60,281 nucleotides of DNA from a virus. Taxonomy: Duplodnaviria; Caudoviricetes. Position 1 is the first letter of the stretch. Every line of letters begins with the position of its first letter. This document shows positions 1-60,281 of the stretch, piece after piece. A program made the translations under genes and the position numbers. The notes beneath the pieces are model-generated. The model saw only the letters and a program-made list of their open reading frames with translations, was not told the DNA's origin and ran no database searches. The stretch lies in the IMG/VR virus record IMGVR_UViG_3300036798_000218, positions 1-60,281 of that record; one strand, written 5' to 3'.

Positions 1-890
1 GTCATGGCTGTTGACGATGATTGGGGTACAGCAGTAGCTGGGGAGGAAGACGCATTAGTAGTGTTAGAGGTTACAACAGCGTCGGCCGGTTTGTCATCAA
101 ACTTGTGAGCCTCGCTCGACTTATCTTTAGCTTTTCCCCCAGCTGCTTTGAAGTTTGTAATCTCTTCATACACAGCACTCCTAAGTTTGAAGAAATCCTC
201 GTCAGAGATTTTATCCTCTTCTGTAATATAGATACTTTCCAATCCAGTATATTCGATTACTTTCCCGTCTTCGTCCTTGAAGTCTAGTTCCGGTAATTCC
301 AGTCGTGTCATCCCAGCAATACCGCAACTCACGTTGGCTTTCCCACTCCCTCTGGTAATAGAAAGTTTGATCCCAGGAGCCGCATGGTTCGGATCAAGAA
401 TTTGTCTCTTGTCGTCAGGATGTAGCTCTGCAATGAAATCTTGAATAGCGAACATTTGACGACGATCAAGAACCGTACCGTAAGTCTGTTTAGCCTTGGT
501 ATATTCATCATCTGATGACTCAAAATAATGTGCCATCATATATCCTTGTTCACGGGACTTGAACTGCCAGATAGGCTTTCCCCAAATCTTTTCCAACCCT
601 GCATCTTCAGCTTCAACTAATAGTTTGTCTACCCTTTCGTCTTTCCAAAACCGGAGCTTTCTATCATCCACAGGAATTTTAGTATGAAACCAAGCACGTC
701 TGATCAAACGAATGAAACCCTTGGAGTCACGATCTGGATAAATACGAAAAACATATGTGCCATCACCTAGAAAACAGATAGGAACTCCAGACTGGAACCC
801 GCCCCTTTCTTTGTATTCGCGCCGATATTGTTCAGCGTCTTCGTTTATCTTGTTGATATCTTCAGTACCAAAGCTGAAATTGAACTTCAT
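1..890 (-). CDS. Putative gp32-like single-stranded DNA-binding protein (runs off the left edge)
   Basis: Manual translation from ATG at 890 (GGAGG upstream) stays open to the window edge: MKFNFSFGTEDINKINED...GTYVFRIYPD...AWFH..., with a low-complexity tail. Absent from the ORF track because the stop is outside the window. Function inferred from the FRI-P motif and replication context. Confidence 0.5.
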   Translation of the reverse strand, partial: MKFNFSFGTEDINKINEDAEQYRREYKERGGFQSGVPICFLGDGTYVFRIYPDRDSKGFIRLIRRAWFHTKIPVDDRKLRFWKDERVDKLLVEAEDAGLEKIWGKPIWQFKSREQGYMMAHYFESSDDEYTKAKQTYGTVLDRRQMFAIQDFIAELHPDDKRQILDPNHAAPGIKLSITRGSGKANVSCGIAGMTRLELPELDFKDEDGKVIEYTGLESIYITEEDKISDEDFFKLRSAVYEEITNFKAAGGKAKDKSSEAHKFDDKPADAVVTSNTTNASSSPATAVPQSSSTAM

Positions 891-1116
891 TGTGTGGTTC
901 CTCCTGTTGCAGCTGTTCTCATGTAGTCAAGATGTTTCCAAAGCTTACCGCTCTTGATCTTACTAACCGCTTGTTGTTTTATCCCGTAATCACGTGCGAT
1001 CTCACTTTTAGTACGATGATCGTTAATGTACCGGTCCACAGCCAACAACCAGAATTAGGTTCCGGTATGTAACGAGTCTCAAATTCTCTAAGCAAATCTT
1101 CCTTTGCTATTGTCAT
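887..1116 (-). pseudogene. Internally deleted HNH homing endonuclease remnant
   Basis: The N-terminus MTIAKEDLLREFETRYIPEPNSGCWLWTG joins out of frame to an HTH tail INDHRTKSEIARDYGIKQQAVSKIKSGKLWKHL. The nuclease core is absent. Confidence 0.75.
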
Positions 1117-1493
1117 GTAACCCTCTTTTCTATAACTCTTACACCGGAATTAGCTTGTAGTTCTCCGTAAAGATGCACTGATTCTGCAATGAACTCCAAG
1201 AGAATATCAGGAAGAGATGCCTCATTACTCTTATCTCCTAACTTAGCTCTGAGAGTTAAGTATCTCACCAGCTTGGCAATACATTGTCCTGCAACTAAAG
1301 CTTCACCCCCAGGAATTTCAGCTTTCCCAAATCCTGTGACCGCAAATACCAAATCTATAATCTCAGAAACCGGATCGTAAGGTTTGGATTGAACACGATC
1401 TAAAACCTGTTTGACAACATCAAGTTCTATTGCAGTCTTCGCTGAGTTCATCGATCGGATAAATCCTGTTACTGACTTATCTTCTGCTGGCAT
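1113..1493 (-). CDS. Hypothetical protein
   Basis: 126-aa ORF tightly packed in the minus-strand operon. Confidence 0.7.
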   Translation of the reverse strand: MPAEDKSVTGFIRSMNSAKTAIELDVVKQVLDRVQSKPYDPVSEIIDLVFAVTGFGKAEIPGGEALVAGQCIAKLVRYLTLRAKLGDKSNEASLPDILLEFIAESVHLYGELQANSGVRVIEKRVT

Positions 1494-1508
1494 GAGGATA
1501 CACTCTTC

Positions 1509-2456
1509 TCATCTGCGTTTAACACCATAAGCGTTTTGTCTTAGTAGATTAGTAGCTAAAGGTTGGAATGGGTATATTTCATTTTCCCATAACTCTTTAA
1601 ATCGTTTTCTAGAAATAGAGTTTGGATCTTGCTTCCAAGGTAATCTCAGTAGAAATACGTCTTGCCTATCGAGAGCTTTGTAAACCAATCTGGCAATCTT
1701 GATACCACTTTCAAACGAGCCACCATCAGTAGCTACGTATACTCTATCAACCTTTTTTGAAAGAACTATGCCTTTTAACTGGGAGAGTTGAAATGAGCTT
1801 ATTGTCTTGCCTAAGAGAACTAGTGGACAGACAGTCCCATCTAAATGCTGATAAACTGATAATCCAGAAATCGTACCTTCTACCAATATTACACGATTAG
1901 TGTCGACGTGATTACACCATACCAATGGTTTTACTTGATCACGGACATTGGTATGACGCAAGGTACTATTAACATTTCTGATAGATAGAAAGTCAGTAAC
2001 TCTGGACAGCCCATCTGTCCATATCTTATTACAAAACACGACTCCTAATCTAGGAGTTCCTGTAGCAAGAATGTTGTAACGCAGAAGAGTTTCAGCGTAT
2101 ATCCCACGCTTCTTTACCATATAGTCGTAACAGTCGTTATTCTCTCTGATCGGAGAAGTCCAGTCACCTATTGAGAGTCTTTGGAAGGGATACCGATCCT
2201 CATCGGGGACGGTTTCAAGCTGTTGACGTATCAGTTCTGGTGTACGCAGAGCGTCTGAGATAATCACAGTTTCGCATCGAAAGCAATGCCCCACACATTT
2301 TGTCGGATTATAATAGAAATGTCCAGCAACATCAGCGGATTTTGTAAGTTCTACGCAGTACGGGCAGAGATACACTTCCTCCCTACCAGACTTCCTAACA
2401 AGAGACCTCAGGTCAAGAAATTCGCCAAAATGCCATTTCCCTTTTTCCTTAAGCAT
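1509..2456 (-). CDS. DNA primase-like protein (Zn finger + TOPRIM)
   Basis: CPYC...H...CFRC zinc finger, ILVEG TOPRIM glutamate, VYVATDG and QDPN motifs. Confidence 0.8.
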   Translation of the reverse strand: MLKEKGKWHFGEFLDLRSLVRKSGREEVYLCPYCVELTKSADVAGHFYYNPTKCVGHCFRCETVIISDALRTPELIRQQLETVPDEDRYPFQRLSIGDWTSPIRENNDCYDYMVKKRGIYAETLLRYNILATGTPRLGVVFCNKIWTDGLSRVTDFLSIRNVNSTLRHTNVRDQVKPLVWCNHVDTNRVILVEGTISGLSVYQHLDGTVCPLVLLGKTISSFQLSQLKGIVLSKKVDRVYVATDGGSFESGIKIARLVYKALDRQDVFLLRLPWKQDPNSISRKRFKELWENEIYPFQPLATNLLRQNAYGVKRR

Positions 2457-2467
2457 GAGTCACTTGC

Positions 2468-2776
2468 TCATTCGTCTCCTTTACCATTCTGACTATGCCG
2501 TATCAGATTTAGAAAAGAACTAGTAGGCCTAAATCTAACCGTATACTGAATAGTTTCATCTATACAACGTTGGTTAATATCATAGTATCGTCTTTTCTGT
2601 GTTGACGACTTCATTTGACCAAATCCACGAATATAGACAGCCTTACCATCGGAAACCTTGTCCTGAAAAATTCCAAGAAAAGAGTCCACCACAGTGCTCA
2701 CGTTCTCCTTTGTGAATCCTGTCTCCAGCACGATAGCCTTTATAATGTCGATCTTGGCATCTCTCTTAACACCCAT
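2468..2776 (-). CDS. HU/IHF family DNA-binding protein
   Basis: 102 aa with VYIRGFGQM...RRYYDIN...VRFRPT, the typical HU/IHF arm pattern. Confidence 0.9.
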   Translation of the reverse strand: MGVKRDAKIDIIKAIVLETGFTKENVSTVVDSFLGIFQDKVSDGKAVYIRGFGQMKSSTQKRRYYDINQRCIDETIQYTVRFRPTSSFLNLIRHSQNGKGDE

Positions 2777-2782
2777 ACTCCC

Positions 2783-3016
2783 TCACACTTCACTTCTTAC
2801 AGCTAAATGCTTCCATTTTTTACCACTCTTGATCTGACTAATCAAGGACCGTGCGACACCGTAATGTCGTGCTATTTCATGCTGAGTATGTTGATCATTG
2901 ATAATCGCAATAGCCTGAGCCATGTCAATCTAGCTCCACCATGGTCTTCACCCCTACGTTGACAACCTGAATACGTTGGGTCACGGTACACATCGAGATG
3001 CTTCCAAGTTACTCAT
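2783..3016 (-). pseudogene. HNH endonuclease remnant (C-terminal HTH only, frameshifted)
   Basis: Fragments RGEDHGGARLT / AQAIAIINDQHTQHEIARHYGVARSLISQIKSGKKWKHL resemble the tails of 14503..15048 and 887..1116. Confidence 0.7.
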
Positions 3017-3384
3017 GAAGTAAGCTCTTTATCATGGAATGCAGCGGCTGTAATTAATCCAGAACGTGCAGCCAAGTAGTTCTTGATGAACCGGTCACTT
3101 GGAGTACACATGAACGCAACAGCTGATAGAGGTACTTGGATTTCATTAGTGACTATAGGGTTAGCCCTATGAAATACTATAAAATTGAACTTATTGGCAC
3201 TACTAACATCACGACTTAGAAGAATAGGGTCCTTTACAATAGCAACAGAATCCACTACTCTTACAATATCCCCAATGAACTCGATATTTGCACTAATAGA
3301 AACAAACTTGATACCTACTAAAGGATGGATAGGAACTGGATCAGGTTCAGGCCCACGGGTTAAAAAGTCTTTAGTACCATCCAT
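3013..3384 (-). CDS. Small beta-rich protein, possibly Sm-like fold
   Basis: 123 aa, IGDIV...IVKDPILL...Y...SGL pattern seen in T4-like phage small proteins. Confidence 0.45.
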   Translation of the reverse strand: MDGTKDFLTRGPEPDPVPIHPLVGIKFVSISANIEFIGDIVRVVDSVAIVKDPILLSRDVSSANKFNFIVFHRANPIVTNEIQVPLSAVAFMCTPSDRFIKNYLAARSGLITAAAFHDKELTS

Positions 3385-3385
3385 C

Positions 3386-3625
3386 CTACACTCCTAGTTC
3401 GGGAGTAATACTCACTGTGACTCTTTGATTTATAACTAAGTCAGGCTTAGTGTCTCCTGTATATATGGACTCTCGACTACCTTCCAGAGTTATGTACCAG
3501 CCTATGGATCTCTGGTCACATTCTCTCTGTTTTTCTCCTCCTACGTTTTCTAGTCTCCAGTTCACATAGTCAAAATGTTCTTTTACGCTAGTAATCTTCG
3601 TCTTGAAGGAATATCTAGTAGCCAT
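3386..3625 (-). CDS. Hypothetical protein
   Basis: 79-aa ORF, operon-packed. Confidence 0.65.
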   Translation of the reverse strand: MATRYSFKTKITSVKEHFDYVNWRLENVGGEKQRECDQRSIGWYITLEGSRESIYTGDTKPDLVINQRVTVSITPELGV

Positions 3626-3626
3626 C

Positions 3627-4253
3627 TTATGCCTCTCTACAGTTTTTAATATGATGAATCATCCTAGGTCCTTTACCAACTTTACCACAACGGCATTCAT
3701 ATTTTTGCCTACTGTTGTGATTAAGACTTTCAGCAGATTTACGTCCTCTTTCGACACATTGTTCTGGAGCCACCCTACGACTCCATTCAGCAAGCTGTTC
3801 TGAAGTCGCAGCATGTACTCCTACCCCAAGCTCAACTGCCCTACGTCCACCCGAAGATAAACCTGCACCTAAACTACCCCATTCAGATTTTTGTTTAGAA
3901 GTCACCGCATGTATTCCTCTTCCCAGTTCGAACGCCCTGCGACCTGCCCTAGGTGCTACTTCTTTACTGTTATCACTTTTCGATTGCCATCTGAAATTCC
4001 ATCTGTTATTCTCAGTGTCAAAAACGTATCCTTTATTATGGTCAAATCTACCTACAGTAGGAGTTTTCATTCCAACGGGAATCATAGCAATGACTTCCAA
4101 CCATTTGTTAAAAGATTCTAGACATCTAGTAAAACTACACGCTATCCCATATTTTTCAGCCCTTATTATCATATTAATGAAATACTTATAATACTCATGA
4201 CTTGCGTATTCACAGTTACCTACATCACCAAAGATAACAACAGAATCATCCAC
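3627..4253 (-). CDS. Putative HNH-like homing endonuclease with C-terminal Zn knuckle
   Basis: GRFDHNKGY...NRWNFRWQSKSDN resembles the DRID..GY...N.RW....N HNH variant. Internal GRRAxELGxGxHAxTSxQ repeat and C-terminal CRCGKVGKG..M..HI. Confidence 0.6.
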   Translation of the reverse strand: MDDSVVIFGDVGNCEYASHEYYKYFINMIIRAEKYGIACSFTRCLESFNKWLEVIAMIPVGMKTPTVGRFDHNKGYVFDTENNRWNFRWQSKSDNSKEVAPRAGRRAFELGRGIHAVTSKQKSEWGSLGAGLSSGGRRAVELGVGVHAATSEQLAEWSRRVAPEQCVERGRKSAESLNHNSRQKYECRCGKVGKGPRMIHHIKNCREA

Positions 4254-4265
4254 TTTACGCCTCTC

Positions 4266-4669
4266 CTACTTTTTGTTCCAAGGCCTAAACTTCAATAGCT
4301 CTTCTAGGTCGAGCTTTCCCCAGTCACCATCGAAACATATTGCACGATCATCTATAGAAAGGAAAGCAGCCGGTTTTTCGTGAGCGAATGCGATCGGAGG
4401 ATCTTCTTGGGCCATCGGATGACCGCGACCAAATTCCTCCGTCGCGTGCTGGGCAAGCCAAGCCCTCATTGCCCGGAGGCCTGAGGGCTCTTTGCTGCGG
4501 CTGGAGTAGATCACCACCTGGAACGTCTCAGACGCCTTGTAGAGCCACCGTAAGGCTCCTGGCACAGGTCCGTCAACGATCGTCCAGGCATTCACCCAAG
4601 GACTCGTATATAGATGGATTACTCCGTCAAAAAGTCCACGCAAAGGACTGGTTTCGATCTTGTAGTCAT
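4266..4669 (-). pseudogene. HAD-family phosphatase, frameshifted in motif I
   Basis: ATG at 4669 (GGAGG RBS) gives MTTRSKPVLCVDF. Two extra T in a T5 run (4629-4633) precede DGVIH...YSSR...KP...IDDRA. Confidence 0.7.
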
Positions 4670-4691
4670 TGCGTACCTCCTTTCTGGTTAT

Positions 4692-5270
4692 TTACGACTC
4701 TAAGATAATAGGATCTTCTGTTAGTGTAATAGGACTGTCATCCACATATCCACGATTAGCACAAATAGCAGACAAGGTGTTAACACTCTTAAGTCCATAC
4801 TTTTCTAATAACATTCTACGTGAATCACGTGGTGCCCTTACACGCCCCACCTTCATTAACTCATACTCATCCCGCAAAGCATTAGCTTGCTCCATAGATA
4901 GAACAGAACGTCCCTTTGATCCACGAATAAATTGTGTTCTTAAGTATGGTAAAGCAGAGAGCAAAGCACCACTAGCTTGTTCACGCTTCGGTTCAGATAG
5001 CCACTTCCATAACATCGCAATAACAGCCTGTACTCGCAAATGACTAGCAATAGAGTAAACATAATATGGTTTGCCATTTTTGTACCTAGGTTTATACGGC
5101 CCACGAACACTCCCAATCTGTACGGTTTTTACGAACCTATCAAGAGGACGACGATCGGCCTGTGCAACAGTTAAGGTCAATTCACGACGCTTTCGACCGC
5201 GGTAGAATATAGATCCTTCTCCATCAAAGAAACCTGCCGCCCAAGCTAGCTCATGTGTATCAAATTGCAT
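4692..5270 (-). CDS. LAGLIDADG-family homing endonuclease
   Basis: LAWAAGFFDGEGSI motif, downstream VAQ and KREQA, helical C-terminal extension. Confidence 0.85.
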   Translation of the reverse strand: MQFDTHELAWAAGFFDGEGSIFYRGRKRRELTLTVAQADRRPLDRFVKTVQIGSVRGPYKPRYKNGKPYYVYSIASHLRVQAVIAMLWKWLSEPKREQASGALLSALPYLRTQFIRGSKGRSVLSMEQANALRDEYELMKVGRVRAPRDSRRMLLEKYGLKSVNTLSAICANRGYVDDSPITLTEDPIILES

Positions 5271-5282
5271 TATTACATACTC

Positions 5283-8030
5283 CTACCAATTCTTGGTGTA
5301 TACGGAGTTATCCAACCCTTCAAGAGTCACGTGTATCTCGTGGTCAAATTTATTAATTAGATTCGAGTTATGAGTAATCACAATCCTTTTTGGAACATTA
5401 GCTCTATTTATAAGTTGAAAACAATACTCGGAATATACAGGATCAAGAAACGATAGAACTTCATCAAAGATCACTACTCCAAGAACACCGTAGTCCATAC
5501 CATACATTTGAGTAAATAGGTTGTTCAACGCCACCATCATAATGATATCTACAACTCTTGCTTGACCAGTCGAAAGCTGATCGTAGTCCCCTTTCTGTCT
5601 ACCCATGAACATAGCTGACACGCTCAGGTCATCTTCGATGACGACACGGAAGGTTTCCCCCTCGGTAAGCAAGTCAACTTGACCCTGTAAAAGTTCTTGT
5701 CCTTGCTTTCCCAGTTCCGAGATCAGAAGCCCGTTACGTTTCAATAGAATTTTTTGAGTCCAATTCATAGCATCTTGTAAATTACATTTAGTAGATAGCC
5801 CTAATTCATTGGCTTGGATTTGTATGTTAAGCTCGGAGATGCTACTGGTCTCTGCTTGGATCAAAGGTTCATAGTCAGTATGTCCTTCCTTAGCTTGAAC
5901 TAGATTAGCATTTACCAACGCTAATCGATCTTCTACAGTCTGAATTCTTTGTAGCTTTGCTCTAAGAGTAGTTAAATCCTCATTGATAGATAAGTGCTCT
6001 GCGTCCTTCTCCGTCAACTTGATTACCCATAGGTCTTCAAGCCTCACATCTGGTAACTGTGATTTAAGGTGTTCAATCTCTATAGTCAAATTGTTTACTA
6101 CGTCTTCGTCAAGAAGAGGCTGACTACAAGTAGGACACTTGCCGCCAAGAGAAATTCTCAAACTAGCTTTCTTACGTTCTATTTCTTTCGTCATTCGATC
6201 ATGGGCAAGACGCATTGTCCCAAGATTACTTTCTATATTAGACTTCTCAACTACAATAGCAGCAGACCTTTCGTTACATCGATCTATACTTTCTCTAATA
6301 CCTCTGCTAGGTACAGTCAATCTTATTGTAGCTTCTAGCTCGCTCTTCTCACGTTCTAAGTCCGTAGTATCAGTAGTTTTCTGGGAATCTCGTTTGGTAA
6401 GATATCCGCTTAGTTTATTCTTGCCAAGGTCTCTGACATCTCTTAGAGTCCTGATCCTTGACTCCATTTCAACAATGGTAGCACTATTGTCTTTGATCAA
6501 GTCTCCTAGCTTGTCTCTAGCAATATCAACAGCATCCATGCCTACGATAGTCGAGAGAAGAGAGTACCGATCAGACTTCTTGATTGATCCAAACAAGCTT
6601 GGGCTCTTAGCTGGGAAATAGGAGAGTAGTTTGATCTCCCATTCCGAGATGCCAAGAAGCTCATATATCGTATCTTGTGTAATAGAAGTTCTACTGCCTG
6701 TGTAAGGCAGCCACTTGTCAATGAACACGAAGATTTGTAGCTGGGGGCCATCCGTCCTCCCCCGGCCGATCCTGTACATCACCCCCTCAACTTCCAGAAC
6801 GACAGCGACAAAGGTACCCATGTCGCCATACCAGTTCCTCACATCGTTGGCCGCAACTCCCTTTGTAGTAGAACCTGTTAGACACCAGAAGATCGCTTCA
6901 GCGAGAGAACTTTTGCCCGATCCGTTCTTCCCGGTCAGAACCAAGTTATCAGGAAATTCTTTCAGACTCAACGTGAAATCTTCTATTGACAAGAAATTGC
7001 GAACCTCTAGGCTAAGCAGTCTTGACCGAGGGACCTTCCTGTCTGAACTGGGGAGGGATTCCATTAGCTTGGAAAAGATGTTTGACACAAGTTCCTGATT
7101 GTCTATTTTAGATCGTTTGATAATCGATAGTCCCAAATCGATTAGGGAGTTTTTATCCTTCTTGAACTCAACCTTCCCGTTAGAAGTCTTAACACCCTTA
7201 GGCGCTTTGTACCGGTAGTGAGTCAGTCCTGCCGATTTACGCTCAGGATCATCAGTGAGTACGAACTTATGATAAAAATTAGGATGAAGCTTCTCAATTG
7301 GAGTGAACTGACATTCTGGAGCAAAATCTCTACGAACCTTACATCGCCAAAATCCTGTAGTAGGACTGTCCCTGTAATCAAATGGTATGGGCGAGCCTGG
7401 AATCAGGATCGTCCTGCCGCCTGGACCGATAAACGTCTGCCCGTTATGGATATCGCCGATGATCGAGAGCCTGAACTTTGAAAACAGTTCATCCTGGCTG
7501 AACCCTGAGTAAAATTGATAGCCTTCAGAGTTGATACAGCCTTGGATCATACCATGACCAATGAAAACGTCACCTTGTAGATCATCTGGAACAGCGTGTT
7601 CTGAGTTCCATGGAGTACCACATATTTTGAAACCCTCATGATCAAAACTAGTAATACTATGAATATACACTATGTTCTTCTTACTTCCAAATCGACGTAG
7701 TGCACTATGGAAATTAGCTAATCTCTCTGTTTTTGTATCGAAGTCATGCTGACCTAATGTTACCAATAGAGGACGATCATGGGATAAGGTCTCAACTACT
7801 AACTCTAACACATCAGATACCATAGGCTTCATGATCGCCTTGTCGACTATATCTCCAGCAATGACTGAGAAATCAGCATCAATGCTATTAGCAAACTCAC
7901 GGAAGTCTTTGGCTAACACTTCAAACTGTAGTAGTCTACTGGGCCTTCCTGTATCGTCGATTTCAGAGAATTGCGTATGTTCAGATATATGCCAATCTGC
8001 ACTAGCAGCAATAACAATATAGTCCTTCAC
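5283..8030 (-). CDS. Fused Mre11/SbcD nuclease - Rad50/SbcC ATPase (gp47-gp46-like)
   Basis: Metallophosphoesterase motifs ADWH, AGDIVD, GQHD, GH, GDIH, followed by Walker A GKNGSGKS, coiled coil with CPTC hook, signature LSTGQ, Walker B VIFDE and H-loop ITH. Confidence 0.92.
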   Translation of the reverse strand: MKDYIVIAASADWHISEHTQFSEIDDTGRPSRLLQFEVLAKDFREFANSIDADFSVIAGDIVDKAIMKPMVSDVLELVVETLSHDRPLLVTLGQHDFDTKTERLANFHSALRRFGSKKNIVYIHSITSFDHEGFKICGTPWNSEHAVPDDLQGDVFIGHGMIQGCINSEGYQFYSGFSQDELFSKFRLSIIGDIHNGQTFIGPGGRTILIPGSPIPFDYRDSPTTGFWRCKVRRDFAPECQFTPIEKLHPNFYHKFVLTDDPERKSAGLTHYRYKAPKGVKTSNGKVEFKKDKNSLIDLGLSIIKRSKIDNQELVSNIFSKLMESLPSSDRKVPRSRLLSLEVRNFLSIEDFTLSLKEFPDNLVLTGKNGSGKSSLAEAIFWCLTGSTTKGVAANDVRNWYGDMGTFVAVVLEVEGVMYRIGRGRTDGPQLQIFVFIDKWLPYTGSRTSITQDTIYELLGISEWEIKLLSYFPAKSPSLFGSIKKSDRYSLLSTIVGMDAVDIARDKLGDLIKDNSATIVEMESRIRTLRDVRDLGKNKLSGYLTKRDSQKTTDTTDLEREKSELEATIRLTVPSRGIRESIDRCNERSAAIVVEKSNIESNLGTMRLAHDRMTKEIERKKASLRISLGGKCPTCSQPLLDEDVVNNLTIEIEHLKSQLPDVRLEDLWVIKLTEKDAEHLSINEDLTTLRAKLQRIQTVEDRLALVNANLVQAKEGHTDYEPLIQAETSSISELNIQIQANELGLSTKCNLQDAMNWTQKILLKRNGLLISELGKQGQELLQGQVDLLTEGETFRVVIEDDLSVSAMFMGRQKGDYDQLSTGQARVVDIIMMVALNNLFTQMYGMDYGVLGVVIFDEVLSFLDPVYSEYCFQLINRANVPKRIVITHNSNLINKFDHEIHVTLEGLDNSVYTKNW

Positions 8031-8048
8031 GCCGCACCTCCCTAATGA

Positions 8049-8765
8049 TTACCTAACTTCTTGACATTTTAGTGTAGTTATATGATTTTTCCATCTATTT
8101 CCTCTACCTACCCTGTTACAAGCAGGACACACACGTTCTACTTGGGACTGTGCACTTCCATTAATCTTCGCTTGCTCAGCAATCTTTTTCTTAGACTCCG
8201 GGTTAGCATGAATCTTACGCATTTGCTCAAGACCACGTTCAGAATGTCTTCTTGCAAACTCTAGGTCAGCATGGAGCTTATACATATGTTCACTACTACG
8301 TTCAGAATGTTTTCTTGCAAACTCTAAATCAGCATGAAGCTTACGCAGTGCTGCACTACCAGATTCAGCATTTCGTTTTACAAATTCAGGATCGGCGTTC
8401 AGTTTACGTATACGATCAGCTTTTGCTAAACGCTCTTCATGATTAATACCTGTTGCACCTTCGCCTCCATCAGTAAAATTATAAAGAGTACCTGTATTAA
8501 GATCATGCCTGCCAAACTCAGCAATAAGTTCTTTCTCGCGAGCAAAGGCGACATCTTCACTCTCAACATACTCCTTCCTGATACGAATTTTAAGTCCAAG
8601 CTCGCCGCATAATCTAAGCATGTTATTCAAATGCTTATTATGACTTCCACGCATATGCATATAGACACGCCTTCCATAACCTTTACCAACGTAGACCGGA
8701 CAATTATTTTTATCAGGCCTGGGATCATAAATTACATAGACGTAGAACTTCTTATCTATAGCCAT
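8049..8765 (-). CDS. GIY-YIG homing endonuclease
   Basis: FYVYVIYDPR..YVGKG..R..E..LYNFTDGGEG, KLxADxEF helical repeats, C-terminal CPAC knuckle. Confidence 0.85.
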   Translation of the reverse strand: MAIDKKFYVYVIYDPRPDKNNCPVYVGKGYGRRVYMHMRGSHNKHLNNMLRLCGELGLKIRIRKEYVESEDVAFAREKELIAEFGRHDLNTGTLYNFTDGGEGATGINHEERLAKADRIRKLNADPEFVKRNAESGSAALRKLHADLEFARKHSERSSEHMYKLHADLEFARRHSERGLEQMRKIHANPESKKKIAEQAKINGSAQSQVERVCPACNRVGRGNRWKNHITTLKCQEVR

Positions 8766-8777
8766 AGTGAGGTACCT

Positions 8778-8996
8778 ATGCCAAAGAAGTTCTCAATATG
8801 GGAGTTGAACCAAGTGGACAATGCCAAGAACGAACCACAGACCAATGACGATGTTTGCCAATGCCGCCATTGTGGTCGCATGCACCGGCCACTTGGCTCT
8901 CCTCCATGGAGAAAGGAGGACGCGGAAAAGCTCGCTGGCTTTATTGCCAACGAGTTAGCTTACCAAGGAAACGAGATCGACAACCTTAGGGGATGA
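8778..8996 (+). CDS. Small hypothetical protein with CxCxxC
   Basis: GAGG RBS then MPKKFSIWELNQ. It fills an otherwise empty gap on the opposite strand. Confidence 0.4.
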   Translation: MPKKFSIWELNQVDNAKNEPQTNDDVCQCRHCGRMHRPLGSPPWRKEDAEKLAGFIANELAYQGNEIDNLRG

Positions 8997-9087
8997 CGAG
9001 AGTGTTGTGCTTATGAATGCACTACCAACAGTCAACCTAAACCTACTAGCAGAGAATATAATAAAATGGATACATGAAAAGAACTAG

Positions 9088-9288
9088 TTACTGGAGTTCT
9101 TTAAGTTTATGGAGAATAATATCACAAGCTATCCTCTCTCCACTTTCTTCCATACGAACTTCTTGTCTATCTTCGGCAGTCATATTCTTCATTGTTTTAT
9201 TACGTTGCTCACTCTTCCCTATCGATGCTTTATACTCTCTGATAATCCTCTCGACCTTCTCCAGCAAAGCCTTTTCCCAGGCATTCAT
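9088..9288 (-). CDS. Hypothetical protein
   Basis: 66 aa, ATGA-coupled to the upstream gene. Confidence 0.6.
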   Translation of the reverse strand: MNAWEKALLEKVERIIREYKASIGKSEQRNKTMKNMTAEDRQEVRMEESGERIACDIILHKLKELQ

Positions 9289-9902
9289 CTAGATTCCTCC
9301 TTGCTATCCATAAAGGTCGGCACTTTTATATTATCAATAGCCTTCAATTGCAGGGCTAGTTTATGACACTGGTCTTTCACATAGTTCATATCACGATACA
9401 CGCAACGGTCGTATTTATCAAATAACTCTACACGTTTTTTCCATACCATAGATTCATCGACATAGAGTTGCTTAAGTCTCGACTCTACAGCTGGCATGAA
9501 ATCACCATGGTGACCGCAGTCGAAACCAAAATACCAACGTCCATGGTCAAACTCGTCTCTCAGACCTGAAAAAGTCAAGCCTCCGTGTACTCCAATACTA
9601 TCTAAGGCATCACCAACGCCAGGGATTGGTTTAGGAGATTCCAACTTAAGTAATGACCCACGCAAGGACTCACGCAAAGCCTTGTGATATGCCTTTGCTT
9701 CTTCATAAGGAGCACCATCGTAGTTCAAACCGTGGGCAGGATGTGACGGTTCAACACCAACATAACCACAGAAAGAACCAGTTATTTCCATACGTATTAT
9801 AAGACAGTGTAAGCCTGTTTCCTTATCAGTCCATTCAAGACGATCAGGTTCATCCTGCCATGGGCCTTTTCCCCATCGGATTTTGGGCCATCCCTCTGTC
9901 AT
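9285..9902 (-). CDS. Conserved phage hypothetical protein
   Basis: CGYVGV..HP...VHGGLTF...WYFGFDCGH motif pattern. GAGG RBS. Confidence 0.75.
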   Translation of the reverse strand: MTEGWPKIRWGKGPWQDEPDRLEWTDKETGLHCLIIRMEITGSFCGYVGVEPSHPAHGLNYDGAPYEEAKAYHKALRESLRGSLLKLESPKPIPGVGDALDSIGVHGGLTFSGLRDEFDHGRWYFGFDCGHHGDFMPAVESRLKQLYVDESMVWKKRVELFDKYDRCVYRDMNYVKDQCHKLALQLKAIDNIKVPTFMDSKEESR

Positions 9903-10013
9903 ATCTTCTACCTCTTAGAGAAATGGGGAAGTACATGTGGAGCCACATGTGATAGGAACACATACTCCCCCACCACCAAGCCTAGGCCTTCTCGCACGGG
10001 AAGATGCAACAAC

Positions 10014-10340
10014 CTAGGCCCGATTCTTCCTAGCTCTTCTCTCCTCTAGTCTTCTCTGTTGTCTCGTTTGTTGTTTCTCTTCCTTTTTCTTAATCTCGCT
10101 TCGAACATGACCTATGGCTTTTTGATATCTCAGAATGTCCCTATCCCCAGCTATATCGATAACCTCTTGGTCAGTCAACGGCCTTACCCTCAGTTTCTTA
10201 TCAAACGCCATAATGTGCTGACACTTAATACAGATTGTAATATCACCTTCAACTGGGATATCGTTATCCATATTAGAAGCCGAGTCTATACGATACCTGC
10301 AATTAAGACACTCACATTTAGGTGTTATTATGCGTTTCAT
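10014..10340 (-). CDS. Zn-finger hypothetical protein
   Basis: Likely start MKRII at 10340, CLNC and CIKC pairs. Confidence 0.6.
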   Translation of the reverse strand: MKRIITPKCECLNCRYRIDSASNMDNDIPVEGDITICIKCQHIMAFDKKLRVRPLTDQEVIDIAGDRDILRYQKAIGHVRSEIKKKEEKQQTRQQRRLEERRARKNRA

Positions 10341-10344
10341 AGTT

Positions 10345-10770
10345 TTACCTGTAGAGCCTATCCTCTCCATTCTGGATACGCTCCGCATGTCCTTCATGAA
10401 ACATATTAGTATAATTAAAACCACTACGGCACTTAGGGTTGGCACAAAAAATGTTTACTGACATGCCCCCTTCTGGTCCTTTATAGAAACCTTCTTTTGA
10501 ACCGCAATCAGGACATATCCCTTTCTGGAGAATTGCACCAAGCTTTCCAGCTGGAGTGTCCTTCAACGGCACTCCGCTAAACCCTTCGACTACTACAGGC
10601 TCTTCAGGTTTTCTACCTATCGGACGATAAGGTTTTCTCTTTGGTGGACCTAGCAGTTTAAACAATCCGATCATAGCAAATACGCCACTTACGAAGGTGA
10701 CCATAAGAACAGCATTATGGTTTTCAACCCAGAGCTTATCTAGTACTTCAAACATAGTAAAATTCTCCAA
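10345..10770 (-). CDS. Membrane-anchored Zn-ribbon protein
   Basis: N-terminal hydrophobic helix, CPDCG...CANPKC. Confidence 0.6.
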   Translation of the reverse strand: MENFTMFEVLDKLWVENHNAVLMVTFVSGVFAMIGLFKLLGPPKRKPYRPIGRKPEEPVVVEGFSGVPLKDTPAGKLGAILQKGICPDCGSKEGFYKGPEGGMSVNIFCANPKCRSGFNYTNMFHEGHAERIQNGEDRLYR

Positions 10771-10897
10771 AGATGCCTACAGCTGGCCTACGATACCAAT
10801 CTGATTGGAGAGGCGTCCCTACGGGCGCACCTTCCACCATTTAAGCTCCAGGGGATGCACCAACCCACCGCACAACGTAGAACGGCAAGCACCTGGA

Positions 10898-11095
10898 TCA
10901 TACTGTAGGTAGAGATTTACGTGGTTTAATAACTTCGATTTCTACTCTATTTTGAAACTCAACCAGCTTGACAGAAACTCCGAGTTCATTAGCAACATTT
11001 TGTGCAAATGGCCTATACTCCTCACGTCGTACCCGGTCACTAGCAACCAACGGCACAATTCCCAGACCTAAACGCAGGTACACCTTCATTGCCAT
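10898..11095 (-). CDS. Hypothetical protein, possibly with a degenerate 5' part
   Basis: 65-aa ORF. Upstream frames suggest small indels. Confidence 0.45.
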   Translation of the reverse strand: MAMKVYLRLGLGIVPLVASDRVRREEYRPFAQNVANELGVSVKLVEFQNRVEIEVIKPRKSLPTV

Positions 11096-11172
11096 CCTTG
11101 GATCGACGACAATATAAGCCCATAGTGATTTAAGGCATTGTGTTACGTGGTTGTTTAAAGTATCCTATATCA

Positions 11173-11538
11173 TCAGACATTCTTCTCCCTTTCCTTGTCA
11201 ATCATATCTAGTGTAACAACTAACTGACCTAACGTTTTAGCATCGTAAACGTCACTATCAAACTCATCTTGAATTGTCCGTTTGCGTTCCTCGCTGTGTC
11301 GTGGAAGAATCCACAAGCCGTAATCCATGAGATTGATTATGATGGACGGCCTTTTATCTGGTCGAGTGATCCTACCGCATTTCTGGAGAGCCTGTCTAGG
11401 CTCTTTGCCGTCAATCAACACAATAGCGTTGAGCGGTGAATCCAAGTCAAGCCCTTCCTGTAAGTGTTGCGTCCCTATGATACCTCGTATTAAAGTTCCA
11501 CTATATTTTCTTAACAATTCTGGCGTTATCTTAGACAC
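11173..11538 (-). CDS. UvsW-like SF2 helicase, part 3 (motifs V-VI)
   Basis: GTQHLQEGLDL (motif V) and QKCGRITR (motif VI). The GTG start overlaps the TAG of the inserted endonuclease. Confidence 0.85.
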   Translation of the reverse strand: MSKITPELLRKYSGTLIRGIIGTQHLQEGLDLDSPLNAIVLIDGKEPRQALQKCGRITRPDKRPSIIINLMDYGLWILPRHSEERKRTIQDEFDSDVYDAKTLGQLVVTLDMIDKEREKNV

Positions 11539-12293
11539 TACACCACCTCATCGTCAGGATCAACTATTGGCAACAGACTAGCCGTCTCATAAATTCTATC
11601 AACAACGTATTCTGTGTTCTTAAAGACTTCTTCATTGCTAAACCTCAGTACTGCCCAACCGCGCGATGTAAGAAATTCGTCTCTCTTTTTGTCACGCTCT
11701 ATAATATGATTGTGATAACTATCGAGTTCTATACCAAGTTTGAAGTCTGGGACACTGAAGTCCAGAATAGGTCCAATAAGCCCTCTTCCTACTCCTTCAC
11801 CTTTTACTATTCTTTTAAATCTTCTATCTTGCGAAATAGGATTCAATTTTCTGAACCTCGAATTATTCCATAGTTTCCACTCAGCTGGAGTCATCCCTTC
11901 ATGCTGATCCCTAAAGTCCCTAAGTACCTTGCCTGAAGTACGCCACCCAAATCCTGAATTAGGGTCAGAATTTAGTCGTCTAGCTAACTTTGTCATATTC
12001 TTTCTAAACTCAGGATCTTTCCATTGTTCTTCCAATCCAAATGGCTTTTCTTTGTGCCTGATTAAACTAGCACATCCCTTACTACAAAAGTCTTCGTATT
12101 TTCCACTTTTATAGTTACAGCTATTATCACACTCAGAGTTTAGACATTTTTTCGTTTTATGACCTTCAACTATTCCGGCTATATGTTGATCATAGTATTC
12201 AAGGAAGCTTTTATCTGCATGATCATAAGCAAAGTGTCTTGAAAGTGATTGATATCTTTGGTACTCTGCCCCACACAGTCTACAATTCCACAC
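11538..12293 (-). CDS. DUF559/Vsr-like endonuclease with Zn fingers, inserted within the helicase
   Basis: ILDF..KLGIELDS..H...DKKRDEFLTSRGWAVLRFSNEEV, with an N-terminal C2H2 and CLN..C..FCS..C. Confidence 0.85.
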   Translation of the reverse strand: MWNCRLCGAEYQRYQSLSRHFAYDHADKSFLEYYDQHIAGIVEGHKTKKCLNSECDNSCNYKSGKYEDFCSKGCASLIRHKEKPFGLEEQWKDPEFRKNMTKLARRLNSDPNSGFGWRTSGKVLRDFRDQHEGMTPAEWKLWNNSRFRKLNPISQDRRFKRIVKGEGVGRGLIGPILDFSVPDFKLGIELDSYHNHIIERDKKRDEFLTSRGWAVLRFSNEEVFKNTEYVVDRIYETASLLPIVDPDDEVV

Positions 12294-13038
12294 CCTCGGC
12301 CTCCATTATCTTCTTGTAGAGTTCTTCAGAAACTTCTACGTCTCCTCCCCCATACCATATAGCAATTCTATCACTATTCAAGAGTCTAAAAATCCTTCGT
12401 CCAAGTTCTTTCTCACTCACATGAACAATCGTATTATAATCTCTGTCGATCAAGAGTCTTATAACACTAGCAATCAGGGATAGTCTCTCTGTATTCTTAT
12501 ACAACAGTGCTCTGATCTCATGCCAATCACTAGTCTTCTGAGCGGCCCACTTGTCCTTTGGCCAAATATAATGAAGATTTATCAGCTTCGGAATATTGAG
12601 AAAGTCTTTTAGTTCTTTAGCTGATTTTTCGTAGATCACTGGCCCGCAGACAGATATGGTCATAGCATCATCAATCGACATACCTGAAAAATTCATTGCT
12701 AGATTAGCAGATTTATCCAGAGGCAAAGCGCTAAATCCATACGAACGAGTCACATTAGGTAAAGCCATAAAGATTGTATGCCACGTATGACAACTCGCGT
12801 GATGTGCTTCATCAGCGATAATCGCAGATATCAACTTCAACCGTTCAGTATACTTCCCGCTAACTATATCGTTGTAAACTACTCCAGGTGTCGTAATTAT
12901 TATACAGCTATCTTGATTGGAATCAACTATCCAATCTCTCCAACTTCTAGTACATTCTGACATTCCAAATAATCTTGCATTAGCTACTGTTTGATCTTCA
13001 GTAGTATGACTTGGGTAAATCAGCAGAACTATGCTCAT
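12280..13038 (-). CDS. UvsW-like SF2 helicase, part 2 (motifs Ia-IV)
   Basis: LLIYPS (Ia), ITTPG (Ib), IIADEAHH (II), GFSA (III). Confidence 0.88.
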   Translation of the reverse strand: MSIVLLIYPSHTTEDQTVANARLFGMSECTRSWRDWIVDSNQDSCIIITTPGVVYNDIVSGKYTERLKLISAIIADEAHHASCHTWHTIFMALPNVTRSYGFSALPLDKSANLAMNFSGMSIDDAMTISVCGPVIYEKSAKELKDFLNIPKLINLHYIWPKDKWAAQKTSDWHEIRALLYKNTERLSLIASVIRLLIDRDYNTIVHVSEKELGRRIFRLLNSDRIAIWYGGGDVEVSEELYKKIMEAEGVEL

Positions 13039-13039
13039 C

Positions 13040-13504
13040 TTACATCATAAGGTTATAAGCTAAAACAAGCTGCATCACACCCTTTCCAGAACCAGTCGGA
13101 CATTTCACCGTTCCACAATGCTTTTTACGACAGGCTTCTAGAGCCTCGTAGAAGTACCAGCGCTCCCTGCCATTGACCAGCCACTTAGGAGAGCTTAAAA
13201 CACACGGAGGAATTTCAATGCAAGGAAGGACAGTGCGCTCAGGCTCGATACTAGCAAAACTGATAGAGCAAAAAGGATTTGCTTTTGCCAGAAATAACAG
13301 TGCGCCCAGTCCACACGTAATTGTTGAATCCTCATTTTCAGTATAGACAGGGTCATACGATGTTGTCTCCTTAAATCGTCCATGATCCTTACCTCCAACA
13401 ATACGTTGTTTAACACTAGTCCTGGCAGTAAGATCGCCTTCAAGAATGCCCTTAGGCACTGTACAGGCTAATCCCTGCACCTTAATAGAGACTTCCCGAC
13501 TCAC
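13040..13504 (-). CDS. UvsW-like SF2 helicase, part 1 (N-terminus and Walker A)
   Basis: Ends GTVKCPTGSGKGVMQLVLAYNLMM*, one nucleotide before the start of part 2. Confidence 0.8.
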   Translation of the reverse strand: MSREVSIKVQGLACTVPKGILEGDLTARTSVKQRIVGGKDHGRFKETTSYDPVYTENEDSTITCGLGALLFLAKANPFCSISFASIEPERTVLPCIEIPPCVLSSPKWLVNGRERWYFYEALEACRKKHCGTVKCPTGSGKGVMQLVLAYNLMM

Positions 13505-13920
13505 TGTATATCCCCATCTAGTGAAACCAGATTTATAGCATATCGTCCAGGCTCATACTCCTCAGTCCATTTATGACTATCTTCAAAGGAAACTCCGAAG
13601 TGAGAAGCTATCAGTTTAACCGCCTCTACCCCAGGCATAATTCCAGGCTCTTTCTCGATTGAAATAGACAGGTGACGACATAAGCCCGGAGGCTGGTGCT
13701 CAAATGAAATAGCCGCACGATACCCAAAAGGGATTAAGACTTGTTCGGACGGTCTAGGAGCTTCATATCCTGGAGGACGGTCTTTCAATTCCAAGGTAGG
13801 CTTATGTTCAGCTAACGCCTTCGCTTTAGTTACTTCAAGCGATATAACGTTCTTACGTGCCTCCGCTATGGCTGAGGCAATAGCAGCAAGCGTTTCCTGA
13901 TCTATCATAACCACAGACAT
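13501..13920 (-). CDS. Hypothetical protein
   Basis: 139 aa with a CRHLSIS motif, coupled to neighbours. Confidence 0.7.
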   Translation of the reverse strand: MSVVMIDQETLAAIASAIAEARKNVISLEVTKAKALAEHKPTLELKDRPPGYEAPRPSEQVLIPFGYRAAISFEHQPPGLCRHLSISIEKEPGIMPGVEAVKLIASHFGVSFEDSHKWTEEYEPGRYAINLVSLDGDIQ

Positions 13921-14496
13921 TCATTTCCCCCTTCCTACATCAACTAAGATCATATCAACAAGTTCTTTTGGAGGTAGTGATCCATACTTGTCATTACCAA
14001 GATTATAAATAGGGATTTTATACGACTTTGCACAAACGATGGCTGTCCGGGTACCTCCGATCAGCTGACCTTCTTCAGTCCAACAGATTAAAAATCTGGA
14101 GGGAGTTTTCAAGTTGTCGCCTAGAACTTGATGGATATTCCTCGCATGTAATCTTCTATGGGCAGGAGTAAGACGTTCCCAAGTTGGATGAATACGTGAA
14201 GCAATTGAAAATGCTCTTATAGTTATTTTATAAATGTCTCCTTCTTGGTTCTCTTTCCTATTGCCAAATTCTTTCCATGGAACGTAAATTCTCTTCGAAG
14301 GTGTCTTCGATCCTCTCGACGCATTGTCTACCCCCTTCTCGAATGCAGTGTCCGCTCCGTCAGCCCCACCTGATCGTAAAACATATCCAGCATCATATAA
14401 TAGAACTGCGGTCTGTTCCATTTTCAAAAGAATAGGTTTAGGAGTATCCCTACTCCCAACCCCAGTATAATACATAACTTTAGGCGTTGGGATCAT
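13921..14496 (-). CDS. DprA/Smf-like (SLOG) Rossmann-fold protein
   Basis: YTGVGSRDTP, LRSGGADGAD, ARN..QVLG, GGT motifs. Confidence 0.75.
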   Translation of the reverse strand: MIPTPKVMYYTGVGSRDTPKPILLKMEQTAVLLYDAGYVLRSGGADGADTAFEKGVDNASRGSKTPSKRIYVPWKEFGNRKENQEGDIYKITIRAFSIASRIHPTWERLTPAHRRLHARNIHQVLGDNLKTPSRFLICWTEEGQLIGGTRTAIVCAKSYKIPIYNLGNDKYGSLPPKELVDMILVDVGRGK

Positions 14497-14502
14497 CGGT
14501 CT

Positions 14503-15048
14503 TCATTCCAAATGTTTCCATGTTCGATCATTACGAATATGAGAAATAGCTTGACGTGAAACCTTATATTGCATTGCTAACTGTTTAACTATTCCAGCTG
14601 ATTCAGGTCTGCTTTTGATATCAATAACCTGAGATTCTGTAAGCTTACACCTACCATTACGTTCACCCTTATTATTTGTTCCATGTTGGATACGATCTTG
14701 TTGGTTTTCCTTAGGTGTACCCCAGACAAGATTTTCAGGCCATCTGTTGTCAGACCTATTCCCATTAAGATGACGACATTCTTGTCCAGGAGGACAAGGC
14801 CCCCAGAATTGATTCAAGACAAGGATGTGAACATATATAAGCAACTGACCTTTACCGACTCTCATATATCCCGTAGAGGTATCACAGGTTAATTGCCTAA
14901 GCTCAACTTGTGTAGCGATTCTTCTTCCGCGTAAAATTGCTCCTGGCAATGCCCGAATACGTCCAAAGTTAGAAACCTGATGAAATGGCCATTCAGCTTG
15001 ATGGTAAGGAATGGTCTTTATATCTTTCCAAATCTCAAGCTCATTCAT
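14503..15048 (-). CDS. NUMOD4-HNH homing endonuclease with C-terminal HTH
   Basis: EIWKDI..QVSNFGRIR, VHILV..F, CRHLNGNRSDN..NLVWGTPKEN, GERNGRCKLTE..V..I. Confidence 0.92.
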   Translation of the reverse strand: MNELEIWKDIKTIPYHQAEWPFHQVSNFGRIRALPGAILRGRRIATQVELRQLTCDTSTGYMRVGKGQLLIYVHILVLNQFWGPCPPGQECRHLNGNRSDNRWPENLVWGTPKENQQDRIQHGTNNKGERNGRCKLTESQVIDIKSRPESAGIVKQLAMQYKVSRQAISHIRNDRTWKHLE

Positions 15049-15049
15049 A

Positions 15050-15313
15050 TTAGGACTCCGTCCATTTGTGAATATCCTTGATCGAAAAGGTTCTAATCTC
15101 GTCTCTATCTAGATCAAGTGCTACAATCATGTACTGATTCTCCTTATGCCATTGGTTTTTACCATAGTCTAATCTCACTGGCAAGATACGTCTAAGTGAT
15201 CGTACTCCCTTATAGTCGGTGTAATCAATATTTACTTCTTTTCTATCTACCATTACTGTTGTCCGGTCTATATTGGTAAATTTTTCCTCTAAATTCAACA
15301 TTCCTATCTCCAA
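15050..15313 (-). CDS. Stand-alone WYL-domain protein
   Basis: IDYTDYKG..S.RRILP..L.......YMIVALDLDRDEIRTFSIKDI. Confidence 0.75.
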   Translation of the reverse strand: MEIGMLNLEEKFTNIDRTTVMVDRKEVNIDYTDYKGVRSLRRILPVRLDYGKNQWHKENQYMIVALDLDRDEIRTFSIKDIHKWTES

Positions 15314-15357
15314 GGTAAGGCATGGGAGTTTCCCTTTACTCCCATGCCTTCCACAAC

Positions 15358-15657
15358 TCAGGTTTGATCTTTTCTGAGACTAACTGCCCATCCGTGAAGA
15401 ACATTTGATATTTCAACTGGGTTTAGTTTATCTTGGGTAAGGGCAGAGACAGCGTTGCCTACCTCCATCATTTCTCCATACGTAAGCTCAGTTAGGAGCC
15501 TTGCGATTGATTGAGTTTTGCTAGGCGCTGGAGGCACTGTGTAAGGAGTTGGAAGCGGTGTAAATGGAGAACTTGAAGTTCTCTCAGCTATAGTTAACTC
15601 TCGCGGCTTACTAAAGGTTCTTTCGGTATCCATTACTGCTACTGACGTATCTGACAT
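15358..15657 (-). CDS. Hypothetical protein
   Basis: Likely start MSDTSV at 15657 after a GGGGGA RBS. Confidence 0.65.
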   Translation of the reverse strand: MSDTSVAVMDTERTFSKPRELTIAERTSSSPFTPLPTPYTVPPAPSKTQSIARLLTELTYGEMMEVGNAVSALTQDKLNPVEISNVLHGWAVSLRKDQT

Positions 15658-16205
15658 TGTTACATCCCCCATTATTTGAAAGTTACAGGAGGGACAAAGA
15701 CACATGGAAATGGCACAAAACACGTGGCCAGTCCCTCCCGCTCACCCGACCTGTAGAAGTCGCCTGCTAAGAAACACTACAGATCAGATCAGATTAAGTA
15801 GCTGGGAGGGGTCACATCACAAGGGAGTAATATACACCCCTCCCACTCCTCCAAGTCCAGGACGATATGCATGGGAGCCCTGGACCAGAAGCTCTAATTC
15901 TTTACCCCAACCTTCTCAGAAAAGAAAGGGGAGGAGATTCGAATTCCTCCCCTTGCGCCTTTTTCAACGGCCTATTCGAACGCTTCCTTTCTGTATCACA
16001 GGTGGAAACCATCTTCCACCAGATTCGGCTCTCGCCGAATTTAATCTTCGTTGAAATAGTCTCTCCGCACGAAGAAACTTCTCGGCTTCAGATACAGCCA
16101 TCTCCATACCAACCGTGCAAAGCATCCAAGACTGTATTCGTATGACTCATAGCCATTCTTCTTCAGTCATACCACTACCAGACTTCCTACTGTTAGACAA
16201 CTACT

Positions 16206-16712
16206 TTAAAATATACCAGAGAAAGATTTAGGGTCTGGGGAGCGTTGGATATATGCCGGGTTCTTGTGTCTGATGATACACTTGGACCATACAGGCTTTT
16301 GAAATATGAGTCCTTTAATATGAGTAACACCATGCTCGAAAGCCCACACGATCCGATGATGGCCATCGATACACGTATGCCAAACCTTCCCATCAGCATC
16401 GACTTCCCATTGGAGCCAAATAGTATAAGACTCCAAACAGTCCTCCGTAAGCCTAGCAAGCCGATGCTCTTCCACCCCTTTCTTTTCCTTGGAAGTAAGA
16501 TATAGGTCTTCCGAGACTGGGATCATAGCTTCCTCTGCACAGTCAGGATTACCACGCCAATATCTCAGTAATGAAGAACTATTGAAAGTATATATTTTCT
16601 TAGTATCAGGTTCCTCCCAGACAAACATCTGGTCTCCGTATGTAAGAGGTAGATCCGAGTCCAAATCCTCAATGCGTGTTACCATGTCATCACCAGCCAT
16701 TCTCGTACTCAA
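16206..16712 (-). CDS. ParB/Srx-like domain protein
   Basis: CIDGHHRI motif. Confidence 0.55.
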   Translation of the reverse strand: MSTRMAGDDMVTRIEDLDSDLPLTYGDQMFVWEEPDTKKIYTFNSSSLLRYWRGNPDCAEEAMIPVSEDLYLTSKEKKGVEEHRLARLTEDCLESYTIWLQWEVDADGKVWHTCIDGHHRIVWAFEHGVTHIKGLIFQKPVWSKCIIRHKNPAYIQRSPDPKSFSGIF

Positions 16713-17043
16713 TCTTGATAATTTTCTCTCTTAGTTTAAAATATTTCTTGGTCCACTCTTTGTCATTCGGCTTAACTCCCAGTGAATTTATAGCACATGT
16801 ATGTAACGTGCAAGACGATCGCAAGTAGGGTGGCACTGTACAGCCGTTGGATCCCATAAATTTCAGAGTAGGGTGGTCAGTAGCCTCTAATGTTATACCA
16901 AATTCAGCTGCCAATTCTTCTGCCATAAGACAATACATTGAATCACAACAGGAGAGAGGTACCCGACATGACTTGCATTCAGGCAATGTCAACTCGTGCA
17001 TCTCTTGATAAAGCTTAACTAGTCTCTGATCAATCTGTTTCAT
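16690..17043 (-). CDS. Cys-rich (YkgJ-like) protein
   Basis: CKSC...CC...GCTV...R..C..H.C. Confidence 0.55.
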   Translation of the reverse strand: MKQIDQRLVKLYQEMHELTLPECKSCRVPLSCCDSMYCLMAEELAAEFGITLEATDHPTLKFMGSNGCTVPPYLRSSCTLHTCAINSLGVKPNDKEWTKKYFKLREKIIKIEYENGW

Positions 17044-17122
17044 CTAGTTGTCATTTCCCTTTCAGCTTCGCCACATCAGTCCTCAATCAAGCAGAAATTC
17101 AGGCATGTAAGGAAAAGTAATT

Positions 17123-17407
17123 GTGGAGGCCTCAGGTAGGTCTATGTCAAAAGCCGGTCCGGCTATTTACTACGACTATCTTGGAAAGCTCCGGTGGCCA
17201 CATGGCTGGCCATGTGAAGCTATATATGTACCGCCTGTTAGTCAATGTCGTTATCTTCGGTCGCTTGTCCAAGATCACGGCAACGCACACTTCGGTACCT
17301 TTACGAACCAGTTTCACAAACGGGGTCTCGTTAGGTTAGAGCGAGAAATGGCAATTGCAATGTTGGAATCACTAGAATACGCTGGCAGACCTCTTGGTGC
17401 TTCGTAG
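17123..17407 (+). CDS. Hypothetical protein
   Basis: 94-aa ORF, start uncertain. Confidence 0.4.
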   Translation: MEASGRSMSKAGPAIYYDYLGKLRWPHGWPCEAIYVPPVSQCRYLRSLVQDHGNAHFGTFTNQFHKRGLVRLEREMAIAMLESLEYAGRPLGAS

Positions 17408-17454
17408 GAGCCTCACTGGCGAGCTTTCCAAGGGTAGCCAGTAGGGGAGAACCG

Positions 17455-17482
17455 AACCTTGGGGTGTCGACACCCCAAGGTT
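17455..17482. repeat. Perfect 28-bp palindrome
   Basis: AACCTTGGGGTGTCGACACCCCAAGGTT equals its own reverse complement. Confidence 0.95.
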
Positions 17483-17638
17483 TAGAGCCAGACCAGCGGG
17501 ATAGCAGACTCCGGGCTCATCGCTCGTTTCATCGAGGATGGCATCGGCCACGATCCACAGTGTAGCTGATCCCAATATGAATTACAAGCGGCTTTCTTCT
17601 TGTTGTAACCGTCATATAGTGATCGAATGTTGGATTGC

Positions 17639-18213
17639 AAGATGGGAACTCAAATTTCTCGTAGCGGTGAACGATCCTGGCCGCTGGCAGCGGGTGACGG
17701 TCGTCGAACGCGACTCGGTTCGGGTCTACTCAGCACTATCCTCTAGTACTGCGTAGATATGGCCTCGCTTGTTGGTTTTGTGCGTTCGCAAAAAGTCTGC
17801 TAGCTCACGAGCGGCCGCTGCGATCTCCAGTAGTTCTTCGACTCCACAGTCAACAAACGAACTATGGAGTTCCTTCAAGTGTGGCTCGATGAGTTTTCTG
17901 TTATCACGCAGTATCTTCTTGACGTTTCCTAAATTAGCATCGAAACGTGTCGTAGCAACCATAGGTCCCAAAAGCGACATAGTATCTTCTCCTGTATGAA
18001 GTCTTGTACCGTTCGAGCATAGCACAGCTGAAGATGGGAACTCAAATTTCTTTTCCAGTACTCAAGAAATGAATCAAAAGACTAGAATTAGAACTATAGA
18101 ACTAGAATGTTAGGACTAGAATCAAAGGAATAGAACTAGTAATTCAAATTTCCTGGAGTTATTTGATTCAAGCTCTATTTTTTCAGTTCATTTATTGGAA
18201 CTCAAATTTCTTT
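17639..18213. repeat. Iteron-like direct repeats
   Basis: AAGATGGGAACTCAAATTTCT at 17639 and 18031, GGAACTCAAATTTCT at 18197, several ACTAGAAT-like units at 18080-18140. Confidence 0.85.
17726..18025 (-). CDS. Hypothetical protein between direct repeats
   Basis: 99-aa ORF. A probable true start is MSLLGP after AGGAG. Confidence 0.5.
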   Translation of the reverse strand: MLCSNGTRLHTGEDTMSLLGPMVATTRFDANLGNVKKILRDNRKLIEPHLKELHSSFVDCGVEELLEIAAAARELADFLRTHKTNKRGHIYAVLEDSAE

Positions 18214-18220
18214 CAATGTA

Positions 18221-18402
18221 GGAACTCGTCTGTCCTCAGCTGTAGTCCAGGGGGAGTCCGATCGGGCTGGATGCCATCGAGGAGGCCTATAGGAGCCTCA
18301 CTGGCAAGCTTTCCAGAGGTGTCCGCCCCCTGCTAGCCCTGAAGGGGCAAGTCGTCCACGGCCTTCCTACGAAGCCCTGGAGGTATTACACCTCCAGGGT
18401 TG
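18221..18402. repeat. Dispersed ~180-bp structured element, copy A
   Basis: Aligns with 24168..24352. The first 53 nt have 2 mismatches and the core TAGGAGCCTCACTGGCAAGCTTTCC is shared. Confidence 0.9.
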
Positions 18403-18420
18403 TAAATTTAATAGATACAC

Positions 18421-19089
18421 TCACTCCTCTTCATCTTGAGGACGGAAAAGATCATCGATGTTGTCAGATGGGCCATCACTTGTGCCTTTCGGCATGATCT
18501 CGTCCATTAACTCCCGTGCTGTCTCTGGTTCATATTTGGCGAGGATCTTGATAACTCGTATCAGTATCGCCCTAAGACGTTCTGTCTCGGCACTTACGGC
18601 TGGCTTTTTCTTCTTAGCAACCTTGTGTACTTTTGTATTGTCCTTTGGGTCGATAGACAGTAACTCTTTCGGAACGTGCTTTACGATAGTCTCAGGATGG
18701 TTCAGCTTCAGCCTGTCACTCGGCGATAGTTTCGTATCATACCAATCTGATATTTCATTGATGTGATCCACAAGCTTATAGCAAGCTGATCGCTCTTGCC
18801 GTCGCATCGAACCATATTGCGCATACTTGGGTTTTTTCATCAGGCTACTTATCGTGTCCCGATAATCTTGCGATCTCAAGTTACGATGTTGGACGTGAGC
18901 ACACGCTAGATCACGTAGAGCCGCGAGCCCAACTATGACTAGTTCCCATTGTTTCCAAGTCTTGTGAGCTTTACTGCAAAGCTCGCTGTAGGCTTTATTC
19001 CCTCGGATCGCTTGCTGGTCAAGCGCCTTCAAATCGTAATTACCAACCTCAGTCGGAACGCCTTCTACCAGAGTGTAATCGTCAGACAT
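18421..19089 (-). CDS. Hypothetical protein
   Basis: 222 aa, AGGAG RBS, basic patch and acidic tail. Confidence 0.8.
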   Translation of the reverse strand: MSDDYTLVEGVPTEVGNYDLKALDQQAIRGNKAYSELCSKAHKTWKQWELVIVGLAALRDLACAHVQHRNLRSQDYRDTISSLMKKPKYAQYGSMRRQERSACYKLVDHINEISDWYDTKLSPSDRLKLNHPETIVKHVPKELLSIDPKDNTKVHKVAKKKKPAVSAETERLRAILIRVIKILAKYEPETARELMDEIMPKGTSDGPSDNIDDLFRPQDEEE

Positions 19090-19346
19090 ATTTTCTCTCC
19101 TATATCTTTACAGAGATGGAGAGAATAGTACCTTGTCTGCCAGCAGACAAGCTACAAATTGTCACAGTCTAAAAGCACCGTTTCTTCCGTCGGTTTCTGA
19201 GTTTTCATTAACACGCCTGAGAAGTATATGCGTTTTACGCATGTCAGCTATGCTGTTAAAGGTTTTACTCGAAACATGCAATATTAAAACGTATCTGTCA
19301 ATCGTCACAAGGCCCAACACTCTAAAAGTGATAGAAAGGAGTAAAA

Positions 19347-19754
19347 GTGACTAACATTAAAGAGTATCAACAAAAGCGCCAAGAGCTACTGAAATTCGTA
19401 GCTATTCCGGACACCTTGCTTCGGAAGAGCAAAGGCAAGATTCGCCTGATCGATATCTTAGAGCCCTTCGTGAAGCTACTCTACGAGACTTCCAAGTCTT
19501 GGAGAAAACTTGTTACCAGCTTGTCCTCACAGGACTCACCAAATGGCAACATAAAGCATGATGATGCCCATGCGGTGATACAGCTTAAGGCTGCCGTTAA
19601 AGACGACAGCATTCGCAGCATGCTCGACACATGTACGTCAGCAAAGATCGCGACCATGATCCAGCGGATCTTGCATCGCTTCGGCAACTCAAGAACCGAC
19701 CTGTTGATAGGGGCCAGAGGAGCACAGTCCGCACTGTCATCCACTGGGGAATAA
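19347..19754 (+). CDS. Hypothetical protein
   Basis: AAGGAG RBS, GTG start. Confidence 0.7.
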   Translation: MTNIKEYQQKRQELLKFVAIPDTLLRKSKGKIRLIDILEPFVKLLYETSKSWRKLVTSLSSQDSPNGNIKHDDAHAVIQLKAAVKDDSIRSMLDTCTSAKIATMIQRILHRFGNSRTDLLIGARGAQSALSSTGE

Positions 19755-19829
19755 AACTACTAAAGAAGGTCAGAGTTGTTGCTCTGACCTTCCCACAATG
19801 ATATATACAAAGATATAGGAGCAATACCA

Positions 19830-20789
19830 GTGACTAACGAGAAGGTTATCCCATTACCTGATAAGCTAGCGCGTATAGCACGTGCGATAGGCCTTGAACT
19901 CAATAGACAAACCGCATCCAATACAGAATGGATAGATTCCACGACACGCATTGCTTTGCTTCTAGTTGAAGCACGTGCATTGCATTCAAGTGACAACGCA
20001 TTTGGAGACTGGTGCAAAGCTAACGGTTTCGGACTTGATGTGATCAATAAAAATGACCGTGCAGCCTACATTGCAATGGGTACCGATCCCCAACAACTCA
20101 AAACTGTGTTAGAAAAAACACAAAGGGAGTCCATCTATTTGATTTCCCTAAACGAATTCCGGTTTCCTAGCGCTAGGAAACCGGATGATCAAGAGCAACC
20201 TAAGGGCTCAAAAAAAGGGAAGAAGGGGAAGAAAGGAAAGAAGCAACGTACCAAGAAAACGGACACCAAACCAGTCCAAGAGCACGTGCGGTCTGCCGTA
20301 CAGAACGATGAAGCAATCTCTCGTGAGAAAGTTGCTAAAGACCTCAACGTCACTGAGCACACTGTCACTATAGCCAGAGCTAGAGAGGAAGGTCGACATG
20401 ACGCTTTCGTCGAAATTAACACCGTCTCCGCTGAAGCACTCCAGAGTGCCTCGGTGAAAGAGAAGTATGTAGCAGCTGTACGTTCAATGCAGAAGAAACT
20501 ACAACATGAATTCGACATTAATTTTAGAGAGGCCGTAAGAGTAGAAGTACAGAAGCAGTGTGACGCAACTTTTCCTCGCTTACAAGAAGCCCAGGACAAA
20601 GCATTCGAGGAAGAACAGCGCTTCCGACGCTACCTTGCAGAGACAAAGAAGATCATGACAGTCCAGCAATTCAAAGATGTAGCATCGTGTCTACATCCTG
20701 ATAGTCGCATCTCTATCACCGAAGAAAAGCTCAAACGCACGTTCCAGATGTTCCTACCAAAGAAATTCGCACTGACTGGGGAGGAGTAA
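19830..20789 (+). CDS. Hypothetical probable DNA-binding protein
   Basis: AGGAG RBS, FGDWC motif, KKG repeats, HTH-like REKVAKDLNVTEHTV, LHPD near the C-terminus. Confidence 0.75.
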   Translation: MTNEKVIPLPDKLARIARAIGLELNRQTASNTEWIDSTTRIALLLVEARALHSSDNAFGDWCKANGFGLDVINKNDRAAYIAMGTDPQQLKTVLEKTQRESIYLISLNEFRFPSARKPDDQEQPKGSKKGKKGKKGKKQRTKKTDTKPVQEHVRSAVQNDEAISREKVAKDLNVTEHTVTIARAREEGRHDAFVEINTVSAEALQSASVKEKYVAAVRSMQKKLQHEFDINFREAVRVEVQKQCDATFPRLQEAQDKAFEEEQRFRRYLAETKKIMTVQQFKDVASCLHPDSRISITEEKLKRTFQMFLPKKFALTGEE

Positions 20790-20817
20790 TCTTCCTCCGT
20801 CATCAATTGAGGTTGAA

Positions 20818-21012
20818 ATGAAATACATTGTAAAAGTCAGATCATCTTCTGTCATAGAGTTTAGGATCGACGACGATCTCAAATTAATTAAGCACCATAT
20901 TAACAAGCGTTTTGATAGTAACCAGGAGATTATCATTTATGAGGATTGGTATAAACACCCAGTCATGATCGCTAGACGACCTGTTGGATATCGAAGATGG
21001 AAAGACTATTAA
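20818..21012 (+). CDS. Hypothetical protein
   Basis: GAGG RBS, 64 aa. Confidence 0.6.
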   Translation: MKYIVKVRSSSVIEFRIDDDLKLIKHHINKRFDSNQEIIIYEDWYKHPVMIARRPVGYRRWKDY

Positions 21013-21203
21013 TGACTAAGTATCAAATCCAAGAACAGTATGCTCCCTACCATAACTACGCCGAATTCCACATCGGGTGGCAAGACTATCTGGATCGAAG
21101 ATACCGTAATCCTTACGGAACTGAGAGTGCAGCAGCCCAAGGTTGGGATCGGGGAGCGGAAGCTGCTATGAAATGGGAACGAGCGGGTAAACCAGAGGGA
21201 TAA
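21012..21203 (+). CDS. Hypothetical protein
   Basis: TAATG-coupled start MTKYQ, NPY...WDRG motif. Confidence 0.6.
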   Translation: MTKYQIQEQYAPYHNYAEFHIGWQDYLDRRYRNPYGTESAAAQGWDRGAEAAMKWERAGKPEG

Positions 21204-21245
21204 ATAAATGGCTAAGACCACTTTTCATATAAGCTTCAAATAGAT

Positions 21246-21276
21246 TGGGATGGACATAATAATCCATCCCATTTTT
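21246..21276 (+). terminator. Intrinsic terminator
   Basis: TGGGATGGA/TCCATCCCA stem followed by T5. Confidence 0.7.
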
Positions 21277-21415
21277 AAATTGTTTTCTTATTCACGATGT
21301 CAAACAGCAACCCGTAATTACTATCTATTGTCAAGATGGTTAAGAGTAGAGTTATATGATTCTGCTGTTTGACATTGGAAAAGCCATCGGTTTTGACGAT
21401 GGCTTTTCCCCCTAT

Positions 21416-21700
21416 TTATTTAGTACGATATAGGTCAGGCCGTAACCTTTCTCTAGGAATCTTCGTTATCTCCTCAACTCGCAAGAGACGGTTAGCAGGG
21501 ACACGCTTCCACTCCAGGATCGCCTGTGGGGTTAGACCAAGCTCTCTTGCAAGCGCACTTGCTGACCCCGCAACATTGATAGCCTCTAACAACCCAGCCT
21601 CGCGTTCTCCTAGCAATAACTCTGGTCCACCATGCTTCCTCCTCCTCTTCATCTGAGTCCACCTTTTTAAGTCCGATAACACGTAGTCACCTGTTTTCAT
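21416..21700 (-). CDS. Cro/YdaS-like HTH regulator
   Basis: AINVAGSASALARELGLTPQAILEWKRVP...LRPDLY. Start uncertain. Confidence 0.85.
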   Translation of the reverse strand: MKTGDYVLSDLKRWTQMKRRRKHGGPELLLGEREAGLLEAINVAGSASALARELGLTPQAILEWKRVPANRLLRVEEITKIPRERLRPDLYRTK

Positions 21701-21723
21701 CCGACCATCAAATATAAAGTAGT

Positions 21724-22641
21724 TTATAGTTTGAGAGCTTGTCGGATTAGCTCCCACTGATCAGCTGGCATGGTGATAACGACTACCGACCTTCCCTTGT
21801 CGTCTACGCACTCGTCATCCACTTCAGCATGTTCGAAAGCTTCGAATACGGTCTTCTCGATACCTGGATTACGGTGTCGTGTCTTGTGGTGGTCCGTATC
21901 GTCATCATTATCAACTTCGTCTTGACTGTAGGGAACTCCCTCGATGAACTGTATCCCACCATCATCCTTGGAAGCTCCGTTCAGATGCTTCGGTGTAACT
22001 CGTTTCTTGCCTTGCTTTTTGGCAGCAGTAATGCCAACCTGGAGCGTCTGGACAGCCTCCTTATCAGTGTTAGCCTCAGCCGTCACCTTCTGGGCCAGCG
22101 AGGCAGAGACCTCTCCAGCCGACACCATCTGCCTGATTGGCTCAGGCAAACAGAGCAAAGACAACACCTGCCCAACTCGCGAAATCGATATTCCTGACTT
22201 CTCTGAAATCTCAGTTTGCTCCCAACCAAGATCCAACAGGCGCTTGAAAACTTTCGCTTGCTCCATGGGAGAAAATGGTTTACCACTGTTCCGAAGGACC
22301 TGGGAGAAAATCCGATCAGCTTCGTTTTGGTACCGGTCCTCGGCTTTAACCGGAATAGACTTAATGTCGTGGCCTTTGCTGATTGCCAGCAAAGCCGCTC
22401 GGAGACGACACTCACCATCAGACAGATATGCGTTCCCATTCTCCCAATAACAGGTGATAGGCTCCTTGACGCCGACCTTGGCAATCGACCTAGCGAGCTT
22501 CTCGATATGCTCAACATTCTCAGGATCGCTGAAATCCCGTCCGTTCCATCCTGGCCTAGTCAAAATCACCCGGGGATCAATTTTATGTATATCCGATCGA
22601 CCTTGAGAAACCGATGCAAGACCGCTTTTTTCGTTTGCCAT
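21724..22641 (-). CDS. ParB-like protein (ParB N-domain + HTH)
   Basis: LARSIAKVGVKEPI, LSDGECRLRA, N...FSPMEQA, HTH QTEISEKSGISISRVGQ. AGGAG precedes MANEKS. Confidence 0.85.
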   Translation of the reverse strand: MANEKSGLASVSQGRSDIHKIDPRVILTRPGWNGRDFSDPENVEHIEKLARSIAKVGVKEPITCYWENGNAYLSDGECRLRAALLAISKGHDIKSIPVKAEDRYQNEADRIFSQVLRNSGKPFSPMEQAKVFKRLLDLGWEQTEISEKSGISISRVGQVLSLLCLPEPIRQMVSAGEVSASLAQKVTAEANTDKEAVQTLQVGITAAKKQGKKRVTPKHLNGASKDDGGIQFIEGVPYSQDEVDNDDDTDHHKTRHRNPGIEKTVFEAFEHAEVDDECVDDKGRSVVVITMPADQWELIRQALKL

Positions 22642-22698
22642 TTCAGTTCTCCTGTATTGTTCAAGCTGTATTTTCAAAAAGTAGTTTATATGGTAGTC

Positions 22699-22728
22699 AG
22701 ATTAGAATGTGTCTTTCAGATTGTCAAG
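22699..22728 (-). promoter_or_regulatory. Sigma70-type promoter for parB-like gene
   Basis: cTTGACA-N17-TAATCT on the minus strand. Confidence 0.6.
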
Positions 22729-22879
22729 CTCAACCTGGCGAATTTGCTTCCAGCCAATCCTCGATTGTCGTTTGAATCAGCTGGGCGAGTTCCCCAGTCC
22801 TTCGATCAACGATCAGACCATAACGGTTCATCCGAGATGAACAACTCTGCAAGATCATAACACTTTGGATCGTAAGACA

Positions 22880-23275
22880 TTATTTGCTCCGGGGTCCCGC
22901 CTTGATGAAACCCCTAGCGAGGTAGCCGTTGACTTCCGCGTCCAGCACCCTAGCACGTTCTCCAGTAGTTCGGTTAAGCAACCAAGTCTTACCAATGAAA
23001 ACCTTGCCACGTCCCGACTCTGGAATACCGTTACCGTTAGACACGGACTCAGCGTATTTCCTGACATGGTTGTCATAGAATGCATGAGCACGATCGATAA
23101 CAGTCTTCTCGTCAGGTCCAGAAAACCTAATCGTCAGCTGTCTCCCATCACGAGGCATTAGTAAATAGCCAACCCAAGCTTCATTTATGTTTTTGGTATT
23201 GGTGGAATGATAGGTGTCGATGTCCATAGTGAACTCCTGTATCTTTTCCCCTTCCTTTTTAATATGGGGACTCAT
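22880..23275 (-). CDS. Hypothetical protein
   Basis: 131-aa ORF. Confidence 0.65.
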   Translation of the reverse strand: MSPHIKKEGEKIQEFTMDIDTYHSTNTKNINEAWVGYLLMPRDGRQLTIRFSGPDEKTVIDRAHAFYDNHVRKYAESVSNGNGIPESGRGKVFIGKTWLLNRTTGERARVLDAEVNGYLARGFIKAGPRSK

Positions 23276-23369
23276 GTTAGATTATCAAGTACTTTTAAAG
23301 TCCTTTTCCAACGAGACGTGGTTCAGATCATCATCACGTAACTTGCAGTTTCCTCTATTAAGATTCATC

Positions 23370-23459
23370 CATAAAACTCAGGAGGAAGCTCACAAAGCTT
23401 ATGTAAAAGCAGCTATAGTTCACGGAGAATATTGTTACTATTCTATAGAAAAGAAGTAG
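23370..23459 (+). pseudogene. AP2-domain fragment (HNH-AP2 endonuclease remnant)
   Basis: KTQEEAHKAYVKAAIVHGEY matches the AP2 C-terminal helix. The upstream part is missing. Confidence 0.55.
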
Positions 23460-23494
23460 CTCACTATCGCACAATGAGCTTGGAGGTAGATCAA

Positions 23495-24031
23495 TCAGTT
23501 AGGAAAAGTATACACCCTTACCTGATCATCAGAAGTCGTTATAGAAGCTTCTATGACCTTTTTACACTCCGGCTCAACCCTTACCTGTTCTCCAAACTTT
23601 AAGCTTATCGAAGGAGTCTGGGAATAGGCCTCTTTCCAATATTGTATATCTTTTTCTGTTTTAAAATAACTAGGTGCCTCTATCGGTTCATTAGTATAAC
23701 CAAGATAAGTAATAGCATCACTAACGCGTCCATTACAATTACCTCTATTTAACACAATTTTCTTGATCGTAACTTCGTCAGAAGTTGACGTTATTACGAT
23801 AAACTGTGCCAGATGTTGTTCTAGAGCACCTGAACCGTCACGGACGCGTTCCTTTACCTCAAAGGTTCTTTCGACAGTAATCTCCTGCCCAATAGAAGAT
23901 GTTGCCATAGCCACATCACTCGCAACAGACGCATAATTGCTAGGAACGGATTGCCCACTATCATATACGGAAAGACCGTACATAGCAAACGGGCAAGCCA
24001 CGACAGTAGCTGTAATAAGAAAGGTCTTCAT
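23495..24031 (-). CDS. Membrane-anchored or secreted hypothetical protein
   Basis: GGAG RBS, N-terminal hydrophobic segment, NRGNC motif. Confidence 0.7.
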   Translation of the reverse strand: MKTFLITATVVACPFAMYGLSVYDSGQSVPSNYASVASDVAMATSSIGQEITVERTFEVKERVRDGSGALEQHLAQFIVITSTSDEVTIKKIVLNRGNCNGRVSDAITYLGYTNEPIEAPSYFKTEKDIQYWKEAYSQTPSISLKFGEQVRVEPECKKVIEASITTSDDQVRVYTFPN

Positions 24032-24167
24032 AGTGTATTCTCCATTTGCAAGTTGGTTGTTTTACCTGATTTAATATGGTCGTCAGATGTTGGATTACAA
24101 GGTAGGAACTCTAGTCTTTTTTGTCAGGTAGTTTCATTGAAGGTGGACGTTGTTTGAGTCCAGCGAG

Positions 24168-24352
24168 GGAACTCGTCTGTCCTCGGCTGTAGTCCAGGGA
24201 GAGTCCGATCGGGCTGGATGGTCTCATGGAGACCTATAGGAGCCTCACTGGCAAGCTTTCCGAGGAGGCGAGCTACCCTGCTAGCCCTGGAGGCCTCTAA
24301 CTCGCCCACGGCCATCCTAAAGAGCCCCAGAGGCATAACCCTCTAGAGTTGA
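24168..24352. repeat. Dispersed ~180-bp structured element, copy B
   Basis: Aligns with 18221..18402. Confidence 0.9.
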
Positions 24353-24435
24353 AACCTCATCGAGAACACCTCATGGTTGGTCTCATTGATATCATTGAGA
24401 TTTTTCCTCCAGATCAAAAATACATCTAACGGCTA

Positions 24436-24466
24436 CTTGTAAAGACCGTATGCAGTCACCATATCT
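24436..24466 (+). promoter_or_regulatory. Early sigma70-type promoter
   Basis: cTTGTAA-N17-CATATC, with AGTCAC before the -10 box. Confidence 0.6.
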
Positions 24467-24506
24467 AATTCATACAAGAGACCCTACAGAGAAAGATACA
24501 GACACC

Positions 24507-24590
24507 ATGTTCCCGGTCCTTATCATCCTTGTTTCCATCGTTAGTGCAGCCTATCTTGTCCTGATGGACACTGCCCCCACTGCTGCCTAA
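24507..24590 (+). CDS. 27-aa hydrophobic peptide
   Basis: MFPVLIILVSIVSAAYLVLMDTAPTAA, first ORF after the promoter. Confidence 0.45.
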   Translation: MFPVLIILVSIVSAAYLVLMDTAPTAA

Positions 24591-24619
24591 CCCCTTCACC
24601 CGCTTCAAGGAATTCCACC

Positions 24620-24817
24620 ATGAACCACATTGCAAGACTGACCATGGAGCGCGACAACCTTCGCGCCCAACTGGCCAAGGTCCGAAATGAACTGACCGAC
24701 ATGGAGCGCTACTATACCAGCGACAAGTTCTCAGGTCCAGACAACGACTACGCCCATGTTCGGACTGACCTTCTCCACCGACTATCCAATGTCCGCTTTA
24801 TGACCATCGAGGGATAG
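24620..24817 (+). CDS. Hypothetical protein
   Basis: AAGGA RBS, 65 aa. Confidence 0.7.
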   Translation: MNHIARLTMERDNLRAQLAKVRNELTDMERYYTSDKFSGPDNDYAHVRTDLLHRLSNVRFMTIEG

Positions 24818-24823
24818 CCCTTA

Positions 24824-24852
24824 GGCCCTTGTGCAGTGCACAAGGGCTTTTT
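24824..24852 (+). terminator. Intrinsic terminator
   Basis: GCCCTTGTGCA-G-TGCACAAGGGC followed by T5. Confidence 0.85.
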
Positions 24853-24882
24853 CGTTACTAGAAAAGAAATTTGATTTTCCAT

Positions 24883-24911
24883 CTTGCGATTAGATATAAA
24901 GTCACTATATT
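24883..24911 (+). promoter_or_regulatory. Early sigma70-type promoter
   Basis: cTTGCGA-N16-TATATT, with AGTCAC before the -10 box. Confidence 0.65.
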
Positions 24912-24934
24912 AAGTCTGTACAAGGAGACACGTT

Positions 24935-25303
24935 ATGAACAGAATTGAAATCAAATCTTGGCGTAAAGACCCTACCATCGCCAAACTGGTCAAGGCCACT
25001 TTCCCCAGCTATAACAAGCGGGCAGTCTACATCATAGCTACTGAAAGCGTTACACTCTATGATCTAAACTGGAATGGGGGTACGAAAAATGTCTACAAGG
25101 TCTGCACCTTAGATGGAGAACCCCGTGGCAACTCGGACAAATACAGTGCAATGGACCCCTGGGACAACCCAGCAGAAGGCAAGACGCTTCCAATCCCTTT
25201 CGGCTTTTGCGTAATTGAGGGGGGTTTTTTCTGTGGTAAGGAAAGCACATTGACGATCCGTGTCAACCCTGCGGACATGCCGAAGTACCTGACATGCGAA
25301 TAG
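24935..25303 (+). CDS. Hypothetical early protein
   Basis: AAGGAG RBS, 122 aa. Confidence 0.8.
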   Translation: MNRIEIKSWRKDPTIAKLVKATFPSYNKRAVYIIATESVTLYDLNWNGGTKNVYKVCTLDGEPRGNSDKYSAMDPWDNPAEGKTLPIPFGFCVIEGGFFCGKESTLTIRVNPADMPKYLTCE

Positions 25304-26103
25304 TAGTCAGTAATTACAACCTTGAACAAATAAATAGCGGAAAGTTCTACGTCTACGTGATCTATGATCCTAGACAAAATAATGTTTGTCCTATCTATGT
25401 TGGCAAGGGTAAAGGAAAGCGAATAGCTGTTCATGCGCGTCGTGCTTGTAATGACCACTTAAATAGGACACTCAGACTATGCAACAAGCTTAGACTTGAT
25501 GTTCCGGCTAAAATTACAGCTTATTTTACAAATGAGGATGCAGCGTTCCTTCTTGAAAAGACACTGATCGCGCAATATGGTCGACTTAATCTAGGTACCG
25601 GAACTCTCTACAACTTGACCGAAGGTGGTGAAGGTGTAGCAGATATTAGCCCTGAGACGCGTTTGATACATGCTGAGTGTATGCGCAAGAATAACGCTAA
25701 CCTAGAGTATCAAGAGAAAATACGTAAGGGACAGCAAAAGTATCAGGCTGACCCGATTGTCGCAGAAGCAAATCTTGAGCGTCTGCGTAAGATCAATGCC
25801 AATCCAAAATTTGCGAAAGCAAATCTTGAGCGTCTGCGTAAGTACAATGCCGATCCAGAGTTTCGGAATAAAGCACGTAAGGAACAGCAAAGGTATTACA
25901 CTGATCCGATTCACGCAAAAGAGCAGTCAGAACGTACGCGTAAACAGAATGCCGATCCGGAGTTTCGGAAGAAACTACGTGAAGGGCATCACAATCATTA
26001 CGCTGAACAGCGAGCAAAAAGAGGACCTCAGCCATGGGTAGTGGCAGGCGTTCCTAGAGCTACATGGTATTATCGCCGAAGAAAAGCAAAGAAAGCGCTC
26101 TAG
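25294..26103 (+). CDS. GIY-YIG homing endonuclease
   Basis: FYVYVIYDPR..YVGKG..LYNLTEGGEG, NADPEF repeats, C-terminal PWVVAGVPRATWY. Confidence 0.85.
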   Translation: MRIVVSNYNLEQINSGKFYVYVIYDPRQNNVCPIYVGKGKGKRIAVHARRACNDHLNRTLRLCNKLRLDVPAKITAYFTNEDAAFLLEKTLIAQYGRLNLGTGTLYNLTEGGEGVADISPETRLIHAECMRKNNANLEYQEKIRKGQQKYQADPIVAEANLERLRKINANPKFAKANLERLRKYNADPEFRNKARKEQQRYYTDPIHAKEQSERTRKQNADPEFRKKLREGHHNHYAEQRAKRGPQPWVVAGVPRATWYYRRRKAKKAL

Positions 26104-26130
26104 CCCCTGGAACTGTTCCAGGGGCTTTTT
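26102..26130 (+). terminator. Intrinsic terminator
   Basis: AGCCCCTGGAAC-T-GTTCCAGGGGCT followed by a T run. Confidence 0.85.
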
Positions 26131-26163
26131 CATTTAGACTAGAAAATAAAACAACTAATGCCT

Positions 26164-26192
26164 CTTGAAAGACTACTAGCAATCACCATATT
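26164..26192 (+). promoter_or_regulatory. Early sigma70-type promoter
   Basis: cTTGAAA-N16-CATATT, with AATCAC before the -10 box. Confidence 0.6.
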
Positions 26193-26296
26193 CAAGAGAC
26201 CAGAAACGATACACAGTGAGTTGACTACAATGTTAGGACTTATTATAGCCGTATCCCTTCTCTGTTTGCTTTCAACATCCGCAATCGAGGCGAACA

Positions 26297-26497
26297 ATGG
26301 TTAAGATCAAAAATCAGGATCAGCTTCGTCGCACGGTAGCGGCTCTTGTCGAAACCCGTTGGCTGATTGATAAGGAACGAGCTTATCGCCAGGACCTTCA
26401 GAAAGCCGACTACCTTGCGAGCCTAGTGGCTCATGAGGCAAAGTTGGAACAGATGATCAAGGACTTTTTCCCCTTGCCCATCATAGAACCCAAATAG
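26297..26497 (+). CDS. Hypothetical protein
   Basis: GAGG RBS, 66 aa. Confidence 0.7.
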   Translation: MVKIKNQDQLRRTVAALVETRWLIDKERAYRQDLQKADYLASLVAHEAKLEQMIKDFFPLPIIEPK

Positions 26498-27166
26498 CAA
26501 GAAATCTCTTGCCCGTGCTCTGAAAGGAAATCCGTGATGGTGACTGACAACATCATCGACTTTCTACGTGAAAAATTTGCTTGGCTCGATACTCGGCTAG
26601 ACACATTCGAGACAGATATCCGTGTTCTCAATAACGATGTACGGGTACTCAAGGAAGATATAGTCGTCACAGCAGCTACCTTACGACGGCTAGATGTCAA
26701 GCAAGATGTGTTGCTTACTGAATTACGTGCTATCTATCCGCAACTTGCCCGTGCTCTTAAAAGGAAACCCGTGATATGACTACATAGAAAGGAAGGTGAC
26801 TCAGTTTATACCCGTTATGAACCTACTGATAATGCGGTAGCCCCATAGATAACGGGTATAGCCAGCGTCACAACGTGCTGAATAAACTCTAGCTCACCAT
26901 AGAAGGAACGGCATACATGAAAACGTACAGTGTCAGATCCCTTGATGAACTCGCCGAAGTGTTCGAAATGTTCGCAAAGAACGTTGAGAACTCCCCTCTA
27001 CAAACCACGAAACGCACAAAGGAACTCGTGGCGATGGAAGCGGCGACATGGCGAAATGCTGCAGAGGTCATAAGGGACACCATCCTCGAAGCAAACCCCT
27101 TGCCCATTATAGAACTCAACGAAGCTAGCAAGAAATCACTTGCCCGTGCTCTTAAAGGAAACGTGA
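26470..27166 (+). repeat. Three copies of a gene-end/RBS direct repeat
   Basis: CTTGCCCGTGCTCT(G/T)AAAGGAAA..GTGA core at 26470-26536, 26744-26774 and 27096-27166. Confidence 0.9.
26534..26779 (+). CDS. Small coiled-coil protein
   Basis: Heptad pattern. The RBS lies within the repeat. Confidence 0.7.
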   Translation: MMVTDNIIDFLREKFAWLDTRLDTFETDIRVLNNDVRVLKEDIVVTAATLRRLDVKQDVLLTELRAIYPQLARALKRKPVI

Positions 27167-27171
27167 ACTAA
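26917..27171 (+). CDS. Hypothetical protein
   Basis: AAGGA RBS, 84 aa. Confidence 0.7.
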   Translation: MKTYSVRSLDELAEVFEMFAKNVENSPLQTTKRTKELVAMEAATWRNAAEVIRDTILEANPLPIIELNEASKKSLARALKGNVN

Positions 27172-27248
27172 ACACTAATAAAGAAATACAAAAAAGACAA
27201 CTTGAGACGCGTCAAAAAAGAAAACTGGATAAATAAATCTAATCCCTA

Positions 27249-27278
27249 CTTGCAAATCCAACTTAGATAGACTATACT
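27249..27278 (+). promoter_or_regulatory. Early sigma70-type promoter
   Basis: cTTGCAA-N17-TATACT with an A-rich upstream region. Confidence 0.75.
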
Positions 27279-27310
27279 AGTAATATACAGAAACACTCAG
27301 GAGAAAACAA

Positions 27311-28327
27311 ATGGCACACAATATTGATCATAGCACTGGAAAGCCTGCTGTTGCCTTTCGTGGAGATCGGTCGGGTATCTGGCACCGTCTCGGAACTTCT
27401 ATGGAATCTGGAATGTCCACGGAAAAATGGGCAGAAGCGGCCGGACTCCTCTGGACTGCGGAGAAAACTCCGGCCTATGCCGAATTTGATGGACGCTTCT
27501 CCAATCCAGGGTTTGTTCACGCTAAAGATCGGTACTTCATAGTTCGATCAGACACCGGTCATATCCTATCGCCGAGCACTGTGACCAATATCTATCAGAT
27601 AGTCCAGCCGAAAGACGTGTTGGCTTACTTCGATAGATATATTTCAGTAGACTCTCGCTTTGAACTAGATGTTGCTGGATCACTAAAAAAAGGAGAAATC
27701 ATCTGGGCAACGGCTACGTTTAAAGAGCCTATGGACATTGGTGGCGACAAGCACGCCATGAGACTTTTATGTACGACAACCTTCGACGGTTCTGGTGCTA
27801 CAATCAACAAAGGCTGTACGGAACGAGTGGTCTGTAATAACACTCTGGACGTGGCTCTTGGAGAAAAGCATACTCCAGTCATTCGGACTCGGCACAACAC
27901 TAAGTTCGACCATGTGAAGGTCGGAAAGGAGCTTGCAGCTGTTGCACAGGGCTTCACATACTACAAGAAAATGGGTGATGCTCTAGCCCAGAATGAAATG
28001 GCTAAGGAGGAGGTTTCCAAGTTCTTCAAGACTCTGCTGGAGATCCCGTTTGAAGCCAAGCCCGATGATGTATCGACTCGAAAGATGAATCAGTTTCATG
28101 CTTTGAGCGATGCTTATCGAACTAGCAGAGACGAAGGTGCCACTGGAGCATGGGCTGCTTTGAATGCGGTCACACGGTATGTGGATCATGACCGCAAGGT
28201 TAAGGCAGTTAGTGATGATGTGACGGAGAGCCGGTTCCTAAGCAGCCAATTTGGAAGCGGACACTTGCTAAAGGCCAAAGCTGTTGGGTTGCTAATGCCA
28301 AGAATTAAAGACAAGGTGCTTGCCTAA
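27311..28327 (+). CDS. DUF932 family phage/plasmid protein
   Basis: MAHNI..WHRLG..AGL.W, Y..VQ, AGSL..G..IW, TTTFDGSGA, RVVCNNTL, W..LNAVTRYVDH. Confidence 0.9.
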   Translation: MAHNIDHSTGKPAVAFRGDRSGIWHRLGTSMESGMSTEKWAEAAGLLWTAEKTPAYAEFDGRFSNPGFVHAKDRYFIVRSDTGHILSPSTVTNIYQIVQPKDVLAYFDRYISVDSRFELDVAGSLKKGEIIWATATFKEPMDIGGDKHAMRLLCTTTFDGSGATINKGCTERVVCNNTLDVALGEKHTPVIRTRHNTKFDHVKVGKELAAVAQGFTYYKKMGDALAQNEMAKEEVSKFFKTLLEIPFEAKPDDVSTRKMNQFHALSDAYRTSRDEGATGAWAALNAVTRYVDHDRKVKAVSDDVTESRFLSSQFGSGHLLKAKAVGLLMPRIKDKVLA

Positions 28328-28342
28328 CCAACAGACAAAAAT

Positions 28343-28367
28343 GGCCCTGGCACAATGTGCCAGGGCT
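28343..28367. terminator. Terminator-like hairpin
   Basis: GCCCTGGCACA-A-TGTGCCAGGGC with an A run on the 5' side. Confidence 0.65.
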
Positions 28368-28394
28368 AAATCCTTTACATAAGAAGATAACAAC

Positions 28395-28667
28395 ATGACC
28401 GATTTAACGCTTGAAGCAATCTCAACAATGCTTGACGAAAAACTGGTACCAATTCGTACGAAATTAAACGGTCTCCCATTGATTCATCGCTCAATTGGCG
28501 AAATCAGACAGGAACTTCGCATGGTTCGGGCTGCCATCAATGATATGACCAAAACAAACATCACCAGCGGAAAAATAGAGGCGTTACACGCTGATGTTAA
28601 CCGCCTTCAAGATCGTCAAAACGAACTCGAAACCAGACTCATTACACTAGAAGAAACTACAAAATAA
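28395..28667 (+). CDS. Small coiled-coil protein
   Basis: 90 aa, heptad pattern. Confidence 0.7.
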   Translation: MTDLTLEAISTMLDEKLVPIRTKLNGLPLIHRSIGEIRQELRMVRAAINDMTKTNITSGKIEALHADVNRLQDRQNELETRLITLEETTK

Positions 28668-28720
28668 AAACTTAGGGTCTGTCCATACAAAGTTCAATAC
28701 AACGGAAGGAAGCCTTCAAT

Positions 28721-28930
28721 ATGACTAACGATACAAAAGATGACTATCCCAAGATAAATATCCGCGAAAAGCTGATCCACATAGATCAAATGCTTGCCAA
28801 CATCGATCGCAAGCGACAGGAAATCCAACTTGCGCCTTGGCAGATTTTCGCAACATTAATAACAGCAGCTGCAGCATTCTTTGCAGCTGGAATTGCGTTT
28901 GCTAAGCTCTTCCCAACCATCCCAACATAA
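28721..28930 (+). CDS. Small protein with C-terminal membrane anchor
   Basis: PWQIFATLITAAAAFFAAGIAFAKLF. Confidence 0.7.
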   Translation: MTNDTKDDYPKINIREKLIHIDQMLANIDRKRQEIQLAPWQIFATLITAAAAFFAAGIAFAKLFPTIPT

Positions 28931-28973
28931 GGATATGGCTATCTTGATATCGAGCATCGTACTGAACAACTAG

Positions 28974-29861
28974 GTGATACCAATGCTTTGTGATATAATG
29001 ATGGAAGCGGATTACTTGTGTAAAGAGTACCCTGGATTCGAGGGTACTCAAAAAGCTATAGCTATAGCTCGCAAGTTTGTCCTGGCACCTGATATCACAG
29101 CTGCGGCTGATGGTCTAATGAAAAACATTCCACAACTGACACGCATTACACCATTTTGCAGGTTGCCGTTCCCAATCTGTTGGTTCGAATTGGCCCAGGC
29201 CGACCGGCCACACTTCATGGCCAGTGACGTAGATTTCCCTGATTATCAAACCAAGCCAATACGTGTTGGATTCCTATGTGTATCCCGCGAAGATAATACA
29301 CTATGGCACTGGCACACTACACTGTGCTGGTCTCTCCGCGATCCCCGTAGTGACTACGAAGCTAATGCGAGCTTGCTTGGAGTAGAGTTCAATACCAAAG
29401 AACCTATCAACGATCCAAATTCTCAAAACCTAGGTGAACTTGGTAAATACGTAAGAGCACATAAATCAATATTTTCTCCAATAGAATTCGCTCATATCAA
29501 AAAGATCCGAGACCTAAACGCTTCAGACTGGGGAGGTGAGATCAGGTATTTAATGTCTCTGCTTGGCTTACTCAATAGCCGTAACGTTGCAGAGTACCAC
29601 GAAGTCGATAACAGCGCCTTCAATAAAAAGCGTGTAAAACAAGGCAGGTCGCCACTATCATCACACACTCTTTTGAAGATCAGGGCAATACATCGACATA
29701 GCTTTACTCGTCCAGGTCGCCCACCATCGAGTTCCGATGAAATTAGAAAACATTTTGTCGTTGGACACTGGAAAAAAAGATCCACAGGCTTATTCTGGTG
29801 GAACCCATTCATGCGAGGAAAGCATAGTCTTATAACTCATGATTACGAAATAACGACATAG
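28974..29861 (+). CDS. Conserved hypothetical protein
   Basis: 295 aa, RLPFPICWFE, C-terminal RKHFVVGHWK...WWNPFMRG. Confidence 0.8.
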   Translation: MIPMLCDIMMEADYLCKEYPGFEGTQKAIAIARKFVLAPDITAAADGLMKNIPQLTRITPFCRLPFPICWFELAQADRPHFMASDVDFPDYQTKPIRVGFLCVSREDNTLWHWHTTLCWSLRDPRSDYEANASLLGVEFNTKEPINDPNSQNLGELGKYVRAHKSIFSPIEFAHIKKIRDLNASDWGGEIRYLMSLLGLLNSRNVAEYHEVDNSAFNKKRVKQGRSPLSSHTLLKIRAIHRHSFTRPGRPPSSSDEIRKHFVVGHWKKRSTGLFWWNPFMRGKHSLITHDYEITT

Positions 29862-29870
29862 GATAGTGAT

Positions 29871-30641
29871 ATGAGTGTACTTCAAATCGAATACGTACAT
29901 GGAAAAGGTAATGGGTTTTACGTGTACGTAATCCATGACCCTCGTCCAAGCAAAGACAACCATCCTATTTACGTTGGTAAGGGTAAAGGAAACCGTGTTT
30001 ATACACACGTAAAGAACAGCCATAATAGACACCTAAATAACACATTAAACCTGTGTCTAAAGATCGGGCTTAAGGCTGTGACTAAGATATTCCATGTTGA
30101 GAATGAGGACGTAGCATTCCTTCTTGAAAAGACACTGATTACGCAATATGGTCGGTATGATCTTGGTACTGGCACTCTTTACAATTTAACCGATGGCGGT
30201 GAAGGCGCGTCTGGTGTTGGTCCTGAAGCGCGTTTAATTATGGCTGAGAATGGACGCAAGGTCTTAACTAATCCAAAGTATCGAAGGAAATTATATGATG
30301 GACAAAAAGAGTATTGGACCGACCAAGCTAATGTAGAAGCACAAGCTGAGCTTATGCGCGAGCAAGTACGTGAGGGGCAACAAAAGTATTGGGCTAACCC
30401 GGCCAATAGAGAAGCACAAGCTGAACGTGCTAGTAAGCAAGCGGCTGAACGGCGAGCAAAGGAAGGGCCTAAGCCATGGGTAGTAGAAGGCATTTCCAGG
30501 GCTACGTGGTATCGCCAAAGGAAAGCAAAGGAAGGACCTCAGCCATGGGTAGTGGAAGGCATTTCCGAGTCTACGTGGTGTCGCCGAAGGAGAGCAAAGA
30601 AACCGGAGATGGAGGTGAAAATTGAAGGAATTTCTCAATAG
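29871..30641 (+). CDS. GIY-YIG homing endonuclease
   Basis: FYVYVIHDPR..YVGKG..LYNLTDGGEG, duplicated PWVVEGISxxTW tail. Confidence 0.85.
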   Translation: MSVLQIEYVHGKGNGFYVYVIHDPRPSKDNHPIYVGKGKGNRVYTHVKNSHNRHLNNTLNLCLKIGLKAVTKIFHVENEDVAFLLEKTLITQYGRYDLGTGTLYNLTDGGEGASGVGPEARLIMAENGRKVLTNPKYRRKLYDGQKEYWTDQANVEAQAELMREQVREGQQKYWANPANREAQAERASKQAAERRAKEGPKPWVVEGISRATWYRQRKAKEGPQPWVVEGISESTWCRRRRAKKPEMEVKIEGISQ

Positions 30642-30858
30642 GTTAAGAATTCTACGATCAATCGACTTGCACGAACTCCAGGAGGTTGGCTTGTGGTGTG
30701 GTGAACATGAAGCAGTAGATGTAGCGTACTGGGAATGTTTCCGTGATCACCCATACAATTTCTTCATCAGTTGTGATGACGAGACAGCGTCAAAAATATG
30801 GCTAGTAGTCCAACGTCGATCGGAGAAGAAACCACCGGCACCTTCAATTCGAAGATAA
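30622..30858 (+). CDS. Hypothetical protein
   Basis: GGAGGTG RBS, TTG start. Confidence 0.65.
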   Translation: MKEFLNRLRILRSIDLHELQEVGLWCGEHEAVDVAYWECFRDHPYNFFISCDDETASKIWLVVQRRSEKKPPAPSIRR

Positions 30859-30870
30859 AGGAGAACGATA

Positions 30871-31344
30871 ATGCAATTCGCCACAATCAAACCTAAGCTA
30901 CAAGCACTAGAATTGATAGAAACAACAAACTTAAAAATTGCACAGCTAGCGGTCGGATTAACCGAGGTGGATCACGGTATCTTCTGGCGTAAGGACGACG
31001 GCCTTGGTTTAGCATACGTAGTTTATGAGTATGCATTGTATGAGCCACGGCCAGAAGAACAGAGCTATGCGGCAGTGTTTGGAAAATTCATTGCAGGTAA
31101 CGCCGTTGTCTATGCCTTCGATCATAGTGGCGAGACAATCCCAGTTACGCCTGAAATGATCTCAGAAAAAGACATCAAATGGCTACCAACTCTGTATAGT
31201 GCTGAGATGGCAATCGCACACAGGCGTGTATCACGGCCTATAATTGCTGTTCAAGGAAAGGTCCTGTGGAGATGGCCCGAAACCAGACCAGACCTTGAAA
31301 AAATAGCCAAGCTGACTAGTGATAACTTCAAGGACAAGACTTAA
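30871..31344 (+). CDS. Hypothetical protein
   Basis: AAGGAG RBS, 157 aa. Confidence 0.75.
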   Translation: MQFATIKPKLQALELIETTNLKIAQLAVGLTEVDHGIFWRKDDGLGLAYVVYEYALYEPRPEEQSYAAVFGKFIAGNAVVYAFDHSGETIPVTPEMISEKDIKWLPTLYSAEMAIAHRRVSRPIIAVQGKVLWRWPETRPDLEKIAKLTSDNFKDKT

Positions 31345-31361
31345 AAGAAAAGCTGGGGAGG

Positions 31362-31712
31362 ATGACTTTGGGGGCTCCTTCGGTATTCACCGCAGAGGTG
31401 GCATCAAAGGTAAGAGAACTGGCACCAACACATAATGCAGCTGAAATTGCCAAGATACTAGGTCTTCGTCAGGCAACAGTAACTGCTTTCTGTAGTAGGT
31501 TTAATATTGAACTAGGAGGGTACAGTTCAAACAGATCCCTCCAGGCCAGAGTTGGACAAATAACTTTTCGAAAATATATCAACGAAGCCAAGAAAAGAAA
31601 AATTAGTTTACCATCATTGGTATGTCGGTTGCTAACTATAATAGCTACTGACAATCTGTTTACTTCTATTTTGGAGGATCATGATGAAAAAGATAGGACC
31701 ACTCGCCGCTGA
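31362..31712 (+). CDS. HTH DNA-binding protein (GcrA-like N-terminus possible)
   Basis: NAAEIAKILGLRQATVTAFCSR. Confidence 0.6.
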   Translation: MTLGAPSVFTAEVASKVRELAPTHNAAEIAKILGLRQATVTAFCSRFNIELGGYSSNRSLQARVGQITFRKYINEAKKRKISLPSLVCRLLTIIATDNLFTSILEDHDEKDRTTRR

Positions 31713-31902
31713 TCATCCTGTAATAACTGGCGGCACTATGTGTGCTGCCTGTAGTCAGCCCATAGTTGCCGGTGATTACGTCACACTTATCTCCCTAGGA
31801 CCTGGAGATAATGAGGACGAAAGGATAAAGGCCAGGGAAGGGCGGCCTTATAATGCCGTCGCGATAACAATACATTGGCTATGTGCAGGAGGGAAGTTAT
31901 AA
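31681..31902 (+). CDS. Small Zn-binding protein
   Basis: CAAC...HWLC, GGAGG RBS. Confidence 0.65.
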   Translation: MMKKIGPLAADHPVITGGTMCAACSQPIVAGDYVTLISLGPGDNEDERIKAREGRPYNAVAITIHWLCAGGKL

Positions 31903-32015
31903 GGGGAAGGGGTAATGAAAGCTGAACATGTAGTAGCTATACTGCTACTATTATTTGTAACTTGTTTGATCTTATCACTTGCATACGAAGTAATTCATAT
32001 ACGCTTTATACACAA

Positions 32016-32225
32016 TTAAGCAGGACCTTTCACCCATCCAATCTTGAGTTCTTCTGGTGAATAGTCCTTAGGATCAGCGTAAGGGCTAATCTGTGTAGCA
32101 TAGCACACACGACAGACGTAGGGAGCTACTTGCTGAAATCCAACTCCTATGTCTACAAAGTCGGCGTCACAAACTCCACCACAATAAGGACAACTCGTTG
32201 TATCGTTCAAAGGAGTGTTTCCCAT
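32016..32225 (-). CDS. Small Zn-ribbon protein
   Basis: CPYCG..CDADFVDIGVG..PYVCRVC. Confidence 0.6.
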   Translation of the reverse strand: MGNTPLNDTTSCPYCGGVCDADFVDIGVGFQQVAPYVCRVCYATQISPYADPKDYSPEELKIGWVKGPA

Positions 32226-32427
32226 GCATGAAGGGCCAGTTAAGGGAGATTATACCAGTGAATGGAAGAAAACTGAAATAGTTAATTCGAAGTTCGGGTG
32301 CGCTCTGTGTGGATCGAAAGAAGTTTTCTTCAGAACTTGGGAGTCAGCCTGCGGAGGATATGACGACACTCATTACAAGTGTATCGAATGTGGTCATCAG
32401 TGGTGGGTAGAAAGTGATGATAGTTAG
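32224..32427 (+). CDS. Small Zn-ribbon protein (TFIIS-C-like spacing)
   Basis: AAGGAG RBS, CALCG-x20-CIECGHQW. Confidence 0.6.
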   Translation: MHEGPVKGDYTSEWKKTEIVNSKFGCALCGSKEVFFRTWESACGGYDDTHYKCIECGHQWWVESDDS

Positions 32428-32428
32428 A

Positions 32429-32543
32429 GGGGAGAGGGCTTGGATTGGCGTACCCCTCTCCCCAGGCAGCGGGTAGCCGAGTCGCATCATTGCGTCCTAC
32501 CTCTAAACTGGACAGCAGAGAGGTAGAATCTACGCCGCTGCCT
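32429..32543. other. Structured intergenic element between convergent genes
   Basis: Hairpin GGGGAGAGGG/CCCTCTCCCC, then a branched stem AGGCAGCGG/CCGCTGCCT enclosing CTACCTCT/AGAGGTAG. Confidence 0.7.
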
Positions 32544-32546
32544 ATC

Positions 32547-33065
32547 CTAGAAGACCTTAACCAAGGTAGCATACTGAGCATCTATCTGGGCATTGGTCGT
32601 AATTGTGCCTGCGATGATACTACCTGAGACACTAGCTTCCATATCGTTCACTGACTTGCGATATCCATTGCATGTATTAAATAGATTGATAAGTCCTGAA
32701 GCTGAATAGCTAGTAGCCACATAAGCTATGTTTATAACATGATACGTAAGACCTGGATTATTCTGAGCGGAAGTATACTGCAAATGCATTAACTGCAAAC
32801 GTTCTGCATCTACCGAAGTCGCAACACCCCCAACCGTTATACCTCCACTCATAGCCAATATAGCACTGGTATGACTGTAATCCAGCAAATCTGACTGAGC
32901 CGGAATATGCGCCGCGTATACTGCCTGTACCTGATTTTTCTGGGTTGTAGTCATTCCTGGACCATAGATAAAGGTCCCATCAGACCCCCAGGTAAAGGGT
33001 AATCCAAGCAAACCAGCTTTCAGAAGCTCAGCATCAAACGTTGGTCCGATTTTCGTAGTAGCCAT
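32547..33065 (-). CDS. Tail fibre-associated/assembly protein (DUF4376-like)
   Basis: Follows the fibres. GGITVGG and I.AGTITT.AQID motifs. Confidence 0.6.
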   Translation of the reverse strand: MATTKIGPTFDAELLKAGLLGLPFTWGSDGTFIYGPGMTTTQKNQVQAVYAAHIPAQSDLLDYSHTSAILAMSGGITVGGVATSVDAERLQLMHLQYTSAQNNPGLTYHVINIAYVATSYSASGLINLFNTCNGYRKSVNDMEASVSGSIIAGTITTNAQIDAQYATLVKVF

Positions 33066-33078
33066 TTTTTACTCTCCT

Positions 33079-34941
33079 TTATCCTTCTACAGTGATTGTA
33101 AGGCTAACAGGTGCTGGGAAACTACCAGAGTTGTTAAACGCGACGAAACGCCAACGACCAGATCCTGAGCCAGTACCATACACTATACCCATAAGAGTTC
33201 CATAATGCGGTCCTCCTTCAATCAGCCCATATTTAACACCCTCAACTGCAACCGGAGCGGTATTAGAGACTCCACCTGCGGCACTTGCGTTAGCACCTAC
33301 GAAATTCGCCTCATAAGGACCACCATCAAAAGACATTGCTGTAGCTGGACCTACACCAGCACTGGTAGCACCACAATAGCCACCAGTAGTAAAGTAAGCT
33401 TCTCTATTAGGCCAAATCAAGAAATAATTTCGTATATCGGCTCCAAGCTCAACCCATGCAGCTTGACTGCTTGTTCTCTTTTCACCGCTAAAAGTGGTAA
33501 CTGAACTTTTAAGTTTTGGATTGAACCAAGAAAGTACATATAGCTGACCATAGGTACCATCTGAGCTAGAATCTGCCCAAGCAGGACCGGGAACAGTAAA
33601 AGCCATGCCGACCAATGTTTTAGTTTGATCGGTATTCATTATCTCTATTCCATCAGTCGTACTTGTAATATGACCTGCGGTAGAAGCCATCAGTGTCATA
33701 GTAGAACCGTTCATATAGACATAGATATAATATAAGGTACTAGGATTTAATCCTGAAGGTGGTAAGCTAACCCCGCCAGTTGGTATCTTCTGTATTACAT
33801 CGTTAATAATAAGACCATTCCCATTTTGTGGGATCAATACTAGATTAGCTCCAACCTTCTGTAGATAACAACACCCTGCATTATCAAATCCTCCTCCACC
33901 GCCAGGACCGCCAGAATCTCCTGGAGGCCCTTGAGGTCCCTGAGGACCTGGAGGACCAGCTTGGCCTCCACCAAACCCCATCGTGAAATCGATCCAACAG
34001 AGATAACCAACAGCGTTTGGTGGTGAATTTGCAGGTCCTAGAGCATAGCCAATGGGCCAGTTATTCGGCGTTATAGTAAGCTTACCTGCATTAACACCAG
34101 TATCAACAAACAACGGTTGCATAGGTGTATAGGTGTTTACAGTATCAACATAAACCCCGTAATTGGTAATCTCTTCCTGACTCGATCTAATACCTAGAAT
34201 GTATTTATTCGTAGCAGGTTCTCCTACAATGATCTTTTGGTTTGTATAATCTAATCCGACCACGGTCCCGACAGTAGCTAGTGTATCAAAAGATGTTGGA
34301 TCGATAGGGACAACACCTTCGCCTTGGCCAGGAATCAATCTCTCAGAACTCATGAACCAAGAAGCTGGTGTTTTATGTGTATACGCTACGGCTGGAACAC
34401 GTGTAATCGAGTGTTTCATAACCTGATATGTATTAAACGCTACTCCACTAGGAGGAGGTAAACTCAATTCAGACGGAACTTCTGGAATCGATAACAGCTG
34501 GAGGAGTTGGATAGTAAAATTGGCAATATTTGCACTCTTGGATATAGCTAAGTATATGTTATATGTCAAACGGTTTCCTACTACAGTCCCAGAAGTAGGA
34601 AATTTATGATCCGCAGTTGGAGCGTCAATCGATGTAATAGAAAATAGAGTAAACGTACCATCGCCATTATCCGTGTACAAACCAATACGTCCAACATCAA
34701 AAGGACCTACTGATTCATCCAAAGTAACAACATATTGCACCGTACTGTCATTAACAATAGCATATTGTAGCTGTGCTGGAGAACCTGTGTAAACAAGATC
34801 ATCAACAATGTCTATTTCGTTTCCAACAGGAGGAGAAATACTAGAACCAATTTTGAAAGTCGTAATATTGATCTTAGGTCCTTGGTTATTTTTAGCACGT
34901 GTAGCAGCAGCTACGCCAACGTCAGTAATTTTGGTAGTCAT
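33079..34941 (-). CDS. Tail fibre protein 2
   Basis: Tail-collar-like N-terminus (ITDVG..INITTFKIG..GPFDVGRIGLY), collagen-like GPP/GPQ, variable C-terminus. Confidence 0.8.
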   Translation of the reverse strand: MTTKITDVGVAAATRAKNNQGPKINITTFKIGSSISPPVGNEIDIVDDLVYTGSPAQLQYAIVNDSTVQYVVTLDESVGPFDVGRIGLYTDNGDGTFTLFSITSIDAPTADHKFPTSGTVVGNRLTYNIYLAISKSANIANFTIQLLQLLSIPEVPSELSLPPPSGVAFNTYQVMKHSITRVPAVAYTHKTPASWFMSSERLIPGQGEGVVPIDPTSFDTLATVGTVVGLDYTNQKIIVGEPATNKYILGIRSSQEEITNYGVYVDTVNTYTPMQPLFVDTGVNAGKLTITPNNWPIGYALGPANSPPNAVGYLCWIDFTMGFGGGQAGPPGPQGPQGPPGDSGGPGGGGGFDNAGCCYLQKVGANLVLIPQNGNGLIINDVIQKIPTGGVSLPPSGLNPSTLYYIYVYMNGSTMTLMASTAGHITSTTDGIEIMNTDQTKTLVGMAFTVPGPAWADSSSDGTYGQLYVLSWFNPKLKSSVTTFSGEKRTSSQAAWVELGADIRNYFLIWPNREAYFTTGGYCGATSAGVGPATAMSFDGGPYEANFVGANASAAGGVSNTAPVAVEGVKYGLIEGGPHYGTLMGIVYGTGSGSGRWRFVAFNNSGSFPAPVSLTITVEG

Positions 34942-34959
34942 TGGCTATTTCCTTTCTGA

Positions 34960-36867
34960 CTATCCCTCTACTGTAACTGTAAGCGTTGTGGGAGCCGGTA
35001 TTACTATATTAGGTAATGCAGGACCAGTTGATCCAGGTTTAATATTAAGATTAGTATTCCAATAACCAGCCCCAGGACCTCCTCCAAAACAAGTACCCAT
35101 CATAGTCGCAAAATGTCGTCCTTCAGCTAACCCTCTTTTCACTCCATGAACTCCATTTGGACCTTGAAATGTACCGGCTCCTCTAGCCCCATTCTCGACA
35201 ACACTAACGGCAGCTGACTCATAGGTAACTCCATCAAAATTCATTGTCGTACAAACGCCATTACCACCATTACCTCCCTGATACCCACCACTAACATATT
35301 TTACCTTACTATTTGCCCAGACTATAAAATAATTACGTGCGGCAGTACTGAGTTCAATTGGAGCATTAGCAGAGTTCTTTGCGTCTGTAGGTAAAGCAGT
35401 AGTACAGCTTTTGAGTCTTCTATTAAACCAAGAAAGTACACACAAGTTACCAGTTGTTGAAGTATCTCTACTAGAATCAATCCAGGCAGGACCTGCTACT
35501 GTGTAAGCCATGCCAACCAACGTTCTAGTCTGATCAGCACCCTTAATATCTATTCCATCAAATGTACTTGTAGCATGGACTACAGTAGATGCCTCCAGAT
35601 ACATTACTCCACTACTCATAAAGGCATAGATATAATACAAGGTATTAGGGTTTAACCCTGTAGGAGGTAAAGCAACTCCTCCAGCTGGGATGTACTGTAT
35701 TACGTCATTGATAATGATCTTGTTCCCATTATAAGGTATCAATACCAAATTGGTTCCAGTCTTCCGTAAATAGCATTGCGCTGGATTGGAGAATATACTC
35801 GGTCCTCCTCCAGTACCAGGAAGTCCCTGAGGCCCCTGAGGACCAGGAGGACCAGCTTGGCCTCCACCAGAAAAGGTTCCAGTCGTAAAATCGATCCAAC
35901 ATAGGTATCCAACAGCATTCTGCGTACTAACCGGTCCCAGAGCATAACCAATAGGCCACTGGTTCTGAATAGTAGTAAGCTTACCTGCATTAACCCCTGT
36001 ACCAGCGAATAACCTCTGCATAGGACTATAGGTATTAACGGAATCGACATAGATACCGTAGTTAGTAATTTCTTCCAGACTAGATCGAATTCCCAGAATA
36101 TACTTATTTGAGGCAGGCTCTCCTACAATCATCTTTTGATTTGTATAGTCTAATCCAACCACCGTACCTATAGTAGCCAATGTGTCAAAGGAAGTTGAAA
36201 CAACAGGGACAACACCTTCGCCCTGACCTGCAATTAGTCTCTCAGGACTCATAATCCAAGCAGGGTTCACCCTACCTTGACTAGGCGTTTCTCTATAAGC
36301 TATAGATGGAACACGCATAATAGAATGTTTTATAACTTGAGAAGTATTAAAGACAACGTGCATAGGATCAGGTAAGCTTTTTTCATCAGAAGATTCTGGA
36401 ACTGATACAAGCGGTAGAAGCGGAATAGTGAAGTTAGTTATCTCCGACATGTTAGAAATAGCTATGTATATTGCATACGTTAAACGATCACCTACAATGT
36501 TTCCACTCGTCTGAAATTTGTAGTCCGGGTTTGGAGCATCAGTAGACGTAATAGAAAGCAGAGTAGATGTGCCATCCCCATTATCAGTAAACAGGCCAAT
36601 ACGTGCAACACTAAAAGGAGGATTTCCAACTGTTTCGTCCAGAGTAACAATATACTCTACCGTGTTATTATCAACAACCGCATATTGAAGTGAGGTACCT
36701 GTATAAACAGAATCAGTGATATCTGTTGATAGATCACCTTGTACTGGAGGTGGAGGAGGATTGATAGTAGGTCCGATCTTGAAATGAGTAACATTGATTT
36801 TAGGACCTGTACCTTGTGTTGCGTTAATTGCAAGAGTGATACCTGCCGCAGTAAGTTCAGTTGGCAT
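34960..36867 (-). CDS. Tail fibre protein 1
   Basis: Full-length paralogue of 33079..34941. Confidence 0.8.
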   Translation of the reverse strand: MPTELTAAGITLAINATQGTGPKINVTHFKIGPTINPPPPPVQGDLSTDITDSVYTGTSLQYAVVDNNTVEYIVTLDETVGNPPFSVARIGLFTDNGDGTSTLLSITSTDAPNPDYKFQTSGNIVGDRLTYAIYIAISNMSEITNFTIPLLPLVSVPESSDEKSLPDPMHVVFNTSQVIKHSIMRVPSIAYRETPSQGRVNPAWIMSPERLIAGQGEGVVPVVSTSFDTLATIGTVVGLDYTNQKMIVGEPASNKYILGIRSSLEEITNYGIYVDSVNTYSPMQRLFAGTGVNAGKLTTIQNQWPIGYALGPVSTQNAVGYLCWIDFTTGTFSGGGQAGPPGPQGPQGLPGTGGGPSIFSNPAQCYLRKTGTNLVLIPYNGNKIIINDVIQYIPAGGVALPPTGLNPNTLYYIYAFMSSGVMYLEASTVVHATSTFDGIDIKGADQTRTLVGMAYTVAGPAWIDSSRDTSTTGNLCVLSWFNRRLKSCTTALPTDAKNSANAPIELSTAARNYFIVWANSKVKYVSGGYQGGNGGNGVCTTMNFDGVTYESAAVSVVENGARGAGTFQGPNGVHGVKRGLAEGRHFATMMGTCFGGGPGAGYWNTNLNIKPGSTGPALPNIVIPAPTTLTVTVEG

Positions 36868-36895
36868 TGACTATTCCCTCACATGCAGGTTTGAC

Positions 36896-38332
36896 TTAGT
36901 GTGCTAGCCAAGGCTCAAGGATCATCATTGGAGGTGGGCCGCCTCTATCTACAAAAGACGACGTACCATCTGACGCTATTTGCAAAATATCAGTGGTCCA
37001 GTCGCTATACTCTTTGTGCTCATAATCAATCATTACCATGTAAAGCGTAGTAATATTTATCTGGAGAGGCGGACTATAGCTGGATCTTTCTATGTGACGA
37101 TAATCTACCATCGTCATGTAAAGTGTAGTAGAAGCAAGAACTAATAGCGGAGGCCAGCTATAGTAATTATGACTTGTTTGATCAGCCATGATTAAATACA
37201 ATTCAACAGTATCAAACGATTTCTTGGATAAAACCTGTAGGACTAATGGGACAGAAGCCAGCTTATAGAATGAATCAATAACCAAACTCCGCTGATCATA
37301 ATCATCCATATCCCAATCTTCAACTTTATACGTAAGAGCTACATGATTTGTCGGATAATAACCTCCCACTGTACCACCATTGTTAAGCGAACAAACTAAT
37401 TGATCATTAACGAACTTCAATATCCCAAGGTTACCATTCACATCTTTACACGGATCACCGGGTGCGAGAAAGCTCCTGTAGTCGTTTGTCCAAAGAGCCT
37501 CTACACCAAAATGAGTGTCGTATATGTACCCAAGGAAATCTACAAAGTACTCAGTACCAGCATACAAAAGAAACCTGATCCACTCAAAGGCTAGCCTACG
37601 TCTACCTTCCGAGTCCAACCTATCTAGCCTGAGGAAAGATCCTAGAGTAGCTAACAACGGTCCTAGGAAATCAGCAGGGATCTTATTCCATTTTCTAAGG
37701 TCACCGGCACGATGCGTTAGATACTGAGATTCTGAAACAACGAACTTCCTCATATCATTTAGATATGCAGTCAATAAGTCAGACGTTCTGAAGTAGTTAG
37801 GAGTATCAACACTTCGATTGAAATCAGTTCCCAACGGAATGTACAGAAACCATTCCCCAGACAACATCTTCCATAAAGCAAATGGGGAAACTACATCAAC
37901 ACCTACGGTTCTTACATGATACTGTGGATCTTCAGTTATAATAGCTAGCCCGTCGCCGCAAACAATCTGGAACCCAGGGTAAACGCTTGTTTGGCCTAGG
38001 TCTGACCAAAAGTATTCATCAAGAGTAGCAAACCAATTTCCATCTTCATCTATAGAAAGAGTTAGATTATCCTCCGGAGCGTAGTTCTGAGCTATAGCGC
38101 TAATTTGAGTCTTAATGGACGTGAAGTAAACAGTACCTTGAGCGACAATGCTTATCTGGCCTTGGCAGAGATGCCAAGCTGTGATAGTTGGGCTTACGCC
38201 TCCCTGGGAGGAAGTCGCATACTCAACACCGCCACCAATATCCCAAGTATTTCCACCAATATCATAAGTTACTGAAGCTGTACCTACATAAGATACAGCC
38301 TGTATAGTTATGCTAGCATCATAAGTAGCCAT
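36896..38332 (-). CDS. Baseplate wedge protein (gpI/gp7-like)
   Basis: Lies between the gp6-like gene and the fibres. L..L...LG...AGT...VDFL pattern. Confidence 0.6.
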   Translation of the reverse strand: MATYDASITIQAVSYVGTASVTYDIGGNTWDIGGGVEYATSSQGGVSPTITAWHLCQGQISIVAQGTVYFTSIKTQISAIAQNYAPEDNLTLSIDEDGNWFATLDEYFWSDLGQTSVYPGFQIVCGDGLAIITEDPQYHVRTVGVDVVSPFALWKMLSGEWFLYIPLGTDFNRSVDTPNYFRTSDLLTAYLNDMRKFVVSESQYLTHRAGDLRKWNKIPADFLGPLLATLGSFLRLDRLDSEGRRRLAFEWIRFLLYAGTEYFVDFLGYIYDTHFGVEALWTNDYRSFLAPGDPCKDVNGNLGILKFVNDQLVCSLNNGGTVGGYYPTNHVALTYKVEDWDMDDYDQRSLVIDSFYKLASVPLVLQVLSKKSFDTVELYLIMADQTSHNYYSWPPLLVLASTTLYMTMVDYRHIERSSYSPPLQINITTLYMVMIDYEHKEYSDWTTDILQIASDGTSSFVDRGGPPPMMILEPWLAH

Positions 38333-40579
38333 TTATGTCCTAAATGCTCTATCAGTGATAATCATTTCAATCGTCAGACTCGTTAAGTAAACATACTGGT
38401 CAATATCACAATCAATATTAGTCCCGTTGGGAGGATTGATGAAAACACAGTAATCAACACCCTGCACAGATGTAACCGCTCCAGTCAGATCAGAGAACTT
38501 TCTACTTCTAGAGATAGCCCCCGTGGAAACTTGAAGTGTGTTCTGTAGTGATTGCGAGACGTTATTCAATACTGTGTTCTTGCTATAAGCTGGATTATAA
38601 TAAACTTGCAAGTTCAAGTCTGCCCGGACCATCCTCACCGCGGAATAGGTAAACTGTGTAGTAAAATGATTTGTATCAAGGATGAAACTTTGAACAGCAG
38701 CCTGTTGGTCATCACTAAGATCGTCTCCATAGAACTGAGCAACAAGGCTAGTACCTGAAACTGGGGGAGGCAAGGTTAAGTAGTCAATGACTACCGCAGC
38801 CGTCTCATAATCAACAGTAGAAGATTGTGGAAGGATCTGAAGCTCTAGCTGACTCAATTTGACATAGGGATTAGTTCCAAACCTATCATTAATCTGGAAC
38901 AATAAGTACTGATAAGCTACCGTATTATTCAGAGAATACCAGCGGCTCTCGCCTTCAACTCCTGGCTCATCTAAATAAACATTACCCCGAATAGGTATCC
39001 ATAAATCCTGGTTCAGCATAGAAGGGCTTGGAGTTACGTTTGATCCCCAAACACTTACACTAGCAGGAAAGGCTCTGGTATTCACACTAAGATCACTAGA
39101 CGCTCTAAACCTATAGCTAGCTGGAACTTTTGATGCAGCAAGTGTAATCTTGATAAACACAGGATCGTCAACTGTAGGTAAATCAGCTGATTGCCATGCG
39201 GTGTCGGACGAACCGTCAATGATATTTCCAATCGTGGTACCTATATCAGAGTCGGTTTCAGCAAGGGTACCAGGAGTCAGAAAATAATTCGTAAATACCA
39301 GAGGTGATGTCAAAATACCGTAGCCGTCTAAGTCTGAAAAGATGATATCTGCACTATTAGAATCAGTAGAGTAAACCTGTAGTGATCCTGGAATAGGAAG
39401 AGGTGCCGTACCAGTAGGGTCATTGGTATGAAACAAAGTAAACGAGAATCGAGTTGTCGCCCCGTCCGCAGGGGCAAGACCCGTATTAGTATATGCCTGC
39501 ATCGTCGATAAAACACCTCCCCAGAAGGCCCGGTTCATCATCTCGACAGTGCCTAGCCCTACCAAGATCGCTTGCTCATACTCTCCCCAAGCTCGTGCAT
39601 CTAGCATACCAACAGGACAACTCGCCCCAAGCAATTGACCAATGTAATCATCTCTCCGTACCGATCGCTCATTAGCTGCATATAGCCTAGGCGTAACATA
39701 CTTGATGCTATCCAAATCTTCTTCGTCAACCCCACCAGACGCAACAGTAATTGTAGTCCCAGCCAGACCTAAAGCTATACCAGGAGATATCTCGACAATA
39801 TCCAATAGTCCTACGATATCGCCTATCGAAGCTGTGTTTCCCTGTGAACCTACAGTAAGCGTATATAATACCTTGATTATTGATCCATTAGACGGAACCA
39901 CACCATAGATACCATTACCAAACAAGACAAGGACTCTCCCATCAGGAGACGTAGTCGGGATAAAGACCTGATCAGTAGCAAGATATTTGACAAAGGTGCC
40001 AGTTCCGACAGTCCAATATTCGTTATCGATCAAGACTCTTACTGTGTTCTGATCTACATTGAACTGAGTCCCGATAAGCCAACGTTGAAATTTCTCTCCA
40101 GTCGAAGTGAAACTAACAGAGTTTAGTATCCCCTCATACAGTTCAAACTCAACAGAGAGATCAGTTGGATTGATGTTATAATCTTCACGCGTGTGAAAAA
40201 CCTGTCCTCTACAAGCAAACTGAGTATATGCTGGAACAGTCAGAGGTACGTCTAACTGATTTGAGAAATCTACCTTACCATCACCTGATATAAACTGGGC
40301 AGTCTGCTGGGCTCCACGCTTCCGTGATGGAGAAACCCCTAGCGTACTGGCAATGGCATATCCAGCTGATTTAAGAAAGGCAAAGGGAGTGAAGTTATTT
40401 AAGTCTCTGGTGACCTGAGAATAGTTCAACATTGCAGTAACGCCAGCAAGCATATTGGATAATAGTACTATCGTTTGGTCGGGAAAACCTGCCGATAACA
40501 GGTCACTTTCTGAGGCGATCTTTGATTGCATTTCGACACTTAAGCTCGCGTAATCTGTGTTAAGCCCCGATAACTCCAA
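38333..40579 (-). CDS. Baseplate wedge gp6/gpJ-like protein with inserted discoidin domain
   Basis: LFGNGIYG.VP, Y..T.G..GN, ASGGVDEE..SIK..P..YA..RSV..DDY, VQGVDY. Confidence 0.85.
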   Translation of the reverse strand: MELSGLNTDYASLSVEMQSKIASESDLLSAGFPDQTIVLLSNMLAGVTAMLNYSQVTRDLNNFTPFAFLKSAGYAIASTLGVSPSRKRGAQQTAQFISGDGKVDFSNQLDVPLTVPAYTQFACRGQVFHTREDYNINPTDLSVEFELYEGILNSVSFTSTGEKFQRWLIGTQFNVDQNTVRVLIDNEYWTVGTGTFVKYLATDQVFIPTTSPDGRVLVLFGNGIYGVVPSNGSIIKVLYTLTVGSQGNTASIGDIVGLLDIVEISPGIALGLAGTTITVASGGVDEEDLDSIKYVTPRLYAANERSVRRDDYIGQLLGASCPVGMLDARAWGEYEQAILVGLGTVEMMNRAFWGGVLSTMQAYTNTGLAPADGATTRFSFTLFHTNDPTGTAPLPIPGSLQVYSTDSNSADIIFSDLDGYGILTSPLVFTNYFLTPGTLAETDSDIGTTIGNIIDGSSDTAWQSADLPTVDDPVFIKITLAASKVPASYRFRASSDLSVNTRAFPASVSVWGSNVTPSPSMLNQDLWIPIRGNVYLDEPGVEGESRWYSLNNTVAYQYLLFQINDRFGTNPYVKLSQLELQILPQSSTVDYETAAVVIDYLTLPPPVSGTSLVAQFYGDDLSDDQQAAVQSFILDTNHFTTQFTYSAVRMVRADLNLQVYYNPAYSKNTVLNNVSQSLQNTLQVSTGAISRSRKFSDLTGAVTSVQGVDYCVFINPPNGTNIDCDIDQYVYLTSLTIEMIITDRAFRT

Positions 40580-40607
40580 GTTGCATACTCCTCTTAATCG
40601 CGTGAAT

Positions 40608-41654
40608 CTATAGGGACTTGGTTGTCCTATTAAATGCTCCAGTAGGCCAATTAGTCTCAGTCCAAACCTTAAATCCTACCGAGTGTTCTTTAGCGTAAGC
40701 ACATCCCGCTTTCAATTTAACTCTAGTTGACTCATCAGATAACTTGTAACGAGGCTTAATCTCAACTATTTCAAGAGACTTATCAATATATTCTATTAGT
40801 AAATCCGGATAGTAATTACGGATTCTACCTTCATAATCGTAAGGTATGAAAAAAGGTTCAGAAAAATACCTTAAAACCAAAGGATTATTGTCTAAATAAA
40901 CATAAGCATTTTGCTCCCAACTTGACCTGTAAAAAACATCTCCAACTTTAGGAGACCTATGCCACCCGGAATTACCAAATCCACCATGCAATTTACCATT
41001 TTCCAAGAACATCTTTTTATAATGTGGGTTATTCCACATCGCCTTGAACATTTCAGACTTTTCTCTTTTCATATCATCTGAAAAAGCATTACTAATTGCC
41101 TTTGATAGTTTATCTCTATACTCAGGTCTATTCCACCTCTGCCTCGTAGTGACTCCCGTTTTTCTTCTTTGCTCTGGATTCCCATATCTTCTAACTAATG
41201 CTAATGTAAGATTTTTTCTATGTTCTTCAGAACGTTTCTGCCCTAAATTAGCCTGTCTCATTAACTCTGGGAATTCATCAGAATGAGACTTCCAGGGAGA
41301 TTCTACTTTACACTTACAAGACTTGCTACAATACGTATCGTATCCTGTAGTAAAACTACCAAATGAAACACGTTTTTTACATACAGGACACACCACCATC
41401 TCTTTAATGTTATTGACATAACAATATAATCTTTCTCTCAGTGCAACCGTATCACCAAGAAAATTAGTTGACTGTTCGATCTTGCTAAGAAGACCATATC
41501 TTATCAAGAGGTTTTTAGCTCTAGTAGAACAACGAAAACTACCGTCTATCTCTCTTACTAAAACTCTAGCTTCTTCAAGCTCACTAACCAGTCCCATATC
41601 AACATCCACGATCTCAAAATTCATTCTTACCTCCTCTAATGTTACACCTAGCAT
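40608..41654 (-). CDS. TnsA-N/gp4-like PD-(D/E)XK endonuclease with Zn ribbon and NUMOD-like repeats
   Basis: YRSSWE..LD...SEP..IPY...YYPDLL...VEIKP, CPVC..YCS..C. Confidence 0.8.
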   Translation of the reverse strand: MLGVTLEEVRMNFEIVDVDMGLVSELEEARVLVREIDGSFRCSTRAKNLLIRYGLLSKIEQSTNFLGDTVALRERLYCYVNNIKEMVVCPVCKKRVSFGSFTTGYDTYCSKSCKCKVESPWKSHSDEFPELMRQANLGQKRSEEHRKNLTLALVRRYGNPEQRRKTGVTTRQRWNRPEYRDKLSKAISNAFSDDMKREKSEMFKAMWNNPHYKKMFLENGKLHGGFGNSGWHRSPKVGDVFYRSSWEQNAYVYLDNNPLVLRYFSEPFFIPYDYEGRIRNYYPDLLIEYIDKSLEIVEIKPRYKLSDESTRVKLKAGCAYAKEHSVGFKVWTETNWPTGAFNRTTKSL

Positions 41655-41655
41655 A

Positions 41656-42195
41656 TCACTGACCGACCTGAGTTGGCAAGGCCCTGACGTACAAGGCTAT
41701 TTGATTATTAGACAGTATAGTATAAATCAAGTAAGCCACATACTGATGTATATCAGGATATGGAATCACTACCGAATTCTGGAAATCTAGCCTAACCCTA
41801 GGTTCCCATGCTTCGATAGCTTCGATAAACAAGATCTTCAACTTGTTGGCTGTAAGGTCATTCATAGGTTCAAACAACACGGACTTGATCTGAGACCCAA
41901 ACCCTCTATTGAACATAAAACTCTTCTTTGGACATTCCAATATATTATCAATATCCATATTCAATGCGTCAACACTGGTAATCACTAACTGGTTAGATGT
42001 TTGTTGAAATCGTCTATTCAGGTCATTGAAATAAAATAACTGGGGAGGCAGTGCAGTTTTTGGTAACCCTGGCCTTATTGCCCCAACGGTAAATGGCTTA
42101 GCTAACGTAGACGGAGGAGAAAAAACTGGTGGTGGCGATATAGCAATATTCTCAAAATCCGAACTATAGTCATCGTTATAATCTGGGTTAGTCAT
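41656..42195 (-). CDS. Baseplate gp25-like protein
   Basis: NIL..P...FN..FGSQI..LFEPM...AIEAWEPRV. Confidence 0.9.
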   Translation of the reverse strand: MTNPDYNDDYSSDFENIAISPPPVFSPPSTLAKPFTVGAIRPGLPKTALPPQLFYFNDLNRRFQQTSNQLVITSVDALNMDIDNILECPKKSFMFNRGFGSQIKSVLFEPMNDLTANKLKILFIEAIEAWEPRVRLDFQNSVVIPYPDIHQYVAYLIYTILSNNQIALYVRALPTQVGQ

Positions 42196-42197
42196 TA

Positions 42198-43127
42198 CTA
42201 ACCTCCCAGAATATCTCTAGAAGTAAGCCAACTCCAGGCTGTATTCTTAGCTGAAGCACCCCAAGCTAAGGCATAAGTATCCGATCTCCCCTTTCCACCT
42301 GACACTGTAGTATCTTGGCCCACAGTACGTTTATAGTTTTGGCCTACTGAATGAGTTGAAGAATCATTGTGATTAAAAGTAGCAGCACCCTGGACATTGG
42401 ATGTATGCGTACTGTTGTAGTTTTCAGTAACAGCTTTCTGGATTGTTGATTGGTGCTGACCTGAGACATTCCAGATGACATCACCATTAACTTGTGGACC
42501 GGTATTGCCCTGGGGAGTGCCCCCTTGACCGCCTCCAGCAATTCCTTGAATATTAGCAGAGCTACCATCCTCCTGAGGACCTTTGGTTCTGTCGTGCGTG
42601 GTATCCTTTACATTAAAAGTCGTCTTAGGCAGGTTAAACACCACTTCAGAAAACTGGGTCCAGTCAATAGTCTTTGTCTTACTTTTCATATCACCGTGTT
42701 CAACATTGCCAAGAGGGTCTTTGTGGCCGTAATGATCCTTCTGATTAAAACCGCTATCTGCTTTACCTTGGCTAGACCACTCTGAGATTTTACCCGGTGT
42801 AGAATATGGTGCTCCTGAAACCAGTGGAGAGTATTTATCATTACCATGATGACGCTGCTTCATCATACTATTCTTCTGAGGTAGTCCAAACGTAGACATC
42901 TCAGATTGGTTTCCGAAACTGTTATCACGTTCATTCTGAGACCACGGGATATCCTCATCTGGAATAAACCCAGCTGATCCGGGACCATGCAATTCAAGAG
43001 TTCTGGTTTTTACCCGTCCTTGTTCCTTAGGATCAGGAAACTTATGAGGATCTATGACCGTACCATACTTAATGCCCTCAGCAGCTTGCTTTAGTCCAGG
43101 TACATCAATTCCAGGCTGAAGAAACAT
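42198..43127 (-). CDS. Baseplate spike (gp5/gpV-like OB-fold + beta-helix)
   Basis: YGTVID..DP..QGRVK..PW, C-terminal VxGx repeats. Confidence 0.75.
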   Translation of the reverse strand: MFLQPGIDVPGLKQAAEGIKYGTVIDPHKFPDPKEQGRVKTRTLELHGPGSAGFIPDEDIPWSQNERDNSFGNQSEMSTFGLPQKNSMMKQRHHGNDKYSPLVSGAPYSTPGKISEWSSQGKADSGFNQKDHYGHKDPLGNVEHGDMKSKTKTIDWTQFSEVVFNLPKTTFNVKDTTHDRTKGPQEDGSSANIQGIAGGGQGGTPQGNTGPQVNGDVIWNVSGQHQSTIQKAVTENYNSTHTSNVQGAATFNHNDSSTHSVGQNYKRTVGQDTTVSGGKGRSDTYALAWGASAKNTAWSWLTSRDILGG

Positions 43128-43144
43128 TTTTACTTCTCCTAAAC

Positions 43145-44302
43145 TTAGATAAGCCCTAAACCACCGCCCCAGTCATTTCCCATGCGGATCAGGGTATACA
43201 TCTTGCTAAGAGCCGTTGGCATGATCCTAGTGCTAACGCCTGAGACGAAGTAACTCCCTGCCCAAGGTGTAATGATATCGTCTTCAAGTGGGAGAGAATG
43301 CGGCTCCAATGTAACGCTATCTAGAAGTAAAGCATTTCTGGGATAACGAGATGTTACTTTGACTATTGATGAATACAAGGATTTGAAGATAAGGTTCTGT
43401 GCTCCAGCTAGATTATAGTTTTCATGTTGGTTATCGGACTTATATGGACAAGTAGTAGACCTTTGGTTGCCCATCATGTTCTTAGCTGCACTCATTGCTC
43501 CAGCAGGAAGCCAAGCCAAGTTCACTTTCAATTCATGAAAACCCCCATCCAAGTCATATTCACCGTAATCAACTCCATATCCAGCTATTGAATTCAAAGT
43601 CCCTGAAAGCGTCTCAAATGAACAGTTCACATCATCGTACAAGATCTCAGTCGGTCCAGGAGTATAGTTTTGCTGGTATTTATTGACAAATGTCCATTGG
43701 CCTCCGAGACCACTTCGCTGTGTCACGTTATACTCTCTAAGCTCTCCCTTAGCTAATATAGCAGTTACAAAACACGATGTGTCATTAGCCCAAGCATGGT
43801 GAGCGGTATCAGTAATAAAGTCGATTCCCTTTTCATTAGTCCTAAGCCAAATTTGCTTATCTGCCGAAGCATCACACTCAGCGCTAAGTCCAGCATCACC
43901 TGCACAGGCAGCTATAGCTGATGAAGACGAAGTATTACCATAAGATTTTATCTTAGCTATATACAAATCAGGTGCATCAAGTCTCATAGAAAGATGATAT
44001 TGAAAAGCACTACTGCTAGAATACATTTGCGAATTAAAAACTCTCATTTTAAATAACTGAGGACCTGTAGGAGGTGGCATTTGGGTGTCATTCAATGTGA
44101 TATACACAGTTGTTCCATCTACAGGAGGATTCTCTAACACATAATGCGGACCACAAGCAAACGTCATTTCACCGGTAGGGTACTTCGTCGCCGCACTTTC
44201 AAATATCTGAATTTCAACTAAAGAAAACTGGTCCCAATCAACACTTTCGCCGTTGATGACTATATCTAGCTCATAGCGGTCTTGTATTACTAGTGTAGAA
44301 AT
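43145..44302 (-). CDS. Baseplate hub (gp27-like), probable ATT start
   Basis: The frame is open for 45 codons upstream of ATG 44167 to an ATT placed 8 nt after AGGAG. C-terminal GSYFVSGV motif. Confidence 0.6.
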   Translation of the reverse strand: MSTLVIQDRYELDIVINGESVDWDQFSLVEIQIFESAATKYPTGEMTFACGPHYVLENPPVDGTTVYITLNDTQMPPPTGPQLFKMRVFNSQMYSSSSAFQYHLSMRLDAPDLYIAKIKSYGNTSSSSAIAACAGDAGLSAECDASADKQIWLRTNEKGIDFITDTAHHAWANDTSCFVTAILAKGELREYNVTQRSGLGGQWTFVNKYQQNYTPGPTEILYDDVNCSFETLSGTLNSIAGYGVDYGEYDLDGGFHELKVNLAWLPAGAMSAAKNMMGNQRSTTCPYKSDNQHENYNLAGAQNLIFKSLYSSIVKVTSRYPRNALLLDSVTLEPHSLPLEDDIITPWAGSYFVSGVSTRIMPTALSKMYTLIRMGNDWGGGLGLI

Positions 44303-44349
44303 TTCTTTAGCTCCTATACAAATTCAATAGTGAATGTCATTTTTTACCT

Positions 44350-44553
44350 CTATTCTTGTTTTAGTACCTTCAGCTGTTTCTCAAGTTCTGCGATTTTCTC
44401 ATTAAGTCTCGCCACTTCAGCTGCACATAATGCAGCTTCATTAGATGCTCGATCTCTCTGAGTCTGTAGTGGAACAAGTAAGTACTTAGGATCTATTTGC
44501 TGAGCTAAAGCTGAGGTACTTATACAAAAGAGAATTAATATAAGATTTTTCAT
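44350..44553 (-). CDS. Small signal-peptide coiled-coil protein
   Basis: MKNLILILFCISTSALA-QQ, ATGA-coupled. Confidence 0.65.
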   Translation of the reverse strand: MKNLILILFCISTSALAQQIDPKYLLVPLQTQRDRASNEAALCAAEVARLNEKIAELEKQLKVLKQE

Positions 44554-45821
44554 CCGTATACCCAATTTGAACCACTGCAAAGAACTGGTTGATAGATTGC
44601 GCCTGTTGTACCAACCACTGACCCAAGCGCAGGTCCAGCCACTCCATTAGATACAGCAGACCGTAAACCAGTGCGTGCGATGGTACAAGCTACATTTGCT
44701 CCTGAGCTTGATATCGTCCCTGAACCTGATATCGTCAGCGTAGCTCCAATTTGCATGTATGGTGCTGATGTAGTAAATGTATCAGACATAACACCATTAG
44801 TACCATCCCAAAATCTACATGCAACGTCATTAGCTTCAAAACAAAGCTTGGCTCCTGCTTGTATTTGAATAGCAGCACCAGAATACGTACCAAGTAATTG
44901 TAGTCCAATTGGTGTAGTTGAAATTTCTCTTATGCCTGCGGTCGAGTGAGTAGTACTGTTCAACAAACACCCATTACATAGACCAATTGGTGCACTCCCG
45001 CTATTATCAAAATCGACGGTATCAGCAACGTTGGAGCCGTTAATCAGAATTCCATAATGTGCTGCATGGGAAGCTGATCCTGCAATGGATGCTGGACCAA
45101 TTGCTATTTCTGCAGTAATAGGCTGAGGACCAATGTCTCCAGAAAGCATTATATTGTAGCAATTTCTAACGGCAATGGCACAATCCGCTCCATTATTTTG
45201 AATATCAAATTCAACTCCTATCTTGAAAGCTCCAGTATCACCAGTCCCAATCACAAGATCATTAGCAAATGCCCATGTTGCATTGCCAGCATTAGAGCCT
45301 GTAGTCACAGAATTGAATAGACATACTTTAGCATCTGAAAAATTACCTGGACCAACTGCTGTACCACCCTTACCTGAATTCAAATTACAATCTAACGTTG
45401 CCATGTACTCAGCAATACTAGCATCTTGTGTAGCAGTGGCCTTGAGATAGAAAGCTGATCTCTGATGATCTCCAGAGAGGCATCCAATCAGAGGACAATT
45501 AGTAAAAATAGCACCAGCACCTGAAGACCACAAACCATTGACTGGAAGAGTGCTATCAGGACAAATAGAGCTACTGCAGATTGATGCTATGGCTGGGGGT
45601 GGCTGCGTAGTTGGATTCAAAAGTGAATAGAAGCCAGTACTAGCGTCAAGTTTATTCTGAAAAGCTTGATTTAGACTTAATGGATTTGGACTAGGATCAT
45701 TAGAACAAATTGGGTTTGGATAATTAGCGCACAGATGTGCGCCTTCTATAAATCCAGGACTACTTTGTGCCCATGCCGTAGAGACAAATAGAAGCCATAT
45801 AAAAATCCTAACCAAGTACAT
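44550..45821 (-). CDS. Signal-peptide-bearing Gly/Ser/Cys-rich beta protein (spike/fibre-like)
   Basis: GGAGG RBS, MYLVRIFIWLLFVSTAWA-QS, C-terminal PVLCSGSNW. Confidence 0.6.
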   Translation of the reverse strand: MYLVRIFIWLLFVSTAWAQSSPGFIEGAHLCANYPNPICSNDPSPNPLSLNQAFQNKLDASTGFYSLLNPTTQPPPAIASICSSSICPDSTLPVNGLWSSGAGAIFTNCPLIGCLSGDHQRSAFYLKATATQDASIAEYMATLDCNLNSGKGGTAVGPGNFSDAKVCLFNSVTTGSNAGNATWAFANDLVIGTGDTGAFKIGVEFDIQNNGADCAIAVRNCYNIMLSGDIGPQPITAEIAIGPASIAGSASHAAHYGILINGSNVADTVDFDNSGSAPIGLCNGCLLNSTTHSTAGIREISTTPIGLQLLGTYSGAAIQIQAGAKLCFEANDVACRFWDGTNGVMSDTFTTSAPYMQIGATLTISGSGTISSSGANVACTIARTGLRSAVSNGVAGPALGSVVGTTGAIYQPVLCSGSNWVYG

Positions 45822-46272
45822 TCGAACCTCCAAGAACACTTGAGCCAAGAGTAAAAGTTCCAGTTGGTGGGACTGTTGGAGCACTTCTGACTAATGCGCC
45901 TGGAAGCAAAGAGACCAGTCTCCCTTGCTGAGAACGAGCTACGGTTTGCTGATAGAAATTGGTTATGTCAGTAGTGTAGGGTAAGAACAAGTTCATCCCA
46001 GGAGTAATCTCTGTGTCTGGTTCAATCATTTGATTTGCTATTGATATAATCCACCAAAAATCATGAGTTCCGTAATTATCCCAAGAAATCAAATCAGGAA
46101 CTCCGTCCAATGATGCATCAATCCTTTGGACAGAACCATTAGAGTTTCTTAGATAATATGGAAAGTCTGTCCATAAAAAAGTATATGGATCAAGTATGTC
46201 TTTTCCATTAGGATCAGTAACTACTTTGAAGAAATTATCTATAGAATATGATCTGCTTACATTAGTAGCCAT
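45808..46272 (-). CDS. Baseplate gp53-like (LysM-like) protein
   Basis: PDLISWDNYGTHDFWWIISIANQM...G..LFLP. Confidence 0.8.
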   Translation of the reverse strand: MATNVSRSYSIDNFFKVVTDPNGKDILDPYTFLWTDFPYYLRNSNGSVQRIDASLDGVPDLISWDNYGTHDFWWIISIANQMIEPDTEITPGMNLFLPYTTDITNFYQQTVARSQQGRLVSLLPGALVRSAPTVPPTGTFTLGSSVLGGSNVLG

Positions 46273-46273
46273 T

Positions 46274-46975
46274 TCAGAATCCAATAGTGTCAGGACGAGT
46301 AAGATTTGGATTATTACCTGTGTAAATCCCAAGATATTCATCAACATTCTCAGCAATCGGTGAATAAAGTGTCCTAAACACTATCGTAGTAACTGCTTCC
46401 ATAGGAAAACCATTCTTATCTAATTTTGCTTTGAACTCCACATTTTGTATTAATGAGATAAACATTCTCGGTAATCTAAGATAATTTCCAACATATACGT
46501 TAATCAGATCTGCCCCCTCACCTTGCCCTGTATCAGTATCCTTCCCAAATAAACGGGCTATTGGACCCGGAGCGACCAAAAACGAATCAGAAGTACTTTC
46601 TTCTCTTCTTCTAGGCAAAGACATTTTCAACAGTCTCTTGATAGGCTCAATTACTTCTGTTTTAGAATCCTGAGTTGCAAAGAAATGTAAAGGTAACGTT
46701 AATTCCAACGGTTCTGACCCTCTCCACTCTTGAGCCGTTAACCTCTTTGAGAAAAGAGTAGAACCACTGAAAAAATTGGCGGTAAGAAAGTTAAGTGCTG
46801 CTGGAAGATCAGTAGAAACTACAGGTCCCCAATTCGAACGTACCGAAATCTGTATAGCATCAGGCAGCCACGCCTGAACATGCCCCCATCTACTTGAACT
46901 TATAATCACTACATAATACTTACTTTGTCCAGTTGGATGAGTTACACCAGCTGTATCAGAAGGGAAATATGCCAT
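46274..46975 (-). CDS. Tail tube initiator/baseplate cap-like protein
   Basis: W.GSEP.ELTL.L.F, D..GFP.EA motifs and position in the cluster. Confidence 0.6.
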   Translation of the reverse strand: MAYFPSDTAGVTHPTGQSKYYVVIISSSRWGHVQAWLPDAIQISVRSNWGPVVSTDLPAALNFLTANFFSGSTLFSKRLTAQEWRGSEPLELTLPLHFFATQDSKTEVIEPIKRLLKMSLPRRREESTSDSFLVAPGPIARLFGKDTDTGQGEGADLINVYVGNYLRLPRMFISLIQNVEFKAKLDKNGFPMEAVTTIVFRTLYSPIAENVDEYLGIYTGNNPNLTRPDTIGF

Positions 46976-49900
46976 TATGATAAGACCTGTGTTCCAGCAG
47001 CAGCCGCTAAGGCATGGTCTCTTGGATGCATGCTATGAGGACTTATTTTGTGACGTGGTTCTTCATGATGGCGAGGTAGAGAAGGTTTTGCCTTCTTCTT
47101 ATCATGTTGTTGGCGAGCATGTTGTCCTTTCAACATGTCAATTCCATGATGCATGTCAGACGCTTTAGCCCCCCTACCTTTAACTCCTAGATTAATAGGT
47201 CTTGATCTAGGCATTGGAACGTCAGGATGCATTTCCTCACTAGATTCTTCAAGACTTTTCTCAATATCTTCATGAGTCACAGATGTAGATGTAGATGGAC
47301 TACCATGTATAGGTGTATACTGTTCACGATCAAGCCGACGAAGACTCCGCTCAATATGTCTACGAGCTACAGGAGTGAACCTACTATCTTCACCTTCACT
47401 AATAGTTAAACTAGATCTTATACTTTTAGGTTTCATTTCCCTTAGCGCTTTATCCCTTTGAGCATCGGTAGTTGGCTTAAACTCTTTATCAAGACCTAAC
47501 TCTAATGCCTGTCTGGCATTGTGCTTCACACTAGCTCTTGCTCGATCTCGAAGAAACGCCCCGCCTTCATCACTACGAGTATGATCACCACGCAATACAT
47601 CACCTGTAAAAGCAGGAGGGTTTTTCAAAATCAATAAATCACCAGATTCGATGGGATGTTCCCCACGAGCATAAGAATCATCAAGAAATGGACGACGTAA
47701 ACTCTCTAAGTCTTTTAGCATTTCTGGTGATGGATGATGCTTATCAAATAAAGGATGAATTCCTCCAGTTCCTTTACCAGCAGCCTGAGGAAGATCTTCA
47801 CCTTGACTTAATTCAGGGTGTATCCCCCCAGTCCCTTTACCAGCACCTCTAGATTCTTGATCAGCACGGATACGACCAGCAGTCATAAACCCAGGTTCAT
47901 GTCGAGTAGGTCTCGTAGTAGCTGTTGTAGCTCCTGTACCTGTTGGTTTGGCAAATTCAGGAAAAAGTTCAGGATCAGGAGTCCATTTGTACGTACCTGG
48001 AGCAGGACCCTGGTCTACTGGTTGAGTAGAAGGTTGAGTGCCAACTCCTGGGCTTGTACGGTCTTGCTGCCTGAAAGTTGCGATAGCCGCCCGAGCTTGA
48101 TCAGGCGTCATCGGATGTCGCCGACCTTCCTCCCAGGCTTTCACAAGCCAGTCGGGTGCGTTCACACGACGGCCTTTAGCACCCCATACCACGGGTGTCC
48201 CTAAGCCAACGTGCATACGGGAAAATCCCATGTAGGACCCGTCCTTACCAAACCCGATCCCAGTAGCGCCAGCGGCGGCAGCTGCCCGCACATAGGTCTT
48301 CATTTTCTCAAGGTCCGCGGAGTTGCGAACATCTAGCTTTTTTCCGGTTGCCGCATCGTAAAGATCAACATCTCCAGCGGGGGCGCTCAGACTGTGCCGT
48401 TTATGACCGGGCTCGATCCCGTGTGCAACATCAGTGCGAACACCAGCAACTGTACCGGCGTATTCCATTTGCTGCCGCAACACTGGAGGCATCTGACCTC
48501 CGGTTCCGCTGTGTGTGACAGCACCAGCACCAGTTGCTGGATCATATAACCTAGCATCTGTTTTTCCAGGTGGCTGGACAGCAGGTTGATTAGCAGCAGT
48601 AGCTCCTCCTTCTCTAGCTAACGTCTTCATTCCATTAGAATGATCTGGATTATCACCACCAAGAACCCCAGGCGGACGCTCAAACGCAGGTGACTTTTCC
48701 GAACGCCCTGTAGTGTCAAGTCTTCCCGGATTTCGAGGCGTATTCTTAAAAAACTCACTTAACGTAGAATGATTAGCTCCTGCACTGTGACCAATAACAT
48801 CATACGATCCCGGGTTATCCTTTACAAACTGGGCAGCCTCTTTGGCTTGAGTATATTCAAAGTACTTAACAGTCTGTCCTCTATTTTTAGCTATTGCCTC
48901 TACAGAAGCAGAGTCAATCTGTCCACCTAGTCCTTTAAATACAATCAAAGTACCGCCAGTACCAGTGGAAGAGGTAGCTCCAGGTGGCTGAGTAGATGGA
49001 ACGCTTCCAGGTTGATCAAACCCCTTCATTGCTCTGGGGTCCATCTTACCAGTATTCCATGCTTGATCAGCAGTATGAGGTCTAACTTGAAGATAATTAG
49101 GATTTCCAATTAATTTAACTTCATCTTGTCTTCTAACTTCCAACCCATGTAAAACCTGTCCTCCAGCTTTTTTATACTGTACAAATATTCTTTTAATTTC
49201 ATCAATATTACCAGATCTAACCGCATCACCTAGACCAGACTTCATCCATCCCCGACCAGCATTAAACGTTAATGAAGTCAAAGCTAGCTTAGTCCCATCA
49301 TCTAGTTTAGGATTTAACTTATTTATTTCCGCTAAGTCTGATGAAAGTACTTGATTCATCCTACTTCTAGCTTCAGGCTCAGAAATGACCTGACCCGGTT
49401 TACCTGAAGTACCATAACCAATACTCCATGTATTAACATCTTTAAATGCTTTAGCTGAAAAATTTTCCTGGGAAGCTACCCATGCTGGTAATCTACTCTG
49501 AAGATTACCACCACCAAGATTCGCACCAGGAGTAGCACCAGGAGTAGCACCAGGAGTACTTGGTGAAGGACCTGTATAAGGACCTGCACCTGCACTCCCT
49601 GGCCAAGGAAGAACTCCTGGTTGGTTAGTTATATCGTGTCCAGGCATTGGCCCCCAAGGGGTTTTAATTGCTGTCCCTCCAGAAGGCCCAGACCCAGGCC
49701 ACCGATAGGTGCCACCAGGAACGTTTTGACCCTCAGGCCAAGGCAGTGTTAGTGGTGGAGCACCTTCAGGAGGAACACCACTGCCTGTTGGCATTGAACC
49801 CCAGGGGGTTTTAATTCTATCACTCAAATTAGGAGCAGGAGGAGCAGTAGTGGTAACTGGTGTAGTTGTATCTGGTGTAGACGTATCAGGGGATGATCTT

Positions 49901-51279
49901 CCACCTGTACGTCCTCCTCCCCTAGCTGGACCCCTAGGCATTCCTGCACCAAATCCACTCCCAGGAAATCCAGGTTGAGTACCTAACCCACCTGCGCCTA
50001 TGCCACCTCCAACTCCAGGTATATCAAGAGATGCTAGTCCAAATCCACCTCCGCCGCTGCTGACTCCAATATTACCTCCTTGAAGTGTCTTTAGTATAGC
50101 GGACAATAACTCAGTTTGTTTGCTCATCAAACTTACAACAAGATCACCTTTCTGTTGATCAGCTGGAATAAATCTTCTATCGTCAATATTTTCAGAAGCA
50201 GTTATATCTCCAAGGAAATTCTGTCTCGTATCAAAAGTTCCTCTCGCTGCTGGATTTCGACGCTGTATTGGAACTTCGGGAATATTATCTATACCAAGTT
50301 CTTTACCAAGGTCTCGATTAGTTCTTGGTTGGGCTGGAGTTATCTTAGGAATAACATTAGGATTAGGTTTAAGTCCCGGAACAACATGCTCCACATTAGG
50401 CCATTCTGGCAGTCCCTGTTGCTTTCTCCATTCCGGCCATGTTACTCCAGGCATATCTTTTAGTTTCTCTTTATTCTCCTGCATCGTTTGATATATCCAA
50501 ATAGCTAAATCAAGTGCTTTAATACCTGTGCCACCAGGACCTAAACCACCAGGACCAAAACCAAAAGCACCTTTAATAGCAGCTTTAAATGCTTCACTTG
50601 TAAGAGCTTGAGCAATAGCATTACCAACAATATTACCAATTAACTCTTCAGTAAAGCTTCCACTACCACCGCCAGCTTCCTCAAAACCTGCCTTCATAAA
50701 ACCACGCTGTGGTACAGTATGCGGAGAGAAATACTGACGAATACTTTTCATCAACTCGAAACCTTGCTTGAATAAAATTGCAGTCTCTTTAATAGCATGA
50801 TAATTTTCTTGCATTGCTTTCACTACTAACCCAAGACCAGGGTCAATAGCTGTAGCAGCTGCCGTAGTACCAATACCTATACCACCTCGACCCGTAGAAG
50901 CTTGGTCCCAAATACCACCTCTAACTCTCTTAAGCTGTGCAGTTAATTCTTTCAGTTCTCCTATGTTCTTAAGAGCTACAAGTGCCTCAGCGATTTGCCT
51001 TTGAAGCTCTGGAGTTATCCCCCTCTGAGAAGGGTCTCTTGCAGCTTGTTTAAAATCCTCTCGTAAGGTAGTCAAAATATCGACTACCTTTTGAGAGTTA
51101 GCCTTATCACCTTTCAATAAATCAACAACCTTACCCAGCTCATTAGTATTATTCTCAGACAACTTGTCAATAGCTCTAGTCAACTCGCTTATGGCACCTG
51201 CCGAAATATCCGAAGTAGACATCCCTTGAGCAAGGGATGCAGGACCAGATGTAAGAAAACGCCGTGAAAGTTCAGCCAT
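46975..51279 (-). CDS. Tape-measure-like protein with GH24 lysozyme and further hydrolase-like domains
   Basis: QENF..AFKD..WSIGYG..ALTSLTFNAG..GLEVRR.DE lysozyme, GHSAG motif, RH...GDVD...GIG...MHV motif. Confidence 0.75.
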   Translation of the reverse strand: MAELSRRFLTSGPASLAQGMSTSDISAGAISELTRAIDKLSENNTNELGKVVDLLKGDKANSQKVVDILTTLREDFKQAARDPSQRGITPELQRQIAEALVALKNIGELKELTAQLKRVRGGIWDQASTGRGGIGIGTTAAATAIDPGLGLVVKAMQENYHAIKETAILFKQGFELMKSIRQYFSPHTVPQRGFMKAGFEEAGGGSGSFTEELIGNIVGNAIAQALTSEAFKAAIKGAFGFGPGGLGPGGTGIKALDLAIWIYQTMQENKEKLKDMPGVTWPEWRKQQGLPEWPNVEHVVPGLKPNPNVIPKITPAQPRTNRDLGKELGIDNIPEVPIQRRNPAARGTFDTRQNFLGDITASENIDDRRFIPADQQKGDLVVSLMSKQTELLSAILKTLQGGNIGVSSGGGGFGLASLDIPGVGGGIGAGGLGTQPGFPGSGFGAGMPRGPARGGGRTGGRSSPDTSTPDTTTPVTTTAPPAPNLSDRIKTPWGSMPTGSGVPPEGAPPLTLPWPEGQNVPGGTYRWPGSGPSGGTAIKTPWGPMPGHDITNQPGVLPWPGSAGAGPYTGPSPSTPGATPGATPGANLGGGNLQSRLPAWVASQENFSAKAFKDVNTWSIGYGTSGKPGQVISEPEARSRMNQVLSSDLAEINKLNPKLDDGTKLALTSLTFNAGRGWMKSGLGDAVRSGNIDEIKRIFVQYKKAGGQVLHGLEVRRQDEVKLIGNPNYLQVRPHTADQAWNTGKMDPRAMKGFDQPGSVPSTQPPGATSSTGTGGTLIVFKGLGGQIDSASVEAIAKNRGQTVKYFEYTQAKEAAQFVKDNPGSYDVIGHSAGANHSTLSEFFKNTPRNPGRLDTTGRSEKSPAFERPPGVLGGDNPDHSNGMKTLAREGGATAANQPAVQPPGKTDARLYDPATGAGAVTHSGTGGQMPPVLRQQMEYAGTVAGVRTDVAHGIEPGHKRHSLSAPAGDVDLYDAATGKKLDVRNSADLEKMKTYVRAAAAAGATGIGFGKDGSYMGFSRMHVGLGTPVVWGAKGRRVNAPDWLVKAWEEGRRHPMTPDQARAAIATFRQQDRTSPGVGTQPSTQPVDQGPAPGTYKWTPDPELFPEFAKPTGTGATTATTRPTRHEPGFMTAGRIRADQESRGAGKGTGGIHPELSQGEDLPQAAGKGTGGIHPLFDKHHPSPEMLKDLESLRRPFLDDSYARGEHPIESGDLLILKNPPAFTGDVLRGDHTRSDEGGAFLRDRARASVKHNARQALELGLDKEFKPTTDAQRDKALREMKPKSIRSSLTISEGEDSRFTPVARRHIERSLRRLDREQYTPIHGSPSTSTSVTHEDIEKSLEESSEEMHPDVPMPRSRPINLGVKGRGAKASDMHHGIDMLKGQHARQQHDKKKAKPSLPRHHEEPRHKISPHSMHPRDHALAAAAGTQVLS

Positions 51280-53489
51280 TAGCTAAATCCCTGACCTCCT
51301 AATGTCGCCATACCAACGTCAGAGAAAATTGCACCAGAAGGTGACTGGGACGGACTTATTATTGCAGGATGAGGCGGTGCCTGTAGTCTCTCTTCTTCGT
51401 GGTCTTCGGTTTGAATACGATGTGCTGTATCATCCAACATCGCAATTCCATGATGCATATCAGATGCAGTAGGCATATCTCTACCAACACCAAGATCAGC
51501 ACGTTGGCCAGTATGAAAACCTTCGGCATGATCTTCTCTCGGAGAATACATAATAGGATGTGATGCAGAAGATCTAGAAAGGTCTTGTCCACGAAGTTCT
51601 CTAAAAGCCTGTGCAGAAGGCGCCTTAGTTGGCTGAGATCCAGGAACAGGGCTATAACCACGAGCCTCTGTAGTCGCAGCACCACTGGTAGCTGCTAGTT
51701 GCTTTTGAATAAATCCAGAATGCTCTGGCGACAACTTATATTTTTCACTAATGCCTTCTGAAGGCTGTTTACCTGCTGTAACACCTTCTGGTAAATTCGC
51801 CCCAATATATCTAAGATACGCACCACCTTGAAGGGCTGACTCTTTCATAGAGCCAAACACCATCTGAGAAGCAGGTGCATTGTAGTCCAGTATATCAGGA
51901 TGTTTCCCGGCTGGACCACCAGGACCTATATCAGAATGAGGCAGAATAAATGATTGTCCAGCATTTTCTCCACGCTCTGGTGTCACTAGATAATATCCAC
52001 CAAGAGTTTCGCGACCTCGACGTCCTGGCTGTCCCAGAGGGCCTTTCCCTTTCGGTGTCCAAAGATTATACCCATATGCAATGCCTGGGGTTTCTTGAGG
52101 CAATCCGCTTTGTGCTGGACCTATAGGCTTAGTACGATCAGTATAAGTAGCTCCGGTTTCTGGATCAGTATATGTGACTGATTTACTTCCAGTTGGACCT
52201 GTATAATAAATTGTTGACGTAGGCGGGTGAAATGTTTGGTCCATTGGATCAGAAATAGCAGGCTTAGCAAGAGGGGGCCTCCCAGCGTTAGGGTCTCTAT
52301 GACCTTTATCGTCTTTAATAGGCGTAACAGTAACAGGTGAATCTTTTGCCTGTACCACGGAAGGTTTAGTTACGACTTCAGACCTGCCACGAGAACGAAC
52401 GTGTTCAGGCCCTCTCTCACCAACAACAGCTCTCCTACGTGGGTGTACTACTCCACCTTCAGCTAAGAATTTGACACCGCCACCGACTACGATATTGCCT
52501 TTTTGAAGGGTCCGTAATATCTCAGCTAGTAATTCAGTATGCACCTGTAGAAACTTTATAATCGTATCCTCTTTCTGTTGATCAGCTGAAACTGCGTCAA
52601 ACCCACCAAGAAGATGTACACCACCTTCTATAGGACCAGCAGAAACTGGAGGATCAGGTTGCGATGAAGGAACAGTCTTTCCCTTCCCTTTTGGATTTTT
52701 ATCTGGCTCTGGCGTATCAGAATCACTTGTTACCTTCAGGCCTAAACCAACACCAACAGCTGCGATGAACCCTAACCCTATAGCTTTACCAATGCCAGGA
52801 GCCGCCTTCACCAAAGCCCTTCCTATTGCAGTTCCTGTAGCCGCACGACCAATTGCACCAGCAAAACCTCCACCACGGCCGCCGACACTCGGGACACTAG
52901 CCCCCATAAAACCACGTTGTGGTATCTTATGAGGAGAAAAGAATCTGTAAATACCTCTAAAAACATCAATCGTTAACTTAAATCCTTCTCCAAGGATATG
53001 GAAAGTTTCCTTGATAGCTTGAGCGTTTTCTTGTGCTGCCTTTACCAGTAGTCCAAGTCCAGGATCAATAGCAGTGGCAGCTGCTGTTGTAGCAGTACCT
53101 ACAGCTCCTCTACCTGAAAGAGCTTGATTACCTAGGCCAGTTCCAAATTTCTTGAGATGTGTAGTTAATTCTTTAAGATCACCTATACCTTTGAGAGCTA
53201 CAAGTGCTTCAGCAAGTTGTCTTTGTAGTTCCGGGGTTATACCTTTCTGGGAAGAGTCTTTTGCTGCTTGCTTAAAAGCTTCTCGTAAGGTAGTCAAGAT
53301 CGTAACTACCTTCTCGGTATTAGCTTTATCACCTTTCAATAAGTCAACAACCTTACTCAGTTCGTTAGTATTGTTATTTGATAGCTTATCAATAGCCTTA
53401 GTTAATTCTGCTATAGCACCTGACGCAATATCCCCCATAGGGATAGGACCAGCAGTAAGAAACTGGCGAGACATTTCAGACAAGATCAT
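51279..53489 (-). CDS. Tape-measure-like paralogue
   Basis: The N-terminal ~200 aa are highly similar to 46975..51279. LAEGGVV..VGERGPE motif. Start at 53489 or 53474. Confidence 0.75.
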   Translation of the reverse strand: MILSEMSRQFLTAGPIPMGDIASGAIAELTKAIDKLSNNNTNELSKVVDLLKGDKANTEKVVTILTTLREAFKQAAKDSSQKGITPELQRQLAEALVALKGIGDLKELTTHLKKFGTGLGNQALSGRGAVGTATTAAATAIDPGLGLLVKAAQENAQAIKETFHILGEGFKLTIDVFRGIYRFFSPHKIPQRGFMGASVPSVGGRGGGFAGAIGRAATGTAIGRALVKAAPGIGKAIGLGFIAAVGVGLGLKVTSDSDTPEPDKNPKGKGKTVPSSQPDPPVSAGPIEGGVHLLGGFDAVSADQQKEDTIIKFLQVHTELLAEILRTLQKGNIVVGGGVKFLAEGGVVHPRRRAVVGERGPEHVRSRGRSEVVTKPSVVQAKDSPVTVTPIKDDKGHRDPNAGRPPLAKPAISDPMDQTFHPPTSTIYYTGPTGSKSVTYTDPETGATYTDRTKPIGPAQSGLPQETPGIAYGYNLWTPKGKGPLGQPGRRGRETLGGYYLVTPERGENAGQSFILPHSDIGPGGPAGKHPDILDYNAPASQMVFGSMKESALQGGAYLRYIGANLPEGVTAGKQPSEGISEKYKLSPEHSGFIQKQLAATSGAATTEARGYSPVPGSQPTKAPSAQAFRELRGQDLSRSSASHPIMYSPREDHAEGFHTGQRADLGVGRDMPTASDMHHGIAMLDDTAHRIQTEDHEEERLQAPPHPAIISPSQSPSGAIFSDVGMATLGGQGFS

Positions 53490-53910
53490 TACTCTGCGTA
53501 GAATTAATAGGCTCAACAAATTCTAGGTGATCTACTATAGGACACCTACTTGCACCTTTATTAATATGTCCAAGCATACCTACTCCCTTTCCTCTCTTTC
53601 CACATCTAGGACAGATATAAAATAATCTAGCATTGTGATTCGCACTCAAGGCCGCTGCTCTTTGAAGTTCTCCAGTTTTTGAATTATGTTTAGGACTAGC
53701 AATAGACGCTCGCCAAGCTGTCCCTATAGCAACCCCACTCTTTCCCAAAAGAGCCGAAGCTTTCCCCGCCACAGATGACTTCTGTGACCTCTGTTCTGGT
53801 GTTAATCTAGAAAACGGCTCAGCTGCATTCTCAGACCATTCTTCCCATCTAAAGTTCCACCTACTCATTTCAGTATCTAGTTGATGATGAGAGTATATTT
53901 GATTCGTCAT
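53476..53910 (-). CDS. Truncated HNH-like endonuclease with Zn knuckle, inserted at the 5' end of the tape-measure-like gene
   Basis: RWNFRW...N and CPRCGKRGKG..M..HI are shared with 3627..4253. GGAGGT RBS. Confidence 0.65.
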   Translation of the reverse strand: MTNQIYSHHQLDTEMSRWNFRWEEWSENAAEPFSRLTPEQRSQKSSVAGKASALLGKSGVAIGTAWRASIASPKHNSKTGELQRAAALSANHNARLFYICPRCGKRGKGVGMLGHINKGASRCPIVDHLEFVEPINSTQSNDLV

Positions 53911-53935
53911 TGTTACCTCCAACTAAGTTCAGCCA

Positions 53936-54982
53936 TTATTTCTTACCTACTATGGATTTGAATGGTGCTTGACCACCTTCTATATCTAGTTCTACCTCAT
54001 GACGCGCTTCTTCAAGAATCTTGGCAGCTAGATTGGCAGGTACCCTTGGAATGGTCATAGTACCTGTTTGATTGATATCAGGTTTTATCGTCTGTGGGGA
54101 CTCATCGATGCCACTCTCGCTTCTAACTCTTGCTTCACGTTGGCTAGTTCCTCCAACTCCCGTTGGTGACGCTTGTGGAGCCACAGCAATTTTTGAAAGG
54201 ACATGCTCCTTTGCTCGCTTGGCATCAGCCTTAGATGCTTTATTAGGAAGTATTCTAATTCGTACAGCTGCTGAATCGGTATCAGTGGGAAAGAATTCAA
54301 AGATTGAAAAGCGAAAGGAAACTTTCTGGTCACCCCCACACTTTTCACACTTGCAGTCCATGATATTGTCAGGACCGTATTTGAAGGCTCTCTTAAACCC
54401 ATCGATTACAAAGATGTCTTCTGGAGTAAATACCTTGTTGAGAAAATCCCATTTTTCCAATGGATCGTAGTTAGTATCCAACTCCATCATGCAAAGAAGC
54501 TCAGCTTTCCGAAGGTGAGCTTCAGTAGGATTGTCTATTTGCAAGAGCTTGATTTGGTCAGCCGCACGTACGTCATCGGTCTCCTTGGGGAGACGGAAGA
54601 CTATCGGTAGTCCACAGGGGAGGTCGAGTGTAGCACCATCGGCGGGATAGTCGTCTGGGATGGATGGTGACACTATTTTGGTGAGATCAAGCTTGGACAA
54701 ATTTGGACTAGTACAGCTTGGACAATTCCAAGGAAGATTATAGGGGAAATTCATATAGGAGTTGACACGATGCCAATACATAGTAAAAAGAAAATCTGGC
54801 TCATACATATCTTCAACAGTAATACCTTTAATGGTATTACTAACAAGACTACGCAAAGCAGTTATTGAACCCGTCTTGCGTACAATATAATATGACTCTA
54901 CTTCCGACGGACCAAACTGTCTAATAGATACATCGGACGGATAGAGCCTTGCACCGGGCAAAGTAATAGGGAAATACTGCAT
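53936..54982 (-). CDS. gp26-like baseplate hub/tail assembly chaperone
   Basis: ITLPG..Y, D..F......NSY, CPSC, LP.G....FR, C.CEKCG...FFP. Confidence 0.7.
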   Translation of the reverse strand: MQYFPITLPGARLYPSDVSIRQFGPSEVESYYIVRKTGSITALRSLVSNTIKGITVEDMYEPDFLFTMYWHRVNSYMNFPYNLPWNCPSCTSPNLSKLDLTKIVSPSIPDDYPADGATLDLPCGLPIVFRLPKETDDVRAADQIKLLQIDNPTEAHLRKAELLCMMELDTNYDPLEKWDFLNKVFTPEDIFVIDGFKRAFKYGPDNIMDCKCEKCGGDQKVSFRFSIFEFFPTDTDSAAVRIRILPNKASKADAKRAKEHVLSKIAVAPQASPTGVGGTSQREARVRSESGIDESPQTIKPDINQTGTMTIPRVPANLAAKILEEARHEVELDIEGGQAPFKSIVGKK

Positions 54983-55052
54983 GCTATTTTAACCTCCTCT
55001 AGTCTTACAGTTGAGTTTTACAGTGGGCTCCAACCTACGCGTGTATCTCCCT

Positions 55053-55130
55053 TAGGAGCCCTATAGACGAGCCGCAGGAAGGCCTTGCCTACCCTACAGC
55101 CCCCTAGGATTTAGCTCGTCAGTGGCCTTC
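55053..55130. repeat. Divergent relative of the dispersed element
   Basis: TAGGAGCC..GACGAGC..CTACCCT..AGCCC..GCTCGTCAGTGGCC, with arms and centre resembling copies A and B. Confidence 0.5.
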
Positions 55131-55150
55131 CCTCGCAGGGGAAATGGCCA

Positions 55151-55306
55151 TCAATGGAAGACGCGTGCTAATCCACCTATTAATTCGCTCGCTATCCAAC
55201 AGGCAATAGCCAAAGGCAGGAAATGCCATGGAGGGAAATCCCACCGGGTTGCGATACAGGCGAAAACGAATGCGAACACGAGAAGCACAAGCCCGACATT
55301 ATTCAA
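55151..55306 (-). CDS. 51-aa two-helix membrane protein
   Basis: GGAGGT RBS, TTG start, MNNVGLVLLVFAFVFACIATRWDFPPWHFLPLAIACWIASELIGGLARVFH. Confidence 0.65.
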   Translation of the reverse strand: MNNVGLVLLVFAFVFACIATRWDFPPWHFLPLAIACWIASELIGGLARVFH

Positions 55307-55308
55307 AA

Positions 55309-55446
55309 CTACCTCCTACTTTCTATGTAGTTGGCCAAAGCACGGATACGCTCTGGATCTTCTTTCAATTGTCCAAGTGCCATATTACAGTTCATAGGAA
55401 ACTCTTCATTACCTTCCATCAGTGCTTCAATCCAACATTCTGCATC
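55309..55446 (-). pseudogene. Endonuclease VII-like remnant
   Basis: NCNMALGQLKEDPERIRALANYIE matches the Endo VII C-terminal pattern CN..LG...D....L....YL. Confidence 0.6.
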
Positions 55447-55460
55447 TCAGTACCCTTTCC

Positions 55461-56207
55461 TTAAAGACTTAATCTCTGGATATTGTTAAACTTAAAAGCT
55501 GCGCCTCCAGGAACTATCCTACGCTGCTGTGCCTTTACAAGGTTCGATGATGCACCTTCTTCAGTTGCTGAATTAGTGACGACCCTATTTACTGCAAATG
55601 ATTGGGCTATCGCTGTCCTACCCGAAGGTTCATAATCCAGACGTAACGGAGCCATAACAGTGGGAAAACATTTCTGGTAAACAATTCTATACGTAGTTTC
55701 ATTCCCATAGCTTTGAAGTATAACTGTAATATCTTGAAGATAACCATCAGTTCCTTCGGGATAGTTATAAGTACCATCATCTAAGCCTGTATTAATATTA
55801 TAGTTCCTTATTTTCTTCTTCCAAGCTAGTATGTAATCTATAGGAGTCATCGCTTCATCGCCATAAAACAACATACGTAACTCAGTAGCGTCAAAAAAGT
55901 CTGCTTGGAAATGGTGTCTCCCGCCGATCGGGTGATTGTCAGGTGCAGTGTTGTCAAATCCAGGTTCTATGGATTGGACAATAGGCACTCTTACAGCACC
56001 AAACTTCGGTAACTGAACATTAAACTTCCAGACCCGATGTGGCTCTGGGACAGGCTCTCCGTTAAAGGTATAGTTAGTTATTATACCATCAGTACCAGGA
56101 GTTCCTGAGAAATTATTAGCAAAAGTTGGTGACGGTGTTGGAGTTGGAGTAGCAACTATTACATCAGAAGCAGCTACATTGGGCATAGGTATTAGTGCAT
56201 TAGCCAT
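55461..56207 (-). CDS. Tail tube-like protein (gp19/gp54 paralogue)
   Basis: L.M.FY.D...W...I..G...YP..Y..DI...Y..CFP....L.LDY. Confidence 0.7.
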   Translation of the reverse strand: MANALIPMPNVAASDVIVATPTPTPSPTFANNFSGTPGTDGIITNYTFNGEPVPEPHRVWKFNVQLPKFGAVRVPIVQSIEPGFDNTAPDNHPIGGRHHFQADFFDATELRMLFYGDEAMTPIDYILAWKKKIRNYNINTGLDDGTYNYPEGTDGYLQDITVILQSYGNETTYRIVYQKCFPTVMAPLRLDYEPSGRTAIAQSFAVNRVVTNSATEEGASSNLVKAQQRRIVPGGAAFKFNNIQRLSL

Positions 56208-56219
56208 AACGTATAGTCC

Positions 56220-57052
56220 TTACCCGGTAAACGTAGTAGTAGTACCGCCTATACCACCTGACAATCCTTGCCCAGAGATAGCGTCCATATCACAGTAGTC
56301 GAAGCTCCAAGTGATATCAGGAGCCACTGCTGTACTCTGAGCCATCTGAAGAGCTATGGCAGGATTGGCAATAGGAAATAGTCCATAAAGATAGTTGGCA
56401 ACTATGGGATTATTCGGGTTGTCATACATCTGGATTTTAGCAGTAGATTGAATGTCAGTCTTATTGGCGCCCACCCCTGTGATCCAGTTGTATGCCGTCT
56501 TCATCCATGAAGCGATGGCAATACGGATTTCCGAATTGGTGCCTTCGACCAGAGTTGTCCTCCAGGTATGGCTGAACCTGATCCGCCCGCCATAGACCAG
56601 CGTAAATCCAGCCAAGTCCACTGGCACCTGATCAAGGGCTATTCCAGGTAATTCAGTCGCAGTACAACGAAGACTCAGTAACTGGGAGGAGATGCCACCT
56701 CTCGCTGGAGATATTGTCATTTGGAATTGATACCTGATCTTCGCTAGAGTTCGCTAGGCTCTAACCGTTCCTTAGAGGAACTGCTCATAGTTACCTATGA
56801 GAGGAGACTATATCATCAACCACTCGGGTTGTGTGGTGCTTCGGGTCGCTTGACCCTACTCCCTCTCGGGATAGTCGTTACACGTTCCCCTTACGGGGCT
56901 CCGCTCGGTATTGTCCTAGCTTACGCAGCTAGGAGTTCCACCGAATTCTCCACATTGTCATTAGCGAATTGCTTCACTACGGGGCTAAAAATTCAACCCT
57001 TTAACGGATCCACCAATCCTTGCACGTCATTGATGGTAACTGGACCTGCCAT
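56220..57052 (-). CDS. Tail tube protein (gp19-like), spliced: exon 1 56996..57052, exon 2 56220..56732
   Basis: GAGGAG RBS. Exon 1 MAGPVTINDVQGLVDPLKG joins in frame to YQFQMTIS..C..TELPG..GRIRFSHTW..LFP..ITWSFDY (189 aa). Confidence 0.85.
56733..56995 (-). ncRNA. Group I self-splicing intron without ORF (263 nt)
   Basis: The 5' exon ends in U and pairs with a GCCC guide. Core elements GAAUUCGGUGGAA, AAUACCGAGC, AACGACUA and GAUAUAGUC (P7 pairing GACUA/UAGUC). Terminal G. Removal restores the frame. Confidence 0.9.
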
Positions 57053-57075
57053 TGCTGTACTCCTCTTTCGTGTTG

Positions 57076-57843
57076 TTAATCTACGTAGTATAAATTTGGA
57101 TTGTCCGGAGTTACTGTACTATGTATCTGACACCATTCGTCCGCCATTTTCTTCCACGGACAACTGTCAGTGTGATGCGTATCTTTCTCACCACAATAAG
57201 GACATATGATTTCTTGGGTATCAAGATTTGTATCTTCACAGAAGAAGATCGGGCTATCCAAAGTCAGTTGTACGTCAAATCTATGTGGACAGTTATCAAA
57301 GTGCCATCTGGCCATAGGGCCACCTCCGCCTTGGGCTGGACAATAGGGACATTTGACTGTTTGGTGAAATCCAGTCTTACCTAGCTGAGTCACATGCTTC
57401 CCCTTTGCAAGTTGTGAGAAAGCTCCAGCCCTTCCAGTCTTGCCATCTTTAAGCTTGTTATCCAGACTTTTAGAATGATGAAGAGAACTAGCTGCAGAAG
57501 CTTTTTGAGCTACTCCAGTTTGAGTTCCAGTCAATCCCAATTGAGTAACGTGAGTTCCCTTAGTTATAGCTTTCTCAAATGATCTCTTACCTATTTCAGA
57601 TCTTTCCTCCAAGGAAACTTTATTATTCCAATTATACATATAATGCGCACCTCGATCATATCGATAATGATCAGCCCAATACCACTCTCTATCACCTGCA
57701 AATCTATCTCCAGACTCGATAGGAATAACCTCCAGAATTTCTACGGTATAACCCTCCCATAATCCTTGTTGACGACACCTATCTTCTACAGATTGGTTAG
57801 TACATCCGACTTTTACGCCTACTACATGATAGATCGTATACAC
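57076..57843 (-). CDS. GIY-YIG-like free-standing endonuclease with Zn knuckles
   Basis: YTIYH..KVGCT...R...ILE...RE, CPYC..GGG.M.RWHFDNC, second CPYC. Confidence 0.65.
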   Translation of the reverse strand: MYTIYHVVGVKVGCTNQSVEDRCRQQGLWEGYTVEILEVIPIESGDRFAGDREWYWADHYRYDRGAHYMYNWNNKVSLEERSEIGKRSFEKAITKGTHVTQLGLTGTQTGVAQKASAASSLHHSKSLDNKLKDGKTGRAGAFSQLAKGKHVTQLGKTGFHQTVKCPYCPAQGGGGPMARWHFDNCPHRFDVQLTLDSPIFFCEDTNLDTQEIICPYCGEKDTHHTDSCPWKKMADEWCQIHSTVTPDNPNLYYVD

Positions 57844-57936
57844 TATAATCCCCTTATTACACTGTTCAGATTTTTACAGTTTAGCCTCTAACTCCCTGTT
57901 TTTTCAAGGAAAATCCTCATTTTCCATTGACATTTA

Positions 57937-60281
57937 CTATTGCTGTGCTATACTAAGATTGAAGCCACGTTGAATCACCTGAAAGTTCACACCGGTCGCT
58001 GTAATAATGTTCTGTAGTTGGATGAACTCTGCATCCTTCTGTGGTTGCAGATATACGTCAACGTTCAGCTGATTCTGATCAATAATCTGGGGAGTATTGT
58101 TAGTTTCATCGCAGACGGTCTTAAAGGTATAGACACCGTTCTGAGCTTGCACTGTAGTCAAATACTGATTGATGGCAGTCTCGATATCCAACCGAGTATA
58201 TTGATTATTCAATTCAAAGAGCTTGTATTTCAAGAACTGTTTTGCTGCACGTTCAAATGTGATGATCAATCGCCTGACATTGATCCGGTCCAAGGCAGAT
58301 GGTTTGGATTGCTGCGTCTTCTGACCAAAGATGACGATACCATCTCCTGGAGAGAAGATGATCGGATTTATGTTGACAGGGTTACCGTATAAAGCCTCGA
58401 TCTCTCCTTGCTGATCATACCGGACAGTCACATCCATAGGAGGAAGCGTTTCTGATCGCAAGACGGCTCTGTTATAGCCAGCTGGAGCATACCAAGGATA
58501 CGTAACCCAATCCGTACGGGCAAAGACCTGGGCAGCAAAACCAGAGGGAGGAATTGGTAGATTTGGAATGTCATTATAGCTATCGTATATATTAATCCAG
58601 GGAGAATACAAAGCAGTGAAGCTGGACTCAATATTCTGGTAGTTCAATCTCCAGTCAGATGCATAAGTGATCGGAGATATCTCAGTCCGGTCGAAAGGTA
58701 TGTCAAAGATGGCAAAGCAGTCACGACGCTTCTCGGCAATGGCCTGGATCGACTCTTGCACCGACCAGTCATCATCAGAAACATAGCCACCATTAATCAA
58801 AATGTTGATATCGACAACCGCCTGATTGGCGTACAGCTGCCAAGCCTGGATAATGTCACCAGACGTAATAGCAGTACCATCACTCCCTTGTGTGAAATAC
58901 ACAGGATAATTGGTAAAGGCAGGCATTACTGTATTAGGAATATCCACGTTATCCAAAACTCTTATATAATTCGAGAGACCATTAATTCTGGTCTCTAAAT
59001 ACATGTTGTTTCCATAACCATCTTTCTGATTAGGAATTCTAGAGAGTTCCCAGACTTCCTTAGTGATACTTACTCCACCTGATGTCTCCTGAACAATGAT
59101 CCTGAAAGCAGTCGGGTCCCAGGCAACTTCTTGAATTTGGACAGAGACATTATTAGCCCATTGGCCAGGATTTTCTGCATAGATCATAAAACAAGTATTT
59201 GTAGTATCCGAACCATTGAATACCGCAGTTACAGAAACGCCTGTTCCTGGAGCCACTGCAAAGGTAACCTCAAGAGCACCTGTTGCAGACTCTAAGATAC
59301 CCGTTGTAATCCCAGAACCAGTCACGTTTCCTAAACTATCCACCACAACAGAAATAACCGTTGTACCAACGTGAATCTGTTGAAGCGTAACGATAGGTGC
59401 AGGAGCTAGTGTTGCAGCAAAAGTTGGATTGCTGTTGTCACCAGTCCCAATTATCTGAGTCTTGTTAACTGGGAAGGCATCTGGCGCTTCACTAAGGACA
59501 CCCTCGCCTAATGGCGTAGTAGGATTGTCGGAAACATAGGTAGCTGAAATGGCTTGGTTGTTCGGAGGAGGTGTATTAAAAGTAACATTAATAACTCCAG
59601 AGACATAGTTAATCGTACCGTCAGTAATACCAACACCAAAAATGTTGCTATCACCCGACACAGCCATATATCTAGCAGTAATAACAGTATTAACAACAGG
59701 AGGTGATGCAAACTGAATAGTAAGACTACCTGTCTGTTTATTGAGAAATCCAGAAGCTATTCCAGCACCTGTGACATTGCCAAGAGAATCAACTGTGACA
59801 CTGATTTGTGTAGTACCATTCATAACCGACATTAAGGTGCTGATAGGAGCACCAGACAAGAAGGCCGTAAACGAAGAGGTAGCTCCGTCGCCTAACCCTA
59901 ATTGTTGTTCCTTGTAAACCTGGACAGGGACATCCCCAGAACCAAAATTGAGGCTCGTAAGTGACACAAGCGGCACCATAGGCAATATCCCAGCAAAAAT
60001 TCTGCTAGTACCGTTCGCCACAGCAAATTGATTGATAACAGTCTCAGTTAACCCTGTCTGATTAACCAATACACCAGCATATCTACCTTCTACGCAAACT
60101 CTCGTAAAATAAAGCTGAGTCATCTCCTCCAATGCGCAAATCGAACAGTACATGGCGTAACCATAGTCAGTACTAGGTTTACCATTGATCGTAGTAATCC
60201 CACCGACATTGGTGAAAAGTGCCCTTTTGTTAACAGGGCCTCGCTCTGCTTGTCCAACAATAGCTCCAACGGAAGTTGCCT
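57937..60281 (-). CDS. Tail sheath protein (gp18-like), start outside the window
   Basis: The frame is open to the right edge (TSVGAIVGQAERGP). RRDCFAIFD, PPSG..A...R.D..PWYAPAG.NR, INPI, GQKT..SALDRINVRRL, CDETNN, AEFI. Confidence 0.95.
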   Translation of the reverse strand, partial: ATSVGAIVGQAERGPVNKRALFTNVGGITTINGKPSTDYGYAMYCSICALEEMTQLYFTRVCVEGRYAGVLVNQTGLTETVINQFAVANGTSRIFAGILPMVPLVSLTSLNFGSGDVPVQVYKEQQLGLGDGATSSFTAFLSGAPISTLMSVMNGTTQISVTVDSLGNVTGAGIASGFLNKQTGSLTIQFASPPVVNTVITARYMAVSGDSNIFGVGITDGTINYVSGVINVTFNTPPPNNQAISATYVSDNPTTPLGEGVLSEAPDAFPVNKTQIIGTGDNSNPTFAATLAPAPIVTLQQIHVGTTVISVVVDSLGNVTGSGITTGILESATGALEVTFAVAPGTGVSVTAVFNGSDTTNTCFMIYAENPGQWANNVSVQIQEVAWDPTAFRIIVQETSGGVSITKEVWELSRIPNQKDGYGNNMYLETRINGLSNYIRVLDNVDIPNTVMPAFTNYPVYFTQGSDGTAITSGDIIQAWQLYANQAVVDINILINGGYVSDDDWSVQESIQAIAEKRRDCFAIFDIPFDRTEISPITYASDWRLNYQNIESSFTALYSPWINIYDSYNDIPNLPIPPSGFAAQVFARTDWVTYPWYAPAGYNRAVLRSETLPPMDVTVRYDQQGEIEALYGNPVNINPIIFSPGDGIVIFGQKTQQSKPSALDRINVRRLIITFERAAKQFLKYKLFELNNQYTRLDIETAINQYLTTVQAQNGVYTFKTVCDETNNTPQIIDQNQLNVDVYLQPQKDAEFIQLQNIITATGVNFQVIQRGFNLSIAQQ

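Follow-up and report, generated by a model that had tools for sequence, protein, structure and literature searches.

The window, by which we mean the whole stretch of 60 kb (60,281 nt) analyzed here, is a viral contig with an estimated completeness of 33% and represents roughly one-third of the large genome of a T4-like myovirus. It contains 13 endonuclease-like items, comprising nine full-length genes and four remnants (Table 1), close to the approximately 14 proposed in an earlier sequence-only reading of the same DNA; together they account for about 11 to 12% of the window. Most of the genes are free-standing ORFs that occupy very short slots in long same-strand blocks, with starts that overlap or abut the upstream stop codon. 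All relatives used for comparison are metagenomic contigs, and the left half of the window is covered by a single close relative, G001. The sequence is present in no RNA run.

Table 1. Endonuclease-like genes, remnants, and interrupted host genes in the window
Feature	Position	Strand	Length	Evidence and context
Endonuclease-like remnant	887-1116	-		Two short ORFs in different frames (979-1116, 887-1048)
Remnant, C-terminal DNA-binding module	2783-2923	-		92% over 38 aa to L002 16344-17015, residues 178-215
FamX gene	3627-4253	-	208 aa	Free-standing insertion; flanking genes adjacent in G001 (91079/91095)
LAGLIDADG-type gene	4692-5270	-	192 aa	Single motif; Pfam LAGLIDADG_3 21.8 bits (cut-off 22.5)
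GIY-YIG-like gene 1	8049-8765	-	238 aa	phrog_314 3.1e-14; PDB GIY-YIG domain protein 5e-4
Helicase piece C	11173-11538	-	121 aa	C-terminal SF2 helicase motifs; aligns to G001 helicase residues 392-505
DUF559 gene (Vsr-like PD-(D/E)xK)	11538-12293	-	251 aa	Pfam DUF559 2.2e-16, REase_MTES_1575 5.7e-7
Helicase piece B	12280-13038	-	252 aa	DEAH box; Pfam ResIII, phrog_16; aligns to G001 helicase residues 158-386
Helicase piece A	13040-13504	-	154 aa	Walker A motif; aligns to G001 helicase residues 2-153
HNH_3 + NUMOD4 gene	14503-15048	-	181 aa	Pfam HNH_3 8e-14; phrog_59 2.2e-32
GIY-YIG-like gene 2	25294-26103	+	269 aa	phrog_314 1.5e-8; start overlaps upstream gene by 10 nt
GIY-YIG-like gene 3	29871-30641	+	256 aa	phrog_314 1.5e-11; Pfam GIY-YIG 15.1 bits (cut-off 22.6)
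TnsA-like gene (PD-(D/E)xK)	40608-41654	-	348 aa	Pfam Tn7_TnsA-like_N 4.6e-12; PDB TnsA 1.6e-4
Truncated FamX gene	53476-53922	-	148 aa	Without N-terminal part; 34% to 3627-4253 over 133 aa
Possible Endonuclease VII C-terminal remnant	55321-55392	-		In a 45-aa open frame; PF02945 positions 58-81/82
Tail-tube-like gene, exon 2	56220-56732	-		98% identical to R343 homolog
ORF-less group I intron	56733-56995	-	263 nt	Rfam RF00028 74.3 bits (cut-off 50, E 5e-17)
Tail-tube-like gene, exon 1	56996-57052	-	19 codons	Own Shine-Dalgarno sequence
Endonuclease-like gene	57076-57843	-	255 aa	FamX-type C-terminal repeats and zinc fingers; different, unassigned N-terminal domain

The family assignments made in the sequence-only reading held in part. 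The HNH_3, DUF559, and TnsA-like genes pass Pfam cut-offs, and the three GIY-YIG-like genes and the one LAGLIDADG gene fall below them and are backed by PHROGs and PDB matches (for the latter, phrog_5046 at 5.8e-13 and I-MsoI at E 0.079 across the motif). Endonuclease VII is represented by a weak remnant (16.6 bits and E 3.5e-4, with a cut-off of 23.6), and AP2 had no match in the window at E <= 1. The three GIY-YIG-like genes are phrog_314 “homing endonuclease” paralogs with 43 to 46% pairwise identity, and the third overlaps the annotated start of the next gene by 20 nt. The DUF559 gene, for which our homolog searches gave no close homolog, has an N-terminal C2H2-like finger and matches PDB 3hrl at 1e-3. 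The HNH gene is free-standing between a WYL-domain gene and a DprA-like gene and reaches 53.7 bits in an own-genome scan, and the TnsA-like gene is flanked by a gp25-like gene and a 748-aa baseplate gene.

FamX is a label given in this analysis to a small family that matches no Pfam domain. Its representative at 3627-4253 shows by eye an N-terminal HNH-like motif, followed by helical repeats and a C-terminal Cys/His zinc finger that the C-terminal finger of GIY-YIG-like gene 1 resembles; in hhalign the motif aligned weakly with the HNH_3 set (E 0.011, probability 3.8%). The FamX genes, including the one at 57076-57843, recovered nothing from Pfam NUMOD3, SegE_GIY-YIG, T5orf172, MUG113, HNH, or HNH_3, and AF2 models were poor for 3627-4253 and unusable for 57076-57843. 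The latter gene, which has 34% identity to a G001 gene (99684-100388), was linked by the Atlas to NUMOD3/GIY-YIG clusters (0.91 to 0.93), a lead that found no backing in Pfam scans or hhalign.

Two of the remnants derive from one endonuclease-like gene type. In blastp the remnant at 887-1116 matches a 223-aa G001 gene (L002 16344-17015) over residues 5 to 33 (66%) and 183 to 219 (65%); it has weak HTH Pfam matches, and G001 has no insert at the site. The remnant at 2783-2923 is of the same type and is paralogous both to 887-1048 and to the C terminus of the HNH gene. The truncated FamX gene lies directly upstream of a 746-aa tail ORF, at a site that in R343 holds an apparently frameshifted HNH_3 gene on the opposite strand. 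It is also the element nearest to the two large tail ORFs (51279-53519 and 46975-51279) described as tape-measure-like in the sequence-only reading, which had placed a nuclease inside such a gene; both are uninterrupted and abut each other, and they carry a lysozyme domain and no nuclease domain.

Alignment to related contigs, the approach suggested alongside the sequence-only reading for finding empty alleles, showed for each of the nine full-length genes one or more relatives whose corresponding site lacks it. Seven of these sites in G001 are empty or hold something else: the neighbors of GIY-YIG-like gene 1 (94469/94488) are adjacent there and the HNH site is empty (98650/98684), while unrelated ORFs of 61 and 220 aa occupy the LAGLIDADG slot and the site of GIY-YIG-like gene 2, respectively, and the site of GIY-YIG-like gene 3 is a slot of ~160 nt with a mini-ORF resembling a collapsed HNH gene. 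The TnsA-like site is empty in R1373 (L013 9985/10001) and holds a 37% identical gene in R343. The HNH type is found at differing sites in the window, G001, and R343; G001 has copies 52 to 56% identical to 14503-15048 at four other sites, with weaker ones elsewhere, and collapsed remnants are present in both the window and G001.

We consider it improbable that some or all of these genes are functional phage genes (for example, packaging-associated HNH, repair, anti-defense, or exclusion nucleases) that vary among strains and are not selfish homing elements. Their precise presence or absence at intergenic slots, the several diverged copies at differing sites, and the decayed remnants all argue against such a role, as do the interruption of a conserved helicase and the association of such genes with ORF-less introns at two separate host genes, both described below. 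Points in its favor are that FamX has no assigned nuclease fold, that DUF559 and TnsA-like folds are known in repair and transposition proteins too, and that PMC13096335 describes a T-even homing endonuclease able to serve its phage. The genes sit in short slots between, and once inside, host genes of long co-oriented blocks. Under the homing interpretation, and judging from their families, the enzymes would cut endonuclease-free alleles of co-infecting relatives, recombinational repair would copy the gene and its flanks into the break (intronless homing), and expression would depend on transcriptional read-through and on translation starts that are either coupled or weak.

The one insertion inside a host gene is that of the DUF559 gene, which lies between pieces B and C of an SF2 helicase. 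The homolog in G001, which lacks the DUF559 gene, is a single intact 508-aa ORF without the split, and Rfam gave no credible intron at the locus at E <= 10, in agreement with the sequence-only reading, which had described a nuclease inside the helicase with no room for an intron. Piece B ends in 18 non-homologous residues and overlaps the DUF559 start by 14 nt, and piece C begins with a GTG sharing 1 nt with the DUF559 stop and has its Shine-Dalgarno sequence (GAGGTGG) within the DUF559 ORF. There is also a break between pieces A and B, with no endonuclease, where a single nucleotide separates the TAA stop of A from the ATG of B, which lies in another frame; a second, independent assembly from the same run gave this junction with 0 differences. 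Together with the DUF559 insertion this leaves the helicase in three pieces, whose ORFs lie in different frames.

The DUF559 gene would have landed inside the helicase gene and, with the second, endonuclease-less break, given rise to three ORFs; by analogy with Aeh1 NrdA, the most likely outcome is that each is translated on its own and the products then reassemble. It is rather unlikely that they are instead the remains of a gene inactivated by the insertion and a frameshift, in a phage that manages without this helicase. All 154, 252, and 121 codons are open with the helicase motifs intact, and pN (0.23 to 0.27) is well below pS (0.52 to 0.78), although the dN of the pieces (0.28 to 0.34) is about twice that of neighboring genes (0.13 to 0.18), so relaxed constraint also fits. 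The A/B break resembles a simple 1-nt shift in a gene otherwise collinear with that of G001, and piece B has no recognizable Shine-Dalgarno sequence; against decay, however, stand the ATG 1 nt past the A/B stop and the good Shine-Dalgarno sequence of piece C. In addition, both breakpoints recur with conserved sequence in other lineages, as seen in metagenomic proteins known from their protein sequences alone: homology to P0013 (368 aa, 72% identity), which holds the B and C regions in one protein, begins at the A/B breakpoint, and two stand-alone homologs of piece C begin at the same residue (P0011, 123 aa, 64%) or near its start after about 24 unrelated residues (P0015, 120 aa, 61%). P0014 is full length, as are most of the matches at greater distance. 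A narrow literature search found no phage helicase split in like manner.

Splicing, which the sequence-only reading had dismissed in calling the cassettes intron free, probably does have a place in this genome. Rfam matches a group I intron over the full model at 56784-57004 on the minus strand, within a tail-tube-like gene, and the predicted splice sites obey the rules for such introns: U is the last base of the 5' exon and forms a U.G pair in P1, and the intron ends in G. Exon 1 starts 24 nt past the stop of the endonuclease-like gene at 57076-57843, which has the sheath gene on one side and the intron-bearing tube gene on the other. The 19 residues that it encodes are identical to the N termini of the uninterrupted genes in L021, L022, and L023, and the genes of L024 and L025 are likewise uninterrupted, with similar N termini; joining the exons as predicted restores the gene and reading frame that these five relatives have without interruption. 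The endonuclease-like gene and the intron are either both present or both absent among relatives: R343 carries the same pair, and the gene is missing in five relatives that are all intron-less. A parallel pair is found in R1373, where a TnsA-like gene accompanies an intron that interrupts the sheath gene after roughly nine codons. The layout of 57076-57843 and its ORF-less neighbor matches published “collaborative homing,” which is the likeliest reading of the sequence arrangement; the intron would disrupt the target of the enzyme in its own genome and would travel with the gene.

These results bear on the proposal, made in the sequence-only reading, that the cassettes form a dedicated intron-independent system that limits its cost by translational re-initiation and recoding of the target, repeated across nuclease families and new as such. 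Overlapping or abutting stop and start codons do occur at most endonuclease genes, but the median gap at the 20 junctions with an endonuclease gene (7.5 nt) is not significantly tighter than at the 47 other same-strand junctions (18 nt; Mann-Whitney p=0.099), and tight junctions are a genome-wide property rather than one of endonuclease genes. The frequent carriage of the next gene's ribosome-binding site was confirmed by eye in 3 of 10 cases within the endonuclease ORF, with another 4 of 10 in the 18- to 48-nt spacer that follows. A duplicated translation-initiation sequence on both sides of 3627-4253 (p about 0.007, in 1 of 10 tests) also speaks for the proposal. Recoding of a target, however, was seen at no site, with only the last few codons of the upstream gene replaced at 3627-4253, and the tape-measure-like interruption does not exist. 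The intron in the tube gene, together with a portion of PMC2988022 in which the same arrangement and interpretation are already printed for T4 and its relatives, largely undercuts the proposal, and we regard it as very unlikely.

The literature offers close parallels to most of these features. The portion of PMC2988022 concerned describes 15 endonuclease genes in T4, five of whose ORFs overlap upstream ORFs, with translational coupling or ribosome scanning suggested as a control; it also describes host genes split by mobE (Aeh1 nrdA) and mobA (T4 topoisomerase) and a seg43(25) insertion associated with a split gene 43 in phage 25. The Aeh1 precedent cited in the sequence-only reading is among these, and the claim of novelty made there is contradicted by these same accounts of free-standing endonucleases, translational coupling, and split host genes in T4, Aeh1, and other phages. 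As with the T4 seg and mob genes, those in the window are small nuclease ORFs wedged between conserved T4-like myovirus genes, variable among relatives, with starts at or within the end of the preceding gene, several families per genome, and degenerate copies; the window differs in a broader predicted repertoire (DUF559, TnsA-like, LAGLIDADG, and FamX beside HNH and GIY-YIG-like) and a denser load, about 11% of the 60 kb as against the roughly 7% given in PMC7344957 for the HNH endonuclease ORFs of phage CB7. The helicase resembles the Aeh1 nrdA/mobE, T4 topoisomerase/mobA, and seg43(25) cases: relatives carry the gene in one continuous stretch, an endonuclease ORF now separates parts that encode distinct polypeptides, start and stop codons overlap, and there is no sign of an intron or intein. 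It differs from these cases in its host gene (an SF2 helicase), its inserted gene (DUF559 type), and its second break, which makes three pieces whose reassembly and activity are putative.

The tube-gene pair shares with the collaborative homing described in part of PMC3984707 the joint presence or absence of gene and intron among relatives. In contrast to that system, the intron interrupts a tail gene, that of the tube in the window and that of the sheath in R1373, and sits just 9 to 19 codons into it. The adjacent gene is TnsA-like in R1373 and without an assigned fold in the window, and the intron insertion site is a putative target of its enzyme. Pectobacterium phage CB7, for which a section of PMC7344957 lists 23 homing endonucleases of the HNH and LAGLIDADG families (HNH endonuclease ORFs, about 7%), likewise has many endonuclease genes in one myovirus genome, free-standing and intron-associated, whereas the window has more folds, all of its genes are free-standing, and its sole intron has no ORF.

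Overall, the evidence makes it highly probable that this genome is heavily colonized by free-standing homing-endonuclease genes of at least five nuclease folds that share and swap DNA-binding modules and would spread by intronless homing, with a split helicase and, most likely, collaborative homing at the tube gene. Such crowding with homing endonucleases is a rich case of a known phenomenon and no new kind of system.

The window encodes nine full-length endonuclease-like genes and four remnants (see the table of features); calculated from their coordinates, the nine amount to 6,621 nt, or 11.0% of the window, and inclusion of the remnants brings this to ∼12.5%. A recognised homing-endonuclease nuclease fold can be assigned to seven of the nine, the exceptions being the two full-length members of FamX, our name for an endonuclease-like family without a Pfam domain. 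Each endonuclease ORF starts and stops with codons of its own, out of frame with its neighbours, and none lies inside an intron or intein. The three GIY-YIG-like paralogs share 43 to 46% mutual identity; the Pfam GIY-YIG profile scored 15.1 bits in one of them, under its cut-off, and a GIY...YIG...R pattern could be read by eye in all three. Four further Pfam families (NUMOD3, SegE_GIY-YIG, T5orf172, and MUG113) had no match anywhere in the window. The sequence-only reading, which preceded this analysis, had also counted AP2 and Endo VII types among the nucleases; a six-frame search for AP2 (PF00847) across the whole window was negative at E ≤ 1, and Endo VII is reduced to a remnant at best, namely a partial PF02945 match under the cut-off in which the catalytic part is not covered. 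Some DNA-binding modules are common to several nuclease classes. The zinc finger of the FamX type is also found at the end of GIY-YIG-like gene 1, and at its N terminus the DUF559 protein is similar to the N-terminal regions of TnsA-like genes in relatives (36.5% identity over 52 aa; loci L012 9223-9378 and L024 8769-9512).

Features of the window discussed in the text, with coordinates, strand where reported, and supporting matches
Feature	Coordinates	Strand	Details
Replication/recombination block	∼15,700 down to 1	minus	WYL-domain gene, DprA-like gene, SF2 helicase, Mre11/Rad50 fusion, HU, Toprim primase
Remnant	887-1116		Piece of a 223-aa gene intact in G001
Remnant	2783-2923		Piece of the same 223-aa gene
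FamX gene	3627-4253		Full-length; no Pfam domain
LAGLIDADG gene	4692-5270		LAGLIDADG_3 21.8 bits vs cut-off 22.5 (0.7 bits short); phrog_5046 5.8e-13
GIY-YIG-like gene 1	8049-8765		phrog_314 "homing endonuclease" 3.1e-14; PDB GIY-YIG domain structure 5e-4
205-aa ORF	9285-9902 (within 9074-9902)		phrog_2164, function unknown; insertion relative to G001; no nuclease mark
Helicase piece C	11173-11538		G001 residues 392-505; C-terminal motifs
DUF559 gene	11538-12293		Above Pfam cut-off; PDB 3hrl 1e-3
Helicase piece B	12280-13038		G001 residues 158-386; DEAH box
Helicase piece A	13040-13504		G001 residues 2-153; Walker A
HNH_3 gene (HNH_3 + NUMOD4)	14503-15048		Above Pfam cut-off
GIY-YIG-like gene 2	25294-26103		phrog_314 1.5e-8
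GIY-YIG-like gene 3	29871-30641		phrog_314 1.5e-11
Tail block	60,281 down to 32,000		Sheath, tube-like gene, baseplate genes, two large ORFs (one with lysozyme domain), two tail-fibre paralogs
Tail-fibre genes	33079-36867		Two adjacent paralogs, 56-57% identical; two copies in R343 and R1373 too
TnsA-like gene (Tn7_TnsA-like_N)	40608-41654		Above Pfam cut-off; TnsA structures 1.6e-4
Large tail ORF, 1434 aa	46975-51279
Large tail ORF, 746 aa	51279-53519
FamX gene, truncated	53476-53922		Remnant
Endonuclease_7 C-terminal remnant	55321-55392		PF02945 positions 58-81 of 82; 16.6 bits vs cut-off 23.6; 45-aa frame
Group I intron (RF00028 match)	56784-57004	minus	74.3 bits vs threshold 50; E 5e-17; model positions 1-253 of 253
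FamX-type gene	57076-57843		FamX is the C-terminal two thirds; N-terminal domain differs
Sheath ORF	57937-60281		Open to contig end

FamX has a handful of relatives, all metagenomic, and helical repeats together with a Cys/His zinc finger are common to its members. Some members have an N-terminal HNH-like motif that is recognisable by reading; an hhalign comparison with the HNH_3 genes was weak (E 0.011, probability 3.8%), and Pfam HNH and HNH_3 had no match in the FamX genes. Comparison of FamX with the GIY-YIG-like trio by hhalign and PDB sequence searches with FamX were both negative, and the AF2 models of the FamX genes (pLDDT 57.6 and 36.6) were too poor for a fold search. An Atlas lead for the FamX-type gene pointed to NUMOD3/GIY-YIG at only 0.91-0.93 and was not borne out; Pfam scans, profile comparisons, and AF2 modelling all left its N-terminal domain without an assignment.

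The 60,281 bases constitute the complete record, a linear IMG/VR viral contig with a CheckV completeness estimate of 33%, and no tRNA genes were found in the window. Megablast of 49 kb of the window recovered no near match among isolated phages; judged by the sheath protein, the nearest isolates are T4-like and other large myoviruses, at 30 to 38% identity. The true start of the sheath gene is not the ATG at 60153, because in relatives the sheath protein begins ∼25 residues ahead of the first one that the window encodes. Annotation was based on Pfam and PHROGs, and comparisons were made with four related viral lineages: G001, a contig of 113,838 bases that is syntenic with window positions 1-31,344 at ∼60 to 80% protein identity; R343 (loci L012, L015, and L020), whose tail proteins are mostly 60 to 98% identical and which has a near-identical contig behind loci L014 and L019; R1373 (loci L013 and L024), mostly 42 to 69% identical; and the shorter contigs L021, L022, L023, and L025.

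For each of the nine full-length endonuclease-like genes, one or more related contigs lack the gene at the homologous site. At the sites of the FamX gene, GIY-YIG-like gene 1, and the HNH_3 gene, the flanking genes are directly adjacent in G001, and the gp25-like and baseplate genes are likewise adjacent in R1373 where the window carries the TnsA-like gene. Elsewhere the slots hold other sequences; G001 has an unrelated 61-aa ORF in the LAGLIDADG slot and an unrelated 220-aa ORF in that of GIY-YIG-like gene 2, and R343 has at the TnsA-like site a TnsA-like gene that is 37% identical to the one in the window. The slot of GIY-YIG-like gene 3 is occupied in G001 (111914-112077) by a mini-ORF, ∼40 codons long, whose two ends are similar to the N and C termini of the HNH_3 genes, and which looks like a collapsed endonuclease gene of the HNH_3 type. 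This type is found at four other G001 sites with 52 to 56% identity, together with weaker copies, and R343 has a single copy, on the opposite strand; homologs of the GIY-YIG-like, LAGLIDADG, DUF559, and TnsA-like genes were not found in G001. Movement from site to site, decay, and replacement are known behaviours of homing-endonuclease genes. Flanking direct repeats were found for 1 of the 10 endonuclease genes tested. The FamX gene is flanked by an imperfect ∼20-nt direct repeat that contains a Shine-Dalgarno sequence, a stop, and a start (p about 0.007, best of 10 tests), as if the initiation region of the downstream gene had been duplicated on insertion, and the gene upstream of this site has had its final few codons replaced compared to G001.

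An SF2 helicase that is encoded by one uninterrupted 508-aa ORF in G001 is represented in the window by three ORFs, which we refer to as pieces A, B, and C. Pieces B and C are separated by the DUF559 gene, which overlaps the former by 14 nt and the latter by 1 nt, and the earlier suggestion that an endonuclease sits inside the helicase gene was correct in this respect, given the contiguous homolog in G001. The A/B junction is without an inserted gene and is collinear with the relative except for a one-base shift that results in TAA, one base, and then ATG. When the sequencing run was assembled independently, positions 10,900-13,558 were reproduced with zero differences; the same data underlie both assemblies, and therefore this excludes only an assembler artefact. 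A search for runs that contain the helicase region listed no RNA run, the sole match being the likely source run. In silico, Rfam gave no credible match at the helicase (10800-13700, E ≤ 10), and an intein is excluded because the ORFs overlap and are in different frames. We also considered whether piece B ends, and piece C begins, with a duplicated target segment, which was not significant at the DNA level (p = 0.37).

Compared to the G001 helicase, the pieces, which are open frames with conserved motifs, have pN values of 0.23 to 0.27 and pS values of 0.52 to 0.78, a pattern that indicates purifying selection; their dN is about twice that of neighbouring genes, with synonymous sites near saturation. 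An exhaustive protein search with piece C recovered four metagenomic proteins as the closest matches, one of which (P0014, 536 aa) is a full-length helicase. A second protein (P0013, 368 aa, 72% identical to piece C) contains the B and C regions together, and its homology begins exactly at the A/B breakpoint of the window, past 14 unrelated residues. The remaining two are short: P0011 (123 aa, 64% identity) starts at the same residue as piece C, and P0015 (120 aa, 61% identity) is another stand-alone C piece. Because both breakpoints recur in diverged lineages with their sequence conserved, we consider that the split forms of the helicase persist and probably work. Scans of viral contigs with DUF559 and P0013 as queries, as well as two scans of metagenome contigs, recovered no relatives, and for the DUF559 protein a word-index search was likewise without a close homolog.

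Two further observations concern this stretch. The pS relative to G001 is 0.70 for piece B and 0.78 for piece C (11173-13038) and 0.55 to 0.64 for neighbouring genes, which would fit the import of the endonuclease flanks from a more distant donor, at sites that are near saturation. The contigs of the independent assembly break at ∼10,900-10,929 and 13,529-13,558, and the mean word depth is 11.2 over the helicase/DUF559 stretch versus 15.8 and 14.1 in the two flanks; a variant allele may co-occur at 10900-13558.

The cassettes had been described as intron-free, and this description fails at the tube-like gene, where we identified a group I intron that the first examination had missed. It is the sole Rfam match in the window, whether the gathering threshold or E ≤ 0.5 is applied. 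Along the minus strand, the FamX-type gene ends in a stop codon that is followed by a 23-nt spacer with a strong Shine-Dalgarno sequence, an ATG at 57052 with 19 codons, the intron, and the rest of the tube-like gene; from the stop of the endonuclease-like gene to exon 1 the distance is 24 nt. The ORF-less intron has a length of 263 nt and its final G at 56733. The splice-site rules are kept in the predicted splicing, with a 5' exon that ends in a U paired with G in P1 and with a terminal G. The predicted joined exons match the uninterrupted N terminus of relatives: across the junction, L021, L022, L023, and L025 are identical to the prediction, and L024 is similar. The ORF-less intron and the adjoining free-standing endonuclease-like gene co-vary: both are present in the window and in R343, where the same intron follows a FamX gene with an HNH-like head (as it does in the near-identical twin contig behind L019), and both are missing at this site in five relatives (L021, L022, L023, L024, and L025).

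A second group I intron was identified in R1373 (79.4 bits; L024 9552-9777), where it cuts the sheath gene after approximately nine codons and is directly preceded by a 247-aa gene encoding a zinc finger and a TnsA-like domain (region L024 8769-10001). The layout is the same as that of the tube gene in the window, in a different gene. A free-standing endonuclease gene beside an ORF-less intron is the arrangement termed collaborative or trans homing in the part of the literature source consulted (PMC3984707), and the tube pair of the window and the sheath pair of R1373 share this published layout and are candidate pairs.

Among the tail genes, the sequence-only reading had placed another endonuclease inside a tape-measure-like gene, a placement that our analysis does not uphold. 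The two large ORFs concerned (746 and 1434 aa) abut each other, each is uninterrupted, and no nuclease domain was found in either, the only domain being that of a lysozyme; no gene contains the truncated FamX ORF, which is located upstream of the first large ORF. Their N-terminal ∼240 aa have 59 to 60% mutual identity, and they look like tandem paralogs. Matches to both ORFs fall in a single stretch downstream of the 348-aa gene in L022 and L023, which suggests one large gene at this position in those contigs, as judged from similarity matches. The middle of the 1434-aa protein, which includes the lysozyme domain and has a higher GC content, has no counterpart in R343.

The endonuclease genes do have tight stop/start junctions with their neighbours, as had been claimed, but these are not specific to them. 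The median same-strand junction is 7.5 nt where an endonuclease gene is involved (n = 20) versus 18 nt elsewhere (n = 47; Mann-Whitney p = 0.099), and 75% of the former versus 51% of the latter are ≤20 nt, with all distances approximate since gene starts are longest-ORF calls. The related proposal that the endonuclease ORFs carry the ribosome-binding site of the next gene applies to three (the FamX gene, the DUF559 gene, and GIY-YIG-like gene 3), in which the Shine-Dalgarno sequence of the next gene is inside the ORF, and in four more cases it is located in a spacer of 18 to 48 nt past the endonuclease stop. The T4 late-promoter motif was not enriched (2 found versus 3.2 expected), and sigma-70-like promoters and terminators in positions 1-20,000 occurred at chance level only.

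These features could be drawn together into a broader interpretation, which we regard as possible but doubtful as a whole. The helicase group would contain two conserved homing sites and constitute a natural two- or three-piece enzyme, with combinations of breaks that are specific to lineages, coupled translation, and non-covalent assembly of the pieces. FamX and the TnsA-like genes would, in addition, represent new families of active homing endonucleases paired with ORF-less group I introns located a few codons into late tail genes (tube and sheath), the two partners moving together and the 3' flank of the endonuclease gene providing the ribosome-binding site of the tail gene.

Overall, the sequence-only observations held up in part, and their interpretation likewise found partial support. 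The notion that the window represents a new system cannot be maintained, since the arrangement has already been published for T4, Aeh1, and phage 25 in the consulted portion of one source (PMC2988022). That portion describes 15 endonuclease genes in T4 and five endonuclease ORFs that overlap upstream ORFs, and suggests translational coupling or ribosome scanning as the means of control (PMC2988022). It also describes host genes split by mobE in nrdA of Aeh1 and by mobA in the topoisomerase of T4, a seg43(25) insertion associated with the split gene 43 of phage 25, and evidence for activity of both the split NrdA and the split polymerase (PMC2988022). The helicase of the window resembles the Aeh1 nrdA/mobE type in that it likewise has an endonuclease ORF between pieces of a gene that is contiguous in G001. 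Phage CB7 has 23 endonuclease genes, some of them in splicing-competent introns, and one of its interruptions is non-splicing, according to the part of the report consulted (PMC7344957). The additions to these known kinds are a DUF559 gene that splits a helicase, candidate homing endonuclease genes of the TnsA-like and FamX types, and the introns in tail genes. A narrow literature search found no endonuclease-split phage helicase, which is not proof of its absence in print.

What makes the window of interest is how dense and diverse its elements are, together with the recurrent three-piece helicase and the pairing of endonuclease genes with introns in tail genes. The window is a compact natural set of homing endonucleases in which nuclease heads and DNA-binding modules have been shuffled, and it provides raw material for work on target recognition. 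The SF2 helicase can be added to the few essential-type enzymes that apparently withstand splitting by a selfish gene, and the recurrence of its breakpoints in other lineages marks positions at which the fold can be broken. The tube and sheath arrangements provide two more candidate collaborative-homing pairs, in this case in tail structural genes, which bears on the origin of mobile introns. Current concepts are unchanged by these findings and are extended to new genes and nuclease families in an uncultured soil phage.
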